Source: Gemmatimonadales bacterium (lineage in GTDB: Bacteria > Gemmatimonadota > Gemmatimonadetes > Gemmatimonadales > GWC2-71-9). From it: a stretch of 60,669 nt of DNA. The translations under genes were made by a program, and so were the position numbers. This document shows, piece by piece, positions 1 to 60,669 of this stretch (the first letter of the stretch is position 1; each line of letters opens with the position of its first letter). The notes beneath the pieces were generated by a model. It was not told the origin of the DNA. It was given only the letters and a program-made list of their open reading frames with translations, and did no database searches. Location: positions 1 to 60,669 of the forward strand of contig JBBQXQ010000005.1 of assembly GCA_038209515.1 (NCBI GenBank), in the 5' to 3' direction.

Positions 1-2
1 CC

Positions 3-686
3 ATCCGCGAGCTGAATCCGCAGTACCTGAGGCTCACCACGCCACCGGGTACACGGTCGCTCCTGCGGCTTCCGCTGGGGCGCGGTCCCGCCACCGTCGC
101 AGCATACGCCGAGCTGCCACCCCGCCGCCGAGTGACCTTCATCGAGCACTTCGTCGCACGGGGAGAGACGCTGGGTGGGATCGCGCTGCGCTACCGGGTA
201 AGCCAGGCGATGCTCGTAGCGGCCAATCCGAGGGTGAACAGCAGAAGGCTTCGCATCAACCAGAGACTCATCGTGCCCACCGGTGGGGCGCTCTCCACGT
301 CGGTCGCGCGGCGGATGGCGGATCCGGTGGTGGCGGCCGGCACGAGTACGGGCGCGTTTCATCGGGTGCGGCGGGGCGAGACGCTCTCGGAGATAGCGGA
401 CGAGTACGGCGTCACCCAACGAGAGCTGCGGCTCTGGAACGTGGTGGACAGCCGCGACCGGATCCGGGCCGGGCAGCGGCTCAGGGTCGTGTCGCCCGAC
501 GCACCACGCAGGGTCATCCCTCAGCCAGTGGAGCACTCCGGCGAACGGACGCACCTCGTGCGGCGGGGGGATACGCTGAAGAGCCTGGCGAAACGCTACG
601 GCGTTTCGATCCAGGCTCTCAGAGAAGCAAATGGATTAGGCGAGCGCGAGCCCCTGAAGACCGGCATCGCGCTCAAGATCCGCTAG
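3..686 (+). CDS. MltD-like lytic murein transglycosylase, C-terminal LysM repeats (5' end lies outside the window)
   Basis: The frame is open from the window edge (IRELNPQYLRL...). It has three LysM-like repeats (H.V..GETL..IA..Y.V....L...N). Its stop overlaps the convergent stop of the next gene at CTAG 683-686. Confidence 0.75.
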   Translation: MRELNPQYLRLTTPPGTRSLLRLPLGRGPATVAAYAELPPRRRVTFIEHFVARGETLGGIALRYRVSQAMLVAANPRVNSRRLRINQRLIVPTGGALSTSVARRMADPVVAAGTSTGAFHRVRRGETLSEIADEYGVTQRELRLWNVVDSRDRIRAGQRLRVVSPDAPRRVIPQPVEHSGERTHLVRRGDTLKSLAKRYGVSIQALREANGLGEREPLKTGIALKIR

Positions 687-1378
687 CGCACCTCGGCCGA
701 CCCGGTCCGACGGTAGCCCTTGAGCACCGCGTCGGAATAGCCGTTCGCGGGATTGCCGCCCTGGGCCAGGATCTGGTCTACCCGCGCCGGGCCACGGTTG
801 TACGCCAGCAGTGCCAGGTGTACATCGTAGTTGAAGCGGGCCAGCAGCTCGTTCAGGAAGCGAAATCCCAGGCGCAGGTTAGTGTCCCGATCGAACAGGT
901 CCTTCTGGGTGATGCCGGGCTGATAGAACTTGGCCGTTGCCACCTGGAGCTGGGTGTACCCGAACGCCTGCATCGGGCTTACGGCCTTCCGATTGAACTG
1001 GCTCTCGATCTTCACCAGCTGGTACCCCAGTGAAGGATCGATCCCCTCACTCAACGCGATATCGTAGATCGCCCCCGACAAGTCGGCGGGGATCTGGTAC
1101 CGGGTCGAATTGTCGAGGATGGCGGTGGCCCGCTCCAGCTGGAGCTTTATGACCACCGTTTCGCCCTTGGCGGCTTCGAGCTGATCGCTCAGGCTGCCCA
1201 TCTGGCGAGCCACGATGCTGACGTCCGGGATGTCGGCGTGATCGGTGGCGCGGGCGCGCTTGTTCCATGCGCCGAGCGCGCCAATGGACACGGCCAGGAG
1301 CAGCAACGCACCGCCCCGGAGGAGGATTCGCTCCGCGGTCCACGGCTTCGGTTCACCGTAATCAATGGGTCTCGCCAC
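683..1378 (-). CDS. SLT-domain lytic transglycosylase with N-terminal membrane anchor
   Basis: SLT motifs are present (ESQFNRKAVSPMQAFGYTQL, AYNRGP). I chose the GTG at 1378, which follows AAGGGG. The TTG at 1435 is an alternative start but would overlap moaC by 22 nt. Confidence 0.75.
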   Translation of the reverse strand: MARPIDYGEPKPWTAERILLRGGALLLLAVSIGALGAWNKRARATDHADIPDVSIVARQMGSLSDQLEAAKGETVVIKLQLERATAILDNSTRYQIPADLSGAIYDIALSEGIDPSLGYQLVKIESQFNRKAVSPMQAFGYTQLQVATAKFYQPGITQKDLFDRDTNLRLGFRFLNELLARFNYDVHLALLAYNRGPARVDQILAQGGNPANGYSDAVLKGYRRTGSAEVR

Positions 1379-1413
1379 GCGCCAACCCCTTTCTATTGTG
1401 AGAAGGCCGTCCG

Positions 1414-1887
1414 CTATGACTCGGACCGGTGCCAATCTCCTCGGGTGCCGCCACTCTTGCTCACCAGCCGAACGTCTTCGATGACCATCCCCCGATCCAC
1501 CGCCTTGACCATGTCGTACACCGTAAGACAGGCGACCGCGACCGCGGTGAGCGCCTCCATCTCCACGCCGGTACGCCCGGTAGCCTTTGCCAGCGCGGTG
1601 ATGCGCACGCCGGGCAGCTCGGGCTCGAGCCGCGCCTCGACCTGGACCAGGTCCAGATTAAGCGGGTGACAGAGTGGAACCAGCTCGCCGGTACGCTTGG
1701 CTCCCATGGTGCCCGCCACTTCAGCCACCCCGAGTACATCCCCCTTGGCGAGCCCCTGCGCTGCCACCAGCTCGAACGCCTCTCGCGACATCCGCACCGC
1801 ACCCTCGGCGGAGGCCGTCCGCTCCGATACCGGCTTATCGCCCACATCTACCATGCGGGCTCGGCCCTGCTCGTCCAGGTGGGTCAT
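1414..1887 (-). CDS. moaC: Cyclic pyranopterin monophosphate synthase MoaC
   Basis: MTHLDEQGRARMVDVGDKP...LVPLCHPL...MEALTAVAVA.LTVYDM.KA is the typical MoaC sequence. I used the internal ATG at 1887; the longer ORF extension is Arg/Gly-rich junk overlapping holB. Confidence 0.9.
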   Translation of the reverse strand: MTHLDEQGRARMVDVGDKPVSERTASAEGAVRMSREAFELVAAQGLAKGDVLGVAEVAGTMGAKRTGELVPLCHPLNLDLVQVEARLEPELPGVRITALAKATGRTGVEMEALTAVAVACLTVYDMVKAVDRGMVIEDVRLVSKSGGTRGDWHRSES

Positions 1888-1889
1888 CT

Positions 1890-2981
1890 TCACAGGATTT
1901 CCGCCAGATCCTCTCCCAGCACGGCCAGGAGGATCTGGGGATTCACGTTTCCCCACGCCGCATCCCTCGCATCCGCCACGTGCTCCATCGCCTTCAGCAA
2001 CCGGTCGGGGTGGCCGTAGCCACGGAGTGCTCGAGGCACGGGCCGGCGCGGCGTCTGTCCCAGCGTTTCTCGCGCGGCCTCGCTCAGCGTTTCCGCGAGC
2101 GCATCGAGCATGGCGGTGAAGTCTCCCCGGGCAGACCACGGGGCCTGCTTCAAGGCCTGTTCAAAACTGGGGCCGGGTCCCGCCATGACGGCCTCCAGCA
2201 GCCGCTCTGCCGCATGCCGGGCCTTCCCGCTTTCGTCTCCAACCGCCAGCGCCCGGCCGATCGACCCTTCTGCCGCCGCGACCCGCTGGTCCAGCTCGGC
2301 CGCCGATGGAGCAGGCCGGAGATGGGTCGCGAGGAACCCACGCACGTCAGCGTCCGCTACGCCGCCTACTCTCAAGAGCACGGCCCGGGACCGAATCGTG
2401 GGAAGCAACCGCTGCGCATCGACAGTCGTCAGCATGAACAGGCTTCCCGGCGGCGGCTCCTCCAACAGCTTGAGCAACGCGTTGGCCGCCTCCTGACTCG
2501 ACTCCTGAGATACCAGGCGGTCGGCCTCGCCAATGATGAAGACTCGGCGCCCTCCCTCGACCGACGTCAGAGACGCCTGGCGCTGCAACAGGCGAACGCT
2601 GGCGATCCCATGGCTGGCCATCCCGTCGCTCTGGGCGTAGAGAGGCCGGCTACGCCGTTCCTCCAGGGCATCGGCGATTGCCTGGGATGCTTCCTCGACC
2701 TGCTTGTCCGGCTCGGAGGCTTTTGGCCTCGGAATGGGGACAAACCAGTGCAGGTCCGGATGCGCCAGCCCGCCGACCAAGCGACAGGCTCGGCAGATCC
2801 CGCAGGGCTCCTCCCCGGCCGCCTCGCAAAGGACCAGCTGGGCCAGCCACAAAGCCAACCGCTGTTTGCCAACACCCCACGGCCCAGCCAGAACGAGGAC
2901 CTGGGGCAAGCGCTTGCTCCGGACCCCACGCGCCAGACGGCGACGCGTCTCATGGTGTCCGACTAGCGGGTGCAGAGGCAT
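1890..2981 (-). CDS. holB: DNA polymerase III delta-prime subunit
   Basis: LVLAGPWGVGKQRLALWLAQLVLCE...CGICRACRLV...HPDLHWF gives a P-loop-like motif, a zinc-module motif and the SRC-type region (TIRSR). The gene ends 2 nt before the moaC start. Confidence 0.85.
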   Translation of the reverse strand: MPLHPLVGHHETRRRLARGVRSKRLPQVLVLAGPWGVGKQRLALWLAQLVLCEAAGEEPCGICRACRLVGGLAHPDLHWFVPIPRPKASEPDKQVEEASQAIADALEERRSRPLYAQSDGMASHGIASVRLLQRQASLTSVEGGRRVFIIGEADRLVSQESSQEAANALLKLLEEPPPGSLFMLTTVDAQRLLPTIRSRAVLLRVGGVADADVRGFLATHLRPAPSAAELDQRVAAAEGSIGRALAVGDESGKARHAAERLLEAVMAGPGPSFEQALKQAPWSARGDFTAMLDALAETLSEAARETLGQTPRRPVPRALRGYGHPDRLLKAMEHVADARDAAWGNVNPQILLAVLGEDLAEIL

Positions 2982-3317
2982 TGGACAGAAGGTAAGTAGA
3001 CCACGGGAATCCGGGTAGTTGGAAATGTGTAACAGTTTTATCAACAACAACTTAGAATGCAACTTCTGCCGCGTCGGTGTCAACAAACGGACGACAAAAA
3101 GTCAGCTTTGCAAGAGTGAATGCTCACCCCGAGCCGGACGATGCGAGCGGGCACTCACGTCGGACCGTAAGCTGTTGACCTGACATTCCGAGTTCGGCTG
3201 GTTGCGGAAACGTACCGGCGCCGGGATCTACCAAGCTGTGTTGCCGGTCACCGGTCGCGCAATTTTTGGTTGGCAGGGTCGCTAGATTGGACCCTCCTCC
3301 AGCTCGAGGGATCAACG

Positions 3318-3542
3318 ATGCGACGAACTGGTCTCCCCGCACTGCTCCTAGTGATCGCTTTTGCCGGCTGTACGCCCAAGGAGGACGCGGAAGGAAGCAA
3401 GCATGTCCGGAGCGAGCGGGAGCGGGACAGCATTCTCGGCGCCTCACGGCTGCCCGGGGCCCGGGGTGTGCGGGGCGCTCTGGGCGCGTCCGATTCGGCG
3501 GCTGCACGGAACGCGCGATTGGACTCGGTCGCCAATCAGTAG
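3318..3542 (+). CDS. Small hypothetical lipoprotein
   Basis: MRRTGLPALLLVIAFAGC is a signal peptide with a lipobox. The internal ATG was chosen over the ORF start at 3270. Confidence 0.5.
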   Translation: MRRTGLPALLLVIAFAGCTPKEDAEGSKHVRSERERDSILGASRLPGARGVRGALGASDSAAARNARLDSVANQ

Positions 3543-3599
3543 TGATGCCGAAGTCGTTGCAGAACCGGCTACCCGCCGCTAGGTTTTTGCTGCCGACAA

Positions 3600-3672
3600 T
3601 CCCGAGTAGCTCAGTTGGTAGAGCAGGTGACTGTTAATCACCGGGTCGGGGGTTCGAGTCCCTCCTCGGGAG
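3600..3672 (+). tRNA. tRNA-Asn (anticodon GUU)
   Basis: I folded the cloverleaf by hand. Acceptor stem is TCCCGAG/CTCGGGA, D arm GCTC-AGTTGGTA-GAGC, anticodon stem GGTGA/TCACC with loop CTGTTAA, T arm GGGGG-TTCGAGT-CCCTC, discriminator G. CCA is not encoded. Confidence 0.93.
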
Positions 3673-3708
3673 CTTTCAACCAACAAGGGTTTACCGATTC
3701 AACTCTAA

Positions 3709-3740
3709 GGGCTTATAACACTGTTATAGGCCCTTTCTCT
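3709..3740 (+). terminator. Intrinsic terminator-like hairpin downstream of tRNA-Asn
   Basis: GGGCTTATAA-cactg-TTATAGGCCC forms a 10-bp stem with one G-U pair, followed by TTTCTCT. Confidence 0.55.
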
Positions 3741-3792
3741 CGCCTGCCTGTTGCTTCCTGACTCCACATGTCCCCGTGGCGAGCTGGTGCGG

Positions 3793-5025
3793 TTAGCTCT
3801 GCCCAGCCACCTTCACCGGAGACAAACGAGTCGTGGTGGTCCCGTCGCCCAGCTGCCCGACGGCATTGGCGCCCCAGCAGTAGATCTTGTTGCCGGTGGT
3901 GATCCCGCAGGTATGGCTTCCGACCGGGCCCGCACTCACGCCGGCGAAGAGGAGGCCGCCGGCCACCTTGGTGGGCACATTGCGGCTGTAACTGGTGGTG
4001 CCGTCGCCGAGCTGGCCGCTGCTTCCCCCTCCCCAGCAGTAGGCCACCTTGGTCGTGGTCACGCCGCAGCTATGGTAGTAGCCCGCGATCACCTGTCCGA
4101 AGTGGAGCCCGCCGGCAACCTTGGACGGCTTCAGATGGTTAGTGGACGCGTTATTGTCGCCAAGGTAGCCGGCCCCCCAGCAGTAGGCCAGGTTGTCCGT
4201 GGTGAGCCCGCAGGCATGGGTTTCGTCCACCGTTTCACCATAGACTTCTTCGATGAGCCCGCCTCCCGCGATCACGCTCCGGAAGCTGAGCCCGCCGGCG
4301 ACGGCCACCGGCTTGGAGCGGGCGATGTGGGTGCCGTCACCCAGGGCGCCGTCGTCGTTATTGCCCCAGCAGTAGCCCTTGTTGCTGGTGGTGACGCCGC
4401 AGGTAAAGGCGCCTCCCGCGATCACGCTTCGGAAGCTCAGCCCGCCGGCCACCCGAACCGGCGTTATGTAGTTGTCCCCGCCGCCGAGCTCGCCAAAAGC
4501 GCTCTTGCCCCAGCAGAAGGCCACGTCATAGGGGTTGACGGCGCAGGTGTGGTGGGTGCCCGCGCGCACGCGGACAAAGCGGCGCCCGCCCGCAACCAGC
4601 GCAGGAGTCAAGCCGTCCCCGACCGTAGTGCCTAGCTGGCCGTTTTCGTTAAACCCCCAGCAGTAGGCCCGGTTGTCCGCCGTCACCGCGCAGGTATGGT
4701 ATGCGCCGGCGCTCACCTGGACGAATCGGAGCGTGCCGGCTACCACCTTGGGTGACGAGCGATTGGTTCGGGTGCCGTCGCCGAGCTGCCCGAACTTGTT
4801 GTACCCCCAGCAGTAGACCCGGCCGTCCCCGGCCAGGGCGCAGGTATGAGACCCGCCGGCGCTCACCGTGGTGAACGCGAGCGTCCCGGCCGCAGCCACG
4901 GCAGCGAGCTCGGAGGTACTCGGCGACACGGGATCCTCGGCGCAGCCGAGGCCGCCCAACACAATCGCCGCAGCCAGCAGAGAAGCCAAACGATCTATGC
5001 GAGTGCAATCCATCTGCTGCTTCAT
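3793..5025 (-). CDS. RCC1-repeat (beta-propeller) lipoprotein
   Basis: Seven or more repeats of the CWG.N..GQLGDG RCC1 signature. The N-terminus LGGLGCAEDP is a lipobox. Confidence 0.85.
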   Translation of the reverse strand: MKQQMDCTRIDRLASLLAAAIVLGGLGCAEDPVSPSTSELAAVAAAGTLAFTTVSAGGSHTCALAGDGRVYCWGYNKFGQLGDGTRTNRSSPKVVAGTLRFVQVSAGAYHTCAVTADNRAYCWGFNENGQLGTTVGDGLTPALVAGGRRFVRVRAGTHHTCAVNPYDVAFCWGKSAFGELGGGDNYITPVRVAGGLSFRSVIAGGAFTCGVTTSNKGYCWGNNDDGALGDGTHIARSKPVAVAGGLSFRSVIAGGGLIEEVYGETVDETHACGLTTDNLAYCWGAGYLGDNNASTNHLKPSKVAGGLHFGQVIAGYYHSCGVTTTKVAYCWGGGSSGQLGDGTTSYSRNVPTKVAGGLLFAGVSAGPVGSHTCGITTGNKIYCWGANAVGQLGDGTTTTRLSPVKVAGQS

Positions 5026-5177
5026 TTGGAAACTCCTTTCGCGAACCCCCGTGATGCCACCACTAGTCGATGAGCTTGCTGGGCACGAATAAGCATAGTT
5101 GCCGCAGTCAAGCAGGCGTCAAGTGGGCCGACCCCTTCGCCCTCGCCGGCCCCGTTTGTCCTTGGCGAGAGACACCA

Positions 5178-6200
5178 TTACGGCGTGTACAACAGGGTAT
5201 GGCTTCCGGTGGCCGTGACGAGGCGGGGGGCGCCGTTTAGCCTCGCCAATGTCGTTGACCCAGAAATCTCCGGAGCGGCCTTGGCCTTCCACTGGTTGGT
5301 GAACCGGTTGTAGGCATAGGCATGAGCGGAGGATACAATAACGAAGAACTGTCCCTGCAGGGCTGCTCCCGCCCGCGCGGCTCCGCCCCCGGGGACTGGA
5401 GCGAGGGTACTCCAGGTGTTGGTCGCTGGGTCGTAGACGTCGAGAGCGCTGATTCCTTCTCCAGACGCGCCGACCCCCCCGGTCACGTAGAGCTTGCCGT
5501 CGAGAACAGCAGCGGCACCTCGGCGATGGAAGTGGGGCGCCGCTCGCCGGGATACCCAGGTGTTCGTGGCGGGATCGTAGCGGTAGAAGCGGCGAGTTGC
5601 CTCCTCGGCACAGTACCCCGCATTGGGGTAGCCGTTCCCGTTACAAGCGCCCGGGAGCACGTAGAGCTTGCCGTTGATGACACCACTGACCCCTTCGGCG
5701 CTGAAGATCGGCAGATTGGCCTTCTGGATCATCCGGTCACTGGAGTAGTCATAAGCCCAGAGCTGCCTGCTGGCGTCGGGCAGGTTCCCGGCGGTGACGT
5801 AGCCTCCTGAAAAGTAGAGCTTGCTCCCGATCTTGCCGACACCGTTCGAATAGAAGACGCCGACCTGCGCAAGCTTTCCGGTCCAGGTATTCGTGGCCAC
5901 ATTGTAGGCCTTGACGGTCATTCCGGTGCCACCCTCGTCGCTCGAGGTGCCGCCGAAGGCATACACGATAGATTGCCCGGCAGAATTGGGCGCCATCCCG
6001 AGATCATACCCGTAGATGAAGTCACTATACGGTGTCGGCGCTTTTGCGGTCCAGCTGCCTGCGGTTGCCGCGAGGGACAGCGCTGCCGGCGGGGGATTTC
6101 CGGCCATTTCAGGCTGGGTAGGGGTTGTGGTCTCATCACACGCGAGGAGGGCAAGCGCGGTGAGAGAGAGGGTGAGGTTGAGCCGGGTGCGGCGGGACAT
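5178..6200 (-). CDS. Kelch-repeat (beta-propeller) lipoprotein
   Basis: The signal peptide with lipobox is LTALALLAC. Kelch-like blades are repeated (GKLY..GG, ..YDP.TN.W). Confidence 0.75.
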   Translation of the reverse strand: MSRRTRLNLTLSLTALALLACDETTTPTQPEMAGNPPPAALSLAATAGSWTAKAPTPYSDFIYGYDLGMAPNSAGQSIVYAFGGTSSDEGGTGMTVKAYNVATNTWTGKLAQVGVFYSNGVGKIGSKLYFSGGYVTAGNLPDASRQLWAYDYSSDRMIQKANLPIFSAEGVSGVINGKLYVLPGACNGNGYPNAGYCAEEATRRFYRYDPATNTWVSRRAAPHFHRRGAAAVLDGKLYVTGGVGASGEGISALDVYDPATNTWSTLAPVPGGGAARAGAALQGQFFVIVSSAHAYAYNRFTNQWKAKAAPEISGSTTLARLNGAPRLVTATGSHTLLYTP

Positions 6201-6602
6201 AATGATCTCCTACGCGGTTGGGGCGAAGCGAGGAAGACTCTATAGTAGCTCGCAGCATCACGTTGCTACACTAGAAACTGCTAGCACACCCCCGTCAAGC
6301 CGATCTCAAGCAACCTTCCCGTTCCGGCGCCGCTCTCCTCGGCGTCTCTCCGCCAGGGGAATCCGTAATGGCCGGGCCCCACCCCGAACGGCCGTTCGGT
6401 TGGTTACCACCCCCGAATTGCGCCGGCGCCACAGGTAGAACAGTCCTACCACGTCCACTGCGGCCGCCAGGCCTATGAAAATCCATGGAAAAGGTAAGCC
6501 AGTCATGGTGTTGCGACCTCGGGGCCTGCTCCTGATCAGGGCCTGATGCTGAGCTGCGGCGTGACCGAGGATCGATTTCGCATTTTCTGCGCCAGCAGCA
6601 GC

Positions 6603-6872
6603 TCATGCCGCGGTCGAGTTCACCGCGGCGAGAGGGTGGTGCTGCGCCCGGTACTGCTCCTGGAACGCGCCCGGGGTGACGCCATGGCACTCCTTGAACC
6701 GCCGGCTCAGGTGCGACTGATTGGCGAAACCGCATTCGTACGCCACCCAGGTCGCTGACTTCCCCTCGGCGAGCAGCCGCCGAGCGCGGGCGAGACGCAC
6801 CTGCGCGTGGTAACTCCCGGGAGGGAGGCCCACCGCCCGGGAGAACGAACGCACAAGGTAGGAGACTGTGAC
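6603..6872 (-). pseudogene. AraC-family HTH fragment (C-terminal DNA-binding half only)
   Basis: SYLVRSFSRAVGLPPGSYHAQVRLARARRLL...ECGFANQSHLSRRFKECHGVTPGAFQ is the AraC HTH signature. There is no sensor domain. The upstream in-frame sequence overlaps the SYLF gene and looks non-coding, and the only candidate start is an internal GTG near 6854. Confidence 0.55.
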
Positions 6873-6873
6873 C

Positions 6874-7437
6874 TCAGGCGGCCTTGGCGATGGGGTGGAA
6901 CGAAAGCTTCTGCCCGCCCACCGACGCTTCGTACATGAGCCCGCCCTCCGCCATGGTGACGATGGCGACGCCGTTGCGATAGGCAAGATCGGCCGACGCT
7001 CGCTCGGTCAGCGCGACGGCCGACGCCTGCGCGTCGAGCTTGAGTTTACCCCGCTTGAAGTTCTCCAGCGCCGCATTGTCCTTGAGGAAGATCACCTCGC
7101 TGTAGGCCTGGCCGCCCGCCTGTAAGCCGATCGTCAGTTGCGTGAGCGTGGAGTTTCCGATCAGGTGGCCTTGCTGGTACACGTATCCCTTGCCTCTGGC
7201 ACCACCGATACCCAGCCCGCCCTTGGCGACAGTCGGAAACACGACATAGCCGGCGGACTGGTCGAAGATTTTGGCTAGGCCTGGGTCTTTTGCCTTGAAC
7301 TTCGCGATCACTGCCGCGGCGTCAGACTCATCCTTCGCCAAGGAGACAACTACCGGGTCTTCCGCAGACGCGGGCATGGTCAGAATAAGGGCAAGAGCCA
7401 GCCGCCTACAGTGGGTCGAATGATGGACATTGGTCAC
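6874..7437 (-). CDS. SYLF (Ysc84/DUF500) lipid-binding domain protein, secreted
   Basis: GYVVFPTVAKGGLGIGGARGKGYVY...IGLQAGGQAYSEVIF...ASVGGQK is the SYLF pattern. The GTG start at 7437 gives the signal peptide RRLALALILTMPASA. Confidence 0.75.
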   Translation of the reverse strand: MTNVHHSTHCRRLALALILTMPASAEDPVVVSLAKDESDAAAVIAKFKAKDPGLAKIFDQSAGYVVFPTVAKGGLGIGGARGKGYVYQQGHLIGNSTLTQLTIGLQAGGQAYSEVIFLKDNAALENFKRGKLKLDAQASAVALTERASADLAYRNGVAIVTMAEGGLMYEASVGGQKLSFHPIAKAA

Positions 7438-7563
7438 TCCAGGTACATCGCAGAACGGCTGTGCCGTTCTCGTTTCACGTGGTTCGGCCACGCGCCGTCC
7501 GCACGAGTGCATGCTGGCAATAGCAAAGTGGGGTCACGCGTGAACTCGGACTATTCCCGCGAC

Positions 7564-7583
7564 GGGGAGTCTTTCGACTCCCC
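7564..7583 (-). terminator. Stem-loop immediately after the stop of the 7586-7981 gene
   Basis: GGGGAGTC-tttc-GACTCCCC is a perfect 8-bp stem lying 2 nt from the TAA stop. There is no U-tract, so terminator function is uncertain. Confidence 0.35.
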
Positions 7584-7585
7584 GA

Positions 7586-7981
7586 TTAGGGAGCGCGGCG
7601 AGGATGCTGAGGGCGCGACTGCCGCCGGGTCACGGCGAAGACTACGAGAAAAACCGCCTCGGCTACCAGGGAGGCGACCCCGAGTGGTTCGAACCAGGCA
7701 TCGGGCTCGGCCGGCAGACCCGGCAGGCCGACGGTACGACTGAGCACATAGCCCAGGAATGCCCCGCCGGCCACGAGCGCACCCAATAGCCATCCCCAAT
7801 CGGCGCGATCGCGGTACACACCGACCGCGGCCACCAGCGCACCGACGCCATTGGCGACAAAGAGCAGTCCCTTGTAGGTGGCCTCGCCGAACGAATCGCG
7901 GGCCGTTGCGAGATGAATGAGACCAGTAGCGACGATCGCAACCACTGCGACAATCCTGAGGCTATGGGTCGAGCTCGTCAC
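7586..7981 (-). CDS. Hypothetical integral membrane protein (4 predicted TM)
   Basis: Hydrophobic helices throughout (IVAVVAIVATGLIHL, LLFVANGVGALVAAV, LLGALVAGGAFLGYV, LVAEAVFLVVFAV). It is the last gene of a tight 4-gene minus-strand cluster. Confidence 0.6.
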   Translation of the reverse strand: MTSSTHSLRIVAVVAIVATGLIHLATARDSFGEATYKGLLFVANGVGALVAAVGVYRDRADWGWLLGALVAGGAFLGYVLSRTVGLPGLPAEPDAWFEPLGVASLVAEAVFLVVFAVTRRQSRPQHPRRAP

Positions 7982-7982
7982 C

Positions 7983-8243
7983 TCAATGCCCGCCTTTCGG
8001 TTCAGAGTGTGGCGCTTGACTTGGTCTCGGCGAACGTGTTGCCGTCGCGCCGCGTCTCACATTTTCCCACAAGACGATGGCGAGCAGTCCGAACAGCACG
8101 GGTCCCCGCCACGCATCGCGGAGCCGGAGCACCGGGAACGCGAACGCCGCGATCAGAAGGCAGCCGAGGATGCCGAGCGTCAAGCTCGCATCCTCGACGA
8201 ACAGTCCCCACAGCTCACGCAAGGCCGTCGCGGCCGCGCTCAC
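7983..8243 (-). CDS. Small hypothetical membrane protein
   Basis: Two hydrophobic segments. It overlaps the upstream gene by 4 nt and ends 1 nt before the next start. Confidence 0.5.
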   Translation of the reverse strand: MSAAATALRELWGLFVEDASLTLGILGCLLIAAFAFPVLRLRDAWRGPVLFGLLAIVLWENVRRGATATRSPRPSQAPHSEPKGGH

Positions 8244-9013
8244 GGATGCCTTCCTAGCTGGACTATCAATGGATCGGAAGTCGACCGCCGCACCGCCGCG
8301 ACGGCGAGCAGTGCGATCAGCGTGAAGCCCCCGATCAGGCCGAGAAGCGCGAGATCCTCACCCGGCCATGGGTACCGCAGCCCCTCGCCGACCCAGAAGA
8401 CCCCGAACGCGGAGAGCAGAACGCCCACGGAGAACTTGAGCGTGTTCTCCGGCACCCGGGCGAGCGGCCGACGCAGTGCGAGGCCGGCGAGGATGACGAG
8501 CGAGCCGGCCAGTGCCGCCCCGACTGCGGCCGGTGCCAGAAGTCCGCCCGCGCCCGCAGCGATCACGATGAAGATGACCTCGAGACCCTCCAGGGTCACC
8601 GCCTTGAAGGAGGTCGCCAGCGCAACACGATCCAACCGTGCGAGCAGGGGTGGAGTCCCACCACCATCCCGCACCAGGGCTTCCGTTTCCTTGGCATAGA
8701 TCGCGGCCTCGTCGTGGAGACCGATCACACCGCCGGCGCGGAGGATCGCCTTTCGGAGCCAGCGCATGCCGAAGAGAAGAAGCAGGACCCCGACCGTGAG
8801 CTGCAAGACCGTAAGAGGGATCCGCTGCAAGGTCGGTCCCAGAGCCAGAGTGAGCCCGGTTAGGAATAGCGCTCCGGCGCCGGCGCCGATGAGGGCCGAC
8901 CGCCATCCCCGCGTCGTTCCCACCGCAAGCACGATCGTGAGCGCCTCCACGAACTCCACGAGGGACGCGAGGAAGGCGGCGAGAATGACGGTGCCAACGT
9001 GTGCCCAGCTCAT
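8240..9013 (-). CDS. Polytopic membrane protein, COG4280 / GDT1-TMEM165-like (putative cation transporter)
   Basis: Two internal repeats each have an acidic motif in a TM helix (LVEFVEALTIVLAVG and TLEGLEVIFIVIAAG). The family assignment is from memory of that pattern. Confidence 0.55.
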   Translation of the reverse strand: MSWAHVGTVILAAFLASLVEFVEALTIVLAVGTTRGWRSALIGAGAGALFLTGLTLALGPTLQRIPLTVLQLTVGVLLLLFGMRWLRKAILRAGGVIGLHDEAAIYAKETEALVRDGGGTPPLLARLDRVALATSFKAVTLEGLEVIFIVIAAGAGGLLAPAAVGAALAGSLVILAGLALRRPLARVPENTLKFSVGVLLSAFGVFWVGEGLRYPWPGEDLALLGLIGGFTLIALLAVAAVRRSTSDPLIVQLGRHP

Positions 9014-9021
9014 GGCATACC

Positions 9022-9744
9022 TCAGAAGGTCTGCTCGATGCGGTCCACGTCCTCGAGTAGCGCTTGGCTCAGGCTCGTAGCCCGGTCCCGCGCCCGCGAG
9101 GAAACCGCGCGCTGAAGACGCGCGAGCTCCGCTGTGACCCGCTGGTCGAGGGCGGGGTCGCGAGCCCGAACATGGACCTGAACCGCCGTATAGCTTCGCC
9201 CAAGCTCCGCGGTGGCCTTGGCCGCGGAACTCCAGCGTCCTTGCTGGGCAGCATAGAGTGCGTCACGGCCCGCGACATCCATCAAGGTGACGTCGACGGG
9301 CACCTTCGTCGGATAGTCGGACATGATGCCGGCGACGACCCGGCTGACGCGGTTCCCGGCCGTGAGGGCATCGGCCCGGCTCCGGCGGGTGATCGCCGCG
9401 CCCAGGGAGTCGAGAGCTCTCCCGTAGGCAGATCGCTTGGTCTCAGCGATGCCGACCGAAGCGAGGTTCTCACCCACGAGCCTCAACTCGCGGAGTTTCG
9501 CTTCTGCTGCCGGCCAGGCGTTCTGGGCCAGGTCGGTCTGTATGTCCTCGGCCAGCGCTTCTGCCTGCTCCACCTGGGGCGGCAGCACGCCGGCGGTTGG
9601 GGTTGTCGCAGCCGCAGCGGAGTCGGTGACAACCGAGGGTGACGCGGGCGCGGTCTGTCCCCCGTGATTGCCCTTACACCCCGCTCCACCCACGGCAAGG
9701 ACCGCGGCCCAGACAGCCGCGTTGATGATCGAGGTCGCGCTCAT
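9022..9744 (-). CDS. Hypothetical helical lipoprotein
   Basis: The internal ATG gives MSATSIINAAVWAAVLAVGGAGC, a lipobox. The rest is Ala/Arg/Leu-rich and helical. It is the first gene of the 4-gene cluster. Confidence 0.6.
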   Translation of the reverse strand: MSATSIINAAVWAAVLAVGGAGCKGNHGGQTAPASPSVVTDSAAAATTPTAGVLPPQVEQAEALAEDIQTDLAQNAWPAAEAKLRELRLVGENLASVGIAETKRSAYGRALDSLGAAITRRSRADALTAGNRVSRVVAGIMSDYPTKVPVDVTLMDVAGRDALYAAQQGRWSSAAKATAELGRSYTAVQVHVRARDPALDQRVTAELARLQRAVSSRARDRATSLSQALLEDVDRIEQTF

Positions 9745-10128
9745 CACCGTGCCTCCGTCGATGGGGGGTCCAGGCTCCTTGCGTCCATGAGTACCTCCCT
9801 GATCCTCCGGCCCGGAGGTCACTAAGTTGTCGCGCTGGGCATGGAGCCGCTTGGATTCCCCTGCTTCCCCGATCGGGGAGCAACAACGCGCTCCTCTGCG
9901 ACAGCCCGAATGGGGGAACAACGTCGTGCAAGCGTGCTGCTTTCGATGAAGCCATCTTCGCCTCTCACCTCAGGTAGGAGTCGAGCATGACTATCATCGG
10001 ACACCGCATCGTGGCATTGGCATTGGCAGGGGTGCTGTGCGTTGGGCTCAGCCGAAGCGGCGTTGCCCAAATGGCGGATACGGCTGATGCGGTAAGCATC
10101 GAAACGGTGACTGTGACGGTCTACCGGG

Positions 10129-10560
10129 TTAAGGAGCCGACAAAGGAACCGATCGCGAAGTCGGAGACCATTGGGGCCGCCACCCCGCTGTCAGGAGGAC
10201 GTGGTGCAGCATCTCATGCCGGAGGTACGTCGTATCGTTGCGCACCAGGACGATCCGTTCTCCAACGGTGAAACCAAAGGTGGGTCCCTTCGGCCCCTTG
10301 AGTGGTGCGTCCATGACGGCCCAGCGGATCTGGTCGTAGTCTCCCAGCATCCCGGCGCAGCGTTCCACTTCATGATAGATCGCCCGCCACGCTTCAGGGG
10401 CCTTGATCGGCTGGACCGAGGCGAACAGGAAGGCCGGGGCGTCCCCCGCCGGGAGTGGCCGCTCCTCAGTTCCCTTTTGAGGCTTCAGAAGGCCGGCCGG
10501 GAGCAACGCGACCATCGCTCCGACCGCAGCCGACAGGGGGATCACAGTCAACACTCGCAT
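10129..10560 (-). CDS. Hypothetical secreted protein with HEMLH motif (possible small metallopeptidase)
   Basis: MRVLTVIPLSAAVGAMVALL is a signal or anchor sequence, and YLRHEMLHHVL contains HExxH. The C-terminal end is uncertain because it overlaps ORF 9987-10271. Confidence 0.45.
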   Translation of the reverse strand: MRVLTVIPLSAAVGAMVALLPAGLLKPQKGTEERPLPAGDAPAFLFASVQPIKAPEAWRAIYHEVERCAGMLGDYDQIRWAVMDAPLKGPKGPTFGFTVGERIVLVRNDTTYLRHEMLHHVLLTAGWRPQWSPTSRSVPLSAP

Positions 10561-10706
10561 GGGCGCTCCGCCGCTATATGGCCAATGTGCAGGCCTGCCC
10601 TTCGAGACCAGGTATCTTGGGCCTAAGCCGTGCACAGTAAGGTGAGTGGTAAGCGCTCACCGGACTTGCATGGGGATGCTCCCCCAATCGGGGGTATGTA
10701 TGGCAG

Positions 10707-11183
10707 TTAGTCGCAGGCAAACACCGGCTGGACCCGCGCGATGAAGCACCCTGCTTCCGCGTTCCGCACGTGGAGGTATTCCACGCGCGGCTCCACTAGC
10801 TGTTCCTCAATCACATCCTCCACAGTCCTCCCCCCCACCCGCTGCTGATCGAGAAGAATTCCCCGCTCACCGTAGCTCTCCAGGACCAAGGGGATAGCGC
10901 GCAACTCCTCCGGGAAGCGGAGCTCGTCGTATTGCCGGCACGCTTCCCGATGGATGAACACCGGGCCCGGTGCGGGTAACGCTCCAGGCGAGACGAACGG
11001 TTGGTAGGTGAAGAGGATCCGCTCCTCCTGGCCCTGGTCGAATGTCTTGAGGCACTGCCTGCAAGGGCCATAGCCAGTGGCCATCTCTACATGGGCCGGA
11101 TGGCCGTACTGCGGAGAGCAAAGCGTGGAGCGCACAGTTCGGGCCAGGCCTTCCGAGATGCCTGAGACACGGTAACGAAGCAT
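10707..11183 (-). CDS. DUF1203 family protein
   Basis: GYGPCRQCLKTFDQGQEERILFTYQPF...PGPVFIH.EAC matches the DUF1203 pattern as I remember it. Confidence 0.65.
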   Translation of the reverse strand: MLRYRVSGISEGLARTVRSTLCSPQYGHPAHVEMATGYGPCRQCLKTFDQGQEERILFTYQPFVSPGALPAPGPVFIHREACRQYDELRFPEELRAIPLVLESYGERGILLDQQRVGGRTVEDVIEEQLVEPRVEYLHVRNAEAGCFIARVQPVFACD

Positions 11184-11302
11184 GGGGCCCTCTTGCGAAG
11201 CGAGTCCTTGCCAGTCATGCATACCGGCATAAGATCGGTCCCGGCAACGCCAGGCGCCTCCCGGTCCTTGCGCCCAAATCTTTGTTCCTGACGAAAGCCT
11301 GC

Positions 11303-11758
11303 ATGAGCGACCCGCTGCTCCTCCTGCTGGAAAAGGACCGCATCATCGACCTTATCAACCAGCTGTTCATTGCCACCGACAAGCGGGATTGGCCGGCGGT
11401 GCGCCGCTGCTTTGCCGAGGCTGTTCTGTTTGATATGACCTCCCTCGCCGGCGGTACGCCGAGCCGGGTCACCCCGGACCAGATCGCCGCCGGATGGGAA
11501 TTGGGATTGCGGCCGATCGAAGCGGTGCATCATCAGGCGGGGAACCACCGGGTAGATGTTCGGGGCGACCAGGCCACGGCCTTCTGCTATGGCATGGCGT
11601 CCCATTATCGCTCGACCCGCTCGGGCCGGAACACCCGGATGTTCGTGGGCAGCTACGACTTTCACCTGCTCCGAATGGACGGACGCTGGCAGATCGATAG
11701 CTTTCGCTTCAACCTGAAATACGTCGAGGGGAACGCGGACCTGGAGCGGGAGGTGTGA
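11303..11758 (+). CDS. SnoaL-like / NTF2-family protein
   Basis: LLEKDRIIDLINQLFIATDKRDW..V...F...V.FD...HH...N..V is the SnoaL_4-type pattern. Confidence 0.65.
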   Translation: MSDPLLLLLEKDRIIDLINQLFIATDKRDWPAVRRCFAEAVLFDMTSLAGGTPSRVTPDQIAAGWELGLRPIEAVHHQAGNHRVDVRGDQATAFCYGMASHYRSTRSGRNTRMFVGSYDFHLLRMDGRWQIDSFRFNLKYVEGNADLEREV

Positions 11759-11760
11759 GC

Positions 11761-11795
11761 TGGGAGCTGGGACTGGGAGCTGGGAGCTAATAGCC
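11761..11795 (+). repeat. Heptamer micro-array TGGGAGC x4 (one unit is 6 nt) followed by TAATAGCC
   Basis: The sequence reads tgggagc tgggac tgggagc tgggagc taatagcc and starts 3 nt after the TGA stop of the SnoaL-like gene. It fits the G3N4G3N3G3N4G3 pattern. Confidence 0.9.
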
Positions 11796-11804
11796 GGAGT
11801 TTGG

Positions 11805-12029
11805 TCAGCGGCGCCGTTCGGCGGCGCGATCGTGGCGGGGGCGGCCGCCCCGGAACTCGAAATGACTGTCGTTGAGCATCTTGGCAATCGACGTGGCACG
11901 GCCGTCACAGGGGACCCGGGCAAACTGCCGGGCCGACAGCCAGGCAGCATTGTACCAGGTCCTCGGCTTAAGCCCAGGATACAGGTGGGCGAATTCCGGT
12001 TTAAGACGGGCCTCGCGCGGGTTCTTCAT
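11805..12029 (-). CDS. Small hypothetical protein
   Basis: This is a 74-aa ORF with high third-position GC. I recognise no family. Confidence 0.45.
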   Translation of the reverse strand: MKNPREARLKPEFAHLYPGLKPRTWYNAAWLSARQFARVPCDGRATSIAKMLNDSHFEFRGGRPRHDRAAERRR

Positions 12030-12176
12030 GCCGTTGTCCTAGGGGTACCCCTTTAAAGCTAGGGACCTCTCCCGGTGGCGCAACTCGACGGCGGCGCCCC
12101 CGGCTACGTATACTTGGCGAGGCTAGATGCAGGGAATTGCGCGCTGGCAGCGCCTCATCCAAACCTGAGGAACGGC

Positions 12177-12380
12177 ATGGCCACGAAACTCGACAAGACG
12201 ATCAAGCGCGAGCTGGAGCTCGATGGCAAGCTGTACACGGTCGCCATCTCACCGGAGGGTGTGAAGGTCACCCCCAAGGGCGCCCGGAAAGGGCAGGAAA
12301 TCTCCTGGAGCTCGATCGTGAGCGGGGAGACCGAATTGCGCCGGGATCTGAACGCGTCGGTCGACGCCTATCGAGAGTAG
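12177..12380 (+). CDS. Small hypothetical protein
   Basis: The internal ATG follows AGGAA. The sequence MATKLDKTIKRELELDGKLYTVAISPEGVKV has a coding-like composition. Confidence 0.5.
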   Translation: MATKLDKTIKRELELDGKLYTVAISPEGVKVTPKGARKGQEISWSSIVSGETELRRDLNASVDAYRE

Positions 12381-12415
12381 GCCGGGGCCGGGAGGCCAAC
12401 CGGCGGGAGAGATCC

Positions 12416-13132
12416 ATGCGGCTCCGTTGGGTCCCGGCTCTGCTGGGACTGGTCGCGGCAGTGCTGGTGCTGGCGGCGGGCCCGGGCACCCGCTTCGGCC
12501 TCTGGGATTTCCGCACCGGCTTCAGCGCGCTCCGCTGGGGCGCGTACGCTGGATTGGCCGCGGGGGCGGTTGCAGTGCTGCTGCTCATTGTCCGTCCAGG
12601 ATCCGGCGGCGTCATCCCCCTGGTCCTGGGTCTCCTTCTCGGGCTGGGTGCAGCGTTCGTTCCCTGGCGCTGGATGCAACAGGCCCGCCGGGTGCCACCG
12701 ATCCACGACATCACCACGGACCTCGACCGACCACCCAAGTTCGTCGCCGTCCTGCCGCTGCGGGCCGGGGCACCCAACCCCGCCACATACGGCGGGTCCG
12801 AGGTCGCCGATGCACAGCGGCGCTCGTATCCCGACATCAAGCCTCTGCTGCTGGGCGTCCCGGCCGGCACCGCCTACGGCCGGGCCCTCGCGTCGGCCCG
12901 CGGCATGGGCTGGGAGGTGGTTGCGTCGGACTCCACGACCGGCCGGATCGAGGCGACCGCGACGACGCCGTGGTTCGGCTTCAAGGATGATGTGGTTGTC
13001 CGGGTCCGGCCCGAAGGGCCGGGGAGCCGGATCGACGTGCGCTCCGTCTCCCGAGTCGGCAAGAGCGACATAGGGGCAAACGCCCGGAGGATTCGCACCT
13101 ATCTGGCGGACGTCGCCAGCCGTAAATCCTGA
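12416..13132 (+). CDS. DUF1499 domain membrane protein
   Basis: Three N-terminal TM segments are followed by WFGFKDDVVVRVRPEG..SRIDVRSVSRVGKSDIGANARRIR, the DUF1499 signature. Confidence 0.7.
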   Translation: MRLRWVPALLGLVAAVLVLAAGPGTRFGLWDFRTGFSALRWGAYAGLAAGAVAVLLLIVRPGSGGVIPLVLGLLLGLGAAFVPWRWMQQARRVPPIHDITTDLDRPPKFVAVLPLRAGAPNPATYGGSEVADAQRRSYPDIKPLLLGVPAGTAYGRALASARGMGWEVVASDSTTGRIEATATTPWFGFKDDVVVRVRPEGPGSRIDVRSVSRVGKSDIGANARRIRTYLADVASRKS

Positions 13133-13148
13133 GCCTGGCGGAGATTCG

Positions 13149-13499
13149 ATGGCGGAGCCGAGCTTTGCGCAGCAGATCGCCAACCTCAACTCGACGCTCC
13201 GCGGCATCGAGGTGCGTTTGGCACTCGGCCCACCTCCGGCTGAGGGGTTCGAGGAATTCAAGCACGTTCTGGATGACATGCGGCACAGGCTCTGGGATTT
13301 GTTGAGCCTGGCGGACGAGGAGGACAAGACCGTCCATGAACGGTTCCGGATCCGGCGGGCCACTGAGCTGTGCCGCGGGTTGGTCGCGGACCTCCGCAGC
13401 GGCGCCGTGACTGGCCGTCTTTCGGACCTCCCGGGCTTGCGGGAATCGGTAGTGGAGCTAGGCCAGAGCATCGAGCTTGCACGAACCCGGTCCTCATAG
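13149..13499 (+). CDS. Hypothetical protein
   Basis: This is a 116-aa helical ORF with coding-like codon usage. Its stop overlaps the next start (TAGTG). Confidence 0.5.
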   Translation: MAEPSFAQQIANLNSTLRGIEVRLALGPPPAEGFEEFKHVLDDMRHRLWDLLSLADEEDKTVHERFRIRRATELCRGLVADLRSGAVTGRLSDLPGLRESVVELGQSIELARTRSS

Positions 13500-14053
13500 T
13501 GGCCGTCGTGAGCGCCACCCCTACCCTTCGCACGGTTCGTCTGGTACTCGGCGCCTTCGAGCCGGGCGATGCAGCCGAGCTGCAGCGTCTGGCCGGCGAA
13601 CGCGAGATCGCCGATACCACCCTGGCTATTCCGCATCCCTACGAGATGGATCACGCCTTGGCCTGGATCGGAAATCAGCGGAAAGAGTCGGCGCGTGGCC
13701 GAGCCGAGAACTTCGCCATCCGTCTATCGGCGGGCTCGCGCCTCATCGGCAGTGCCGGGCTGCGCGACATCGACGCAGAGCACCTTCAGGCGGAGCTCGG
13801 TTTCTGGATCGGGAGGGAATGGTGGGGTCACGGCTATGCGCGCGAAGCCGCGGCGGCCGTGATCCGTTTCGGGTTCGACACCCTCGGCCTGAATCGCATC
13901 AGCGCCCATCATATGCTGCGCAATCCGGCGGCCGGGAAGGTCCTTCAGCACATTGGAATGCAGCGTGAGGGGTTGCTGCGCCAGCGGGTGCGGAAGTGGG
14001 GGATCCATGAGGACGTGGTTGTGTACGCCATTCTTCGAGACGACCGCAACTAA
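13499..14053 (+). CDS. GNAT N-acetyltransferase (RimJ/RimL-like)
   Basis: TLRTVRLVLGAFEPGDA....AELGFWIGREWWGHGYAREAAAAVIRFGFDTLGLNRI.A is the pattern. The start is set at a GTG and is uncertain by about 3 codons. Confidence 0.8.
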   Translation: MAVVSATPTLRTVRLVLGAFEPGDAAELQRLAGEREIADTTLAIPHPYEMDHALAWIGNQRKESARGRAENFAIRLSAGSRLIGSAGLRDIDAEHLQAELGFWIGREWWGHGYAREAAAAVIRFGFDTLGLNRISAHHMLRNPAAGKVLQHIGMQREGLLRQRVRKWGIHEDVVVYAILRDDRN

Positions 14054-14100
14054 CGCCATCGGGGACGGGAGGCGCTCGTGAGGATGTTAGGGGTTGCCCG

Positions 14101-15189
14101 ATGAGCCCTCCTGAGGCTCGGGCTGAGGCAGGTCGCCCGGCAAGAGAGTCGGCCGGGATGATCATTGTCGCAACGGTCGCCGCGGGCGTCGCACTGTACT
14201 TTGCGCAGGAAGTCTTCATCCCCATTGCGCTCGGCCTTCTCTTCACGGCGCTCCTCCGTCCGATAGTCCAGGTGCTGCTCTCGCGCTTCCGGATCCCGGC
14301 TCCGGTCACGGCCACGCTCGTGGTGCTGGGCTGCCTGGCATTGTTCGGCACCTCGGTGTTCCTGCTCGCCAAGCCAGTGAAGACCTGGGTCAGCGAGGCT
14401 CCCGCGACCCTCGCGGCCGCGCGCGGGAAGCTGGAAAAGATCCGACGGCCCATCAAGCAGGTCTCCCAGGCAGTCGAAAAGGTCCAGAAAGAGGTCACGG
14501 GAGAGAAAAAATCCGAGCAAGCACCGGCCACCGCTTCCGCCTCGAGTCCGGTCATACCCCCCGTCGTCGGCCGGGTATTCGCCACTACGGCCGGGATTCT
14601 GGGGACTCTGCTTCAAACCGTCGTGATTGTCTTTCTGCTCCTGGCCACGGGTGATCTCTTCACCCGGAAGCTTGCGGTGGTCATGCCCAGGCCGGTCTCT
14701 GGGACGGCCGAGGGCGCGGTGGACGACGCTGAGGCGGTCATGCGGCGATACCTTGTAGTGACGGTACTGCTCAGTGCCGGCCAAGGTGTGGTGGTTGCCC
14801 TAACTTTCTGGCTGATTGGCATGCCTTCGCCGATGCTGTGGGGAGTGCTGACTCTCGTATTCGAGTGCCTGCCTTACCTCGGCGCGCTGTTCATGGTCGC
14901 TGCCGTGACCATCACCGCCTTCGCCACCTTCGAAGGGATCGGCCAGATCCTCCTCGCTCCGCTGGCTTACATCACCATCTCGACCATCCAGAACAACGTC
15001 GTAAGCCCTTTCGCCTACGGCGGTGGTCTCCGCCTGAATGCGCTGGCGGTGCTCCTGGTTGTCCTGGTCGGATGGTTTCTGTGGGGAGTGGCGGGGGCGT
15101 TCGTGGCGGTGCCGCTGCTTGCCGCGGTGAAAGTCTTTGCCGACCGCTCCGGTCGGGACTCACGGCTCGCAACTATCCTGGATGAGTAG
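14101..15189 (+). CDS. AI-2E family transporter (PerM/UPF0118)
   Basis: It has eight hydrophobic segments and matches the typical AI-2E organisation and length. Confidence 0.75.
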   Translation: MSPPEARAEAGRPARESAGMIIVATVAAGVALYFAQEVFIPIALGLLFTALLRPIVQVLLSRFRIPAPVTATLVVLGCLALFGTSVFLLAKPVKTWVSEAPATLAAARGKLEKIRRPIKQVSQAVEKVQKEVTGEKKSEQAPATASASSPVIPPVVGRVFATTAGILGTLLQTVVIVFLLLATGDLFTRKLAVVMPRPVSGTAEGAVDDAEAVMRRYLVVTVLLSAGQGVVVALTFWLIGMPSPMLWGVLTLVFECLPYLGALFMVAAVTITAFATFEGIGQILLAPLAYITISTIQNNVVSPFAYGGGLRLNALAVLLVVLVGWFLWGVAGAFVAVPLLAAVKVFADRSGRDSRLATILDE

Positions 15190-15220
15190 GTGGCGCCGGT
15201 CCTGTCCAGGCTGAGGGTAC

Positions 15221-15667
15221 ATGCGATCTAACAAGAAGCTACCTGTGAGTGCGGAGCCGGCGCCGGCAACAGCGCTCGAGACGGCCGCTGACCCCCTGCT
15301 CTCCGAGCGCCCGGGACGGGTTCACTGGGTGGTGGTGATAACCCGCTCGCCGCGGCCGGAAGACAAGACGCCGCCAGGTGCCACCCTCCTCACCCGGTGG
15401 TGGCACCCACGGGACCGCAGCTGGAGTGAGAATGCATTCGAGTCCCTCGATCACGCCATTCGGTTGTTTGTGGATGAGAGTGGGTGGGTCCTTCGACAGC
15501 AGCAGGCGCTCGATGGTCCTCAAGCCCACGAGCTGCTGTTCGAGGCGAGACGGGAAGACTTCAGCCGGCCCAGCACGGAGCAGATACTCCATGAGGTCGG
15601 ACTCACGCCCGAAGACGTGGCCGACCTCATGAACCGGGTCGATCGTGAGGACAAGGCGCCCCCCTGA
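15221..15667 (+). CDS. Hypothetical protein
   Basis: This is a 148-aa ORF with coding-like composition and no family I recognise. Confidence 0.45.
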   Translation: MRSNKKLPVSAEPAPATALETAADPLLSERPGRVHWVVVITRSPRPEDKTPPGATLLTRWWHPRDRSWSENAFESLDHAIRLFVDESGWVLRQQQALDGPQAHELLFEARREDFSRPSTEQILHEVGLTPEDVADLMNRVDREDKAPP

Positions 15668-15692
15668 TCCAGGGGAACGCGTGACGGCTCAG

Positions 15693-15926
15693 CTATCGTC
15701 CCCCGTCGCCACGACCAGTCTTCTGCTGGAGCTCATCGATCCGCTTCGATGCCTCGGCCTTCGTGAGGTCGGGTTCGACTTCCTCTCGAGCTTCGGTAGC
15801 GAGGGTGTGCAGATAGGATTCCTGGGCGCCGGTCATCGGCTCCTCACCGGTAGTCCACTCGTCGGGATCCTTGATCGCGTTGGTATGCCGGTCGGATTGC
15901 TGCTTCTTGTCGGTCTTCCGGGACAT
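15693..15926 (-). CDS. DUF3072 family protein
   Basis: DPDEWTTGEEPMTGAQESYLHTLATEA...LTKAEASKRIDELQ is the DUF3072 signature. Confidence 0.75.
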   Translation of the reverse strand: MSRKTDKKQQSDRHTNAIKDPDEWTTGEEPMTGAQESYLHTLATEAREEVEPDLTKAEASKRIDELQQKTGRGDGGR

Positions 15927-16045
15927 CGGTTTCTCTCCTCATCCAAATGATGGTGAGACCAGGACTACGGTCCGAAAGGAAACCGAATCCACCGTTATTT
16001 GCAAGGAGTCAGCGTACGTAAGTGGATGTCACCATGTGAGTTGTG

Positions 16046-17310
<1,265 letters not shown>

Positions 17311-17314
<4 letters not shown>

Positions 17315-17736
17315 CGGCCGCGGCGGCGTTTGAACACTGGGCGCCCTTCCTCCTCCTCCGAATGCTTGGGGCCGTCCTGCTTGGGTGAAACCACCGGTCG
17401 TGGCGACTGTACGCCCCGGCGCTGTCCCGAGACGGATACAGACTGACTAACCGGCGGGAACGACAGCTCGTAATCGCGGCGGGTGGGCCCGGAGGCTTTG
17501 CCGGTCAACGCGATCAGCGCGGCCTCTGCCGCGTTTCGAATTGCCTCCAGGGACGCCTCCAAGGTGCCGCGTGCCAGAGCGTCCAGCCGGGCACCCTCGA
17601 CCGCAAGCACCGATTCGAGCAGACTGCGGGCGGACGGTTCGCTCATCGAAACGCCCATCTGCTGCAGTCTCTCGCAAAGGATCCTTACAGCTTCCTGGCT
17701 GGGCTTGTAGCCTGGCTGAGCGTCGGACGAAGGCAT
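17311..17736 (-). CDS. Hypothetical protein (basic C-terminal tail)
   Basis: The ATG at 17736 is preceded by GGAGG. The gene is coupled to the HemL-like gene and the longer ORF start overlaps alkA. Confidence 0.5.
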
Positions 17737-17755
17737 ATGGGGTACCTCCATTCTC

Positions 17756-18418
17756 CTATAGCTCCAGGGCGCGCCACAGATACCAGCTCGCGACACTGCG
17801 ATATGGCCGCCAGCGCTCACCCCGACGCGCCATGACGGAGGGCTCGGGCAGCTTCCGGGTGCGAAAGGTGATCCCGAAGCCCTTCCGCACGCCGAGATCA
17901 TTGAGCGGCAGGACGTCGGGGCGTCCCAGCCGGAAAATCAGCAGCATCTCGGCGGTCCAGCGGCCGATCCCCCTCACGACCGTCAGCCGCTCGATGATTG
18001 CTTCGTCTTCCATGCGCCGAATACGTGCGAGCGAAGGCACGGTGCCGTCGAGCGTGCGCGCGGCAAGGTCGCGGACCGCGGCGGTCTTTGCCGCGGACAG
18101 GCCGGCCTCACGCAACCGCTCCGGCGATATCTCGAGGAGCTCGCGCGGCGTGGGGAGTCGCCGCGGGGCGAAGAGCCGGTTGACCCGTCCCAGAATAGTC
18201 GCGGCGGCTTTTCCGCTGAGCTGCTGGTAGACGATGGAACGGAGCAGCGCGGCGAACAGACTCTGGGTGGGCTCGGGCCGCATGCGGTACGCGCCGACCC
18301 GGGTCATGAGGGCAGCGAGGTGCGGGTCCACCGTCGCCAGGTGCCGGCAGGCGTCATCAGGGTCGAAGCACAGGCCGTGCGGCCGAATCGGGGCCGGAGC
18401 GAGAGCGAGCGAAGCCAT
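17756..18418 (-). CDS. alkA: DNA-3-methyladenine glycosylase II (HhH-GPD, AlkA-like)
   Basis: IVYQQLSGKAAATI, the HhH motif VRGIGRWTAEMLLIF, and catalytic Asp context LPLNDLGVRKG are present. Confidence 0.8.
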   Translation of the reverse strand: MASLALAPAPIRPHGLCFDPDDACRHLATVDPHLAALMTRVGAYRMRPEPTQSLFAALLRSIVYQQLSGKAAATILGRVNRLFAPRRLPTPRELLEISPERLREAGLSAAKTAAVRDLAARTLDGTVPSLARIRRMEDEAIIERLTVVRGIGRWTAEMLLIFRLGRPDVLPLNDLGVRKGFGITFRTRKLPEPSVMARRGERWRPYRSVASWYLWRALEL

Positions 18419-18452
18419 ATGGCAAACATACACGGATATGGTATGCGGCCAC

Positions 18453-19358
18453 TCAGGATAGGGCCGGTGCGGGCTTGGCGGTCAGAAGCAGACTCGCGGC
18501 GATGACCAGGAGCGAGCCTGCTACCTGCCAGACGAGCGGCTTGTCACCGAAGACCGGGATGGCGAGAAGGTAGGTGAATACGATGGATAGTCCCGACATG
18601 GCCGTCACCGGGGCGGCCCGGGCAAGGGAGTACGCCCGGGTCATCGCGATCTGGGCTCCGCCTCCGGCAAGGCCGGCGCCGAGGAGAAAGCCGGCGCCGG
18701 GCCAACCCGGCCAGTGCCAGACCGGGATGCTCAGGGCGAGGAAGGTGACTGACGTGACCAATGAAAAGTGGAGGACCACTGCCTCGTGGCTCTCACCGGG
18801 TCCGATCTTGCGCAGCCAGATCATCGCCAAGGCGTAAAAGACGGCGCCGACCGTCGCTATCAGCGCGACCGGGATGTCCCCGCCAAAGGCGGGTCGTACC
18901 ACGGCCACTATGCCGGCGAACCCCAGCAGCACCGCCAGCGCGACATGCGCCCCGACCCGCTCGCCGAGCAACGGTCCCGAGAGCAGCGCCACGAAGATCG
19001 GCGCCGTGGCGCCAAGGGTCACCGCGTCCCCCAACGCAATCCGACTCGACGCGAGAGCGTAAAAGGTGCAGACGGCGGCGGTGCTGCCGAGCACGCTTCG
19101 GCGCCAAGTATTGGGCCGATCGGTGATCTGCAGGGGGCTGCGCCGGTACCGGGCCAGGCCGAGTGCGATCAGCGCTCCCACGAGAAAGCGGGCCGCGGCA
19201 ATCTCCGACCAGGGAAGCTCGCGTGCACCCAATCGGGTACACACATTCATCGCCGCGAAAAACACCTGAGCCAGCACCATCCAGCCGAGGCCGTGGCGGG
19301 AAAGACGGGAAAGGCGGAAAGGACGGGAAGAGGAGGAAGGTCCAAGGTGAGAGGCCAT
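18453..19358 (-). CDS. EamA/DMT family transporter
   Basis: Ten TM segments form two EamA halves. The N-terminal tail SSSRPFRLSRLSR is encoded by a nonamer repeat array, so the start is uncertain (ATG 19358, GTG 19364 or ATG 19280). Confidence 0.75.
   Translation of the reverse strand: MASHLGPSSSSRPFRLSRLSRHGLGWMVLAQVFFAAMNVCTRLGARELPWSEIAAARFLVGALIALGLARYRRSPLQITDRPNTWRRSVLGSTAAVCTFYALASSRIALGDAVTLGATAPIFVALLSGPLLGERVGAHVALAVLLGFAGIVAVVRPAFGGDIPVALIATVGAVFYALAMIWLRKIGPGESHEAVVLHFSLVTSVTFLALSIPVWHWPGWPGAGFLLGAGLAGGGAQIAMTRAYSLARAAPVTAMSGLSIVFTYLLAIPVFGDKPLVWQVAGSLLVIAASLLLTAKPAPALS
19296..19340 (+). repeat. Purine-rich CGG-core nonamer micro-array (single arm)
   Basis: The sequence is gcgggaaagac gggaaaggc ggaaaggac gggaagagg aggaagg. 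It lies inside the annotated 5' end of the EamA gene. Confidence 0.85.
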
Positions 19359-19392
19359 TCTCACTATAAAGTAGTATCATCGTCCCGTGCCA

Positions 19393-19448
19393 CGGCCAAT
19401 AGCCAACGGCCAATAGCCACCGAGCTCCCAGCTCCTAACTCCCAGCTC
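19393..19448 (+). repeat. CGGCCAATAGCCA x2 followed by the complement of the GGGAGCT heptamer array
   Basis: Direct 13-mers lie at 19393-19405 and 19407-19419. They are followed by gagctcccagctcctaactcccagctc, which ends 2 nt before the ATG at 19451. Confidence 0.85.
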
Positions 19449-19450
19449 TC

Positions 19451-20896
19451 ATGTACCCAGACGAGTTCAGACAACACGCGCACCAGTTGGCTGATTGGAT
19501 GGCGGATTATTTTCGGGACGTCGGCACCATGCCAGTGACGCCGGGCGTGCAACCTGGTGACATCCTCCGGCAGATCGCGAGCGGGCCGCCAGAGCACGGC
19601 GAACCGTTTCAGCGGCTCTTTCAGCAGTTTCGTGAGATGATCATGCCCGGAATGACGCATTGGAACCATCCGGGCTGGTTCGCCTACTTTCCCGCCAACA
19701 ATAGTCCACCCTCCGTGCTGGCTGAGATGCTCACGGCCACACTCGGCGCCCAGTGCATGTCGTGGGCTACATCACCCGCCGCTACGGAGCTGGAGCAGGC
19801 CATGATGGAGTGGCTCCGCCAGATGGTAGACCTGCCTGCCGGCTTCGTGGGGGTCATTCAGGACACTGCGTCGACGGCGACTCTGGTCGCCCTGCTGTCG
19901 GCCCGCGAGAGGGCCACCGGCCATGACGCCGGCCTGAGAGGGCTGGCCACCACTGGTTCGCCGTTAACGGTGTACACCTCGACGGAGGCGCACTCCTCAG
20001 TGGACAAGGGGGTCAAGCTTGCCGGATACGGACTGGAACGACTTCGCAAGGTCGCGGTAGACGCGAGCTACGCCATGCGACCGGAGGAATTGGAGCGTGT
20101 AATCACCGCTGATCTGGAGGTCGGGCTCACGCCCGCCTGCGTGGTGGCCACCGTCGGGACGACCTCGTCGACAGCGGTGGATCCGCTGCCGGCAATCGCT
20201 GGGATCTGCCACCGGTATGGAGTCTGGCTCCACGTGGACGCGGCGTACGCCGGTGCCGCTGCGATCGTGCCTGAGCTGCGGCATCTCTTCGACGGGGTAG
20301 AACACGCGGACAGCTTCGTGTTCAACCCCCACAAGTGGCTGCTGGTCAACTTCGATTGCAGTGCCTACTTCGTGCGGGACCGGGAGGCGTTGGTTCGGAC
20401 GTTCCAGGTCACGCCGGAGTATCTCCGCACCGATCAGGACCGCGACGTGGTCAACTTCCGGGACTGGGGCATTCAGCTCGGGCGCCGGTTCCGCGCCCTC
20501 AAACTGTGGTTCGTCATCCGGAGCTACGGGGTTGAGGGGCTGAGGGCGATGATCCGCCGGCACGTGGAGCTGGCGCAGGAGCTGGCGGGGTGGGTAGACG
20601 CTGATCCGGATTTCGAGCTGATGGCGCCAGTGCTGTTCGGGCTGGTGTGCTTCCGCTACCGTCCTGATGGTGTGTCTGATGCACAGGTGGATGATCTAAA
20701 CCGGCGCGTGCTCGCGCGGGTAAACGCTAGTCGTCGGGTGCATCTCACCCATACTCTGCTGGGGGAGCGCTACGTAATTCGAATGGCCATCGGGCAACGG
20801 GAGACCGAGCGGCAACACGTCGAGGAGGCATGGAGTCTCATTCGTGAGGCCGCAAAGGCAGTGTCATCCGTTCGCGGTAATCAGGGCAAGCTCTGA
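19451..20896 (+). CDS. Group II PLP-dependent aromatic-L-amino-acid (Tyr/Trp/DOPA-type) decarboxylase
   Basis: HWNHPGWFAYFPANNSPPSVLAEML, the DAAYAG motif, and PLP-lysine motif NPHKWLLVNFDCS are present. Confidence 0.85.
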   Translation: MYPDEFRQHAHQLADWMADYFRDVGTMPVTPGVQPGDILRQIASGPPEHGEPFQRLFQQFREMIMPGMTHWNHPGWFAYFPANNSPPSVLAEMLTATLGAQCMSWATSPAATELEQAMMEWLRQMVDLPAGFVGVIQDTASTATLVALLSARERATGHDAGLRGLATTGSPLTVYTSTEAHSSVDKGVKLAGYGLERLRKVAVDASYAMRPEELERVITADLEVGLTPACVVATVGTTSSTAVDPLPAIAGICHRYGVWLHVDAAYAGAAAIVPELRHLFDGVEHADSFVFNPHKWLLVNFDCSAYFVRDREALVRTFQVTPEYLRTDQDRDVVNFRDWGIQLGRRFRALKLWFVIRSYGVEGLRAMIRRHVELAQELAGWVDADPDFELMAPVLFGLVCFRYRPDGVSDAQVDDLNRRVLARVNASRRVHLTHTLLGERYVIRMAIGQRETERQHVEEAWSLIREAAKAVSSVRGNQGKL

Positions 20897-20972
20897 GCGA
20901 AGCGAAGGATCCTTCGAGTAGTCTGAGGGATCCTTCACTGCGTTCAGGATGACAACCTGTGCTCAGGATGAC
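20893..20972. repeat. REP/REPIN-like palindromic element (GTCATCCTGA...GAAGGATCC family)
   Basis: CTGAGCGAAGCGAAGGATCC and its imperfect inverted copy GGATCCTTCACTGCGTTCAG match at 17 of 20 positions. TCAGGATGAC then occurs twice, at 20944-20953 and 20963-20972. The element sits between the convergent decarboxylase and uvrA genes. Confidence 0.7.
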
Positions 20973-21006
20973 ATCAGCTCCCGGGAAGCCGCAGATACAC
21001 GGCGGG

Positions 21007-23808
21007 TCATCCGGCCAGAATCGCCTGCGCCGGTGCGAGAAGTGGTTGGAGATAGCGGCCGGTGTGAGAGGTGGGGACCTCGGCAATCTCCTCCGGTGTG
21101 CCTTGGGCCACGATGGATCCACCGGCATCTCCCGCCTCGGGTCCCATGTCGATCACCCAGTCGGCCCGCTTGATCACATCGAGGTGGTGCTCGATGACGA
21201 GCACGGTATGTCCGGCGTCCACCAGGCGGTCGAGCACATGGATCAGCACGCGAACATCGTCGAGATGGAGACCGGTGGTCGGCTCGTCGAGGATGTAGAG
21301 TCGCCGGCCCTCGCGCTTGCCGGCCTGAGTCAGCTCCCTTGCGATCTTGAGCCGCTGGGCCTCACCTCCCGAGAGGGTGGTGGCCGGCTGCCCCAGCCTG
21401 AGGTAACCCAGACCCACCTGCTGCAGCTGCCAGAGGGCATGGCCCAGCCTGGGCTGATGGCGAAACCGGTTGATCGCCTCGTCCACGGTCCACTGAAGCA
21501 CATCGTGGATGGACTTGCCCTGGATCCGCACGTCCAGCACGTCGGGGCAATAGCGAGTGCCACCACATGCCTCGCACGGGACGAAGACGTCAGCCATGAA
21601 CACCATCTGGACCTGAACGTGTCCGGCGCCTTCGCAGCCCTCGCAGCGCCCACCTGGCAAGTTGAACGAGAAGGTGGCGGAGGTGTACTTCCGCTTTCGT
21701 GCCAGCGGCTGTCCGGCAAACAGTTCCCGGATCTCGTCGAAGGCCTTGATGTACGTGACCGGGTTCGACCGGGGTGAGCGGCCGATCGGCGACTGGTCTA
21801 CCAGCAGAACGTCCTGGAGAAACTCCCAGCCGGTCATCGATGCGATCGCGCCGACCGGCTCGCCGAGATGGGACTTGGCCGAGTGCTCACCCCGGAGCCT
21901 CGCCTCGAGATGCCGGTAGATGACGTCGTGGAGCAGCGTGCTCTTGCCTGAGCCGGAGACGCCGGTCACCGCGGTGAGTGCGCCGAGCGGGATGTCCACG
22001 TCGACCCCATGGAGATTGTGCAGGGTGGCGCCGCGGACTCGGAGCCACTGGGGACCAGTGGGTCGGCGGATGCTGGGTACCGCGATACGCTTCTGGCCGG
22101 TGAGATACTGGCCGGTCAACGACGCTTTGGCTTCCCGAACCGGCCCGGCGTGCACCACGCGGCCACCATGCTCGCCCGATCCCGGACCCAGCTCCAGCAT
22201 GAAGTCCGCCTGCTGAATCGCCGCAAGGTCGTGCTCGACCACGAGGACCGTGTTCCCGGCGTCGCGGAGCCGCCGCAGCAAGGCAAGCAGGCGGTCGGTA
22301 TCCTTCGCGTGCAGCCCGATGGTGGGCTCGTCCAGGACGTAAAGGGTGTCGACCAGGCGGGAGCCAAGGGCGTTGGACAGGGAGATCCGCTGAGCCTCGC
22401 CCCCGGAGAGGGTCCGGGTCTGCCGATCGAGGGTGAGATAGCCGAGTCCGACATCCCGGAGGAAGCTGAGGCGGTCGTCGAGCTGGTCCACGATCAGCTG
22501 GGCCACCTGGCGCTCGGTCTGCGTGAGCGAGAGACCGTGAAGCCACTGGTGCACCGCGTCCACCGAGCCCCTTGCCACCGCGCCGATGGTGTCATTGCCG
22601 ATCTGAACCGAGAGCGCGTCGGGGTTCAGCCGGCTGCCGCGGCACTCGCTGCAGGTCTGGGCCAGCTGGTACTGACGCAGAAAGACCCGGATGTACTGCT
22701 TATATCGCTTCTCCTCGAGTCCCTTCAGGAAAGGGAAGATGCCCAGGTAGCGGCCCTTCTTTCCATAAAGGAGCTCCCGCCGGTGTGCCGGCTTCAGTTT
22801 GGACCACGGCTTGCTCGCATCCGCACCGAGGGACCGGGCAAACTCGAGCAGAATCCGGCGGCGTGATTCATACCGCGGCTTGGTCCAGGGATCGATCGCC
22901 CCCTCCCCCAGGGACTTACCCGGGTCGCAGACGATCAGCGACTCGTCGTACTCGAGGACTGCACCGAATCCGTTGCAGGTGGAGCATGCGCCGCGTGGGT
23001 TGTTGAAGGAGAAGAGCGCTGGGGTGACGGACGCCGCGGGCGTGTCGCAGCTGCTGCATGCGGCGAACTCGGTGAAGCGGAGATGGCCGCTCTGATGCAC
23101 CACCAGGGCGATGCCCTCTCCCTCCTGAAAGGCGGTGGCCAGCGCTTCATTGAGGCGTCCTGCCGAGCCGGGTGCGGCGGTGAGACGGTCGACCACCACG
23201 AGCAACTCCTCCGCCCGGGTGAGCTCGAGGTCCGGAGGCAGGTCCTCGAGATGGTGCGGGGCTCCGTCCGCGACGACGCGTACGAACCCGAGCGCCCGGA
23301 GATTTTCCACCACGGCAGCGTGGGTCAACCGGGCGACTGGCGGGAGCGGGAAGCAGACCTGGATCGGCCCAGCCGCCGCGGCCAACGTGTCGCCACAGGC
23401 CGACTCGGCGGTATCGCGACGAACCGGGCCTCCACACAGCCTGCAGTAGCACTTCCCGATCCGGGCCCAGAGCAGGCGCAAGTAGTCGTAGACTTCGGTA
23501 GCCGTCCCCACGGTGGACCGGCTCGAGACTACCGGATTGCGCTGCTCGATGGCGACCGCCGGCGCGAGCCCGTCCAAACGATCCACCAGCGGCTTCGGCA
23601 TCCGGTCGAGGAACTGCTTTGCGTAGGTCGACAACGACTCGATATACCGCCGCTGTCCCTCGGCGTAGATGGTATCGAACGCCAGCGTGCTCTTGCCCGA
23701 GCCCGAGGGCCCGGTCACTACGATGAGCGATCGATGCGGCAGGTCGACGGTGATGCCCCGCAGGTTGTTCTGCCGGGCATTGACGATGCGGATGACGGAC
23801 TGGGACAT
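21007..23808 (-). CDS. uvrA: Excinuclease ABC subunit A
   Basis: NNLRGITVDLPHRSLIVVTGPSGSGKSTLAFDTIYAEGQRRY is present, along with two ABC modules and zinc-finger Cys clusters. The length is 933 aa. Confidence 0.95.
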   Translation of the reverse strand: MSQSVIRIVNARQNNLRGITVDLPHRSLIVVTGPSGSGKSTLAFDTIYAEGQRRYIESLSTYAKQFLDRMPKPLVDRLDGLAPAVAIEQRNPVVSSRSTVGTATEVYDYLRLLWARIGKCYCRLCGGPVRRDTAESACGDTLAAAAGPIQVCFPLPPVARLTHAAVVENLRALGFVRVVADGAPHHLEDLPPDLELTRAEELLVVVDRLTAAPGSAGRLNEALATAFQEGEGIALVVHQSGHLRFTEFAACSSCDTPAASVTPALFSFNNPRGACSTCNGFGAVLEYDESLIVCDPGKSLGEGAIDPWTKPRYESRRRILLEFARSLGADASKPWSKLKPAHRRELLYGKKGRYLGIFPFLKGLEEKRYKQYIRVFLRQYQLAQTCSECRGSRLNPDALSVQIGNDTIGAVARGSVDAVHQWLHGLSLTQTERQVAQLIVDQLDDRLSFLRDVGLGYLTLDRQTRTLSGGEAQRISLSNALGSRLVDTLYVLDEPTIGLHAKDTDRLLALLRRLRDAGNTVLVVEHDLAAIQQADFMLELGPGSGEHGGRVVHAGPVREAKASLTGQYLTGQKRIAVPSIRRPTGPQWLRVRGATLHNLHGVDVDIPLGALTAVTGVSGSGKSTLLHDVIYRHLEARLRGEHSAKSHLGEPVGAIASMTGWEFLQDVLLVDQSPIGRSPRSNPVTYIKAFDEIRELFAGQPLARKRKYTSATFSFNLPGGRCEGCEGAGHVQVQMVFMADVFVPCEACGGTRYCPDVLDVRIQGKSIHDVLQWTVDEAINRFRHQPRLGHALWQLQQVGLGYLRLGQPATTLSGGEAQRLKIARELTQAGKREGRRLYILDEPTTGLHLDDVRVLIHVLDRLVDAGHTVLVIEHHLDVIKRADWVIDMGPEAGDAGGSIVAQGTPEEIAEVPTSHTGRYLQPLLAPAQAILAG

Positions 23809-23822
23809 CGGTGGAAAATAAG

Positions 23823-23851
23823 CGACTTCCCCGCTTCCCCGCTTCCCCGCT
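23823..23851 (+). repeat. Octamer micro-array CCGCTTCC x3 (complement AGCGGGGA)
   Basis: cgacttcc ccgcttcc ccgcttcc ccgct lies in the 57-nt divergent region between the uvrA start (23808) and the 23866 gene. A single copy of AGCGGGGAAG also occurs at 36493-36502. Confidence 0.85.
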
Positions 23852-23865
23852 AATTTTCGCCACCC

Positions 23866-24942
23866 ATGCCCCGCCTCCTCACCCCCAAGCTTTTGCTCCG
23901 TGGTTTCGAGGTGTTTGTCGTGGCCTCGCTGACTGGATTCGGGGTCACTTTACTGTATGGCAACAATCTTCCCGCGTTCATGTCCGCCCTCGGGCGGCTC
24001 CACTGGATCTGGATTCTGGTCGGTGCAGGGCTGGCCTCACTCGACTGGATCGGTGGTGGGCTCCGGCTCTGGGTCTGCGCCCGGCACATCTATCCCAACC
24101 CTCCGCTGAAGGGGATGATTCTCGCGGGAGGCATGGGTGCCTGGGCCGGGTACATCACGCCGCTCAACTCGGGCTCCGGTCCCATGACCATGTACACCAT
24201 GCGCCGGTACGGGGTGCCGCTGCCGGTCGCGGTCACCGCCACGTTCATCAGCTTCGTCGCCACCGTCCTCTTCTTCGCCATTGCCGGACCACTCGCTGTC
24301 GTCTTCGGCGCGGGGCGCTCCCTGGGGCAGCGGGGGAACGTGCTCGGACTCTCGCTGTTCGACCTGTTTCTCGGCAGCCTGACGATCATCGCCGGGATTG
24401 GCGTGCTCATGGCGTTCGTCATGTTTTTCCCCAAGTTGGTGCGAGATCTGATCCATCGCGCTGCCGAAGCAATCGGCCGCCGGAGCGGTCGCGTCGCCCA
24501 CCGGCTGGAGAAGCTGCGGACCGGTATCGACCTGGCGCACGAGAGCCTGGTCGCCTTCAACAGCCCGCGAGGGTGGCTGGCGCTCTTCTGGGCCACGATC
24601 CTCTCCGGTCCGTCCCACGCCAACAAGCTGCTGGCCGGCTACGTGGCGCTGCGCGCCCTCGGCATTCATGCCAACTTCGTCGACATTCTTCTGGTACAGA
24701 CGCTGGTCATGTTCCTCCTGTACTTTGCGCCGACTCCAGGGGCGTCCGGAGTCGGCGAGGTGCTGTCCGCCGCGGTGATGTCGTCCTACGTCCCCAGGGA
24801 GCTCACCCCGATTTACATCCTGATCTGGCGACTGACCCTGAGCTACTTCACCCTTGCGTTTGGATTCCTGGTGTTCTCCGGCTGGGTAAGGCGAGGACTC
24901 AAGGCCGTCGAAGACACCTCACTGCCGGAACCGGCGGGCTAG
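23866..24942 (+). CDS. Lysylphosphatidylglycerol-synthase-TM-region / flippase-like membrane protein (UPF0104)
   Basis: It has eight TM segments and a pattern typical of the TIGR00374-type family. This assignment is from memory. Confidence 0.6.
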   Translation: MPRLLTPKLLLRGFEVFVVASLTGFGVTLLYGNNLPAFMSALGRLHWIWILVGAGLASLDWIGGGLRLWVCARHIYPNPPLKGMILAGGMGAWAGYITPLNSGSGPMTMYTMRRYGVPLPVAVTATFISFVATVLFFAIAGPLAVVFGAGRSLGQRGNVLGLSLFDLFLGSLTIIAGIGVLMAFVMFFPKLVRDLIHRAAEAIGRRSGRVAHRLEKLRTGIDLAHESLVAFNSPRGWLALFWATILSGPSHANKLLAGYVALRALGIHANFVDILLVQTLVMFLLYFAPTPGASGVGEVLSAAVMSSYVPRELTPIYILIWRLTLSYFTLAFGFLVFSGWVRRGLKAVEDTSLPEPAG

Positions 24943-24945
24943 CGC

Positions 24946-26727
24946 ATGGATCAAGACGAGATTCTCGACAAGAGCTATGATGCCACCCTGCTCCGCCGGC
25001 TGCTGGTGTACCTGCGGCCGTACCGTGGCCTGACCTTACTGGCCGTCCTGCTGCTGCTCATCGGCGCTGGACTGGCCCTGGTCGGGCCTCTCTTGACCCA
25101 GCGCGCGCTCGACGTCGCCATTCCCAGGCACGATATGGGTCTGCTGGGGACCCTCGCGACCCTGTTCCTGGCGGCCCTTCTGCTCGAGTTCGTGGTCGAG
25201 TACGGCCAGACGTTGCTCACCACCTACATTGGCCAGCGAGTGATGTACGACCTTAGAATGCAGATCTTCGGACACCTTCAACGGCTGAGCATCAGCTTCT
25301 TCGACCGGAATCCGGTCGGTCGACTGATGACCCGCGTCACATCCGACGTGGAGACCCTGAACGAGCTGTTCTCGTCCGGCCTGGTCACCGTGTTCGGGGA
25401 TGTGTTCACCCTCGTGGCCATCATGACGATGATGCTGGTCGTGGACTGGCGTCTTGCCCTGGTGACATTCTCGGTCATCCCCTTGGTGTGGCTCACTGCC
25501 ATGATCTTCCGGCGGCGGGTGCGCGAGGCATTTCGTGACATCCGCACCCGCCTGGCCCGGCTCAACGCCTACCTCCAAGAGCGGCTCTCCGGCATGCGGG
25601 TGGTCCAGCTCTTCGGCCGGGAAGCGGACTCGGCAGCCCGATTCAGCGCGCTGAATCGCGAGCACCTGGAGGCGCATCTCCGGTCGATCACCATCTATGC
25701 GGTGTTCTTCCCGGTGGTCGAGGTGCTGACCGCGGTGGCCACGGCGCTGCTCTTGTACTACGGTGGGCTTCGAACCATCCACGGCACGCTGACGGTCGGG
25801 GTACTCGCCGCGTTCATCCAGCTCACCCGCAGGTTCTTCCAGCCGCTGCAGGATCTCTCGGAAAAGTTCAACCTCCTCCAGAGCGCCATGGCCTCCTCCG
25901 AGCGGGTTTTTGGCCTGCTGGACCAGCCAGTCAGCGTGCTGGAGCCCGCCAGGCCGGTGATGCTTCCGCAGCCGATCCACGGGGAGGTGCGCTTCGAGGA
26001 CGTCTGGTTCCGTTACGGCCCGGATAGTCCGTGGGTTCTGCGCGACGTGTCGTTCACCGCCTCGCCGGGTCAAACGATCGCGCTGGTAGGACACACCGGG
26101 GCAGGAAAGACCACGATCGTCAACCTGCTGCTCCGCTTCTACGACCCCGATCGCGGTCGGATCCTGATCGACGGGGTGGATATTCGCCAGCTGAGCACGT
26201 CGGATTTGCGGTCGCTGATAGGCTTCGTCCAGCAGGATCTCTTCCTCTTCACGGGCGACATCCTGCACAACCTGACGCTGGACGCCCCGGTTTCGGCGGA
26301 GGCCGCTCACGAGGCGGCCCGCCGGGTGGGCGCCGACCGCTTCATCGAGCGGCTGCCCGCGGGGTACGCTCACCGGCTCGGAGAGCGCGGGCGGAGCCTG
26401 AGCGTCGGCGAGCGGCAACTGCTCAGCTTCGCCCGCGCCCTGGCGCTTGACCCCAGGATCCTGGTGCTGGACGAGGCCACGAGCTCGGTTGACGCAGAGG
26501 CAGAGGCGCAGATCCAGCAGGCCATCGCCGAGCTCATGGTCGGACGGACCAGTCTCGTGGTGGCCCATCGGCTGAGCACCATCCTGCATGCCGATGAGAT
26601 CCTGGTGATGCAGCACGGTGAGATCAGGGAGCGGGGAAGCCACCGTGAGCTCCTGCTTCAGGAGGGGCTGTACCAGCGGCTGTATCAGCTGCAGCTGCAG
26701 GGCCAGGAAGCTCAGAAGATCGCTTAA
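24946..26727 (+). CDS. ABC exporter, fused permease/ATPase (MsbA/multidrug type)
   Basis: A six-TM domain is followed by Walker A GHTGAGKTT, the signature LSVGERQ and Walker B LVLDEATS. Confidence 0.9.
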   Translation: MDQDEILDKSYDATLLRRLLVYLRPYRGLTLLAVLLLLIGAGLALVGPLLTQRALDVAIPRHDMGLLGTLATLFLAALLLEFVVEYGQTLLTTYIGQRVMYDLRMQIFGHLQRLSISFFDRNPVGRLMTRVTSDVETLNELFSSGLVTVFGDVFTLVAIMTMMLVVDWRLALVTFSVIPLVWLTAMIFRRRVREAFRDIRTRLARLNAYLQERLSGMRVVQLFGREADSAARFSALNREHLEAHLRSITIYAVFFPVVEVLTAVATALLLYYGGLRTIHGTLTVGVLAAFIQLTRRFFQPLQDLSEKFNLLQSAMASSERVFGLLDQPVSVLEPARPVMLPQPIHGEVRFEDVWFRYGPDSPWVLRDVSFTASPGQTIALVGHTGAGKTTIVNLLLRFYDPDRGRILIDGVDIRQLSTSDLRSLIGFVQQDLFLFTGDILHNLTLDAPVSAEAAHEAARRVGADRFIERLPAGYAHRLGERGRSLSVGERQLLSFARALALDPRILVLDEATSSVDAEAEAQIQQAIAELMVGRTSLVVAHRLSTILHADEILVMQHGEIRERGSHRELLLQEGLYQRLYQLQLQGQEAQKIA

Positions 26728-26822
26728 TAGCCGGCCATGAGGCCCGGCCTAACCATATTTCGCTTGCCAGGTTATAAGTCAGCGGGTACGTTTCTCCACT
26801 CGATTTTCCTCGGGATCAATCG

Positions 26823-28163
26823 ATGATCCATCTCGAAATCGACGGCGAGCGGCATGTCATCGCCGCCGGTGAAACAGTCATAGGGTCGGCCTCGGATAGT
26901 GCTGTGGTGCTCCCCGGCGAGGGGGTGCATCCGAAGCACGCCGTCGTGCAGGGAGCTCCCGGGGCCGCGTCGATACGGGCCGCCGCGTCCGGGGCCGAGA
27001 TCCTGGTCAACGGTGTTCGGCTCGGTGCCGAGCCGACCCCGCTTCTCCATGGCGACAAGATCGCGATCGGGACTCACGAACTGCTCGTGGTGGATTCCGC
27101 CCGGGCCGGCAGCACCCAGCTCTTTGACTCCGGCGCCTTCGCGGATCTGGTCGCTCCTCCGGTGTCTTCCAAGGCGCCGGGGAAGACGGGGGGCCGGCTG
27201 GTCTGCCTCACCGACGGCAGGGAATACACCATTGGCGAGCGATCGCTCACCTTCGGCCGGGAGGCCGGGGCCGATGTCGTGGTCGCGGGACATGACGTAT
27301 CGCGCCAGCACGCGGAGATCCGGTTGGATCCAGAGGGGTACATCCTGATTGACGCCAGTGTAAACGGCACCTACGTGAACGGCGAGCGGATGGGGAAGAC
27401 GCGGCGGCTCTCCCGAGCCGACGTAATCCGGATCGGGAACGACGAGTTCCGTTTCTACGCCGATTCGCCACCGGCCTCGCCCAAGTCGGCCCCGAAGATG
27501 CAAGCGGTCGAGATTCCTCCCAGCAGGCCGCCGGCCGGCGCGTCCCAGCGTCTCTCGGAGACTATGCACGGGATCCCGGTCGCCGAGCTTCAGCGGCAGA
27601 ACACGCCTCCGTCGCCCAGCGCCGCCCCGCTGGCGTCGCTCCTGTTTCGGAGCGGGGCCATGAAGGGCCGGCGGCTGCCGATCAAGGTACCGGTGGTGAA
27701 TATCGGGCGGGGAGACTACAACGACGTGGTCATTTCCGATCCGAGCGTGAGCACCATGCACGCCAAGCTCCAGCGCCGCGAGGCGATCTGGATCCTGACC
27801 GATCTGGGCTCCACCAATGGCACCTTCGTGGAGGGGGAGCCACTGAAAGGCGAGCTGCCCCTGGGTCCCGGCACAACCATCCGCTTCGGGGACGTCCTGG
27901 CCCTGTTCGAGCCGCTCGACGAGAAGGTTCCGGCGGGACGGGGCGCGGGGACCCGGGTCATGGAGAAGCTGGAGGCGAGATCCCTCGCACCGGCTCGGAG
28001 TGCTGAGCCGGCACCCGAAGCAGAACCACCGAGACCGCGGCCGCGCCGGCCTATTCGCGTCGCCCAACCACGCCCCAAGGCTCCCTCCACCATTGTGGTG
28101 GTCGGGTTGGTGATTCTCGTGGCTATCCTGGCCTACCTGCTTTCCCACCTGCCCTCGAGCTGA
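26823..28163 (+). CDS. Triple-FHA-domain protein with C-terminal TM anchor
   Basis: There are three FHA cores (IGS.SDSAVVL...HAVV...NG; FGRE.GADVVV.....SRQHAEI...GT.VNG; IGRGDYNDVVI.D..VS..HAKL...STNGTFV). The C-terminal TM segment is IVVVGLVILVAILAYLL. Confidence 0.85.
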   Translation: MIHLEIDGERHVIAAGETVIGSASDSAVVLPGEGVHPKHAVVQGAPGAASIRAAASGAEILVNGVRLGAEPTPLLHGDKIAIGTHELLVVDSARAGSTQLFDSGAFADLVAPPVSSKAPGKTGGRLVCLTDGREYTIGERSLTFGREAGADVVVAGHDVSRQHAEIRLDPEGYILIDASVNGTYVNGERMGKTRRLSRADVIRIGNDEFRFYADSPPASPKSAPKMQAVEIPPSRPPAGASQRLSETMHGIPVAELQRQNTPPSPSAAPLASLLFRSGAMKGRRLPIKVPVVNIGRGDYNDVVISDPSVSTMHAKLQRREAIWILTDLGSTNGTFVEGEPLKGELPLGPGTTIRFGDVLALFEPLDEKVPAGRGAGTRVMEKLEARSLAPARSAEPAPEAEPPRPRPRRPIRVAQPRPKAPSTIVVVGLVILVAILAYLLSHLPSS

Positions 28164-28172
28164 CGGACTCTC

Positions 28173-28958
28173 GTGCACTTCACCTGCGCCGCTCGCACTG
28201 ACGTCGGCATCGTCCGTACGGGCAACGAAGACAACTACATGATGCTGGCCGAGCAAGGCATCTTCATCGTCGCCGATGGGATGGGCGGCCATGCGGCCGG
28301 CGAGGTGGCGAGCGAGATGGCGGTGCGGATCACCTCGCAGTTGATCGGCTCGCTCCGGGGATCCAGCGACGAGGAAGCCGGCGAACGGATCCGCAACGCT
28401 ATCCGCTCGGCCAACGATGCCATCTTCGAGCGCACCCTGTCGGAGCACGACAAGCGGGGTATGGGGACGACGGTGACCGTCCTGGTGCTGTTGCCGGATC
28501 GCTATCTCATCGGCCAGGTGGGTGACAGCAGGGCATACCTTTTCCGGGACGGGCAGTTCCACCAGCTCACCAAGGACCACTCGTACGTTCAGGAGCAGGT
28601 CGACGCGGGTCTTCTCACCCCGGACCAGGCCCGGGTGCATCCCTATAGCAACGTGATCACCCGCTGTGTCGGCGCTGGGATGGATGTGGTGCCCGACATC
28701 TATTTCGGATCACTGGAGAAGGGGGACGTTCTCCTGCTGGCCTCGGACGGTCTCACCGGAATGCTGGAAGACGAGCAGCTCACTGACATTGTGATCTCCG
28801 ACGGGGGACCCCAGGCGTGGGTCGATCAAATGGTGGCGGAAGCCAACCGGAGGGGCGGACTCGACAACATCACGGCCATCGTGATCCGGATCGATTCGGT
28901 GGACAGCGACACGGGTGAGCATCCGGTCATGCCTGCCGCGGCCAGTCAGCGCTCCTGA
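28173..28958 (+). CDS. PP2C-family Ser/Thr phosphatase
   Basis: RTGNEDN, ADGMGGHAAGEVAS, GDSR.Y, SDGL and DNITAI motifs are present. The start is GTG. Confidence 0.9.
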   Translation: MHFTCAARTDVGIVRTGNEDNYMMLAEQGIFIVADGMGGHAAGEVASEMAVRITSQLIGSLRGSSDEEAGERIRNAIRSANDAIFERTLSEHDKRGMGTTVTVLVLLPDRYLIGQVGDSRAYLFRDGQFHQLTKDHSYVQEQVDAGLLTPDQARVHPYSNVITRCVGAGMDVVPDIYFGSLEKGDVLLLASDGLTGMLEDEQLTDIVISDGGPQAWVDQMVAEANRRGGLDNITAIVIRIDSVDSDTGEHPVMPAAASQRS

Positions 28959-29117
28959 GCGGAATCCCTCCATCATCGCCTGCGCCGTGGCGCAGTGGAC
29001 GTTCCCGTAGCGGGCACCGGTGATGCCCCGCACATCGCTTAATACCCCTTCGAGCTACCCTCGCTTGCCAGCAGGATAGAGGCATTCAGCGTTGTTCCCG
29101 AACAACGAGGAGGGTGT

Positions 29118-29378
29118 GTGGACGTTCTGACCTGGATCATCGTCGGGCTGGTTGCAGGGCTGCTGGCGTCCCTGGTCATGGGTGGGGTCGGCTACGGCAT
29201 TCTGGGTGACATCGTGCTCGGCATCCTCGGCGCGCTCATCGGAGGATGGCTCTTCGCCCAGATGGGGTGGGGGACGCCGTTCTCCGGGCTGGCAGGCGCG
29301 ATATTCGTCGCGTTCATCGGGGCCATAGTCCTGCTGGTCATCATCCGCCTTCTCCGCGGCGCCCGACGGACTCCCTGA
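29118..29378 (+). CDS. GlsB/YeaQ/YmgE transglycosylase-associated stress membrane protein
   Basis: WIIVGLVAGLLAS....G.LGDIVLGILGALIGGWLF is present. The GTG start follows AGGAGGG. Confidence 0.85.
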   Translation: MDVLTWIIVGLVAGLLASLVMGGVGYGILGDIVLGILGALIGGWLFAQMGWGTPFSGLAGAIFVAFIGAIVLLVIIRLLRGARRTP

Positions 29379-29754
29379 CTCCGAGCTCGCGCTCCAGGCG
29401 TATGTTGGCCCGCTGGTAACGCCCGTCGGACTCCAGCGGAACCTCTACGAAACCATGTTTCCGGTAAAGCCGGAGGGCAGGCGCCAGCACCGTGTTGGAG
29501 ACAATGGTTACCCGCCTCGCGCCGATCTGCCGCGCGAAATCAACCGCCGCTTCCATCAGCAGGTCTCCGAGTCCGCGCCCGCGGGCGGCCGGAGCCACGG
29601 CCATCTTGGCGATCTCGCATTCACTGGGGCTGTGACAGAGCACGGCACAGGTGCCGAGCACGGTGTCGCCTTCGACTACAAAGAAGATCTGGCCGCCGGG
29701 GCCAAGTATGGTGCCGGCGGGATCAGCGAAGACCGCCCGGTCCGCGTCCTCCAA
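29341..29754 (-). CDS. GNAT acetyltransferase (5' end probably disrupted)
   Basis: ELAKMAV-type motif EIAKMAVAPAARGRGLGDLLMEAA and LYRKHGF are present. The first canonical start is a TTG. GNAT-like sequence continues upstream in frame without a start codon. Confidence 0.7.
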   Translation of the reverse strand: MEDADRAVFADPAGTILGPGGQIFFVVEGDTVLGTCAVLCHSPSECEIAKMAVAPAARGRGLGDLLMEAAVDFARQIGARRVTIVSNTVLAPALRLYRKHGFVEVPLESDGRYQRANIRLERELGVRESVGRRGEGG

Positions 29755-29894
29755 AACGAAGTGGCTTTCGATCCAGTCCCGGTTCAGCTGCTCGAATGCA
29801 GGCCGGAAATCTTCTCGGTAGGGACGACCGTGGGTCGCGGATCGGCCATCTTGCCAGGAGTCGCTATGCGTTGGTCATTCGTGCGCCAGCCTAC

Positions 29895-30371
29895 CTAGTA
29901 ACGCGCGAACGTTCTCGTGGTTCCATCCCTCTGGAACGCAACGACCTCGAATCCGGCGATCTTCGCTCCAGGTTGAGCCATCCCCGGTGTTCCTGAAGAC
30001 ATGCCAGGCACGGCGAGGCCGGTAACTCCGGGCTGCTGCCTCACCAGACGCTGGATGTCGGACGCGGGAACGTGCCCTTCGATGAGGTACTTGCCCACCA
30101 GGGCCGTGTGGCAGGACCGAACTCCCTCCGGTACGCCGAGCTGAGCCTTGATGGCATCCATGTCTTCCTCATCATGAACCACCGGCTCGAAGCCGTTATC
30201 GCGCACGTGGTCCACCCACTTGGCACAACATTCACAGCTACTGCTCTTGTAAATGGTGATCGGCGTCGGCTTGGCGGACGAGCCGGGGACCTCAGCGGCG
30301 AGCCGCCCACCGGCCATCCCCGCGACTACCAACCCGGAAATGCGAACCACGAACGCACGTCGGTTGATCAT
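29895..30371 (-). CDS. DUF411 (CopG-like) periplasmic metal-binding protein
   Basis: A Tat/Sec-like signal is followed by the Cys motif SSSCECCAKW and EGHVP. Confidence 0.75.
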   Translation of the reverse strand: MINRRAFVVRISGLVVAGMAGGRLAAEVPGSSAKPTPITIYKSSSCECCAKWVDHVRDNGFEPVVHDEEDMDAIKAQLGVPEGVRSCHTALVGKYLIEGHVPASDIQRLVRQQPGVTGLAVPGMSSGTPGMAQPGAKIAGFEVVAFQRDGTTRTFARY

Positions 30372-30384
30372 TTCGTGTCCCCTG

Positions 30385-31695
30385 TCAGATAAGCGATGAC
30401 GCTGCCGCCACTCGCGCTTCGACCTGTTCCGCGGGCCACGTCAGCAGGGGCACCACTGGCTCGAGCGAGCGGCTCGGCGGACTCGACACAAAGATGCGCA
30501 GACGGCGAGCGCTCCGGTACAGCTCGTCCGCCACTCGGGGAAGTCCCAGGTGCCCGGCTCGACCGGCATCGGTCAGGCGTTCGATGGTCCCGCTCCGGGT
30601 ACGGAGAGGAAGGTTGACACCGAGCATCGCGGTCCGGGCCGGGAAGTCCAGCAGCACGTCGCCAGGCGCCAAACCGACCTGCTCGGCAATCGCATCCTCG
30701 ACCCGCTCGAGCAGATCAGGGTCGCTGGTCACCCAGGGCTGAACGTCTCCGGGGACTTCGCTCGCCGGCAGGTCCAGTGCGCGCTTGTGCAGGCGACGTG
30801 CCCGGATGCAGGCGGCGAGTCCGCTCTGGTCGCGCGCGAGGAGCAGCTCCATCAGCCCGTCGTCGGTGGCATCGGCGATGGCCTGCACCGTTACGGTTCC
30901 GCGCCGCACGGCGATGCGCACCGCCCGCTTGAACATGCAGGTTGCCGATCGAACGGCGTGGTGCCAGTAGACATTCCGGTACATCTGGTACTTGGCGAAC
31001 AGGAGCGACTCCAGTGCGCTCACACCTTTCTCCTGCACGCCGACCTCGAAATGCCCGGGCTCGACCTCGACCACCGTGAGTGACGAGAGCAGGCGGTCCA
31101 CGTCCACGGTTCCGTAGGGCACGCCGCACATCCGGGCGTCCCGGCTCAGATAATCGACCTTGTCGAGATCGATCGATCCGGAGATGAGTCCCTGGAGCGG
31201 ACTCCGGCTCGACCCGGTGATGAGGGCACCTATGATGCGAGGGAAATCGAGGCCACCGATCTGGATCAAACGCTCGCCCAACAGCCCTTGCGAGAGCTTG
31301 GTGACTCCTAGCGTCTCGTGCGACGGAAAGCCCGCCTCTTCCAGGGCATGGGAGAATGGATAGTGGCCGATGTCGTGCAGCAACGCGGCCATGCGGACTG
31401 CCAGGCACTCCTCCGCCGTCGCGGGGCCCAACTCGCCCAGCTCCTCGAGGGCGGCCAGTGCCCGCCGCGTCAGGTGATAAGCGCCGAGTGCGTGCTCGAA
31501 ACGCGTGTGGGTGGCGCCGGGATAGACGAGGAAGGAATGACCCACTTGACGAATGTAGCGAAGACGCTGGACGGCGGGCGTGTCGAGGGCAAGCAGGGCG
31601 GGGTGGTCGACCCGGATGTTGTCCCAGAGCGGATCGCGGATAATCTCGGAAAGGGCGGGAAAGGCGGGAAGGTCGGGAAGGTGGCGCGGGTTCAC
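30385..31695 (-). CDS. HD-domain phosphohydrolase (COG1078, dNTPase-like)
   Basis: IRDPLWDNIRV...QRLRYIRQVG...THTRFEHALGAYHL...LLHDIGHYPFSH is present. I chose the GTG at 31695. The ORF-track extension to 32118 reads through a repeat array and overlaps pckA. Confidence 0.8.
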   Translation of the reverse strand: MNPRHLPDLPAFPALSEIIRDPLWDNIRVDHPALLALDTPAVQRLRYIRQVGHSFLVYPGATHTRFEHALGAYHLTRRALAALEELGELGPATAEECLAVRMAALLHDIGHYPFSHALEEAGFPSHETLGVTKLSQGLLGERLIQIGGLDFPRIIGALITGSSRSPLQGLISGSIDLDKVDYLSRDARMCGVPYGTVDVDRLLSSLTVVEVEPGHFEVGVQEKGVSALESLLFAKYQMYRNVYWHHAVRSATCMFKRAVRIAVRRGTVTVQAIADATDDGLMELLLARDQSGLAACIRARRLHKRALDLPASEVPGDVQPWVTSDPDLLERVEDAIAEQVGLAPGDVLLDFPARTAMLGVNLPLRTRSGTIERLTDAGRAGHLGLPRVADELYRSARRLRIFVSSPPSRSLEPVVPLLTWPAEQVEARVAAASSLI

Positions 31696-31798
31696 CCCTT
31701 CGGCTTTTTTCTCGGATGCCGATCCCGGCCGCGTCTGGTGAGCTGTCAACTTTCCGCCTTTCCCGCCTTTCCCGTCCTTCCCGTCTTTCCCGTCCTTC
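31648..31798. repeat. Inverted pair of CGG-core nonamer arrays (4 + 5 units, about 65-nt spacer)
   Basis: The left arm is ggaaagggc gggaaaggc gggaaggtc gggaaggtg (31648-31684). The right arm is ctttccgcc tttcccgcc tttcccgtcc ttcccgtc tttcccgtcc (31750-31798), which abuts the pckA stop codon. Confidence 0.9.
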
Positions 31799-33395
31799 AA
31801 GCAGGCCCCGCCTTGGCCACCGCGTCCGGCACCTGCGACCGGTATTGTTCGAAGTTTTCCCGAAACATCGTGGCCAGCTTCCTGGCCTGGACGTCGTAGG
31901 CCTTCGGATCGGCCCAGGTGCCGCGCGGCGACAGAACCTCCTGAGGCACCTCGGGTACGCTCGCCGGCACCTCGAACCCGAAGACTGGGTCGCGGGTGAA
32001 CTTGCCACCCTCGATCGCTCCTGACAGAGCGGCGCGCAGCATCGCCCGGGTGAGTGACAACTTCATCCGCGAGCCGGTGCCATAAGGGCCCCCGGTCCAG
32101 CCGGTGTTCACCAGCCACACCTTGGCTCCATGACGACCGATCCGCTCACCCAGCATCTGCGCGTAGACACTCGGGTGCAGCGGCAGAAACGGCGCGCCGA
32201 AGCAGGCGGAGAACGTGGCCGTGGGCTCGGTGACCCCACGCTCGGTGCCGGCGACCTTGGCCGTGTACCCCGAGAGGAAGTGGTACATCGCCTGCTCGGC
32301 CGTGAGTCGCGCGATCGGCGGCATGACGCCGAAGGCATCAGCCGCGAGGAACACCACATTCCTGGGATGGCCACCGGCGCCGCTGGGGACGTGGTTGGGG
32401 ATCGACTGAAGCGGGTAGCAGGCGCGGGTATTCTCGGTGATGGTGTCGGCATCGAAGTTGACGGCCCGAGTGACGGGGTCGAGCACCACATTTTCGAGAA
32501 CCGTTCCGAACATCTGAGTGGCGGCATAGATCTCGGGCTCGGTGTCGGGGCGAAGCCGGATCACCTTGGCGTAACAGCCGCCCTCGAAGTTGAACACCCC
32601 CCGGTCGCTCCAGCCATGCTCGTCGTCCCCGATGAGCTGGCGGGTGGGATCGGCCGAGAGCGTTGTCTTGCCGGTGCCGGAAAGACCGAAGAAGATCGCC
32701 GTGTCGCCGCCGGGGCCGATATTTGCCGAGCAGTGCATCGGCATGACTCCCCGCGCCGGCAGCAGATAATTGAGCGCGGAAAAGATGGACTTCTTCATCT
32801 CTCCCGCGTATCGGGTGCCACCGATCAGCACCACCTTCTTGGTAAAGCTGATCACCACGAAGGTTCCGCTGCGGGTTCCGTGGCGGGCGGGATCGGCTTG
32901 GAGGTCGGGCGCGTGGAGCACCGTGAAGCCGGGGCGGAACTGCGCCAGCTCGGGCGGGAGCGCGCGGATGAACATGTTCCGCACGAACAGCGCGTGCCAC
33001 GAGTTCGGCGTGACAAACCGGACCGACAGGCGGTAGGCTGGATCGGCGCCGGCGAAGAGGTCCTGCACGAACACTTCGCGGGCGTCCAGATAGGCCCGTA
33101 CGTCTTCTTGCAGCCGCTCGAAGGCCGCCGGATCGATCCGGGCGTTCTTTTCCCACCAGATCCGGTCGCTGATGCCGGGCTCATCGACCAGGAACTTGTC
33201 CTTTGCCGAGCGGCCGGTGTGGGGCGCGGTCACCGCCGTGAACGCCCCGCGATCGGTCAGGATTCCTTCGCTCCGCCGGAGTGCGTGCTCGATGAGCACG
33301 GGCGGAGTCAGGTTCGCGTGAATGCGAATGGGGAAGAGACCGTGCTCGACGAGGATGAGATTTTCGCGCGGAACGGCGGTGCTTTCGATGGTCAT
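31797..33395 (-). CDS. pckA: Phosphoenolpyruvate carboxykinase (ATP)
   Basis: The kinase-1a motif [13 protein letters not shown] is present, along with TGRSAKDKF and the typical 532-aa length. Confidence 0.95.
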
Positions 33396-33432
33396 ATGTG
33401 TAAGATCCCTAGCTCCGCGTTGGCGTGCAACC

Positions 33433-34104
33433 TCAGCGTGTTCCGATCGAAAGATTGGGCTGCAAGTGGTATGCTGCCTCTACCGTAGCGCCATCCCGGG
33501 CGCTGAGCGCCGGCACGACTGGATCACCGAACATGATGTCGGTGGCCACTGGCGAATGCGCGAAGATACCGATGGCGTGTCCCAGCTCATGGGTCGTGGT
33601 CAGAGCCAGGCACTCGGCCACCCCCGGGGTGGCTGGATCGAACCGGGGGTTGACGAAAACCCGGATGGGCGGCACGAGCTCGAGGCTTCCGCTCGGCAAA
33701 TCGAAGTCGGTACCGCCCTCACACTCTGGCGCGGTGCTCGCCAGCCGGATCACACTGAACCCGCCGTTGACCGGGCTCCCCGCCCGTACCACGACATCGG
33801 CCGTGCTGGAGTCGGGCACGATGACGGCGTCGAACTCACCGTACAGAAAAGCCGCTTTCCACTGGTCTATACCGCCTTGCACATCGCTCGGAAGGTTCAG
33901 CGTGTCCTCAACCCAAACCCTGACCGGCAAGCGGGACCTCGGCCAGTGAAAGCTGAGGGTATCAGCCGTCCCCGGGCCTGTGGCGACGATGCGCCGCCAC
34001 TCGTACCTGTCGGCGCGACTTGGAGATGCAATGTCGGCACAGGCCAGGGCGGCCACGGCCCCACCCAGGCCAAAAAGTATCGGCAGATGATCGGGAAGCT
34101 TCAT
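33433..34104 (-). CDS. Zinc metalloprotease-like lipoprotein (HELGHAIG, matrixin-like)
   Basis: The lipobox is AALAC and the HExxHxxG motif is [13 protein letters not shown]. The ATGA overlaps the upstream gene. Confidence 0.65.
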
Positions 34105-34700
34105 CGTCGCCCCCGCGCCAGACCCACCGAGGCCGACACCCGCTGCACTCCCTGGGTTCCACTGAAGCCGCGGGCCACCAGCTCGTCGGTGGTGAAGCGG
34201 TGGAAATCATAGCGCAACGACATCATCAACTCCCATCGTGGGAATACCGGCCGCCGGTAGTCCAGCCCGGCTCCAGCCAGAAAGCGAGTGCTTCCTCCTC
34301 CCAGGAAAATGCCGCGCTTCTCGGCGGGCCAGTAACTGAGCAGGCCCGCTCCCGCCCGCCAGCGCAGCTGCCGCCAGACCGGACCATCGAGCCCCAGCAT
34401 GATCGAGCCGGTGCGGAGGGTGCCGAGGTCCGTCTGGCTGCCTGACTCGGTACTATGGAATCCCGATGAAGTCACGGTGACCTCGAGACCTGCCCCATAC
34501 AGCGGTGTAAACGGGAAGGAGACACCCAGTGCCAAGGTGGGTGCGAGACTCTGGCGAACCTCGATTTGCTGCAGGATATCGTCTTTCAGAAGCTTGGTGG
34601 TGCCGGTGAGACCCAGCCGGGCATAGAAATCCGTCTGCGCCTCCGCTGCCGACAGGCTGGCGGCGGTGAGAACGACCAGCAGGGCCACGGCGGCTCGCAT
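34101..34700 (-). CDS. Outer-membrane beta-barrel protein
   Basis: The internal ATG gives the signal peptide MRAAVALLVVLTAASLSAAEA. Alternating hydrophobic beta-strand patterns follow. The longer ORF start is Pro/Arg-rich junk. Confidence 0.6.
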   Translation of the reverse strand: MRAAVALLVVLTAASLSAAEAQTDFYARLGLTGTTKLLKDDILQQIEVRQSLAPTLALGVSFPFTPLYGAGLEVTVTSSGFHSTESGSQTDLGTLRTGSIMLGLDGPVWRQLRWRAGAGLLSYWPAEKRGIFLGGGSTRFLAGAGLDYRRPVFPRWELMMSLRYDFHRFTTDELVARGFSGTQGVQRVSASVGLARGRR

Positions 34701-34732
34701 TCCCGAAAGTATGATCGGAGAAGGAGAGGGGG

Positions 34733-35617
34733 TCAACGCGCGGTGCGTCCCCCCCGGGCGTAACTCCTGAGCCGCCGAAGCATCTTCCGGTCGGCCGTGA
34801 CCTGGTCGTCGCCCTTGGGAGTCTCCAGGATCTTGATCACGTGGGCCAGCCGGGGGTCGGTCATGATCCGGCGAAATGGCCCCGGACCGAGGGATCCTTC
34901 GCCGATCAGCTGGTGCCGATCGCGGCAGGATGCAAAAGGTGTCTTCGAATCGTTCAGATGCAGGCAACGGAGTTGGTCGAGGCCGAGGATCTCATCCCAC
35001 CGCCGCCAGACGCCGTCGTAGTCACCCACTAGGTCGTAGCCTGCGGAGTAGAGGTGGCAGGTGTCGGCACAGAAGGCTACCCGGTGGCGGACCTCATCCC
35101 CGACGAGGCTGCGCAGCAGGGCGAGCTCCTCGAAGGAGCTCCCGAGGGACGTGCCACAGCCTGCCGTGGTCTCGAGAAGCACGACGACCGTGCCGGGAGC
35201 CGCCTGCAGGCAGCGGGTGTAGGCGCCGGCGTTACGCACCAGGCCGGCACTCCGGTCGTCGATGTAGTTGCCCGGGTGCGACACCAGCAACGGGATGCCG
35301 AACGCCTCGCAACGCCGAAGTTCAGCCACGAAAGCCGCCTCGGAGCGGCTACTTAAGACGGGATCCGGCGAGGCGAGGTTGATAAGGTACGAATCATGCC
35401 CCACTATATTGGATAGCTGGTACCGCTCGCATTCCCGGCGGAACGTGGTATATGACTCGGATGAGACGCCCGGCTCGCGCCACTGGCTGGGCGTCTTGGT
35501 GAACACCTGGATTGCGGTCGCCCCGATCGCCTTACCTCTGACTGGCGCCTTATCGACGCCGCCCTGGACCGACACATGGGCTCCCAGACGCTCTGCTGTA
35601 CGATTACGCTGGTCCAT
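34733..35617 (-). CDS. nfo: Endonuclease IV
   Basis: LGAHVS..GG, VSHPGNY, the LETTAG motif and the HLNDSK motif are present. Confidence 0.9.
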   Translation of the reverse strand: MDQRNRTAERLGAHVSVQGGVDKAPVRGKAIGATAIQVFTKTPSQWREPGVSSESYTTFRRECERYQLSNIVGHDSYLINLASPDPVLSSRSEAAFVAELRRCEAFGIPLLVSHPGNYIDDRSAGLVRNAGAYTRCLQAAPGTVVVLLETTAGCGTSLGSSFEELALLRSLVGDEVRHRVAFCADTCHLYSAGYDLVGDYDGVWRRWDEILGLDQLRCLHLNDSKTPFASCRDRHQLIGEGSLGPGPFRRIMTDPRLAHVIKILETPKGDDQVTADRKMLRRLRSYARGGRTAR

Positions 35618-35634
35618 TCGCTGCCCTCTATCGC

Positions 35635-36492
35635 GTGAGCGCGGAGGCAGTGGAGCACCCCACCCGCCCGAAAGTTCTCCTCGCGGGGGATGCGTCCGCC
35701 CGGCCGGCAGGCCTGGAACGGGCGCTCACCCGCGCCGGCTTTCGGCTCGTGGAGCGCGAGGGCGCCGCCACGGACCTCGAGGCCGATGCTGTGCTGATAA
35801 CCCTCGCCAAGGTGGACGGCGCGGCACTTGCCGATCTCATTCCGCGCAGCAGCGCCGAGCCTTCTACGATCCCGCCCCGCATCGTTCTCCTTTCCACCTC
35901 CGATCCTGACGGCCCCGCCAGGGCGCTGATTCAGGGAGCCGCGGATGCGCTGGCCGCTCCGATCCACTTGCCCGAGCTCTGCGCTCGTCTGCACGCGCGA
36001 ATCCGTGAGGCCAGCACTCCAGTTGAGACGGAGAATGAGCTCGACCGACGCGTGCAGGAGGAGCTGGAGCGGGCCCGGCGGTATTCGCTGAGCTTCAGCC
36101 TGGTCCTGCTCGGCATGGACGAACTGGCTGGGTTGAGCGAACGGCTGGGAGCAGAGGCCGCGGACCGCCGGCGGCGCGAGGTCGGCGGCGTGCTGCGCCG
36201 GGAGCTGCGGCTGCCCGATTTCGTCGTACCCTATGGTGTAGACGAGTTTGCGATCGTCCTGCCTGAGACCGACCAAAACGGCGCCCGCCAGTCCGTCACC
36301 CGGATCCGTGACCGTCTGGCAGCGGTACCCTTCGAGGGTGACCCCCGGGAGGAGAGTCCCCGCTTCAGCGCCGGCATCGTGACCTATCCTCACCCCACCG
36401 CGGTCCAGACCGACCACCTGTTCGCCCTGGCCGAGGCTGCCCTGGTGCGAGGAAAGGCACAGTCCGGCGAGCGGATCGGGTTGGCAATGTAA
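35635..36492 (+). CDS. Pseudo-receiver + GGDEF-domain protein (active-site variant GVDEF, I-site RLPD present)
   Basis: The receiver-like N-domain lacks the phospho-Asp (DAVLITL) and the conserved Lys. The GGDEF domain reads RRYSLSFSLVLLGMD....RLPDFVVPYGVDEFAIVLPETD. Confidence 0.8.
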   Translation: MSAEAVEHPTRPKVLLAGDASARPAGLERALTRAGFRLVEREGAATDLEADAVLITLAKVDGAALADLIPRSSAEPSTIPPRIVLLSTSDPDGPARALIQGAADALAAPIHLPELCARLHARIREASTPVETENELDRRVQEELERARRYSLSFSLVLLGMDELAGLSERLGAEAADRRRREVGGVLRRELRLPDFVVPYGVDEFAIVLPETDQNGARQSVTRIRDRLAAVPFEGDPREESPRFSAGIVTYPHPTAVQTDHLFALAEAALVRGKAQSGERIGLAM

Positions 36493-36510
36493 GCGGGGAA
36501 GAGATCTTTT

Positions 36511-37752
36511 TTATTTCCTCCGAAGCCACATCGTCGGGTCCAGTGCGATCTGTTTGTCTCCCCTGATCTCGAAATGTAGATGCGGGCCGTAGTCCGAGTT
36601 CTGGCCGCCCACCGTCCCGATCACCTTACCCTTCGAGGTCGAGGCCCCCAGCTTGACATCGGCCGTCTCGAGGTGGGCATACACGGAATAGTATCCGTTG
36701 CCATGCTCCAGAACGATGGTGAGTCCGTAGGTTCCGAATTGTCCGACCAGCCGCACCTTGCCGGCTTCCACTGCCTTGACTGGCGTGCCGACTGGCGCCG
36801 CGATGCCGACGCCGTTCCACCGAATGACGCCCCCACTCGGAAGCGTGTCCCGCCCAAACCGGTAGACAATAGTTCCCTCGACCGGCCAGTCGAGCTTGCC
36901 CAGATCCGCCGTCGTGATGGAGCCGGGCGCACTGACTCCGCCGCGGAGCGCGCCGCGGGCCGCTTCATCCCGGCGGGCCCGCTCCAGCGAGGCCAGGAGT
37001 CCATTCAGCCGCGACTCGTCCTTTTGTAGCTCGGTGAGCCGCCGCTCCGTGTTTCGGGCCGAGCGCTGCAGGCTCTGCAGCTTACTGGCCCGCTCGGACG
37101 CCAGCGCCGAGTACTTGCTGGCCTCGGCCTCTCGCTCCTCCCGCCTCCGATCCAGCTCGCCCCGGACATTCAGGATGTTGTTCCGCTGCTGGACCACCCG
37201 GTTCCGCAGCTTCTCTACGTCGGTGACCAGCGAGCGGTCCTGCTCGCTGGTGAGGTAGAGATACTTATACCGGCTCAGGAGGTCGCCGAATGATTCGGCG
37301 GTCAGGAGGACCTGAAAGGTGTGGAGAGTGCCCCGCTTGTAGATGTCCACCAGCCTTCGCTGGAGGACCGCTCGCCGCTCGGCGAGATTGTCCTGGGCCA
37401 GGATCAGCTCGGCACTGGATCGGTCGAGCTGTGATGCCAGCCCCCCGATCTGCCGCTCGATCTCGTTCACAATCCGCTGAGTCGATTCCCGCTGCCGCTC
37501 GAGATTGCTCAGCTCGTCGTTGACATCATGCACCTGCCCCTGAAGCCGCTCGCGCTGCCGTTGGAGGCGATCCCGCTCCGCCCGGATTTCCTCGAGTCGC
37601 CGCCGACTCTCCTCGAGGTCGGTCTGCGCGTGGATTGGGGGGCAGAGAGCCATGCCGAGGAGAAACAGACGGAGAGGACGGAGATGACGGAAAGGACGTA
37701 ATAGAGACTGACACCTCTCCGTCTTCTCCGTCTTCTCCGTCCCCTTAAACAT
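36511..37752 (-). CDS. M23 peptidase with long coiled-coil (EnvC-like)
   Basis: About 250 aa of coiled coil precede an M23 domain with intact HLHFE and GYYSVYAHL. The start is ambiguous: ATG 37752 overlaps the ftsX stop, and ATG 37653 lies downstream of a repeat hairpin. Confidence 0.85.
   Translation of the reverse strand: MFKGTEKTEKTERCQSLLRPFRHLRPLRLFLLGMALCPPIHAQTDLEESRRRLEEIRAERDRLQRQRERLQGQVHDVNDELSNLERQRESTQRIVNEIERQIGGLASQLDRSSAELILAQDNLAERRAVLQRRLVDIYKRGTLHTFQVLLTAESFGDLLSRYKYLYLTSEQDRSLVTDVEKLRNRVVQQRNNILNVRGELDRRREEREAEASKYSALASERASKLQSLQRSARNTERRLTELQKDESRLNGLLASLERARRDEAARGALRGGVSAPGSITTADLGKLDWPVEGTIVYRFGRDTLPSGGVIRWNGVGIAAPVGTPVKAVEAGKVRLVGQFGTYGLTIVLEHGNGYYSVYAHLETADVKLGASTSKGKVIGTVGGQNSDYGPHLHFEIRGDKQIALDPTMWLRRK
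37657..37744. repeat. Inverted pair of GACGGAGAA-type nonamer arrays
   Basis: The left arm is gaggagaaaca gacggagag gacggagat gacggaaag gacg (37657-37698). A 15-nt spacer separates it from the right arm cctctccgtc ttctccgtc ttctccgtc ccc (37714-37744). Confidence 0.9.
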
Positions 37753-38614
37753 GCCGTAGATGCCGCCCCACGCTCACTAGACTGCCGCCGAGGCCGAGCA
37801 GAACGCCGAACACGATGATTAGCACCATGTGCTCGGGGCGGAAGAAGATGAGGCCTGCCAGCGTCCCGCCGCTCTTGTCGCGGAACAACAAGTAGCCCCC
37901 GTAACACAGCACCAGCGACAGAAGACCACCGAGCAGCCCTTTCATGGCGCCTTCGAGCAGAAACGGGCCGCGGATGAACCAGTTGGTGGCGCCGACCAGG
38001 CGCATGATCGAGATCTCCCGCGCGCGCTGGAGGATCGTGAGTCGGATGGTGACCCCGATGATGACCACTGCCACGGCGGCGAACGCCAGGCCGATGACCA
38101 GGCCGACCAGACCGGTGAGGTTTCTCAGGTGATCGAGCTTCTGTACCCACTCCCGGCCGAAGCGCACGTCATCGATGAAGCCAAACCCCTGGAGCCGTTG
38201 GGCCACCCGTTCAGCACTGGTCGCGTCGCGATAGCCGTCTTTGAGCCGCACCTCGATCGAGGCAGGAAGCGGATTCACCTGGAGGTCGCGGTAGGCGTCG
38301 CGGAACTCGACCAGCTCGGCGCGGGCGCGCTGAAGAGCCTGTTCCTCGGTCACGTAGTTGACCTCCTGGACCTCGGGAAACGCCGCGATATCCTGGGTGG
38401 CGATCGCGATCGTCTCCGCCGGCGTGCCCCGGAGGATGTAGGCCACGATCTCGACCCGCTCCTCAATGCCCCGAAGGGCCTCGCGCAGGTTGATCGCCAC
38501 CAGGCCGAATAGCCCCACGGTGAAGAGCGAGAAAGCGATCGTGGTTACCGAGAGCACCGACAGAAGCGGAGCCCGGCGGAAGGACAGCAGTGCCTCGCGG
38601 CTCAGGAGCTTCAC
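37745..38614 (-). CDS. ftsX: Cell division permease FtsX
   Basis: It has four TM segments and a periplasmic loop domain. It overlaps ftsE by 4 nt. Confidence 0.9.
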   Translation of the reverse strand: MKLLSREALLSFRRAPLLSVLSVTTIAFSLFTVGLFGLVAINLREALRGIEERVEIVAYILRGTPAETIAIATQDIAAFPEVQEVNYVTEEQALQRARAELVEFRDAYRDLQVNPLPASIEVRLKDGYRDATSAERVAQRLQGFGFIDDVRFGREWVQKLDHLRNLTGLVGLVIGLAFAAVAVVIIGVTIRLTILQRAREISIMRLVGATNWFIRGPFLLEGAMKGLLGGLLSLVLCYGGYLLFRDKSGGTLAGLIFFRPEHMVLIIVFGVLLGLGGSLVSVGRHLRHV

Positions 38615-39300
38615 TGTGCCTCCGCGGCGGCCTCGTCCACCGCGCTGTCGTACACCAGGCTGCCGTCGCGCATCTCGATGATCCGGTACGCCGTCTGCCG
38701 CACCAGATCGAGGTCGTGGGTGGCCATGACGACAACGGTGCCGCCGGCGTTGATGTCGCGCAGCAGCTGGAAGACGCCGCGAGTGGCCCGCTCGTCGAGG
38801 TTCCCGGTTGGCTCGTCGGCGAGCAGGATCGCCGGATCGTTCACCAGGGCCCGCGCGATGGCCACCCGCTGCTGTTCCCCACCCGAGAGCTCGCGCGGAT
38901 ACGCCCGGGCCTTCGACGAGAGCCCGACCTGGGTCAGAACCCGCATCACCCGGGCGGCAATGGTGTCGGTGCGCGCCCCGGTCACTTCGAGCGCAAAGGC
39001 GATGTTCTCCGCCGCCGTGCGGTCTTCCAGAAGACGGAAGTCCTGGAACACGACGCCGAGCCTGCGCCGGAGCCTCGGCACGTCGTCGGGGCGGAGGGTG
39101 GTGACGTTGTAGCCCGAGACCCGCACCTCCCCGCCGCTCGGTCGCTGCTCCGCGAAGAGCATCTTCATGATGGTGGACTTGCCGGCGCCCGAGTGGCCGG
39201 TCAGGAAGACAAACTCCCCCTTGGAGACGTGAAAGCTCACGTCCTTCAGGGCCATCGCACCATTGGGATAGGCTTTGTATACGTTGGAAAAGCGGATCAC
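38611..39300 (-). CDS. ftsE: Cell division ATP-binding protein FtsE
   Basis: MIRFSNVYKAYPNG...GHSGAGKST, LSGGEQQR and LLADEPTGNLD are present. Confidence 0.93.
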   Translation of the reverse strand: MIRFSNVYKAYPNGAMALKDVSFHVSKGEFVFLTGHSGAGKSTIMKMLFAEQRPSGGEVRVSGYNVTTLRPDDVPRLRRRLGVVFQDFRLLEDRTAAENIAFALEVTGARTDTIAARVMRVLTQVGLSSKARAYPRELSGGEQQRVAIARALVNDPAILLADEPTGNLDERATRGVFQLLRDINAGGTVVVMATHDLDLVRQTAYRIIEMRDGSLVYDSAVDEAAAEAQ

Positions 39301-39316
39301 GTCGTGGAATAAAGAA

Positions 39317-39378
39317 GGTCGAGGGTCTAGGGTCTAGGGTCTAGGATGCGTTTTGACCCTCGACCCTCGACCCTAGAC
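39317..39378. repeat. Inverted pair of GGGTCTA/GGGTCGA heptamer arrays
   Basis: The sequence is ggtcgagggtctagggtctagggtctagg - atgcgtttt - gaccctcgaccctcgaccctagac. The right arm contains the stop codon of the metC-like gene, and the left arm ends 17 nt before the ftsE start. Confidence 0.9.
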
Positions 39379-40539
39379 TCCCTTTTTTCCCTCAAGCGCC
39401 TGACTCAAATCCCCGATGATGTCCGCTGCGTCCTCGATGCCACAGCTCAGACGCAAAAAGCCGTCCGGGATGCCGATCTTGAGTCGGCCCTCCGGGCCGA
39501 TGCTCTTGTGTGACGTGAGGCGAGGCTCCGAGATGAGCGTCTCCACGCCGGCGAGGCTCGGTGCATGGGTGATCAACTTGAGTCGTTTGAGCAGCCGCTC
39601 CGTCGCCTTAACGCCGCCCTTGAGCTCGAGCCCCACCATCCCCCCGAACCCGTTGAGCGCGGCCTTGGCGTGTGCGTGGTCCGGATGCGACGGCAATCCG
39701 GGGTAATGCACCCTGGTAATGCCGGGGTGTTGCTCCGCCCACTGCGCGACAGCCAGGCCGTTGGCGTTGTGACGCTCCATGCGCACCGCGAGCGTGCGCA
39801 TCCCCCGGTCGATGAGCCAGGCCGCGTGGGGATCGATGGCCTGGCCCCAGAGCCGCATGAGGCGGTTCACCTCCTCCACAAATGCACTCGAGCCTGCCAC
39901 CACACCGGCGATCACGTCGCTGTGCCCGTTGAGATACTTGGTGGCGCTGGTGATGACGACGTCCGCACCGTGCTCCAGGGGCCGGTAGTTGATCGGGCTG
40001 GCGAAAGTGGCATCCACCAGCAGCGCCAGGCCGTGCTCCTTGGCGAGGTACGAGATCGGGCCCAGGTCGATGACCCGCATGAGCGGGTTGGTGGGCGTCT
40101 CTACGAAGAGGGCCCGGGTGGCCTTGCGCATCGACTTGCGCCAATGCCGCACCTGGTCCGGGCTCACATAGGTGACCTCGATGCCGAAGCGGGCCAACTC
40201 CTCGTCGAAGAGCCGCTGGGTACCGCCATAGATCCAGGTGCTCGCGATCAGATGGTCGCCGGGGCGGAGCATGGCAAGGTGAGCAAGTGCGGTTGCTCCC
40301 ATGCCGCTGGCCACGAAGATCGCGTCCTCCGCACCCTCGAGCAGCGCGTACTTCCGGGCCAGCTCGACCTGGTTCGGGTTGTTGCCGTAGCGGCTATAGA
40401 GCACCTCCTCGTCCGATCCGATCGGGTTGACGAAGGTGCTGCTCTGGAGCAGGGCAGGGGCGATCGGTGCCCAGTCAGGCCGGCGGTGCGGTGTGCCGTG
40501 GATGGCGGTGGTGGAGAACCCGAACCCGGACCGGCTCAT
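39373..40539 (-). CDS. Cys/Met-metabolism PLP enzyme (cystathionine gamma-synthase / beta-lyase family)
   Basis: The PLP-lysine motif is SATKYLNGHSDVIAG, and the typical trans-sulfuration family pattern is present throughout. Confidence 0.85.
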   Translation of the reverse strand: MSRSGFGFSTTAIHGTPHRRPDWAPIAPALLQSSTFVNPIGSDEEVLYSRYGNNPNQVELARKYALLEGAEDAIFVASGMGATALAHLAMLRPGDHLIASTWIYGGTQRLFDEELARFGIEVTYVSPDQVRHWRKSMRKATRALFVETPTNPLMRVIDLGPISYLAKEHGLALLVDATFASPINYRPLEHGADVVITSATKYLNGHSDVIAGVVAGSSAFVEEVNRLMRLWGQAIDPHAAWLIDRGMRTLAVRMERHNANGLAVAQWAEQHPGITRVHYPGLPSHPDHAHAKAALNGFGGMVGLELKGGVKATERLLKRLKLITHAPSLAGVETLISEPRLTSHKSIGPEGRLKIGIPDGFLRLSCGIEDAADIIGDLSQALEGKKGV

Positions 40540-41072
40540 GCGGTCGGCAGCGGATGATAGAGCTCGCCGATCGGGCGGACCAGCCGGTGAAGGGCGAGAT
40601 CGTGCAGCGCCTCACGTCCGCGAGGCTCCGGCCACCCCAGCACGCCGCACAGGTCGGGCACGGCCAGAGGTCCGTGGTCGCACACGCAGGCAAACGCCCG
40701 CCTGGCATCGGCCCGGACCCAGCCCAGCAGTCTAGGATCCCGGCTGTCCGGCGGCATCGCGGCCACCGCCAGGCGATGATGGACGAGAACATGCTCAATG
40801 GCCTCATGGTGATCTTCCCGAAGACCCTGGAGAACCACGAAATAGGCGGTTCGCACTGCCAGGAGCAGCTTGGCGACCACTTCGTCGGCGCAGCTCAGGT
40901 CCACCAGCTCGATCCCGGAGAAGTCCAGCAGAGCGGTCATGCAGTTCGATCCGGCCAGCGCTTCCTCGATCCGGATGCGGACGGCGGCGCCGGTGGGCCG
41001 GGTGACCAGGTTGCGGTACGGCGCGGCGACGGCCTCGCGGAGCAGGTGCCCGATCCGGATCGTCTGTATCAC
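40536..41072 (-). CDS. STAS-like (DUF4325-type) domain protein with C-terminal winged-helix-like region
   Basis: LVTRPTGAAVRIRIEEAL....ALLDFSGIELVDLSCADEVVAKLL resembles the DUF4325 STAS-like pattern as I remember it. ATGA overlaps occur at both ends. Confidence 0.5.
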   Translation of the reverse strand: MIQTIRIGHLLREAVAAPYRNLVTRPTGAAVRIRIEEALAGSNCMTALLDFSGIELVDLSCADEVVAKLLLAVRTAYFVVLQGLREDHHEAIEHVLVHHRLAVAAMPPDSRDPRLLGWVRADARRAFACVCDHGPLAVPDLCGVLGWPEPRGREALHDLALHRLVRPIGELYHPLPTA

Positions 41073-41971
41073 CGCGGCTCCGCGCCCTGCGCCGGGATGA
41101 TGATCTGCACTTGCGCGCCCGGGAAATACGCCAGGTTCTCGCTCAGAGGGATGTCCTCATCCCAGGGTGGGATGATGGACAACCGGGCAGTGCCGCTGCG
41201 GATGGAGATCTTCCCCTCCCATTGGTCGAGAAATCTCTTGATGAACGCGAGGCCCTGGCCCCGACCCGGATCGCGGAAGCGACTCACCCCTTGAATGAGG
41301 GCCGCCTCCAGCGCCGCGCCGTCCCCCCAGCGCTCGCCGAAGCGTTTGGCGTGGGTGCTCTCGAGCGAGCGGCGGAATCCCACACCCCCGTCGCTCACTG
41401 CGATGACCACGACTCTGCGACCCAGCCGGCGGCGGAAGGTGTACGCCTGGACCGCAACCCAGCCGCTGGTCCCCGCGTGCTCCACAATATTCTGGCAGGC
41501 CTCTGAAAGCGCCATACTGAAGCGAAGCGTGGCCTTCATTTCGAGACCCAGCTCCCCGTGTAAAATCCGGGAGGCTCCCTCGGAGATCTTATCGACCACG
41601 CCGTGGACGTCCTCGGATGCCCGTACCGGCGTCACGTCGAGCAGCACGTCGGACGGCCCGGTGGTCGTGGTGCGCGGGACCTTGCCGTGGAGCTCGAACA
41701 GCTCCGCGGCGTGATGAAAGAACCCGGCGCGGGCCCAGTACCGCTTCACCTCGTCGCTGGTGGGCACCGTCAGCAACGGCTTCTCCCGCTTCGCTTCCGC
41801 CAGCGCCTGCCCGGCAGTCAGGATGCCAATGAGACCATACGGGGACGCCCACTGGGTGCTCCGCGCGTCCAGCAGCACCTTCTCCTCCGGGGGCCACTCG
41901 GCGAATCCGCCGGCAAAGGCGTCGAAGGTGCGGTCCTCGAAGTGCGCAGGAACCTCGATGACCCGGGTCAC
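41069..41971 (-). CDS. GHKL-superfamily ATPase (SpoIIAB/RsbW/HK-like) with novel N-terminal domain
   Basis: The N-box is EACQNIVEHA, G1 is VSDGGVGF and G2 is GRGQGLAF. There is no DHp/H-box. The N-terminal region of about 130 aa is STAS-like (VLLDARSTQWASPYGLIGIL). Confidence 0.65.
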   Translation of the reverse strand: MTRVIEVPAHFEDRTFDAFAGGFAEWPPEEKVLLDARSTQWASPYGLIGILTAGQALAEAKREKPLLTVPTSDEVKRYWARAGFFHHAAELFELHGKVPRTTTTGPSDVLLDVTPVRASEDVHGVVDKISEGASRILHGELGLEMKATLRFSMALSEACQNIVEHAGTSGWVAVQAYTFRRRLGRRVVVIAVSDGGVGFRRSLESTHAKRFGERWGDGAALEAALIQGVSRFRDPGRGQGLAFIKRFLDQWEGKISIRSGTARLSIIPPWDEDIPLSENLAYFPGAQVQIIIPAQGAEPR

Positions 41972-42972
41972 GGGGTCACCAGCTCGCCGCGGAGATGGCG
42001 GGCCAACCCGCTCGCGCCCCGAAAGCCGGCATTCCTTGCGGCGAGCGCCGTGGCATGGCGCAGCGCGGCCTCGATTGAGTCCCCGGCCAGCAGCCGGGCA
42101 AAGGCCGCGGCCCCGAAGACGTCACCGCATCCCGTCGGGTCGAGGGTTTCGACGTTGGTAGCGGGGATGAGCGCGGTGCGGACGGTCGGCCGGTCGGCCG
42201 GTCGGGCGGTCGGTGCATGCAAGCGATCCACCCCCGACCGACTGACCGACTGACCGACTGACCGACTGTCCGCCAGACCATCAAACCCCGGCGCCGCGAC
42301 GTAGGCGACCCCCTTGGAACCCAGCGTCACCGTGAGCAGCGAAACGCCGGCGCCCAGGGCGTCGGCAGCCAACGTCAACGGGTCGGGCGTGAGCTGCTGC
42401 ATCTCATCTTCGTTCAGCTGAACCATGTCGAAGCAGCCGAACCAGGCCGGCGCGTTCGGCAGTGGTTGCAGCACCCGCATGCCGTCCTGCTGCATACCTA
42501 GGAAGAGACTGTGGAGATCGGCGTAGACTGGTCCGGCAAACCCTTGCCGTAGAGCCTGCGCGGTCCCCAGGCAGAGCTCGAATCCCGAGATGAAGTTCAG
42601 GTAGATGGCGTCCAGGTCCCGCACCATTGGTCCCAGCTCGGGCCAAGTCCACCCGGGGACACCGCCGGCCATTCGTTCGCACCGTCGCTCGGTGGACTGG
42701 TAGTGCAGCACCACGCGGTTGTTGGGGGCCGTGACCTCGACGCAACGCGCCCCCCGCGCCACCCGGGACAAGCCGCGCAGGAGATCCTGCGCCTCCGCGC
42801 TCAGGTCGCGGCCCACTTTGATCAGCGGAACCATCTCCCAGTCCGGCGTCAGGCTCGCGTCCAGTCCCGCGAGGGCGTACGCGATGCCTCCCCACTCCTC
42901 CACCGGAGGGGCGAGTTGGTCGCGGCCATAAATGAGGTCCCAGACCAAAGAACCGAGGATGCCGATCCGCAT
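41968..42972 (-). CDS. PfkB-family sugar kinase carrying an in-frame 96-nt repeat insertion
   Basis: The ribokinase-like pattern includes the C-terminal motif DPTGCGDVFGAAFA. An extra segment of about 32 aa (ADSRSVGQSVSRSGVDRLHAPTARPADRPTVR) is encoded by the repeat. Confidence 0.8.
   Translation of the reverse strand: MRIGILGSLVWDLIYGRDQLAPPVEEWGGIAYALAGLDASLTPDWEMVPLIKVGRDLSAEAQDLLRGLSRVARGARCVEVTAPNNRVVLHYQSTERRCERMAGGVPGWTWPELGPMVRDLDAIYLNFISGFELCLGTAQALRQGFAGPVYADLHSLFLGMQQDGMRVLQPLPNAPAWFGCFDMVQLNEDEMQQLTPDPLTLAADALGAGVSLLTVTLGSKGVAYVAAPGFDGLADSRSVGQSVSRSGVDRLHAPTARPADRPTVRTALIPATNVETLDPTGCGDVFGAAAFARLLAGDSIEAALRHATALAARNAGFRGASGLARHLRGELVTP
42178..42273. repeat. Inverted pair of octamer arrays (CGGTCGGC x4 / TGACCGAC x4) inside the PfkB CDS
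   Basis: The sequence is gcggacggtcggccggtcggccggtcgggcggtcggtg - catgcaagcgatccacc - cccgaccgactgaccgactgaccgactgaccgactgtccgc. The length is 96 nt, or 32 codons. Confidence 0.92.
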
Positions 42973-42973
42973 G

Positions 42974-43993
42974 CTACGAGATTGCCTGCCCCGCTGCCCA
43001 CCCACCCGGAGGGTTCCCGCCCCGCTGCCCCGCTGTATCCAGAAATACCTTGGCTGCGCCGTAGACCCCCGCGGTGCCCGTGAGCTCGCACGGCACGATC
43101 CGGCAGACGCTCACCGCCGGCTTGAACGCCCGCCGAGCCACCTCGCGCCGAAGCGGCACGAACAGGTGGTCGCCGGCCAGGGTCACACCTCCGCAGATGA
43201 CTACCGCTTCGGGATTGAAGACGTTCACCAGGTTGGCGATGGCCGCACCAAGGAACTTGGCTGTGTCGTTCACCACCTCGAGCGCCAGGTCGTCACCGTC
43301 GTGGGCGGCCTGGTAGACCGTCTGCGCCGTGATCTTCCCCAAGTCGCCCCCGACGTACGAGGCCAGCCGGCTGACCGCACCCGCCTGGATCTCCTCACAA
43401 GCTCGGAGCGCGATGTTCGGTCCGGAGGCATAGGCCTCCAGGCAGCCGTAGTTGCCGCACTTGCAGCGCCGTCCCTCGGTATCGATGGTGGTGTGGCCAA
43501 TCTCGCCCGCGCAGTCGGAGGCGCCATGGAACAGCTTGCCGTCGATGATGAGCCCGCCGCCGATCCCGGTGCCGATGGTGATACCGATGGCGATCTTCGT
43601 GCCCCGGGCGGCCCCCATCCACCATTCCCCCAGAACGGCGCAGTTGGCGTCGTTGTCCAGCGCCGCGGGCAACGACAGGCGCTCGTGAATGATCCGGCGC
43701 AGCGGCAGGTTCACCCAGCCGAGATTGGGTGTGAGCAACACGATCCCACTCTTGGTATCCAGCGGTCCCGGGGCCCCCACCCCGATGCCGATGATCTCCG
43801 CGCCGGGCACCTCACGCTTAGTCTGCTCGATGGTTCGCTTGGCCAACGTGATGAGGCGGTCGAGCACGTCGCTCTGACCGGCCTCGGCGTGGGTCGGCTC
43901 GCTTCCGAGCGCATGCAGCGCAGACCCGTCCTCGGCGACACTGCCGACGACGAGATTAGTGCCTCCGATGTCAATCCCAAGTACGAATCGCAC
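42974..43993 (-). CDS. ROK-family glucokinase
   Basis: LGIDIGGTN is present, along with the ROK Cys motif CKCGNYGCLEAY and GIGGGLI. Confidence 0.85.
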   Translation of the reverse strand: MRFVLGIDIGGTNLVVGSVAEDGSALHALGSEPTHAEAGQSDVLDRLITLAKRTIEQTKREVPGAEIIGIGVGAPGPLDTKSGIVLLTPNLGWVNLPLRRIIHERLSLPAALDNDANCAVLGEWWMGAARGTKIAIGITIGTGIGGGLIIDGKLFHGASDCAGEIGHTTIDTEGRRCKCGNYGCLEAYASGPNIALRACEEIQAGAVSRLASYVGGDLGKITAQTVYQAAHDGDDLALEVVNDTAKFLGAAIANLVNVFNPEAVVICGGVTLAGDHLFVPLRREVARRAFKPAVSVCRIVPCELTGTAGVYGAAKVFLDTAGQRGGNPPGGWAAGQAIS

Positions 43994-45005
43994 GCGGTTC
44001 CTCCGAGCCGATGATCCTGGCCAGTGCTGCCGCCACGTCGCCTACCGACAGATCGCGCATACATCGGTGATGCCCGAGTGGACAGGTCGGTGGGCCGTGT
44101 TTCGAGCACGGGCGGCACGGCAGCTCCTCGTGCCCCAGCACGACGTCACCGCCGCGGCGTGGCCCAAAGCCGAACTCGGGCACCGTCGGTCCGAACAGCG
44201 CGACGACCGGGGTTCCCACCGCCGTCGCCAGATGAAGCGGCGCCGAGTCGTTGGTGATCAGAACCGCGGCGCGCCGAATGAGCGCTGCCGACCCACGAAG
44301 GCTCAGCGCGCCGGCGGCGCTCACGGCCCGCCCGCGAGCGGCCTGGACGATCGCATCGGCCAGCTGGGCGTCTTCCGCACCGCCCACGATGACCGCGGTC
44401 CGGTCGAGCCCCGCGGCCAGCTCGGCGTAATAGGGCCAGCGCTTGGTGGCCCAGACCGAGCCAGGAGCGATGGCCACGAAGTCGGGCCCGACCCCGTGCG
44501 AGGCGAGCCAGGCGTCGGCCGCCGCGAGATCGGTGGGCGCGAGCCCGATGCTCACCGGCGGGGCAACATCTCCCGGCCTCATACCGGCGAGCGCGAGAAG
44601 TCGCTCGACCTCATGGCCCTGCCGGGGACGGGCAACCCGGCTGGTGTAGGTGACAGCGGCGGCGCTGTCGGCGAAGCCGATTCGCTCCCTCGCACCGGAC
44701 CAGAGGGCGAGCAGCGCCGACCGGAGTGACTGATGCGGCAAGTACACCCGGTCATAACCCCTGGCACGCAACTCCATGCCGAGCCGCCGGAACGGTTTCC
44801 AGCCCCGGCCGAGGCCGTGCTTGTCGTAGCGCACCACATCGCCCACCGCCGGGTGATGGTCCAGCAGGCTTGCAGCCGCCGGTGTGGTCACCACGTCAAC
44901 CGGGCCGTGCCGGTCGGCGAGCACCGAAAGCAGCGGGGTACTGAGGATGACGTCGCCGAGGAAGGCGGTCTGGATTACCAGAGTGGACGGCTGCCCACCC
45001 ATCAT
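43971..45005 (-). CDS. Glycosyltransferase family 9 (LPS heptosyltransferase-like)
   Basis: VIQTAFLGDVILSTPLL and the C-terminal motif NDSAPLHLA.A.G.P.VALFGPT are present. The ATG overlaps the lepA stop by 1 nt (TGATG). Confidence 0.8.
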   Translation of the reverse strand: MMGGQPSTLVIQTAFLGDVILSTPLLSVLADRHGPVDVVTTPAAASLLDHHPAVGDVVRYDKHGLGRGWKPFRRLGMELRARGYDRVYLPHQSLRSALLALWSGARERIGFADSAAAVTYTSRVARPRQGHEVERLLALAGMRPGDVAPPVSIGLAPTDLAAADAWLASHGVGPDFVAIAPGSVWATKRWPYYAELAAGLDRTAVIVGGAEDAQLADAIVQAARGRAVSAAGALSLRGSAALIRRAAVLITNDSAPLHLATAVGTPVVALFGPTVPEFGFGPRRGGDVVLGHEELPCRPCSKHGPPTCPLGHHRCMRDLSVGDVAAALARIIGSEEPRAIRTWD

Positions 45006-46804
45006 CAATCCACCTGTAGGACGGCCAGAAACGCCTCCTGCGGGATCTCCACCGATCCGATCTGCTTCATGCGTTTCTTGCCCTCTTTCTGCTTCTCCAG
45101 AAGCTTGCGCTTCCGGGTGATGTCCCCGCCATAGCACTTGGCCAGCACGTCTTTTCGGAACGCCGAGATCGTCTCCCGGGCAATCACCTTGTTGCCGACT
45201 GCCGCCTGGATGGCCACCTGGTAGAGTTGGCGGGGGATCAGCTCCTTCAGCTTCTCCGCCACCTTGCGGCCATACTCCTGCGCCTTGTCGCGGTGGATGA
45301 TGACGCTGAATGCGTCGATCGGATCGCCATTGATGAGCATGTCGAGCTTGACCAGATCGGACTCGCGATAATCGGCTGCTTCATAGTCGAGCGAGGCATA
45401 GCCCCGGCTCAGGGACTTGAGCTTGTCGTAGAAATCCAGCACGATCTCGCCCAGCGGGAACTCGAAGTCGAACTCGACTCGCGTGGTGTCGAGGTAGTGC
45501 ATCCCATTGTATACCCCGCGCCGTTCCTGGCCCAGCTTCATGATGCCGCCGATGTAATCGGCCGGCGCCATAATGCGCGCCTTGACGTATGGCTCTTCGA
45601 TGCGATCGATCTCGGCCGGGTCCGGCAGTTTGCTGGGGTTCTCCAGCAGCAGCATCTCCCGATCGGTGCGGTAGACCTTGTACTCCACCGTGGGGACCGT
45701 GGTGATCAGGTCGAGGTTGAACTCTCGCTCCAGCCGCTCCTGCACGATTTCCATATGCAGCAGTCCCAGAAACCCGCAGCGGAACCCAAAGCCAAGAGCG
45801 GTGGAGGACTCCGGCTCGTAGTGCAGGCTGGCGTCGTTGAGCCGCAGCTTTTCCAGCGCGTCGCGGAGGTTCTCGTACTGGTCCGAATCGGTCGGGTAGA
45901 GACCGGCAAACACCATGGACTTGACATCGCGGTAGCCCGGCAGGAGCTCGCTCGCGCGGTTGGCCGCATCGAGAACGGTGTCGCCGACTCGGGCATCCCG
46001 GACGTCACGCAGGCTGGCCACCAGGTAGCCCACCTCACCGGCCACCAACGCGCCGGTGGGATGCTGTCCCAGCTGGAGGTAGCCGACCTCGTCCACGTGA
46101 TGCACGTCTTCCGGGTGCGCGCCGAAGCAGATCTCCATCCCCTCACGCACCGCGCCATCTACCACCCGGATACTGGGCACCGCGCCGCGATACCGGTCGT
46201 AGTACGAATCGAAAATCAGCGCGCGCAGCGGCGCATCATCCCGCCCCGCGGGCGGGGGCACCCGGGCCACGATCGCCTCCAGCAGCTCGGGGACACCGGT
46301 GCCTTCCTTGGCGGAGACCGAAAGAATCTCCTCCCGCTTGGCCCCGATCAGCTCCATGATCTCCTTGGCTCGGCCCTCCGGGTCGGCGCCAGGCAAATCG
46401 ATCTTGTTCAGTACTGGGATGATCTCGAGGCCGGCGTCCATCGCGAGAAAGAGGTTGCTCAGGGTCTGCGCCTGCACCCCCTGGGAAGCATCCACCACCA
46501 GAATTGCGCCCTCACACGCGGCAAGTGAGCGGGAGACCTCGTAGGTGAAGTCCACGTGACCCGGTGTGTCGATCAGGTTCAGCTCGTATGGGGTGCCATC
46601 GCGGGCCGTGTAGTTCATCCGGACCGCGTTCAATTTGATGGTGATTCCCCGTTCCCGCTCGAGATCCATGGTATCGAGCAGCTGGTCGCGCATCTGACGC
46701 TTCTCGACGGCGCCGGTGGCCTCGATGAGCCGGTCGGCGAGCGTGGATTTGCCATGGTCGATGTGGGCGACGATGCAGAAATTGCGAATGTGGGACTGGG
46801 GCAT
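45005..46804 (-). CDS. lepA: Translation elongation factor 4
   Basis: [33 protein letters not shown] and the LepA C-terminal domain are present. The length is 599 aa. Confidence 0.96.
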
Positions 46805-46816
46805 GGGGGAATATAA

Positions 46817-46958
46817 GGCGGTCGGGCGGACGGGCGGTCAGCCGGTCAGATTGTGTTATTCGGAGTTGGGTCAGGCGGTATTATGTTCGGCGGTGCCCCA
46901 CACAACGACTGTCCGGTCGTGGGAGCGACCGACCGCCCGTCCGCCTGTCCGCCTGACC
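46817..46958. repeat. Cluster of GGCGG(A/T)C(R)G-type octamer repeats in both orientations
   Basis: ggcggtcgggcggacgggcggtcagccggtcag occupies 46817-46849, ggtcaggcgg occupies 46869-46878, and cgaccgaccgcccgtccgcctgtccgcctgacc occupies 46926-46958. A 14-nt exact complementary core pairs 46826-46839 with 46930-46943. Confidence 0.88.
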
Positions 46959-46973
46959 ACTCAGGACGCAGGC

Positions 46974-47822
46974 ATGCTCCTCGTGTGCTTGATCTGGGGC
47001 CTCAACTTCAGCGTCACCAAGATCGCGCTCGATCAGATTCCGCCGCTCCCCTTCACCGCGATCCGTTTCGCCGCCGCCAGCGTGCTGCTCTGGTTCGTGC
47101 TCCGGCTGGCCGAAGGACCCGCCCAGATTCCTTCCGGTGGGCTGAAGAAGCTGGTGATCCTGGGCCTGGTGGGGAGTACCTGCTATCAGCTCGCATTCAC
47201 CGTCGGTCTCTCGCAGACCACGGCAACGAACAGCGCGCTGATTCTCTCCACCGTGCCGACTGTCGTCGCACTGTTCGCCGGTGCGCTCGGACTGGAGCGA
47301 ATCACTTCCAAAATGTGGTTCGGGATCGCGCTGGGTACGCTCGGCGTCGTCCTGGTCATCGCCACGCGCGGAGTGGGGTTTGACGTGAAGACCTTGCCCG
47401 GAGACCTCTTGACCGTTTTGGCGGTACTCTGCTGGGCCGGGTATACCGTCGGCCTTCGCCGGGTGCCTTCCGGCATCAGCCCGCTCCGAGTCACGACCAT
47501 CACCACGATGGCCGGGACGCCGGTTCTGGTTCTCGCCGGGATCCCCGGCATGCTCCGTTTGAGCTGGAGGACGATCACGTCGGAGGCTTGGCTGGCGTTG
47601 GGCTACGCCGCCGTGCTCTCATTGGTCGTGGCGTATCTGCTGTGGAATCGAAGCGTCAAGGCGGTCGGTGGCACTCGCACGGCCATCTACATGTGCATCA
47701 CTCCGCTCTTCGCAGTGACTGGAGCCTGGCTGCTGTTGGGAGAACGGCCTCATCCTCTTCAGGGTGTGGGCGCGATCCTCATCGTCGCTGGAGTATTGCT
47801 GACGCGGGCGGATAAGGCGTAG
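46974..47822 (+). CDS. EamA/DMT family transporter
   Basis: IWGLNFSVTKIAL..IPPLPFTAIRF is present, with ten TM segments. I chose the ATG at 46974 because the ORF-track extension reads through the repeat cluster. Confidence 0.8.
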   Translation: MLLVCLIWGLNFSVTKIALDQIPPLPFTAIRFAAASVLLWFVLRLAEGPAQIPSGGLKKLVILGLVGSTCYQLAFTVGLSQTTATNSALILSTVPTVVALFAGALGLERITSKMWFGIALGTLGVVLVIATRGVGFDVKTLPGDLLTVLAVLCWAGYTVGLRRVPSGISPLRVTTITTMAGTPVLVLAGIPGMLRLSWRTITSEAWLALGYAAVLSLVVAYLLWNRSVKAVGGTRTAIYMCITPLFAVTGAWLLLGERPHPLQGVGAILIVAGVLLTRADKA

Positions 47823-47823
47823 G

Positions 47824-47854
47824 CCTTCCCCGTCCTCTCCGTCTTCTCCGTCGC
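47824..47854 (+). repeat. Pyrimidine-strand nonamer micro-array (complement of the GACGGAGAA type)
   Basis: ccttccccgtc ctctccgtc ttctccgtc gc fills the 33-nt gap between the convergent stops at 47822 and 47856. Confidence 0.85.
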
Positions 47855-47855
47855 T

Positions 47856-49355
47856 CTACTCCTCAACGATCTCCTTATACGACTCCGGCTCCCACCGGGG
47901 CCGACTGGGCGCATTCCCCACTTCCCGCCCGAGATGGAACAGCAGGCGGAGGATTCTCGCCTCCTTGTCGCTGTTGATCTTATCGGGCGAGTCGGTGACC
48001 TCGTGGTAGTCCTCATGCACCCCGTTGAAGAAGAACAGAATAGGGACGCCTTTTCGGGCGAAGTTGTAATGATCCGATCGGAAGTAGAAGTGCTCCGCCG
48101 GCCATCGGTCGTCGATAGCCGTCATGCCGAGCTCTCGGTGCGCGGCATTGACCCGGTTGAGGGTCGCACCGAGGTCGGAGTGCTCCTTGCCTATCGCCAC
48201 GATGGTATCGGGCCAGTTGCGCCCGATCATGTCCATGTTGATGTCGGCCACGATCTGGCCAATAGGAACAGGAGGGTGATCGGTGAAGTACTTGCTTCCC
48301 CAGAGTCCCTTTTCTTCACCACTCACGGTGAGGAATATGATCGAGCGCTTGGGCCGTGCCCCCGGCCGGCTGAACGCCTCGGCCAGCTCGATGACGCCCA
48401 CCGTGCCGGAGGCATCGTCGTCCGCACCGTTGTTGATGCTATCCGGTTGTCCCGGGCTGATGCCGATATGGTCCATGTGGGCCGAGTAGACCAGGTACTC
48501 ATCCTTGAGCCTGGGGTCGCTACCCTCGAGGATGCCGACGGTGTTCGGGGCACTGAGTGACGATGTGACGGTGTCCTTCATCTCGATGTCCACCTTGAGG
48601 CCCGGCAGTTCGCGTGCAATCGGCTCCCGGGCTGCACGGACGGCAGACAGGTCCGCCCCAGCCGCAGATAACGAGGTCGCGACAGCTCCCACGCGGACCT
48701 GGAGCGCCACCGGGCGGTCACTGACCGTCCCGACCACGGTTCGCTCAGGTGCCTGTCTCGGGATCGCTGTGGCAAACCTGGCCGAATCAGTGTCGCTCAG
48801 GGTCAGGAGCGCCTTGGGCCCGGCGAGGTAGAGAACCCGGAGCACCCGCTGTGCCGCCGCCGCGTCGACGCCAGCCTGCGGCACATACAGCACAATCTTG
48901 CCCCGCACCCCGAGCCGGTCGGCGGTCTCGGTCGTCTGTGGCCCCCCAACCAGGAGCGCCGTACCGTTCACCGGCTTCTCCGGCACGGGCCCACCGTCGT
49001 ACCGCGCGGAAGAAGTGAACGCCGCGAGATCCTTCTGGCTCCCCGCCACGAAAACCACTCGGGACTGGCCCAGATCGAGCCGGTGCCGGGCGATCGGGTA
49101 GCGCTGGAGCCATCCCCGGTCCCCTCCCGGCTTGAGACCAAACTTCTGGAACTGGTCGGCCACGTACCCAGCAGTCAGCTCCAGCCCGCGGCTCGGAGTA
49201 TCCCGGCCCATCATCGAGTCCGCGGCGATGATGCCGATCCGGTGAGCGACGTCGGTCCCTGTGATGCTGGCCGCCGCACGAGAGAGGGCCGGCGCCGTTT
49301 GGGCGGAAAGCGGTGCGACAGTGAGTGTCAGGCCCAGCAGGGTCAGGCGCTGCAT
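47856..49355 (-). CDS. M28-family aminopeptidase with PA domain, secreted
   Basis: A signal peptide is present, with the HMDH and GADDDASGTVGVIELA metal-ligand motifs and FLTVSGEEKGLWGS. Confidence 0.85.
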   Translation of the reverse strand: MQRLTLLGLTLTVAPLSAQTAPALSRAAASITGTDVAHRIGIIAADSMMGRDTPSRGLELTAGYVADQFQKFGLKPGGDRGWLQRYPIARHRLDLGQSRVVFVAGSQKDLAAFTSSARYDGGPVPEKPVNGTALLVGGPQTTETADRLGVRGKIVLYVPQAGVDAAAAQRVLRVLYLAGPKALLTLSDTDSARFATAIPRQAPERTVVGTVSDRPVALQVRVGAVATSLSAAGADLSAVRAAREPIARELPGLKVDIEMKDTVTSSLSAPNTVGILEGSDPRLKDEYLVYSAHMDHIGISPGQPDSINNGADDDASGTVGVIELAEAFSRPGARPKRSIIFLTVSGEEKGLWGSKYFTDHPPVPIGQIVADINMDMIGRNWPDTIVAIGKEHSDLGATLNRVNAAHRELGMTAIDDRWPAEHFYFRSDHYNFARKGVPILFFFNGVHEDYHEVTDSPDKINSDKEARILRLLFHLGREVGNAPSRPRWEPESYKEIVEE

Positions 49356-49506
49356 TCGAGGTCCTGTAAGGAGTCGGTTAAGCTACGAATCGCCCCGGCC
49401 GGCGGTTTCACCTGCTCTCGGTTTCCGCCGCCGCAGCTTGGGTTTGCCTGTGCCCCGAGGATCATGTTTGACTTCTCCGGTCGCGAGCGGATACGTTGCG
49501 CCTCCC

Positions 49507-50433
49507 ATGTACCGTTCCGACCCTTCCCCTGGCCGTGCCCGCCTGGACCTGCTCGATCCCCTGGAGGTGTCGAAGCTCGGTGGCCTCGAGATCATCACGC
49601 AAGGGGTGGTCGAGGGGTTCCTCAGCGGGTTGCATCGGTCGCCCCGGCGAGGGTTCTCCGTAGAGTTCGCCGAACACCGGATGTACCAGCCGGGCGACGA
49701 GCTCCGATATGTGGATTGGAAGATCCTCGGGCGGAACGACCGCCTCTACGTGAAGCAGTTCGAGGAGGAGACCAATCTTCGCGCCGTGGTAGTGTGCGAC
49801 ACCAGCCGCTCGATGGCGTGGACCGGCTCACCCGAAACGGTCCTGCCCAAGCTGGCCTACGCCCAGCGGCTCATCGCGGCGTTGAGTCTGGTCTTGATCC
49901 GGCAGCGGGACGCCACCGGCTTGATCACCTTCGATGATGACGTCCGCACGGTCACTCCCCCCCGTGCGCGCCTGAGTCACTGGCGCCAGCTGATCGAGGT
50001 GCTGGCGAGCCTGGAGGCCGGTCAGGGCACCGCGGCGGAGCCGGCTCTCAGGAGAGTCATCGGACAGCTGCGGCGGAGAGGACTGGTGGTGTTCGTCTCC
50101 GACTTGCTGCTGGATGGTGTCCTGGCGCTCAAGGCCCTGAGATTTCTGCGGCACCGCGGCCATCAGGTGCTCGTCCTCCATATTATGGATCCGGGCGAGG
50201 TCGTCCTGGGCGGACCTAGCGAGGCGCGGTTCGAGGATCCGGAGACCCGCGCGGCGGTGGTCCTCAGGCCTCGCGATTGGGCGGGAGCGTACCGGGATAC
50301 CGTTCAGACGGTAGTGAGCGAGTGGCGCCTCGCGTGCCGGCGCCACGGAATCGCCTATCACCGCGTCACCACCGACACACCGTTCGGTGTCGTACTCCGC
50401 GAAGCTCTGACGCCACCCTCACGCCCGGCATGA
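49507..50433 (+). CDS. DUF58 protein (MoxR-associated, VWA-like)
   Basis: GLHRSPRRGFSVEFAEHRMYQPGDELRYVDWK...RLYVKQFEEE is the DUF58 signature. Confidence 0.85.
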   Translation: MYRSDPSPGRARLDLLDPLEVSKLGGLEIITQGVVEGFLSGLHRSPRRGFSVEFAEHRMYQPGDELRYVDWKILGRNDRLYVKQFEEETNLRAVVVCDTSRSMAWTGSPETVLPKLAYAQRLIAALSLVLIRQRDATGLITFDDDVRTVTPPRARLSHWRQLIEVLASLEAGQGTAAEPALRRVIGQLRRRGLVVFVSDLLLDGVLALKALRFLRHRGHQVLVLHIMDPGEVVLGGPSEARFEDPETRAAVVLRPRDWAGAYRDTVQTVVSEWRLACRRHGIAYHRVTTDTPFGVVLREALTPPSRPA

Positions 50434-52211
50434 TTGGATTTCTTCACCCCTGGGTGTTGGCTGGCCTGGCCGCTGCCGCAATCCCAATCCTCCTCCACCT
50501 GCTGGCCCGGCGTGAGCCCCCGACCGTCGTTTTTCCCGCCGTGCGCTACCTCGTCACCACGACACGGGAGCACCAGCGCCGCCTCAAGCTTCAGAACTGG
50601 TTGCTCCTCCTGCTCAGAACGTTGCTGATCGCCACGGTGGTGCTCGCGGCTGCCGGTCCCACGATGCCTCTCACCGGGGTACCGGGACATGCGCCGAGCG
50701 CTCTGGTCCTCATCGTGGACAACTCACCCAGCAGTGGGGCCGTGGTGGGAGGCGCCCCGCAGCTTCGGCAGCTCGTGGCCACCGCTCGACAGGTGCTCGA
50801 CCGGGCGACGCCGGAGGACGCGCTCTGGCTGGTGACGGCTGATGGCATCCCGCGGCGCGGCGATCGGGTTACTCTGGTCGACTTGGTCGGTCAACTCACC
50901 GTCTCCCCCAGGCGCCTGGACCTCGGTGTGGCGGTGACGCTCGCGGGGGAGGTCCTTGCGTCGGAGTCCCGGCCAGGTGAGATCGTGCTGCTCACCGATC
51001 TTCAGGCGAGCGCGCTTTCGCCCGCAGAGCGCTCGGTACCGCTGCTGGTGGGGCGACCCGCGGCGGTGCCCCCGGCCAACGTGGGGATCGGGGGCGTCGA
51101 GACCGGTTCGCAGCCGTGGACTTCCGATGGTGGTCGTATCACCGTCTCACTGGTTGGCGACTCGGGTGCTACGGTGCCGGTCAGTGCGCGTTTGGGGAAC
51201 CGTCCTCCGCGCCAGGTCCTCGGGCGAGCCGGTGCCGCGACGACTGTCAGCCTGCCGGCGACGCCAAGTGGATGGTGGACCCTCACCGCAGAGCTCGATC
51301 CTGACGAGTTCCGTCTGGACGACCGCCGGGTTGCCGCCGTGCGGGTGGCTCCCCTGGCGCGGGTCGGCTGGGACTCGGCGAGCCGTTATCTCGCCGCAGC
51401 GTCGGAGGTACTCGCCGCCAATCACCGAATCCAGCGGGGCCAGGAAGTCTCCTTGGGCCGCCTCGGCCGGGGAACGTCAGTCGTGCAGCCACCGGATGAT
51501 CCTGCGGGACTGGGCGCGCTGAACCGGGCCCTGGCGGCGCGCGGTGTTGGATGGAGCTACGGCAACCCCGCCACCGGATCGGGGTATAGCGACAGCGGCA
51601 CCGTGGTGGGCCGCCACCGGGTCATCCGGCGCTACGTGCTTCAATCCGGTGGGAGTCGCACCGGGGTACTGGCCACAGTCAACGGAGCACCCTGGATTGT
51701 CCGCGGCGGCAACGTGGTCCTGCTCGGCAGCCGGCTCGACCCAGCGTGGACCGATCTGCCGGTGTCGGCCGGCTTCATGCCGTTCATGGACGTGCTGCTC
51801 AACCGGCTGGCTCGCGGCGAGATCGCGCTGGATCACGGCGCGCCGGGCGACCCAATCGCCCTCCCCGATCTGGTGACCGAGGTGCGGCAGGGCGATCGGC
51901 AATGGAGAGTAGAAGGTGGCGGACTCTTCCGCCCCACCGACCCGGGCGTGTTCTACCTGGTGGCGGGTCGAGATACCGTTGGGGCCATCAGCGTGAATCC
52001 GGATGCCCGGGAGTCGCGGCTCGCTCGCGCCTCCGACGGCCAGGCACGGCAGCTCTGGAAAGGCGCGCGGGTGGTGCCGCTGGCCCAAGCGAGTGAGGTG
52101 GCATTCTCCTCGTCTTCCCGGGGTGACCTGCGGGGTCCACTGCTCTGGACGGCGCTGGCGGTCGGCATGATCGAAGTGGGTCTCGCGAGCGCCTGGAGGC
52201 GCCGGCAGTGA
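50430..52211 (+). CDS. BatA-N-terminal-domain / VWA-like membrane protein
   Basis: MIGFLHPWVLAGLAAAAIPILLHLL is the aerotolerance-regulator N-terminal motif. A MIDAS-like IVDNSPS and a C-terminal TM segment are present. ATGA overlaps DUF58 upstream and GTGA overlaps mfd downstream. Confidence 0.7.
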   Translation: MIGFLHPWVLAGLAAAAIPILLHLLARREPPTVVFPAVRYLVTTTREHQRRLKLQNWLLLLLRTLLIATVVLAAAGPTMPLTGVPGHAPSALVLIVDNSPSSGAVVGGAPQLRQLVATARQVLDRATPEDALWLVTADGIPRRGDRVTLVDLVGQLTVSPRRLDLGVAVTLAGEVLASESRPGEIVLLTDLQASALSPAERSVPLLVGRPAAVPPANVGIGGVETGSQPWTSDGGRITVSLVGDSGATVPVSARLGNRPPRQVLGRAGAATTVSLPATPSGWWTLTAELDPDEFRLDDRRVAAVRVAPLARVGWDSASRYLAAASEVLAANHRIQRGQEVSLGRLGRGTSVVQPPDDPAGLGALNRALAARGVGWSYGNPATGSGYSDSGTVVGRHRVIRRYVLQSGGSRTGVLATVNGAPWIVRGGNVVLLGSRLDPAWTDLPVSAGFMPFMDVLLNRLARGEIALDHGAPGDPIALPDLVTEVRQGDRQWRVEGGGLFRPTDPGVFYLVAGRDTVGAISVNPDARESRLARASDGQARQLWKGARVVPLAQASEVAFSSSSRGDLRGPLLWTALAVGMIEVGLASAWRRRQ

Positions 52212-55200
52212 GCCTGAAGCCGGTAGTCGATGCGTTCGAGCGCGCACCCGCCGTGCGCGACCTGGGCGATCGTCTTCCAGGCCGTGGCGGCACGCTCCGG
52301 CTGGGAGGTCTTCCCGGGTCGAGCGGGGCGGCGTTGGTGGCGTGGCTGGCCCGGACCTATCCCCAGCGCCAGCTGACCGTGATCGCCCCGTCGCCGGCAG
52401 ATGCCGAGCGGTGGCTCTCGGACTTGGCGCAGCTCACCGAGGTAGCTACCGCCCTCTATCCTCAACGAGAAGCGTTGGGCGAGGACGAGCCCCATTACGA
52501 GATCGCCGGAGAGCGAGCGGAAACGATTCAGGCGCTGCTCCAGGGCCGGTTACGGATCCTGGTGACCACCGCGCGCGCCACCGCGGAACGAACGCTCCTG
52601 CCTGCCGCACTCCAGCGGCTGAGTCTCCGGTTAGCCGTCGGGGACAGCCGCCCGCCCGCCGAGGTCGCCCGCTCGCTCGAGGCCATGGGATACCAGCGGG
52701 TGCCGACCGTCAGCGAGGTCGCCGAGTTCAGTGTGCGCGGCGGAATCCTGGACCTGTACGGCTTCGGCATGGCGGCACCAGCCCGACTGGAATGGTGGGG
52801 GGACGAGATCACCTCGCTCCGCGGTTTCGATCTGACTACGCAGCGATCGCTCCAGGAACTGAGCGACATCACGGTGTTGCCTATCAACACCCAGGCGGTA
52901 CGAGAAGAGGCGGACTGGCGGACAGAACTTACCGCCGTACCGCCGTACCGCCGTACACTGCTCGACCTTCTCCCGCCCGACACACTGGTCGTCGAAGAAA
53001 CCCCCGGACCTGACTTCGACGAGGTCACCCGGGCCTGGACCGAGGCGGCGCACCATCTCGAGGTGGCCCGGCGTCTGGGTGAGGACGTACCCAGCAGGGA
53101 GAGCATCTTCCAGCCGCCTGGCGAGTGGCGCGAGCGACTCGAGCAATTTCCCCGCCTCCTGCTGCGCGACGATACGGTGGACCTGCAGTTCGGCTTCTTC
53201 CCGCCCGAGCGCATCGACCGGGATCTCAACCGCCTGCGCTCCCTGCTGGGTCCCGGCCTGCCGACCCTGATTCTCTGCGACAACGAGGGGCAGCTCGAGC
53301 GCCTGGAGGAGCTGCTCGAATCGCCGCTGTATCCCGGGCAGGGTCGCGCTCGGGGCAACGGTGCTACGCTCGCCATCGGGGCTCTCGAGGGCGGCTTCGT
53401 CATGCCCTCGCTCCGGGTGCTCACTGACCACGAGATCTTCCGCCGGGCGCGCCGGTTGCGCCGGCCGCGCCGGTACCGTGAGGCCGCGCCTTCAGGAGCC
53501 ACCGGCGCTCTGAGTCTGGGCGACTACGTCGTGCACCTCGAGCATGGCATCGGCATCTACCGCGGAATCGAGACGATCACCGCGGGCGAATCCACCCTGG
53601 AGGTTGCCATCGTCGAGTACGAAGGGGGCGACCGGCTCAACGTGCCGCTCTACCGTCTCGACCAGCTCGAGCGCTATCGCGCCTCCGGTGAAGATGGAGA
53701 CCGTCCGCCACCGCGGATCCACCGGCTCGGTGGGTCGACCTGGCAGCGGGTTCGGGAGAAGACCCGACAGGCCATCAAGCGGATGGCGGCTGAGCTACTC
53801 GATCTCTACGCCCGGAGGAGGGTCACCGGCGGCTACGCCTTTCCACCCGACACCAAGTGGCAGCGCGAGCTGGAGTCCAGCTTTCTCTACGAGGACACTC
53901 CCGACCAGCGAAAGGCCACCGAGGAGGTCAAGCGGGATATGGAGAAGCCGCTTCCCATGGACCGCCTGCTGGTCGGCGATGTCGGATATGGCAAGACCGA
54001 GATCGCGGTGCGCGCGGCGTTCAAGGCGGTCCAAGGCGGGAAGCAGGTCGCTGTCCTGGTGCCCACGACGATTCTGGCCGAGCAGCACGGCCGGACCTTC
54101 ATCGAGCGCCTGGCCGACTTCCCGGTCAAGATCGAAGTGCTCTCCCGGTTCCGAACCCAGAAGGAGCAAAAGGCGGCGCTCACCCGCCTGGCCGACGGAC
54201 AGACGGACATCGTGATCGCGACCCACCGGCTCCTGTCCAAGGACGTCGTGTTCAAGGACCTCGGCCTGCTGGTGGTAGACGAGGAGCACCGATTCGGGGT
54301 GAAGCACAAGGAGCGGCTCAAGGCGCTGCGACTTTCGGTTGACGTGCTCACGCTCACCGCCACGCCGATTCCCCGGACCCTCCACCTGTCGCTGGCAGGT
54401 CTCCGGGATCTGACCCTGATCGAGACCGCGCCGCGCGACCGATCTCCGATCCTGACTTTCGTTGAGCCGTGGGACGATGCTCTGCTGGAGGAGGCGTTCG
54501 CCCGGGAGATCGACCGTGGCGGGCAGGTCTTCATGGTCCACAACCGCATCGAGACGATCGACACCATCGCCGAACGGGTCCGGACACTGGCGCCTCGGGC
54601 GCGGGTAGGGGTGGCCCACGGGCAGATGGCGGCGGAGGAGCTCGAAAAGGTGATGCGGTGCTTCGTCGCGGGTGAGGTGGATATCCTCGTCTCCACCATG
54701 ATCGTGGAATCGGGGCTCGATGTCGCCAACGCGAACACTATGGTGGTGCACGACGCTCACCGCTTCGGGCTGGCGCAGCTGTACCAGCTGCGGGGACGAG
54801 TCGGGCGGAGTCACCGCCGGGCCTACTGCTACCTGCTGGTCCCCGACGCCATCGACGCGGAAGCCGAGGAACGTCTCAAGGTGCTGGAGCATCATACTGA
54901 TCTGGGCTCAGGCTACCGGATTGCACTGCGGGATCTCGAGCTCCGGGGGGCGGGCAATCTGTTGGGAGCGGAGCAGTCGGGTCATGCTCAGGCGGTCGGG
55001 TTCGACCTCTACCTCCGCTGGCTGGAGGAGACCGTCCGGTCGTTGCGGGGCCAGGGCACGGTGGAGCAGCCCGCGCCGCCCGATGTGGTGCTCGACCACC
55101 CCGCCCACCTTCCGGACGGCTACGTCCCGGACGACGACGTCAAGCTCGACCTGTACCGCCGACTGGCGCGGTCTGCCTCATCCAACGAAATTGACGGGCT

Positions 55201-55507
55201 CCGCGACGAGTTGCGGGAACGCTTCGGCCCCTTGCCGGTCACCGTCGAGACGCTGCTCGATATGACGCGGCTCCGCGTCATGGGGGCGGCCCTTGGGCTG
55301 CAGAATGTGCTGGTGCGGGGAGACGAAGCGCGTCTCACCTTCCGTCCCGGGACCACGCCCAGGCTCGCCGGTCTCACGTCTGCCTTGGACGATGTGCAGT
55401 TGGCTGCGGAAGTCCGGCGCACTGTTCCGTTGTCGCTCCGGCTGATGCGGCTGGGCGGAGAGCCGATTGTGCCTGCGTTGGTGAGAGCATTGCGCAAGGC
55501 TTCATGA
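52208..55507 (+). CDS. mfd: Transcription-repair coupling factor
   Basis: The CarD-like domain (GDYVVHLEHGIG), helicase motifs DVGYGKTE, DEEHRFG and QLRGRVGR, and the TRCF C-domain are present. The length is 1099 aa. Confidence 0.95.
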   Translation: MSLKPVVDAFERAPAVRDLGDRLPGRGGTLRLGGLPGSSGAALVAWLARTYPQRQLTVIAPSPADAERWLSDLAQLTEVATALYPQREALGEDEPHYEIAGERAETIQALLQGRLRILVTTARATAERTLLPAALQRLSLRLAVGDSRPPAEVARSLEAMGYQRVPTVSEVAEFSVRGGILDLYGFGMAAPARLEWWGDEITSLRGFDLTTQRSLQELSDITVLPINTQAVREEADWRTELTAVPPYRRTLLDLLPPDTLVVEETPGPDFDEVTRAWTEAAHHLEVARRLGEDVPSRESIFQPPGEWRERLEQFPRLLLRDDTVDLQFGFFPPERIDRDLNRLRSLLGPGLPTLILCDNEGQLERLEELLESPLYPGQGRARGNGATLAIGALEGGFVMPSLRVLTDHEIFRRARRLRRPRRYREAAPSGATGALSLGDYVVHLEHGIGIYRGIETITAGESTLEVAIVEYEGGDRLNVPLYRLDQLERYRASGEDGDRPPPRIHRLGGSTWQRVREKTRQAIKRMAAELLDLYARRRVTGGYAFPPDTKWQRELESSFLYEDTPDQRKATEEVKRDMEKPLPMDRLLVGDVGYGKTEIAVRAAFKAVQGGKQVAVLVPTTILAEQHGRTFIERLADFPVKIEVLSRFRTQKEQKAALTRLADGQTDIVIATHRLLSKDVVFKDLGLLVVDEEHRFGVKHKERLKALRLSVDVLTLTATPIPRTLHLSLAGLRDLTLIETAPRDRSPILTFVEPWDDALLEEAFAREIDRGGQVFMVHNRIETIDTIAERVRTLAPRARVGVAHGQMAAEELEKVMRCFVAGEVDILVSTMIVESGLDVANANTMVVHDAHRFGLAQLYQLRGRVGRSHRRAYCYLLVPDAIDAEAEERLKVLEHHTDLGSGYRIALRDLELRGAGNLLGAEQSGHAQAVGFDLYLRWLEETVRSLRGQGTVEQPAPPDVVLDHPAHLPDGYVPDDDVKLDLYRRLARSASSNEIDGLRDELRERFGPLPVTVETLLDMTRLRVMGAALGLQNVLVRGDEARLTFRPGTTPRLAGLTSALDDVQLAAEVRRTVPLSLRLMRLGGEPIVPALVRALRKAS

Positions 55508-55509
55508 CT

Positions 55510-55523
55510 CTAGACCCTAGACC
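55510..55523 (+). repeat. CTAGACC x2 (complement of the GGGTCTA unit)
   Basis: ctagacc ctagacc begins 3 nt after the mfd stop. The unit is the same as at 39317-39378. Confidence 0.7.
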
Positions 55524-55541
55524 TCTTTGAACGGAGTACAA

Positions 55542-57047
55542 ATGCGTCGGTTCGGCATCTTGATGTCCCTCGTGCTGACGGCCGGCCTCGGCGCTTGCGG
55601 CAGCTTCCGCGACCTCTTCTCGGCGCACGCGGACGTAGTGGCCGAAGCGGGAGACCAGCGACTGACCCCACAGCGGTTGAGTCAGATCATGGCGGGGGGC
55701 AAGGGCAAGCGGGCCAACCGCGATGCGGCGGGCTTCGTCACCAACACCTGGGTGGACTACTCATTGTTCGCGCAGGCAGTGGCAGACGGCAAGCTGCCGC
55801 TCGATTCGGCGAGTATCGCTCAGGCTGTGTGGCCCGAGCTGGCAGAGCTTCGCGGGGGCCACTGGCATGATTCACTGATGGCCCGCCGCTCCCACATTTC
55901 CCCCACTGCAGCCGACAGTACCTATCAGGCAAATCAGGTCAGGGTTCTTCAGCACATCCTCTTCCGGTCGCTGCAGAACGCCACGCCCGAGGTGCGCCAT
56001 GCCGCTCGGAAGAAGGCAGAAGACGCGCTCGCGAGGGTCAAGCGCGGTACTGATTTCGGCCAGCTCGCATCCCAGGTTTCTGAAGACCCCGGCAGCAAGC
56101 GGGACAACGGTTTTCTGCCGCCCAGCCCGAAGGGGAAGTTCGTGCCCGCCTTCGACAGCGCGGGCTGGAGTCTTGCGCCTGGGGCAGTCAGCGGCGTGGT
56201 GGAGACGCCGTTCGGCTACCATATCATCAAGCGTCCCAGCCCGGACGCTGTTCGTGAGCGGATCAACGCCTACCTGATACAGAGCGCAGGAACCCGGCTC
56301 GACTCCATCTACATGGATAGCCTGGCGATCATCAACAAGATCAAGATCTCCAAGGGCGCGGGCGCGGCCATGCGGGCGGCTGGTGAAAATCCGGAAGAGG
56401 CGCGCAACTCGAAGAAGACGCTCACGTCCTTCAAGGGCGGGGAGCTCACCGTCGGCGAGTTCATGCGGTGGGTGCGGGCCCTGCCGCCGCAGTATGCCGC
56501 CCAGCTGAAGCAGGCGGACGACAGCATGCTCACCCAGTTCGCCAAGATCCTCACGCAGAACGTGCTGCTGCTCCGCCAGGCCGACTCGGCGAAGATCGGG
56601 GTCACGCCGGAGGAGTGGAAGGGTCTCCAGGAACACTACCGGGGCCAGCTGGATACGCTCCGCGTGGAGATGGGGTTGGACACCGCGGCCCTGTGGGATT
56701 CTAGTGCCGCCAAGGCCGACCGAAGCAAGGTTGCGGCCATGAAGGTCGACCTGTACTTCGACCGGCTGCTCTCGGGCAAGTCTCGGCTCCGTCCGCTTCC
56801 CTCCGCGCTGGCTACACTGCTGCGCGAACGCTCCGGATACCGGATCTACGAGGCAGGGCTGAACCGCGCCGTCGAGCTCGCCGAAGTCGAACGCGCCAAG
56901 ACCGATTCCACCAAGGCCAAGGCAGGACCGATGCAGCCGGCACCGGGCCCGGCGCCAATCCCGGGAATGGGTCCAACCGCACCGGGAGAGAAGGCCCCTG
57001 CCGCGGCGCCGGCGCCCCAGCGAGCGACGCCGCCGAAGAGTCCATAA
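55542..57047 (+). CDS. PpiC-type peptidyl-prolyl isomerase lipoprotein (SurA/PrsA-like)
   Basis: The ATG follows GGAG. The lipobox is LTAGLGAC and the parvulin core is FGQLASQVSEDPGSKRDNGFL...ETPFGYHIIK. Confidence 0.8.
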   Translation: MRRFGILMSLVLTAGLGACGSFRDLFSAHADVVAEAGDQRLTPQRLSQIMAGGKGKRANRDAAGFVTNTWVDYSLFAQAVADGKLPLDSASIAQAVWPELAELRGGHWHDSLMARRSHISPTAADSTYQANQVRVLQHILFRSLQNATPEVRHAARKKAEDALARVKRGTDFGQLASQVSEDPGSKRDNGFLPPSPKGKFVPAFDSAGWSLAPGAVSGVVETPFGYHIIKRPSPDAVRERINAYLIQSAGTRLDSIYMDSLAIINKIKISKGAGAAMRAAGENPEEARNSKKTLTSFKGGELTVGEFMRWVRALPPQYAAQLKQADDSMLTQFAKILTQNVLLLRQADSAKIGVTPEEWKGLQEHYRGQLDTLRVEMGLDTAALWDSSAAKADRSKVAAMKVDLYFDRLLSGKSRLRPLPSALATLLRERSGYRIYEAGLNRAVELAEVERAKTDSTKAKAGPMQPAPGPAPIPGMGPTAPGEKAPAAAPAPQRATPPKSP

Positions 57048-57059
57048 GAGGTAGTCACG

Positions 57060-58463
57060 ATGAATGACAGGTTCTACAGAGCAAGCGCACTGATCGGCGT
57101 TCTCTTGCTGCCCGGTGTCGCCAGACTTGCGGCGCAGGATACGACGGCGGCGTCTTCCGACACGGCGGGCGCGGCGCCGGATACGCTGAACCCGGTTACC
57201 GGGGCAGCGACCCCCCGCCGCGACACGACATTCGTGGTCGATCGGGTGGTGGCTGTCGTCGGCAATCGGCCGGTGCTCGCGTCCCAGGTGGACGAGGAGA
57301 TCTTCTCCCGCCAGTCCCAGGGCGGCAAGGTGCCCACCACGCCGGAAGGGCTCAACGGGGTACGTCACCAGATCGTGTCGTCGATCATCGACGAGGAGCT
57401 GCTGGTCCAGCAGGCTCAGCGGGACACCACGATCAAGGTCACCGACGAGGAGATCGCCAGCGGCGTCGAAGAGCAGGTGCGCAAGGTGCGGAGCAACTTC
57501 ACGTCCGAAGTGGACTACCGGGCCGAGCTCAAGAAGGCGGGCTTCCAGACGCCGGAGGAGTATCGCCGCTGGCTCACCGATCAACAGCGGCGCGCGGCAT
57601 TCCAGAACCGGTTGATCGAGAAGCTGCGGACCGACGGCAAGCTCAAGGCGGTGGCGCCGACCGAAAAGGAGATGCGGGCGTTCTTCGACGAGCAGAAGGC
57701 TACGCTCGGCAGTCGCCCGGCCACCCTCTCGTTTCGGCAGATCGTCGTCTCACCCACGCCCTCGGCCGACGCGAAACTCAAGGCCAAGACCCAGGCGGAC
57801 TCTATCGTGCTGGAGCTGAGGAGGGGGGCGGACTTCGCTACGGCTGCTCGCCGCTTCTCGCAGGACCCCGGCTCCAAAGACCAGGGAGGCTCGCTCAACT
57901 GGTTCCGCCGCGGAGTCATGGTGCCGGAGTTCGAGCGGGTCGCGTTCACGCTCAAGCCTGGCGTGGTGTCCGATCCGGTGGAGTCGCCCTTCGGCTATCA
58001 CATTATCCAGGTGGAACGGATACAGCCCGGCGAGGTGCAGGCCCGGCACATCCTCATCGTACCCCAGATCGACTCGGTGCACGTGGACAGCGCGCGAGCC
58101 ATCGCTGAGTCGGTCCACAAGGCCGTGGTCGGCGGCGCCTCGTTCGATTCCCTGCAACGCATCTATCATGACCGCTCGGCCGAGCGTGACGCCGAGAGCG
58201 TGCCGGTGACGAAGCTGCCGGAGGCGTACGGGAAGGTCATCGGTGAGGCGGACTCCGGGGCGGTGCTCCCGGTGTTCACCATGCCGGGGGCGGGCGGGCG
58301 GGATCAGTTCGTCGTGCTCAAGGTGACGAACCGCCGTCCCGAGGGAGAAGTCAGGTACGAGGACGTGCGGGACCGCATCCGCGATCAGCTGGGGCAGCAG
58401 CTCGCGATCAGGCGTTATCTCGACCGGCTGCGAAAGGCGACCTACGTCGAGATCAGGTCCTGA
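57060..58463 (+). CDS. SurA-like periplasmic chaperone / PPIase
   Basis: A signal peptide and a SurA-N-like domain (VVDRVVAVVGNRPVLASQVDEE) are present. The parvulin domain reads FSQDPGSKDQGGSLNWF...ESPFGYHIIQV. Confidence 0.8.
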   Translation: MNDRFYRASALIGVLLLPGVARLAAQDTTAASSDTAGAAPDTLNPVTGAATPRRDTTFVVDRVVAVVGNRPVLASQVDEEIFSRQSQGGKVPTTPEGLNGVRHQIVSSIIDEELLVQQAQRDTTIKVTDEEIASGVEEQVRKVRSNFTSEVDYRAELKKAGFQTPEEYRRWLTDQQRRAAFQNRLIEKLRTDGKLKAVAPTEKEMRAFFDEQKATLGSRPATLSFRQIVVSPTPSADAKLKAKTQADSIVLELRRGADFATAARRFSQDPGSKDQGGSLNWFRRGVMVPEFERVAFTLKPGVVSDPVESPFGYHIIQVERIQPGEVQARHILIVPQIDSVHVDSARAIAESVHKAVVGGASFDSLQRIYHDRSAERDAESVPVTKLPEAYGKVIGEADSGAVLPVFTMPGAGGRDQFVVLKVTNRRPEGEVRYEDVRDRIRDQLGQQLAIRRYLDRLRKATYVEIRS

Positions 58464-58464
58464 A

Positions 58465-58504
58465 GAAGGCGGAGAAGGCGGAGAGGGCGGAGAAGACGGA
58501 GAGA
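58465..58504 (+). repeat. Purine-rich nonamer micro-array GAAGGCGGA x4
   Basis: gaaggcgga gaaggcgga gagggcgga gaagacgga gaga begins 2 nt after the SurA-like stop and ends 18 nt before the pdxA TTG start. Confidence 0.9.
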
Positions 58505-58522
58505 ACTCGCGGCAGGCCGCGG

Positions 58523-59461
58523 TTGGCGGTGGCGCTCGGAGACCCGCGCGGCATCGGGCCTGAGATCACGGCTCGGGCTCTGGCGCAGCCGCTCGATGCG
58601 GAGATCACCGTCGTTGGGGCGGAGGACCAGATCGGCGGCGTACCGGCGCAGCGCCGCATTGCGGTCGGCAGCTGGGGGCTCGGCAGCGGCGAGGCCACTG
58701 GAGACCGAAACCGGATCATCCGTGCAGGCCGCATAGCCGGCCACGCCGTCGAGGCCGCGGCCAGGCTGGCCCTCAGCGGCGAAGTCGATGCGATCGTCAC
58801 CGCTCCCGCCCACAAGCACGCCCTTCATCTCGCGGGATTCCCCTACCCGGGTCACACCGAATGGCTGGCGCAGCTGGCCGGCCAGGTGGATGTGGCCATG
58901 ATGCTTGCCGCCGAGCCGTCGGCCGGAGACACTGGCGGGCATCCCCTCCGGGTGGTGCTCGTCACCACCCACGTGCCCTTCCGGGATGTGACCGCCCTCC
59001 TCACCATCGAGCGGGTAGTGCGCACCGGCCGCATCGTCGAGCGCGCCCTGCGCGAGTGGTGGGGAATCGAGACTCCCCGGATCGCGGTGTGCGCCCTGAA
59101 CCCTCACGCAGGCGAGTCGGGTCTGTTCGGCGACGAAGAGGAGCGGATCCTGAACCCTGCGGCACGGGAGCTTGGCGCGGTGGGGGCGCTGCCGGCGGAC
59201 ACCGTGTTCGTCCGGGCGATGCGGGGAGAGTTCGACGCGGTGCTGGCGCCGTACCACGACGTGGGGATGACGGCGATCAAGGTGGCGGCATTTGGGCGAG
59301 CAGTGAACGTGACGCTGGGGTTGCCCTTCCCCCGCACGTCACCCGATCACGGCACCGCGCTGGATATCGCTGGCACTGGCAGGGCGGATGCGTCGAGCAT
59401 GCGGGAGGCGATCGAGTTGGCGGTGAGGCTGGCGCGGAAGACAGCTATAGCACGGCGCTGA
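58523..59461 (+). CDS. pdxA: 4-hydroxythreonine-4-phosphate dehydrogenase
   Basis: ALGDPRGIGPEI, TAPAHK, NPHAGE.G..G.EE and SPDHGTA are present. The start is a TTG and is somewhat uncertain. Confidence 0.88.
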   Translation: MAVALGDPRGIGPEITARALAQPLDAEITVVGAEDQIGGVPAQRRIAVGSWGLGSGEATGDRNRIIRAGRIAGHAVEAAARLALSGEVDAIVTAPAHKHALHLAGFPYPGHTEWLAQLAGQVDVAMMLAAEPSAGDTGGHPLRVVLVTTHVPFRDVTALLTIERVVRTGRIVERALREWWGIETPRIAVCALNPHAGESGLFGDEEERILNPAARELGAVGALPADTVFVRAMRGEFDAVLAPYHDVGMTAIKVAAFGRAVNVTLGLPFPRTSPDHGTALDIAGTGRADASSMREAIELAVRLARKTAIARR

Positions 59462-59553
59462 AGGTCCCCACCCCACTGCAACCCCTCCCCTGAGGAGCCA
59501 GCCCTGAGGGTCAGAGAGTGAACACGGCTTCGTCTGCGCAACGCACCGGTCCT

Positions 59554-60186
59554 TCAGGGTGACACCCGTTCCAACCTCTCCATCAAATCCAAATACGCAT
59601 CCAATTTCAGCTTCTGACTCGCCCGGTTGGCCACCAGAACCGCGCTGCACTGGAGGACGGTCGCCCGCTCGACCAGTCCGTTCGCGCGGAGCGTGTTCCC
59701 CGTGTCCACCAGATCCACGATCCAGTGCGACAGGTTGAGCAGCGGCGCCACCTCCACCGACCCCCCGACCTGTATGATGTCCACTGGGCGTCCCAGCGCG
59801 GCGAAATATGCCTGCGCCAGCCGGGGGTACTTGGTGGCCACCCGTGCGGTAACTCCGCCGGGCAGGGCCGGGTAAGGCGACGCCGCGGGCGTGGCCACCA
59901 CCAACCGGCAGAATCCGAACTGCATCTCCAGCGGCTCGAGCACATCCGCGCCGCTCTCCCGCAGTACATCCGTTCCCGTGATACCGAGGTCCGCGGCGCC
60001 GGACTCGACATAGACCGGCACATCGGCCGGCTTCACCACCAGAAATTCGATCGATGAATCACTGGAGCCGATGAGGAGCTTCCTGCCGTCCCCATTCTCG
60101 GCGATGGCGGCTCCGGCCCGGCGGAACCGCGCGACGGACGGCTCGAACAGGCGGCCCTTGGCCAGTGCGATGCGAAGCCGGCTCAC
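59554..60186 (-). CDS. hisG: ATP phosphoribosyltransferase, short form
   Basis: LRIALAKGRL, the VESGAADLGITGTDVL motif and LVDTGNTLRANGL are present. A 210-aa HisG(S) implies a HisZ partner. Confidence 0.92.
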   Translation of the reverse strand: MSRLRIALAKGRLFEPSVARFRRAGAAIAENGDGRKLLIGSSDSSIEFLVVKPADVPVYVESGAADLGITGTDVLRESGADVLEPLEMQFGFCRLVVATPAASPYPALPGGVTARVATKYPRLAQAYFAALGRPVDIIQVGGSVEVAPLLNLSHWIVDLVDTGNTLRANGLVERATVLQCSAVLVANRASQKLKLDAYLDLMERLERVSP

Positions 60187-60669
60187 GCCGCTACCTCGGC
60201 GATGATATCGAGGTCCAGCGAGACGCCGACCGCAGGCATGGCGCGACCGAAGCGGCCCATGAGGTCGTCGTATCGCCCGCCCGCCCCCGCCGCCCGGCCC
60301 GCGCCTGACACATAGAGCTCGAAGTGGATGCCGGTGTAGTAGTCGAGGCCGCGCACCTCGCCGAGATCGTACACCAGGTGGGTCCGCTCCTTGGCAGTCA
60401 GCGCCGAATCGAGTGCCAGGAGATGTTCGAGCCCTGCCCTCGACGCGTGAGGCGCGTTTCGGGCGGCGTCCTCGAGCGCGTCGCGCCGGCCGATGACGAA
60501 GGGGAGGGTCATGAGCGTGCAGGCGTCTCCCGACAAGCCTGCGAGGGCTCGACGCAGGCTGCCCTGGTCCTTCCGATCGATCCAGCGTCGCACATCCGAT
60601 CGGAGCGGCTCCTCGATTGCATCCAGGCCGGCCGCGAGTACGCCTACATGGCCCAGATTCAGCTGGAAA
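60183..60669 (-). CDS. hisZ: ATP phosphoribosyltransferase regulatory subunit HisZ (N-terminus lies outside the window)
   Basis: GLDYYTGIHFELYV...GGRYDDLMGRFG is the HisS-like class II core without the anticodon domain. The frame is open to the window edge and overlaps hisG by 4 nt. Confidence 0.8.
   Translation of the reverse strand, partial: FQLNLGHVGVLAAGLDAIEEPLRSDVRRWIDRKDQGSLRRALAGLSGDACTLMTLPFVIGRRDALEDAARNAPHASRAGLEHLLALDSALTAKERTHLVYDLGEVRGLDYYTGIHFELYVSGAGRAAGAGGRYDDLMGRFGRAMPAVGVSLDLDIIAEVAA

Follow-up and report, generated by a model that had tools for sequence, protein, structure and literature searches.

Short tandem arrays of 7–9-nt units, often arranged as inverted pairs that can fold into long hairpins, sit at gene boundaries of a Gemmatimonadales chromosome and evolve very fast between strains. 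Units are gained, lost and replaced, the arms of the pairs co-vary, and copies within coding sequences stay in frame. The window, meaning the whole stretch of 60,669 nucleotides that was analysed (contig JBBQXQ010000005.1), is an ordinary Gemmatimonadales chromosome segment. The host lineage belongs to the soil Gemmatimonadales.

A TRF census (period 7–9, at least 2.9 copies, score of at least 40) yielded 16 arrays of about 3–5 copies across the window, whereas 100 third-order Markov simulations averaged 0.04 and never exceeded 1; a stricter detector returned five near-perfect arrays against none in 200 simulations. A chance origin is excluded. The preliminary description of this DNA had staked its claim on arrays outnumbering those of random sequence, as they do in the window. 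All the arrays that it listed were found again at their coordinates by TRF and direct reading of the sequence, and the coexistence of several repeat families is supported. An assembly artefact, which it had considered, does not account for the arrays, as the same ones occur in independent ENA, NCBI, JGI and Logan assemblies; the pfkB element of strain L088 is identical to the window, and the ftsX/M23 junctions of L083, L086 and L090 are identical. Some details need correction: 36493–36502 is a single unit, as described, the type D site at 55510–55523 has two units only, a duplicated 14-mer at 19392–19419 had been missed, and instead of one exception inside a coding sequence there are two such loci, the second being a pair in mfd (52908–52956).

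The siting at gene boundaries noticed earlier is borne out, with a start or stop codon within 30 nt of 14 of the 18 arrays, against 14% at random placement (binomial P=2e-9), and of 10 of 12 when counted per locus (P=2e-7); gene starts came from a codon-usage caller built for this analysis and are uncertain near arrays. ORF callers read through the 9-nt arrays, and the called N-termini of the M23 peptidase vary from 340 to 414 aa between strains. Arrays do contaminate ORF calls, but the resulting peptides may not all be artefacts: the array at 31646–31684 is probably coding, within the first 17 codons of an HD-domain gene.

Several arrays stand singly. Type A (GGAGCTG, 6.9 copies, 11743–11788, plus strand) overlaps the end of a SnoaL-like gene (11282–11758), whose TGA stop (11756–11758) lies within the array. 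Its complement, AGCTCCC (3.7 copies, 19423–19448, minus strand), is found 3 nt upstream of the ATG (19451) of a PLP-dependent decarboxylase gene. The 14-mer tandem ACGGCCAATAGCCA (two copies, 19392–19419, no strand assigned) separates it from about five GGCGGGAAA-type units (19295–19340, plus strand) in a divergent intergenic region, which are C-rich on the sense strand of an EamA gene starting near 19280 on the minus strand. The 57 nt separating uvrA (start 23808, minus strand) from a divergent LPG-synthase-TM gene (start 23866) are filled by 3.2 copies of CTTCCCCG (23826–23851, minus strand). The single GCGGGGAAG unit (36493–36502, plus strand) lies between convergent genes and is inverted relative to the CTTCCCCGC of related strains. 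The 33-nt convergent gap between an EamA gene and an M28 peptidase gene is filled by 3.1 copies of CTTCTCCGT (47825–47852, minus strand), and in strain L082 this site carries a complete pair surrounding an inner hairpin. Two units of TCTAGACCCTAGACC (type D, 55510–55523, minus strand) begin 3 nt past the mfd stop codon. Finally, 4.3 copies of AGAAGGCGG (58464–58502, plus strand) directly follow the stop of a SurA-like gene (58463) upstream of pdxA and are kept in L091, L095 and L096.

Other arrays form inverted pairs, which are assigned no strand. The pair at 31646–31798, situated between the HD-domain gene and the stop of PEPCK (31797), has a G-arm of four KCGGGAARG units (31646–31684), a 65-nt spacer and a C-arm of five CTTTCCCGY units (31750–31798). 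The interval separating ftsX from the M23 peptidase gene is filled by a pair (37655–37744) with GACGGAGAR in the G-arm (37657–37698) and TCTCCGTCT in the C-arm (37714–37744), and related strains carry other units there. A window-specific insertion (39301–39396), in which 96 nt take the place of 8 nt, contains four GGGTCTA units (39317–39345) and 3.4 GACCCTC units (39355–39378); it supplies a new TAG stop to the Cys/Met-PLP gene and the reverse complement of TTTATTCC (39306–39313) just 5' of the ftsE start codon. Inside a pfkB-family kinase gene (41968–42972, minus strand), an in-frame pair (42174–42279; CGGTCGGC, 4.9 copies, and GACCGACT, 4.6 copies) encodes a variable loop of the protein. Between lepA and a divergently oriented EamA gene lies a further pair (46817–46958), whose G-arm (GGCGGWCG, 46817–46849) and C-arm (46926–46958) are about 77 nt apart. 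The linker region of mfd (52908–52956) contains two GGCGGACW units followed by 3.4 copies of TACCGCCG, and in the distant relative L096 the linker site is an array of eight GGAACGAG units.

The hairpin-forming capacity claimed for these inverted pairs was confirmed, as long hairpins form from all five pairs with z-scores of -4.5 to -5.9, and none of 200 shuffles folds as well; the stems typically contain about one mismatch per unit. It had also been stated that the arms are internally homogeneous yet differ from each other at fixed positions. This applies at 39317–39378 (ftsE), 42174–42279 (pfkB) and 52908–52956 (mfd), weakly at 31646–31798 (HD gene), and not at 37657–37744 (M23) or 46817–46958 (lepA). 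The arm-specific consensus units are homogenised variants within arms, and adjacent units in L003 form blocks (AGGTAGTCC twice, AGGTAGTCG twice and AGGTGCTCG once) of which the innermost unit alone matches the opposite arm. Arm-wise slippage and homogenisation, as previously suggested, are visible in both.

In every pair of the window, L001, L003 and L081–L096, the G-rich arm precedes the C-rich arm. The same order was seen by eye in pairs from Nitrospiraceae, Oscillospiraceae and another bacterium, and on metagenome contigs the partner of an array lies downstream in 22 cases, compared with four weak upstream matches. G-rich arrays tend to begin immediately 3' of stop codons, with their 5' edge 0–3 nt past the stop, and among metagenome arrays those with a stop solely at the G-sense edge (n=15) outnumber those with one solely at the C-sense edge (n=3). 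Both the polarity and the stop-codon rule hold.

Turnover was followed in related contigs at 91–95% nucleotide identity. The pair at 39301–39396 is present in the window only, ten relatives and the outgroups L004 and L005 having overlapping or adjacent genes there. Conversely, L081 and L082 carry a pair downstream of lepA that the window lacks, and the copy number in L087 and L089 differs by one unit. At three sites besides 39301–39396, the unit varies between strains while the arms remain complementary. The units seen with complementary arms are GACGGAGAA, GNCGGGAAA and GCGGGGCA at ftsX/M23, CGGTCGGC, GCGGGGAA and GYGGGGAA in pfkB, GGCGGTCG and GCGGGGCA upstream of lepA, and GCGGGGCA and GCGGGACA at hisD/CDF. 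Compensatory changes on both sides occur in 11 of 30 consensus pairs, and co-variation persists at hisD/CDF, where the arms flank a conserved gene start at distances of up to about 100 nt from each other. The pfkB stretch extracted from different strains measures 133, 151 or 169 nt, all differences being multiples of three, and its copies add 16–22 aa to a loop compared with distant orthologues. At 36493, relatives read TAAGC-TTCCCC-GCTTA and the window TAAGC-GGGGAA-G.., a loop inversion that is a template-switch signature. Arrays are retained at the same site across about 75% nucleotide identity at SurA/PdxA, the mfd linker and hisD/CDF, which hints that function maintains them or that these sites are strong hot spots.

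The explanation preferred here, which is given an even chance, is that these are self-renewing repeats generated by replication slippage, with the likeness of the arms due to template switching, selection for an RNA hairpin or both; they would be dispersed G-rich 7–9-nt SSRs of the same kind as the GGGNATC repeats of Xanthomonas and Nostoc and the cyanobacterial STRR. Slippage would generate and renew arrays in situ, so that adjacent units in an arm stay alike. If an array runs up against a short inverted match, template switching, selection on pairing or both would maintain complementarity, and a long hairpin whose stem is periodic would result. Inverted-repeat arms are reported to become more homogeneous and longer through template switching (PMC7202029; PMC13100816). 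The co-variation of arms about 100 nt apart is more easily explained by selection on pairing. Arrays would survive only at sites tolerating extra sequence, namely short intergenic gaps, extreme ends of coding sequences and protein linkers, where the total length would remain a multiple of three. An orientation filter would favour the G-rich strand as sense just past a stop and the C-rich strand as sense just before a start, and every pair would thus be ordered G-arm then C-arm. At the molecular level we infer that slippage and template switching are responsible, and that selection acts as the orientation filter. Judged from sequence, an RNA-level role of the transcribed hairpins is plausible: they may be intercistronic structures that hold the upstream stop near the downstream start, or may stabilise or insulate transcripts. 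Blind slippage does not predict that a few related unit families with a CGG or GGG core occupy many loci, nor that GGGTCKA recurs in many different metagenome contigs.

It is possible, though doubtful, that the paired arrays are selected as transcript structures. Their roles could be those of terminators or insulators (factor-independent or Rho-modulating), of 3'-end stabilisers, or of intercistronic processing sites of the RNase III type, with a periodic stem robust to indels; single C-rich arrays could be periodic Rho-loading sites and single G-rich arrays R-loop or pause sites. The compensatory changes, the co-variation of distant arms, the occupation of the same junctions in distant relatives and the strand rule at stops and starts, which also holds in PMC4692102, are in line with such roles. 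So is the ftsX/M23 site, where the sense RNA gives the better fold in all five variants, which represent three unit families (G-U pairs 32 versus 7). This is the only site with a sense-strand G-U bias, however, and sense and antisense folding show no overall bias (13 of 22; G-U pairs 92 versus 71). Canonical terminator-like sites in the 30–50 kb interval are no commoner than in shuffles (8 versus 8.4), which makes the array pairs the main strong gene-end structures seen there. On the other hand, no consistent U-tract follows the stems among the pairs examined, outer units in L003 have drifted from complementarity, pairs also occur in coding regions, and presence or absence differs among close strains, even within tightly coupled gene pairs.

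The invariant polarity could also stem from the way in which pairs are generated and not from selection. Under this inferential and unlikely reading, repeat synthesis would proceed outward from the flanks, writing G-rich units 5'→3', so that the G-then-C order exists at birth, either by R-loop-driven expansion where transcription uncouples from translation (just past stops, or in divergent untranslated transcripts) or by extension of both 3' ends at a break. All pairs examined, from several phyla, share this order, the 5' edges of G-rich arrays abut stop codons, and in the data of Rehm et al. (PMC4692102) the neighbouring ORF is close on the 5' side (on average 28 nt) and far on the 3' side (160 nt). 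Two simple selective rules at gene ends explain this equally well, and the many unit families per genome argue against a single template. Very unlikely is the proposal, made for the Xanthomonas and Nostoc heptamers, that about four G-tracts per array fold into G-quadruplexes in DNA or RNA and regulate the neighbouring genes. Arrays do have about four units, at least four G3 tracts are present in type A and in each arm of the 31646–31798 pair, and repeats of GGGAATC and GGGGAYT with the same placement rules form G-quadruplexes in vitro (Rehm et al., PMC4692102). However, only three of 19 arrays have a motif of four G3 tracts, and the duplex stem of the pairs would compete with the quadruplex. 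Most units, such as GACGGAGAA, GGCGGTCG and TACCGCCG, have GG tracts only, and G-quadruplex formation therefore cannot be the unifying property. The least probable reading is a non-autonomous mobile element, REPIN- or MITE-like, with a transposase encoded elsewhere in the genome. Insertion 39301–39396 is a clean 96-nt quasi-palindromic gain in one lineage, the tail after its C-arm array resembles 55510–55530, many loci share unit families, and the in-frame occupation of coding sequences recalls Rickettsia palindromic elements. Yet the insertion has no target-site duplication, terminal inverted repeats are absent apart from the arrays themselves, fixed sites change units in place, and no two loci have a common spacer or loop; no spacer recurs within the window and strain data or across 22 GGGTCKA pairs with a downstream partner (120 metagenome loci). 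The window encodes no transposase or RAYT gene, and the REP hallmarks, a single 20–40-nt palindromic consensus and a GTAG head, are missing. The preliminary description was thus right that the arrays are not CRISPR, IS or MITE sequences, but its term "REPIN-like" does not fit, as only the 7–9-nt unit recurs between loci. REPIN, MITE and CRISPR identities were all rejected.

Among known systems, REP, REPIN and BIME sequences are intergenic, hairpin-forming and often located past stops; a REPIN comprises two inverted copies, and REPs can stabilise upstream mRNA. REPs have one 20–40-nt imperfect palindromic consensus and a cognate Y1 transposase (RAYT), whereas the present stems are periodic and their units are replaced in place. 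Rickettsia palindromic elements are likewise hairpin-capable and tolerated as in-frame insertions in surface loops of housekeeping proteins, similar to the pfkB and mfd pairs, but are 100–150-nt elements with a conserved consensus and not micro-tandem arrays. The TAACTGA direct repeats of Beggiatoaceae, cyanobacteria and Bacteroidetes are also heptamer arrays of 2–6 copies, placed a few nt upstream of starts and sporadic across phyla, and are proposed to bind a translational regulator (MacGregor 2015, PMC4679880). In contrast to the present arrays, they consist of a single AT-rich unit and are almost never inverted, with one indirect repeat in 170 sets (PMC4679880). The loop inversion at 36493 and the insertion at 39301–39396 fit the signatures of quasipalindrome template switching (PMC7202029; PMC13100816). 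This is a mutational process and not an element family, and it is not known to act jointly with SSR slippage to make periodic stems.

The closest known class is formed by the G-rich heptamers of Xanthomonas and Nostoc together with the cyanobacterial STRR, with common gene-end placement, strand rule and convergent pairs. STRR comprise three heptanucleotides in Calothrix PCC 7601 and, as far as they are summarised in the citing paper (PMC4692102), are similar in having several tandem, dispersed and mostly non-coding heptamer families per genome. STRR are not defined by paired hairpins or by the strand rule. To our knowledge, STRR units are unrelated in sequence to those of the window. Although the preliminary description knew of no such system, repeats of the same kind were reported in Xanthomonas (GGGAATC) and Nostoc (GGGGA(C/T)T) as G-rich heptamer SSRs, usually of about four units, with a stop (sense strand) or start (antisense strand) no more than 50 bp away (Rehm et al. 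2015, PLoS One, PMC4692102). They are about 90% intergenic in two Xanthomonas genomes, form 70–75 "convergent" inverted pairs per Xanthomonas genome, and occupy the same junctions in sister or close species with varying repeat length and sequence (PMC4692102). Types A and D (TGGGAGC, GGGTCTA) and GGGATCGA of L003 are of the same unit style. Here, however, units of 7, 8 and 9 nt from many families coexist in one genome of Gemmatimonadota, most lack G3 tracts, pairs dominate (6 of about 12 loci), and ends of coding sequences and protein linkers are invaded in frame. New relative to the Xanthomonas and Nostoc work is the strain-level evidence, with coordinated replacement of units in both arms.

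The window has a GC content of 65% and represents an ordinary bacterial chromosome. Its source organism is a Gemmatimonadales, and the LepA encoded on the minus strand (45005-46804) is 84% identical to LepA of Gemmatimonadales MAGs. The genes are of the housekeeping type, including uvrA, mfd, lepA, ftsEX with an M23 peptidase gene, PEPCK, pdxA, and SurA-like PPIases, among others. The Rfam gathering scan of the window matched one tRNA-Asn and no other family. Gene coordinates were obtained with our own codon-usage caller, so starts near arrays are uncertain. A loose Shine-Dalgarno motif is located upstream of 27 of 62 genes, a proportion that carries no information.

The short tandem arrays in this region are real and non-random. 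TRF recovered all arrays listed in the preliminary description and a few additional ones, with 2.9 to 6.9 copies per array, mostly three to five. With a period of 7-9, at least 2.9 copies, and a score of at least 40, 16 arrays were counted in the window, compared to a mean of 0.04 in 100 Markov-3 simulations. The density amounts to 2.6 arrays per 10 kb in the window versus approximately 0.26 per 10 kb in 78 non-Gemmatimonadales lepA loci. The proposed association with gene boundaries is borne out as well, with 14 of 18 arrays lying within 30 nt of a start or stop codon versus 14% at random placement (P = 2e-9). Window positions 1-11700 contain no arrays of the 7-9-nt kind at a similar gene density; the genes there encode LysM, SLT, MoaC, the DNA polymerase III delta' subunit, and RCC1 and Kelch repeat proteins.

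Many arrays form pairs of a G-rich arm, a spacer, and a C-rich arm. Nearly all arrays show a G/C skew of ±0.3 to 0.7, the weakest (-0.17) being that of the C-rich arm at pfkB. Five pairs had been proposed to be capable of hairpin formation, namely at an HD gene (31646-31798), ftsX/M23 (37655-37744), ftsE (39301-39396), pfkB (42174-42279), and lepA (46817-46958). They fold into hairpins of 30-55 bp (z -4.5 to -5.9), typically with about one mismatch per repeat unit. A sixth pair, missing from the preliminary description, was found inside mfd (52908-52956). The claim that each arm has its own consensus unit is clear for three pairs, those at 39317-39378, 42174-42279, and 52908-52956.

In every pair the G-rich arm comes first and the C-rich arm second, an order which is identical when read from either strand. 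It applies to the six pairs of the window and to all pairs in the fetched comparison loci L001, L003, and L081-L096. A metagenome scan for GGGTCKAGGGTCKAGGGTC yielded 120 loci, in which 22 pairs follow this order, versus four weak upstream matches beside telomere-like arrays. Among 80 lepA loci, the order was also recognised by eye in a Nitrospiraceae (L014, locus positions 18885-19891), an Oscillospiraceae (L058, 11801-14723), and another bacterium, an unclassified groundwater MAG (L079, 11873-12053). Their 7-9-nt units are quite different and partly AT-rich. As these bacteria are unrelated, the phenomenon is sporadic across phyla. Furthermore, the arrays obey a strand rule, being G-rich in the sense strand after a stop codon and in the antisense strand before a start codon. 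This holds for the window arrays at 11743, 19295, 19423, and 58464 and for all pairs; an array upstream of lepA in L001 is an exception. G-rich arrays begin 0-3 nt past stop codons at 11758, 31797, 37745, 58463, and elsewhere. For the GGGTCKA arrays from metagenomes, the stop of a long ORF lies at the G-sense edge alone in 15 cases and at the C-sense edge alone in three.

FtsE (38611-39300, 229 aa) is a convenient anchor for strain comparison, since at least 23 independent public contigs encode exactly this protein, and ten fetched contigs (L081-L090) have 91-95% DNA identity to the window. An exact-protein look-up for HisG found none on record, so the 55-60 kb region was instead compared through PdxA homologues (L091-L096), including one relative at about 75% identity. 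Comparison of the junctions revealed presence/absence as well as copy-number differences between strains. The pair at 39317-39378 sits in a 96-nt quasi-palindromic insertion (39301-39396), which replaces 8 nt and is found only in the window. In ten of ten relatives, the stop codon of the Cys/Met-PLP gene overlaps the ftsE start (GTGA), and in the outgroups L004 and L005 both genes are overlapping or adjacent. Through the insertion, the upstream protein acquires a new C-terminus, with its TAG stop lying within the array. A pair downstream of lepA is present in L081 and L082 and absent from the window.

A pair is present at the ftsX/M23 junction of nearly all strains, that of L081 being almost collapsed. 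The unit is GACGGAGAA in the window, GNCGGGAAA in six contigs, and GCGGGGCA in L084, and two of the GNCGGGAAA contigs, L087 and L089, differ by one unit. Despite the unit change, the arms are complementary in every case, and RNAalifold shows changes on both sides in 11 of 30 consensus pairs. The hisD/CDF junction carries a pair whose arms reach into the ends of both coding regions; one lineage has GCGGGGCA units and another GCGGGACA units, with the change in both arms. Every strain keeps the pfkB element in frame, with extracted stretches of 133, 151, or 169 nt whose length differences are divisible by three. It is built from units of CGGTCGGC, GCGGGGAA, or GYGGGGAA, or has a single arm of CTGTCCGC, and the loop at this site is 16-22 aa shorter in more distant orthologues. 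Upstream of lepA, GGCGGWCG units occur in the window and L081, and GCGGGGCA with a strongly diverged spacer in L082; L001 and L003 also have arrays there. A reading of the L082 difference as "cassette replacement" has to be softened, as its highly diverged spacer still shows some patchy similarity to the window spacer on comparison by eye. An array of eight GGAACGAG units occupies the mfd site in L096, and the G-rich array at SurA/PdxA is kept in L091, L095, and L096. A single unit at 36493 is inverted relative to other strains, which have TAAGC-TTCCCC-GCTTA, versus TAAGC-GGGGAA-G.. in the window. Judged from these sequences, this is the signature of hairpin-loop inversion by template switching.

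The arrays had been suggested to be REPIN-like, with no hallmarks of IS elements or MITEs. Only the 7-9-nt unit recurs between loci. When the spacers, the loops, and the insertion 39301-39396 were searched by BLAST in the window and in every fetched locus, no further copies appeared besides self-matches and the orthologue of strain L088. The metagenome pairs have spacers of 11-170 nt, all different as far as visible. The spacers and loops being unique, no conserved imperfect palindrome of 20-40 nt is common to the copies, as would characterise REP or REPIN sequences. The insertion 39301-39396 places 96 nt in the position of 8 nt with neither flank duplicated, which speaks against a MITE or IS-derived element. 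Unique spacers, the lack of a target-site duplication, and unit changes in place together argue against transposition of the REPIN or MITE type. In addition, the window genes, covered by a direct Pfam scan or by annotation from the gene calls of L081 and L096, included no transposase, RAYT, or reverse transcriptase. CRISPR had rightly been dismissed, as the 7-9-nt units run head to tail without spacers and the only Rfam match is the tRNA. G-quadruplex (G4) formation is not a common property, because only three of 19 arrays have four G3 tracts.

An RNA-level role of the arrays is possible but unproven. The stems are strong, with loops of 11-85 nt. Sense versus antisense RNA folding and G-U counts were positive only at the ftsX/M23 site, where the sense-strand G-U excess is clear (32 vs 7; 92 vs 71 in total over the sites). 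U-tracts after the stems are mostly absent; only the element at 39301-39396 combines an A-tract, a stem, and a U-rich tail. Between 30 and 50 kb, canonical terminator-like sites are no commoner than in shuffles, and a scan for sigma-70 promoters and terminators gave chance-level counts, with none at arrays. A T/A-rich box, TWAWWTTYC(C/G), is found 3-6 nt upstream of several start codons, for example as TTATATTCC-CCC-ATG before lepA and as TAATTTTCG-CCACCC-ATG. It is located at 46808-46816, 23812-23820, 23853-23861, and 39306-39313 in the window, upstream of lepA in L001-L004, and upstream of the CDF gene in L091, L095, and L096. The lepA copy is kept in distant relatives. The boxes are directly adjoined by arrays, and ftsE receives its box from the strain-specific insertion 39301-39396. 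The -7 promoter element of Bacteroidetes is TAnnTTTG, which the box resembles; a promoter of this kind would imply leaderless or very short-leader mRNAs.

Other repeats were observed beside the arrays. In the divergent region of the EamA and decarboxylase genes, the two arrays flank a perfect 14-nt tandem duplication (ACGGCCAATAGCCA x2, 19392-19419). Two small divergent ORFs (11805-12029, minus strand; 12075-12380, plus strand) are 45 nt apart, and in this gap lies a near-perfect palindrome, CCTAGGGGTACCCCT...AGCTAGGG (12030-12074), which may be an operator. The convergent decarboxylase and uvrA genes are separated by a non-periodic hairpin (20897-20975, z -4.4) containing GAGCGAAGCGAAGGATCC and (G)CTCAGGATGACA repeated twice. 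Similar motifs are CGCTCAGGGTGACA in an array pair of L082, between EamA and M28, and GAGCGAAGCGAAGG in an array pair of L095, between SurA and PdxA. The recurrence of these motifs in related strains, within array pairs, points to a second family of dispersed, REP-like repeats.

The pattern of the arrays fits replication slippage as the process that produces the repeats and homogenises them on the spot. Units resemble their direct neighbours most closely, variant units are grouped in blocks, and single-unit differences separate strains. Similarity between the arms would be maintained through template switching from one inverted repeat to the other, through selection on pairing, or through both. 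Template switching homogenises and extends inverted-repeat arms, according to two reports (PMC7202029; PMC13100816). Arrays would survive only at sites tolerating extra sequence, which would lead to the gene-boundary bias and the in-frame copies. Likewise, tolerance of G-rich sense after stops and C-rich sense before starts would result in the G-then-C arm order. Possible reasons for such tolerance are that Rho loading is avoided, that Shine-Dalgarno-like or G4 sequences are kept away from the region before starts, or that growth is driven by R-loops. It seems improbable to us that the invariant arm order and the array starts 0-3 nt after stops in several phyla reveal a general, undescribed bacterial process. 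One form of it may be R-loop or G-rich-RNA-driven repeat birth where transcription loses the ribosome. Another may be self-renewing punctuation hairpins at gene ends, with periodic stems, serving as insulators, terminators, or coupling devices, which would have a role in lineages without canonical terminators.

In cyanobacteria, short-unit repeats of 6-9 nt at gene ends have long been known as STRR, and those of Xanthomonas and Nostoc were characterised in 2015. We know of no accepted origin or function for them. The Gemmatimonadales lineage is unusually informative, with many unit families within one genome, abundant natural strain variation in public metagenomes, joint unit change in both arms, in-frame copies in housekeeping genes, and a strict arm order shared by unrelated phyla. 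These properties make vague ideas such as slippage, G4, or terminators testable. The arrays are also hypervariable markers with potential use in strain typing. As the preliminary description had pointed out, they mislead gene callers; here, N-termini vary, repeats appear as spurious peptides, and new C-termini and stop codons arise.

Compared with the cyanobacterial STRR, the host is a Gemmatimonadales and the units measure 7-9 nt rather than being heptanucleotides; to our knowledge, they are unrelated in sequence to STRR units. Literature searches found no repeat reports for Gemmatimonas or Gemmatimonadetes/Gemmatimonadota, and full-text hits for GGGAATC were primer sequences only. The preliminary description portrayed the arrays well but misjudged their novelty and REPIN likeness. 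The class has been described, as Rehm et al. (2015) reported GGGAATC and GGGGAYT repeats in Xanthomonas and Nostoc (PMC4692102) and MacGregor (2015) reported TAACTGA arrays just upstream of start codons (PMC4679880). The former show a preference for arrays of four, lie between genes in about 90% of cases in Xanthomonas, form 70-75 convergent inverted pairs per Xanthomonas genome, and differ in length and sequence between sister species, with no function found (PMC4692102). Three tandem heptanucleotides in Calothrix are attributed there to an earlier report (cited in PMC4692102). Like the class of Rehm et al., our arrays consist of at least two short G-rich units, usually about four, and are enriched in non-coding DNA and within about 50 bp of ORF ends (14 of 18 arrays within 30 nt). 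They also share the strand rule relative to stop and start codons and the convergent inverted pairs, G-rich on the plus and then on the minus strand. Unlike that class, most arrays contain GG tracts only, rather than the four G3+ tracts of a G-quadruplex. The arrays are a variant of this known, functionally unexplained repeat class, and what they add to it are units that turn over between strains in a coordinated manner, copies located in frame inside genes, and an arm order that is invariant across phyla.

What the first reader, a model, noticed from the sequence alone, without database searches (positions are those of the whole stretch)
42178..42273. A 96-nt palindromic octamer-repeat element is inserted in-frame inside a PfkB sugar-kinase gene
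Seen directly: the PfkB-family CDS (41968-42972, minus strand) reads straight through an inverted pair of four-unit octamer arrays, CGGTCGGC-type and TGACCGAC-type. The element is exactly 96 nt, or 32 codons. It adds the segment ADSRSVGQSVSRSGVDRLHAPTARPADRPTVR shortly before the conserved DPTGCGD anion-hole motif, where ribokinase-like proteins normally have a short linker. The same unit family recurs non-coding at 46817-46958. Established knowledge: Rickettsia palindromic elements are the known precedent for repeat elements that insert in-frame into ORFs. Non-triplet repeats inside LPS genes drive phase variation in Haemophilus and Neisseria. Inference: this is either a tolerated loop insertion of a mobile or expanding palindrome, or a contingency locus. 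Gain or loss of one 8-nt unit would frameshift a kinase that sits in an operon with a GT9 heptosyltransferase, so it could switch LPS-core synthesis.
Basis: partly seen in the sequence, partly recalled or inferred. Interest (0 to 1): 0.75.

Follow-up and report, generated by a model that had tools for sequence, protein, structure and literature searches.

The report
In-frame repeat hairpin inside kinase gene
A 96-base self-complementary stretch built from 8-base repeats sits in frame in a surface loop of a sugar-kinase gene of a Gemmatimonadales bacterium. It is one of many such hairpin repeats in these genomes, which normally sit just after genes, and it looks like tolerated "junk" rather than a genetic switch.

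Summary
Window 42178-42273 is an inverted pair of about 4.5-unit octamer arrays. It folds into a -80 kcal/mol hairpin and is read in frame (32 codons) in a PfkB/ribokinase-fold gene.

In 159 orthologous Gemmatimonadales loci, the linker at this exact β-turn ranges from 0 to 198 nt. Long versions always contain a strong hairpin, but the sequences are unrelated between species: different 8-nt units, a REP-like palindrome, or other palindromes. Canonical ribokinases and short orthologues have only a turn here. AlphaFold2 gives an unstructured, low-confidence loop.

The element belongs to a lineage-wide class of tandem-unit hairpins:
- Units are 7-9 nt.
- The G-rich arm is always 5' (66 of 66).
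- 81% begin within a few bases of a stop codon.
- Unit types are shared within a genome and swapped between genomes only 6.5% diverged.

Best reading: this is a tolerated, translated copy of a fast-turning-over hairpin repeat. Slippage and arm-to-arm template switching shape it, and selection keeps its length a multiple of three.

Phase variation is not supported. Copy number is fixed among close relatives, and frameshifts appear only in probable nanopore MAGs. The LPS-switch idea has no support, because the kinase is not HldA-like.

I rate it a new variant of a known kind (intragenic REP/RPE-like elements).

The parts
41968..42972 (-). PfkB/ribokinase-fold kinase CDS (334 aa from the ATG at 42972). 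Its stop overlaps the start of the next gene.
   Evidence: ORF list. Pfam PF00294 at 41.1 bits against a cut-off of 25.8. Foldseek matches ribokinases at E = 3e-10. 120 homologues of 82-100% identity.
42178..42273 (-). The 96-nt in-frame hairpin element (32 codons, ADSRSV...PTVR).
   Evidence: Sequence and translation. RNA fold -80.1 kcal/mol, z = -4.7.
42236..42272 (-). 5' arm in the mRNA sense: G-rich octamer array (GGTCAGTC units; GACCGACT on the + strand, 4.6 copies).
   Evidence: TRF, the repeat finder family D1.
42214..42235 (-). Loop and spacer between the two arms.
   Evidence: the repeat finder pair I1, 20 nt between arms; fold.
42174..42213 (-). 3' arm in the mRNA sense: C-rich octamer array (GNCCGACC units; CGGTCGGC on the + strand, 4.9 copies).
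   Evidence: TRF, the repeat finder family D2.
42184..42285 (-). Whole variable linker (102 nt, 34 codons) between the conserved YVAAPG and VRTA strands. Orthologues have 0-198 nt here.
   Evidence: tblastn anchors in 159 loci; alignments.
46816..46954 (.). Non-coding hairpin of similar GGNCGG-type octamer units, in the divergent lepA / EamA intergenic region, with a 75-91 nt loop.
39301..39388 (.). 88-nt heptamer-unit (GGTCTAG / GACCCTC) hairpin flanked by an A-tract and a T-tract. It supplies the stop codon of the Cys/Met-metabolism gene. It is absent in L161 and L162, where that gene overlaps ftsE.
37667..37745 (.). Nonamer-unit (GACGGAGAG) hairpin starting at the ftsX stop codon. At the same site, L162 has a GGGGCAGC-type hairpin and L161 has none.
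31647..31798 (.). Nonamer-unit (GGGAAAGGC) hairpin abutting the stop codon of the PEP carboxykinase gene.
52909..52956 (+). Second in-frame case in the window: a small G-first hairpin (GGCGGACTGGCGGACAG ... TACCGCCG x3.4) inside the 1099-aa mfd-like ORF, translated as EADWRTELTAVPPYRRT.
   Evidence: TRF, fold, ORF translation.

Best explanation
The 96-nt element is a translated copy of a class of hairpin repeats that pervades Gemmatimonadales genomes. I call these 'tandem-unit hairpins'. Each has two inverted arrays of 3-6 copies of a 7-9-nt unit, with the G-rich array always on the 5' side.

These hairpins normally start within a few bases of a stop codon. Here one occupies a β-turn of a ribokinase-fold kinase that tolerates almost any length, so it persists as a disordered, hydrophilic surface loop.

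**Shown**
- The site is permissive and hypervariable.
- The hairpin is kept, but its sequence is replaced between species and even between near-identical genomes.
- Units are homogenised within an arm more than between arms.
- Unit types are shared by unlinked hairpins of the same genome.
- Total length stays a multiple of three.

**Inferred mechanism**
- Replication slippage homogenises and resizes each array.
- Intrastrand template switching between the arms (quasipalindrome correction) restores and extends complementarity.
- Occasional copying or conversion from other hairpins of the same genome, or import of alleles by recombination, replaces the unit type.
- Purifying selection on the kinase removes every variant that breaks the frame or introduces a stop.

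The insert itself probably has no protein-level function. Any function of the class (mRNA 3'-end protection, or termination without a U-tract) is exercised at gene ends, not here.
For: **Permissive site**
- The linker is 0-198 nt in 159 loci.
- It is also variable in relatives of 38-53% identity.
- Ribokinase structures have a short turn here.
- AlphaFold2 gives pLDDT below 50 and no secondary structure for residues 232-262.

**Hairpin kept, sequence replaced**
- Long linkers fold with z-scores of -4 to -9.
- They use units such as GGTCAGTC, GGACAGGC, GGACGGTC, GGCGGAAC, GGGGAAGC, GGGGCAGC and GGTACGGC, a REP-like palindrome, or other palindromes.
- The window, L081 and L001 are 96-97% identical in the protein core yet carry different units.
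- A second clade, whose neighbours have short turns, gained hairpins independently.

**The wider class**
- I found 68 tandem-unit hairpins in 1.25 Mb.
- Polarity is 66:0 in favour of the G-rich arm being 5'.
- 43 of 53 non-PfkB hairpins start within -25 to +60 nt of a stop codon.
- At most 3 of 55 non-PfkB hairpins lie inside a CDS.

**Sharing within genomes**
- 12 of 42 within-locus hairpin pairs share a unit, against 160 of 2236 between-locus pairs (permutation p = 4e-4).
- The PfkB-site unit equals that of another hairpin in L001, L007 and L111.

**Fast gain, loss and swap**
- Seen against L161 (about 92% nt identity) and L162 (93.5%).

**Arm-wise homogenisation and in-frame deletions**
- The window's 5' unit is GGTCAGTC and its 3' unit is GGCCGACC. 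L102 has 10 units in one arm and 2 in the other.
- L165 is L081 with a central 45-nt deletion, and L164 has a 9-nt deletion.

**Literature**
- Template switching is known to homogenise and expand inverted-repeat arms (PMC5941160, PMC13100816).
Against: - No mutational process was observed directly. Slippage and template switching are inferred from patterns.
- The 96 nt are identical between the window and L162/L163 although the flanks differ by 6.5%. If sites were independent, 0.935^96 = 0.0016. This could mean constraint or recent transfer rather than neutrality. Concerted evolution reduces the number of independent sites, which softens the argument.
- Sense-strand folds are somewhat more often the more stable (26 against 11), which could hint at RNA-level selection.
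- The strict G-first polarity is not explained by the proposed mechanism.
- Why this one intragenic site is hit so often, beyond being permissive, is not shown.
Confidence: 0.6

Rival explanations
1. It is a genuinely mobile REP/MITE-like element. A transposase (for example a RAYT or IS200/IS605-type Y1 enzyme) copies genome-specific hairpins into preferred targets such as existing hairpins or small palindromes. The PfkB loop is one such target, and insertions there survive.
For: - Unit types are shared among unlinked hairpins of one genome.
- Recent presence/absence differences occur between genomes only 6.5-8% diverged.
- A different, REP-like palindrome (GGAGTCACCCTGAGCGGAGCGAAGGGG) occupies the same PfkB site in 7 loci, and a relative of it is intergenic in the window at 20893-20947.
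- L095 looks like a REP-like element nested in remnants of a tandem hairpin.
- REPs inside ORFs, and REPs supplying stop codons, are documented (PMC3733652).
Against: - Neither the 60.7-kb window nor the 1.25 Mb surveyed contains a second copy of the same hairpin. Outside L162-L164 only unit types recur, not whole elements.
- No target-site duplication is visible at the fresh 88-nt insertion.
- At least five different unit types coexist in one 60-kb window.
- No transposase was looked for or found.
Confidence: 0.2
2. The hairpin is a selected cis-acting structure in the polycistronic mRNA or in the DNA. Possible roles are an RNase processing or stability determinant, a translation pause between the two halves of the kinase, or a protein-binding cruciform. 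In this reading its complementarity is kept by selection.
For: - A hairpin is kept at the same site across many species while its sequence covaries.
- The 96 nt are perfectly conserved against diverged flanks in L162 and L163.
- There is a mild excess of more stable sense-strand folds, 26 against 11.
- Most members of the class sit just after stop codons, like mRNA 3'-end stabilisers.
Against: - Many orthologues, interleaved in the tree, lack any hairpin and have 0-60-nt linkers.
- G·U against A·C usage is nearly symmetric (130 against 104).
- There is no U-tract and no Rfam family. The only hits are sub-threshold matches to generic miRNA-precursor hairpins.
- An RNA 3' end inside a CDS would give a non-stop transcript.
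Confidence: 0.13
3. It is a contingency (phase-variation) locus. Gain or loss of one 8-nt unit switches the kinase off and on.
For: - The octamer unit is not a multiple of three, so single-unit slippage would shift the frame (sequence).
- Three orthologous loci (L030, L065, L070) and one predicted protein (P0176) are out of frame within the element.
Against: - Unit number is fixed in the window, L162 and L163, and 12 further close homologues have the same length.
- 156 of 159 loci are in frame.
- The three frameshifts are confined to 'MFD' MAGs, which I believe are nanopore assemblies: 3 of 5 hairpin-bearing loci there, against 0 of 37 elsewhere.
- The arrays are short (4-5 imperfect units).
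- The same architecture is mostly non-coding.
- The kinase has no demonstrated surface or LPS role.
Confidence: 0.04
4. The insert is a protein-level adaptation: a selected disordered loop near the active site. The DNA palindrome would then be incidental.
For: - The loop lies 14 residues before the DPTGCGD motif.
- The loop is always hydrophilic, rich in Gly, Arg, Pro, Ser, Thr and Asp.
Against: - The peptide sequence is not conserved at all, even at 96-97% core identity.
- The peptides are simply translations of G-rich and C-rich repeats.
- Length ranges from 0 to 66 residues.
- Nucleotide-level complementarity cannot be explained by protein selection.
Confidence: 0.03

Closest known systems
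Rickettsia palindromic elements (RPEs; Ogata et al. 2000, as summarised in PMC10969869 and PMC3733652)
   Same: Both are palindromic repeat DNA inserted in frame in ordinary metabolic genes. Both are translated and sit where the fold tolerates an extra segment.
   Different: - RPEs are about 100-150-bp families with a conserved consensus and a conserved encoded peptide.
- This element is built from locus-specific 8-nt tandem units and has no conserved peptide.
- Different, unrelated hairpins occupy the same site in different species.
REP/BIME elements (GTAG- and CGTC-tagged palindromic repeats; Di Nocera et al. 2013, PMC3733652)
   Same: - Both are short G+C-rich hairpins located mainly just downstream of ORFs.
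- Both sometimes provide the stop codon.
- Both are occasionally found entirely inside ORFs.
- Both are species-specific in sequence.
- Hairpins inside proteins are thought to be tolerated rather than functional.
   Different: - REPs are single 20-40-nt palindromes of one or a few consensus sequences, present in tens to hundreds of copies and linked to RAYT transposases.
- Here the arms are tandem arrays of 7-9-nt units and many unit types coexist per genome.
- No identical copies were seen, and no RAYT link was tested.
- A true REP-like palindrome does coexist in these genomes (window 20893-20947). It occupies the PfkB site in 7 other loci.
Simple-sequence-repeat contingency loci of Haemophilus and Neisseria (for example tetranucleotide repeats in LPS genes)
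   Same: Both have a tandem repeat, with a unit length not divisible by three, inside a reading frame.
   Different: - The array here is short and imperfect and is paired with an inverted copy.
- No copy-number polymorphism is seen among close relatives.
- No trustworthy OFF alleles are seen.
Quasipalindrome template-switch mutagenesis, and perfect inverted repeats maintained in Proteobacteria (PMC5941160; PMC13100816 for yeast)
   Same: It provides a known mutational route by which the arms of an inverted repeat are homogenised and extended without selection. That is the behaviour seen here.
   Different: This is a process, not an element family. Tandem-unit architecture and strict G-first polarity have not, to my knowledge, been described for it.

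Membership tests
PfkB / ribokinase-like kinase (the host gene) | Match to Pfam PF00294 above the gathering score | tested here: met
   41.1 bits against a cut-off of 25.8, E = 1.7e-10, although only residues 268-319 match.
PfkB / ribokinase-like kinase (the host gene) | Ribokinase fold with the DxxGxGD anion-hole / catalytic-Asp motif | tested here: met
   Foldseek top hits are all ribokinase-family members (E = 3e-10, TM 0.47-0.57) on a model of moderate quality (pLDDT 59.6, pTM 0.67). DPTGCGD is invariant in the 38-sequence alignment (D278-D284 of the invariant columns).
   No rfaE or HldA model appears among the NCBIfam hits at E <= 0.01. The best hits are weak C-terminal matches to ribokinase and tagatose kinase, far below cut-off.
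Rickettsia-palindromic-element-like in-frame repeats | Palindromic repeat DNA inserted in frame in a functional ORF at a structurally tolerant site | tested here: met
   32 codons read without a stop. Hairpin z = -4.7. The loop has pLDDT below 50 and lies between two strands. Short-turn orthologues exist.
Rickettsia-palindromic-element-like in-frame repeats | Member of a dispersed family with a conserved consensus sequence and a conserved encoded peptide | tested here: not met
   No second copy exists in the window or in the 1.25 Mb of related DNA, apart from the orthologous site in L162-L164. The peptides at the site are unrelated between species.
REP / BIME (RAYT-associated palindromes) | Single 20-40-nt imperfect palindrome with a terminal GTAG or CGTC tag, in many near-identical copies | tested here: not met
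   The arms are 31-40-nt tandem arrays, and at least five unit types occur in 60 kb. A CGTC occurs at the stem base (GACCGTCC), but it is part of the repeat unit. No near-identical copies were found.
REP / BIME (RAYT-associated palindromes) | Preferential location just downstream of ORFs | tested here: met
   This holds for the class: 43 of 53 non-PfkB tandem hairpins start within -25 to +60 nt of a stop codon. The PfkB element itself is the exception.
REP / BIME (RAYT-associated palindromes) | Association with a RAYT (Y1 transposase) gene in the genome | not testable with these tools
   Only 60 kb of this genome, and flanks of up to 21 kb from relatives, were available. No whole-genome gene inventory could be made.
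SSR contingency locus | Repeat with a unit not divisible by three inside the ORF | tested here: met
   8-nt units, 4.6 and 4.9 copies.
SSR contingency locus | Repeat-number polymorphism among close relatives that gives ON and OFF frames | tested here: not met
   The element is identical in the window, L162 and L163. Twelve more homologues are 334 aa. 156 of 159 loci are in frame, and the 3 exceptions are all MFD (probably nanopore) MAGs. Read-level heterogeneity could not be examined.
Intrinsic (Rho-independent) terminator | G+C-rich hairpin followed by a U-tract | tested here: not met
   The terminator scan finds nothing at 42174-42272, and no T-run follows either arm.
Any curated RNA family (Rfam 15) | Score at or above the gathering threshold | tested here: not met
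   The best hit is 31.6 bits to mir-341, whose threshold is 90. This is generic long-hairpin similarity only.

The most novel reading that the evidence does not exclude
Gemmatimonadales may have a dedicated, so far undescribed process that writes and rewrites hairpins at fixed genomic addresses: stop codons, operon junctions, and a few permissive protein loops such as this one.

The process would use genome-specific 7-9-nt units and would always place the G-rich array 5'. That polarity is what would result if G-rich repeats were added to both 3' ends of a break. It would also result if fold-back synthesis happened only on nascent G-rich arrays.

The PfkB insert would then be a by-product of an active repeat-generating system, not of ordinary slippage or a known REP/RAYT system.
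Probability: 0.2. Interest if true: 0.85.

Novelty: new variant of a known kind. Interest (0 to 1): 0.6.

Why it matters
Palindromic repeats translated inside genes are known mainly from Rickettsia, with scattered REP cases elsewhere. This one differs in several ways:

- **One address, many hairpins.** The same protein loop is occupied by many unrelated hairpins across a whole bacterial order. This gives a natural series of 'before, after and replaced' states at one address.
- **Rates can be measured.** Turnover, growth and decay of hairpin repeats can be measured against a conserved coding background.
- **Mutation versus selection.** The series allows a test of whether inter-arm complementarity is kept by mutation (template switching) or by selection.
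- **Unexplained regularities.** The class shows absolute G-first polarity, starts within a few bases of stop codons, and shares units within genomes. None of this is explained, and together it points to a specific mechanism worth finding.
- **Practical consequences.** These elements create hypervariable peptide segments and indels in otherwise conserved genes. They seem to provoke frameshift errors in long-read assemblies, which matters for annotating soil MAGs.

Tried and rejected
- **Strand asymmetry of G·U pairs.** I used this to decide between an RNA-level and a DNA-level structure. The result is not decisive: 26 against 11 more stable sense folds, and G·U counts of 130 against 104. The loci are also phylogenetically non-independent.
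- **Rfam.** Only sub-threshold matches to eukaryotic miRNA precursors, which means generic hairpins. Rejected as meaningless.
- **Terminator and promoter scan.** Nothing at the element.
- **Target-site duplications.** I looked at the fresh 88-nt insertion (39301-39388, compared with L161 and L162). None is recognisable.
- **Other copies.** I searched all fetched DNA for copies of the window's arms. They occur only at the orthologous site in L162-L164.
- **In-frame hairpins at the lepA/GT9 junction.** I tested whether these are also translated (L161 has a 78-nt in-frame insert after the ATG). Across 63 loci the frame is not consistently kept, and many units contain stop codons. That site is mostly intergenic, with a shifting start codon.
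- **Literature searches.** I searched for Gemmatimonas plus REP, for the REP-like sequence, and for STRR-type heptamer hairpins. No description of this class was found.
- **First tree script.** This is a rough tree, so 'independent gain' rests on clade neighbours with short turns rather than on a formal reconstruction.
- **Crude gene map.** The GC3-based gene map misses genes. It was used only as a filter in the hairpin census.
Full report
**1. What is in the sequence**

The window has 65.8% G+C. On the minus strand, an ORF from 42972 (ATG) to 41968 encodes a 334-aa protein.

- Pfam recognises it as PfkB: PF00294 at 41.1 bits, cut-off 25.8, C-terminal part only.
- Its AlphaFold2 model matches ribokinase-family structures: Foldseek E = 3e-10, TM 0.47-0.57, with TM0415-type inositol kinases among the closest.

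Inside the ORF, Tandem Repeats Finder reports two octamer arrays: CGGTCGGC x4.9 at 42174-42213 and GACCGACT x4.6 at 42236-42272.

- The arrays are inverted copies of each other: 31-nt arms, 81% complementary, 20 nt apart.
- Together they fold at -80.1 kcal/mol on the mRNA strand. This gives z = -4.7, with 0 of 200 shuffles folding as well.

Its octamer units are similar but not identical.

**2. It is an insertion into a short turn**

- Arabidopsis ribokinase 6ilr has about 8 residues between the strand ending GSKGSA and the strand IQQSIIPA. The window protein has 40.
- I fetched 80 species-representative genomes and 80 metagenome contigs that encode orthologues. All are Gemmatimonadales or Gemmatimonadota, at 56-93% identity.
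- I anchored every locus on the conserved YVAAPG and VRTA strands. The linker between them ranges continuously from 0 to 198 nt in 159 loci, and is 102 nt in the window.
- Forms with 0-18 nt (L158, L160, L151, L074, L018) are the plain β-turn.
- The region is also length-variable in relatives of 38-53% identity.
- AlphaFold2 gives residues 232-262 pLDDT below 50 and no secondary structure, between strands 222-226 and 265-269. The whole model is only of moderate quality (pLDDT 59.6, pTM 0.67).

**3. The same site holds different hairpins**

Every long linker folds into a strong hairpin, with z-scores typically -4 to -9. The sequences, however, are unrelated.

- Octamer units include GGTCAGTC (window), GGACAGGC (L081), GGACGGTC (L101, a perfect 26-bp stem), GGCGGAAC (L111, perfect), GGGGAAGC (L001, L002), GGGGCAGC (L007) and GGTACGGC (L092).
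- Nonamer units occur in L094 and L106.
- Long non-repetitive palindromes occur in L013 and L015.
- A REP-like palindrome, GGAGTCACCCTGAGCGGAGCGAAGGGG, occurs in seven loci. A relative of this palindrome is intergenic in the window at 20893-20947.
- The window, L081 and L001 are 96-97% identical in the protein core yet carry three different unit types.
- Hairpin-bearing and hairpin-free orthologues are interleaved in a rough tree. A second, more distant clade, whose neighbours have 3-18-nt turns, also carries hairpins.

I conclude that the site has been filled more than once and that its content turns over much faster than the gene.

**4. It belongs to a class**

I scanned all 1.25 Mb of fetched Gemmatimonadales DNA for hairpins with arms of at least 20 nt and at least 78% complementarity. 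This found 162 hairpins.

- 68 are tandem-unit hairpins, with the same period in both arms. The periods are 8 nt (40 hairpins), 7 nt (21) and 9 nt (7).
- All 66 that have a G/C skew carry the G-rich arm on the 5' side. By symmetry this holds on both strands.
- Non-tandem hairpins show the same tendency, 75 to 14.
- Outside the PfkB site, at most 3 of 55 lie inside a CDS by a crude ORF/GC3 test.
- 43 of 53 begin within -25 to +60 nt of the stop codon of a long ORF, mostly 0-10 nt after it.

The window itself has four more:

- 31647-31798, after the PEP carboxykinase gene.
- 37667-37745, after ftsX.
- 39301-39388. This one contains the stop codon of the Cys/Met-metabolism gene.
- 46816-46954, in the divergent intergenic region between lepA and the EamA gene.

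These are supported. Lone G-rich arrays follow stop codons at 11743-11788 and 58464-58502.

**5. Dynamics**

Two syntenic relatives allow direct comparison: L161 (about 92% nt identity) and L162 (93.5%).

- The 88-nt hairpin at 39301-39388 is absent from both. In them the two genes overlap (GTGA).
- The hairpin after ftsX is GACGGAGAG-type in the window, GGGGCAGC-type in L162 and absent in L161.
- The lepA/GT9 junction is empty in the window. It holds a GGTGAGCG-type hairpin in L162 and a GGCGGAAAG-type, 78-nt in-frame hairpin in L161.
- Across 63 loci that junction ranges from 4 to 154 nt and carries many unit types.
- The position after the ftsX stop carries hairpins of different units in at least 13 species.

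Unit types are shared by unlinked hairpins of one genome far more often than between genomes: 12 of 42 pairs against 160 of 2236, permutation p = 4e-4. In L001, L007 and L111 the PfkB-site unit is the unit of another hairpin nearby.

Within an element, units are more alike within an arm than between arms. The window has GGTCAGTC against GGCCGACC. Arm copy numbers can differ strongly, as in L102 with 10 against 2. Deletions are central and in frame: L165 is L081 minus 45 nt, and L164 lacks 9 nt.

**6. Mechanism**

These patterns are what is expected from three processes acting together:

- replication slippage within each array;
- template switching between the arms of a quasipalindrome, a process known to homogenise and extend inverted repeats (PMC5941160, PMC13100816);
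- occasional replacement from other hairpins of the genome, or by recombination with other strains.

In the kinase gene, selection adds two filters: length must be a multiple of three, and no stop may appear in any phase of the unit.

The strict G-first polarity is not explained. Three possibilities are fold-back synthesis on nascent G-rich arrays, avoidance of exposed C-rich RNA (Rho loading), and repeat addition to both 3' ends of a break. All three are speculation.

**7. Rivals**

*A selected RNA or DNA structure.*
- In favour: the hairpin persists at the site, and the window and L162/L163 are 100% identical over the 96 nt while their flanks differ by 6.5% (0.935^96 = 0.0016 if sites were independent).
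- Against: many orthologues lack any hairpin; G·U usage is nearly symmetric between strands (130 against 104); there is no U-tract; and no Rfam family matches.

*Phase variation.*
- An 8-nt unit would shift the frame if it slipped.
- But copy number is fixed among the closest relatives, and 156 of 159 loci are in frame.
- The three out-of-frame loci are all 'MFD' MAGs. From my own knowledge these are nanopore assemblies. They are 3 of the 5 hairpin-bearing MFD loci, against 0 of 37 others.
- One further out-of-frame predicted protein (P0176) is of unknown origin.
- Read-level data were not available.

*A protein-level role.* This is excluded by the complete lack of conservation of the peptide.

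*A true mobile REP/MITE.* This remains possible (0.2), but no identical copies and no target-site duplications were seen.

**8. The LPS idea**

- The gene order lepA-GT9-ROK-PfkB is conserved.
- The GT9 protein scores just below the heptosyltransferase II cut-off, 132.4 against 134.6.
- The kinase, however, hits no HldA/RfaE model, and its nearest folds are ribokinases and inositol kinases.
- Its substrate is unknown, and nothing ties the insert to regulation.

**9. Comparison and verdict**

In-frame palindromic repeats are known: Rickettsia RPEs, and intragenic REPs, which can also supply stop codons (PMC3733652, PMC10969869). This element works like them, as tolerated selfish or mutational DNA in a permissive loop.

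What seems new:
- the tandem-unit architecture with many unit types per genome;
- the absolute G-first polarity;
- recurrent occupancy of fixed addresses, with rapid replacement.

I found no description of this in the searchable literature.

I rate it a new variant of a known kind, with interest 0.6. The 'tolerated expanding palindrome' reading is supported. The 'contingency locus / LPS switch' reading is not.

Noticed in passing
All fetched Gemmatimonadales DNA (window plus L001-L165, 1.25 Mb): Every tandem-unit hairpin with a G/C skew (66 of 66) has its G-rich arm 5' and its C-rich arm 3'. Non-tandem hairpins show 75:14. The polarity is independent of strand and is unexplained.
   Followed up: partly
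window 52909-52956 (+), inside the 1099-aa mfd-like ORF 52208-55507: This is a second in-frame case in the same window. GGCGGACTGGCGGACAG is followed by TACCGCCG x3.4, forming a small G-first hairpin translated as EADWRTELTAVPPYRRT. I did not check whether it is an insertion relative to other Mfd proteins.
   Followed up: no
window 39301-39388: This 88-nt heptamer-unit hairpin has an A-tract on one side and a T-tract on the other, so it looks like a bidirectional terminator. It sits between a Cys/Met-metabolism gene and ftsE. It provides that gene's stop codon (TAG within the unit GGTCTAG) and alters its last residues. L161 and L162 lack it and have the two genes overlapping. No target-site duplication is visible.
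   Followed up: yes
window 42990-43040 (-), C-terminal tail of the ROK kinase gene: The last ~15 codons of the ROK gene are a GGGGCAGC-type array. Relatives differ here by 18-nt (L161) and 31-nt (L162) indels, so the C-terminal tail and the stop position change between close genomes.
   Followed up: partly
L161 7923-8000; L162 2904-3007; 63 loci at the lepA-stop / GT9-start junction (window 44983-45005): This junction is another recurrent hairpin site. It spans 4-154 nt and carries many unit types, including an A+T-rich one (GACAATT in L049). In L161 the 78-nt hairpin is in frame directly after the GT9 ATG. In other loci the frame is not kept, so the start codon presumably moves.
   Followed up: partly
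window 37667-37745 and the orthologous position in at least 13 other loci (for example L003 9391, L007 11204, L019 7269, L023 9284): A hairpin starts right at the ftsX stop codon (…CATGTGTAG|hairpin) in many species, each with a different unit. The address is conserved but the sequence is not.
   Followed up: partly
window 20893-20947: This is a REP-like palindrome, CTGAGCGAAGCGAAGGATCC / GGATCCTTCACTGCGTTCAG. The same family (GTCACCCTGAGCGGAGCGAAGGGG) sits inside the PfkB loop in L006, L008, L065, L088, L095, L100 and L103, where it is translated as ...VTLSEAKGP...
   Followed up: partly
L030, L065, L070 (PfkB linker): The only out-of-frame PfkB alleles are in MFD MAGs, which are probably nanopore assemblies, and all lie inside the hairpin. 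These hairpins may be systematic indel-error sites for long-read consensus, or the alleles may be real pseudogenes.
   Followed up: no
window 11743-11788, 58464-58502, 23826-23851, 47825-47852, 19295-19448: Lone tandem arrays (GGAGCTG x6.9, AGAAGGCGG x4.3, CTTCCCCG x3.2, CTTCTCCGT x3.1, GGCGGGAAA x3.9) have no clear inverted partner. They sit directly after stop codons or in 5' regions. They may be half-hairpins or precursors.
   Followed up: no
window 42178-42273 compared with L162 5682-5777 and L163: The 96-nt element is 100% identical in three independent assemblies whose flanking coding DNA differs by about 6.5%, with substitutions 3 nt and 22 nt outside the element.
   Followed up: partly
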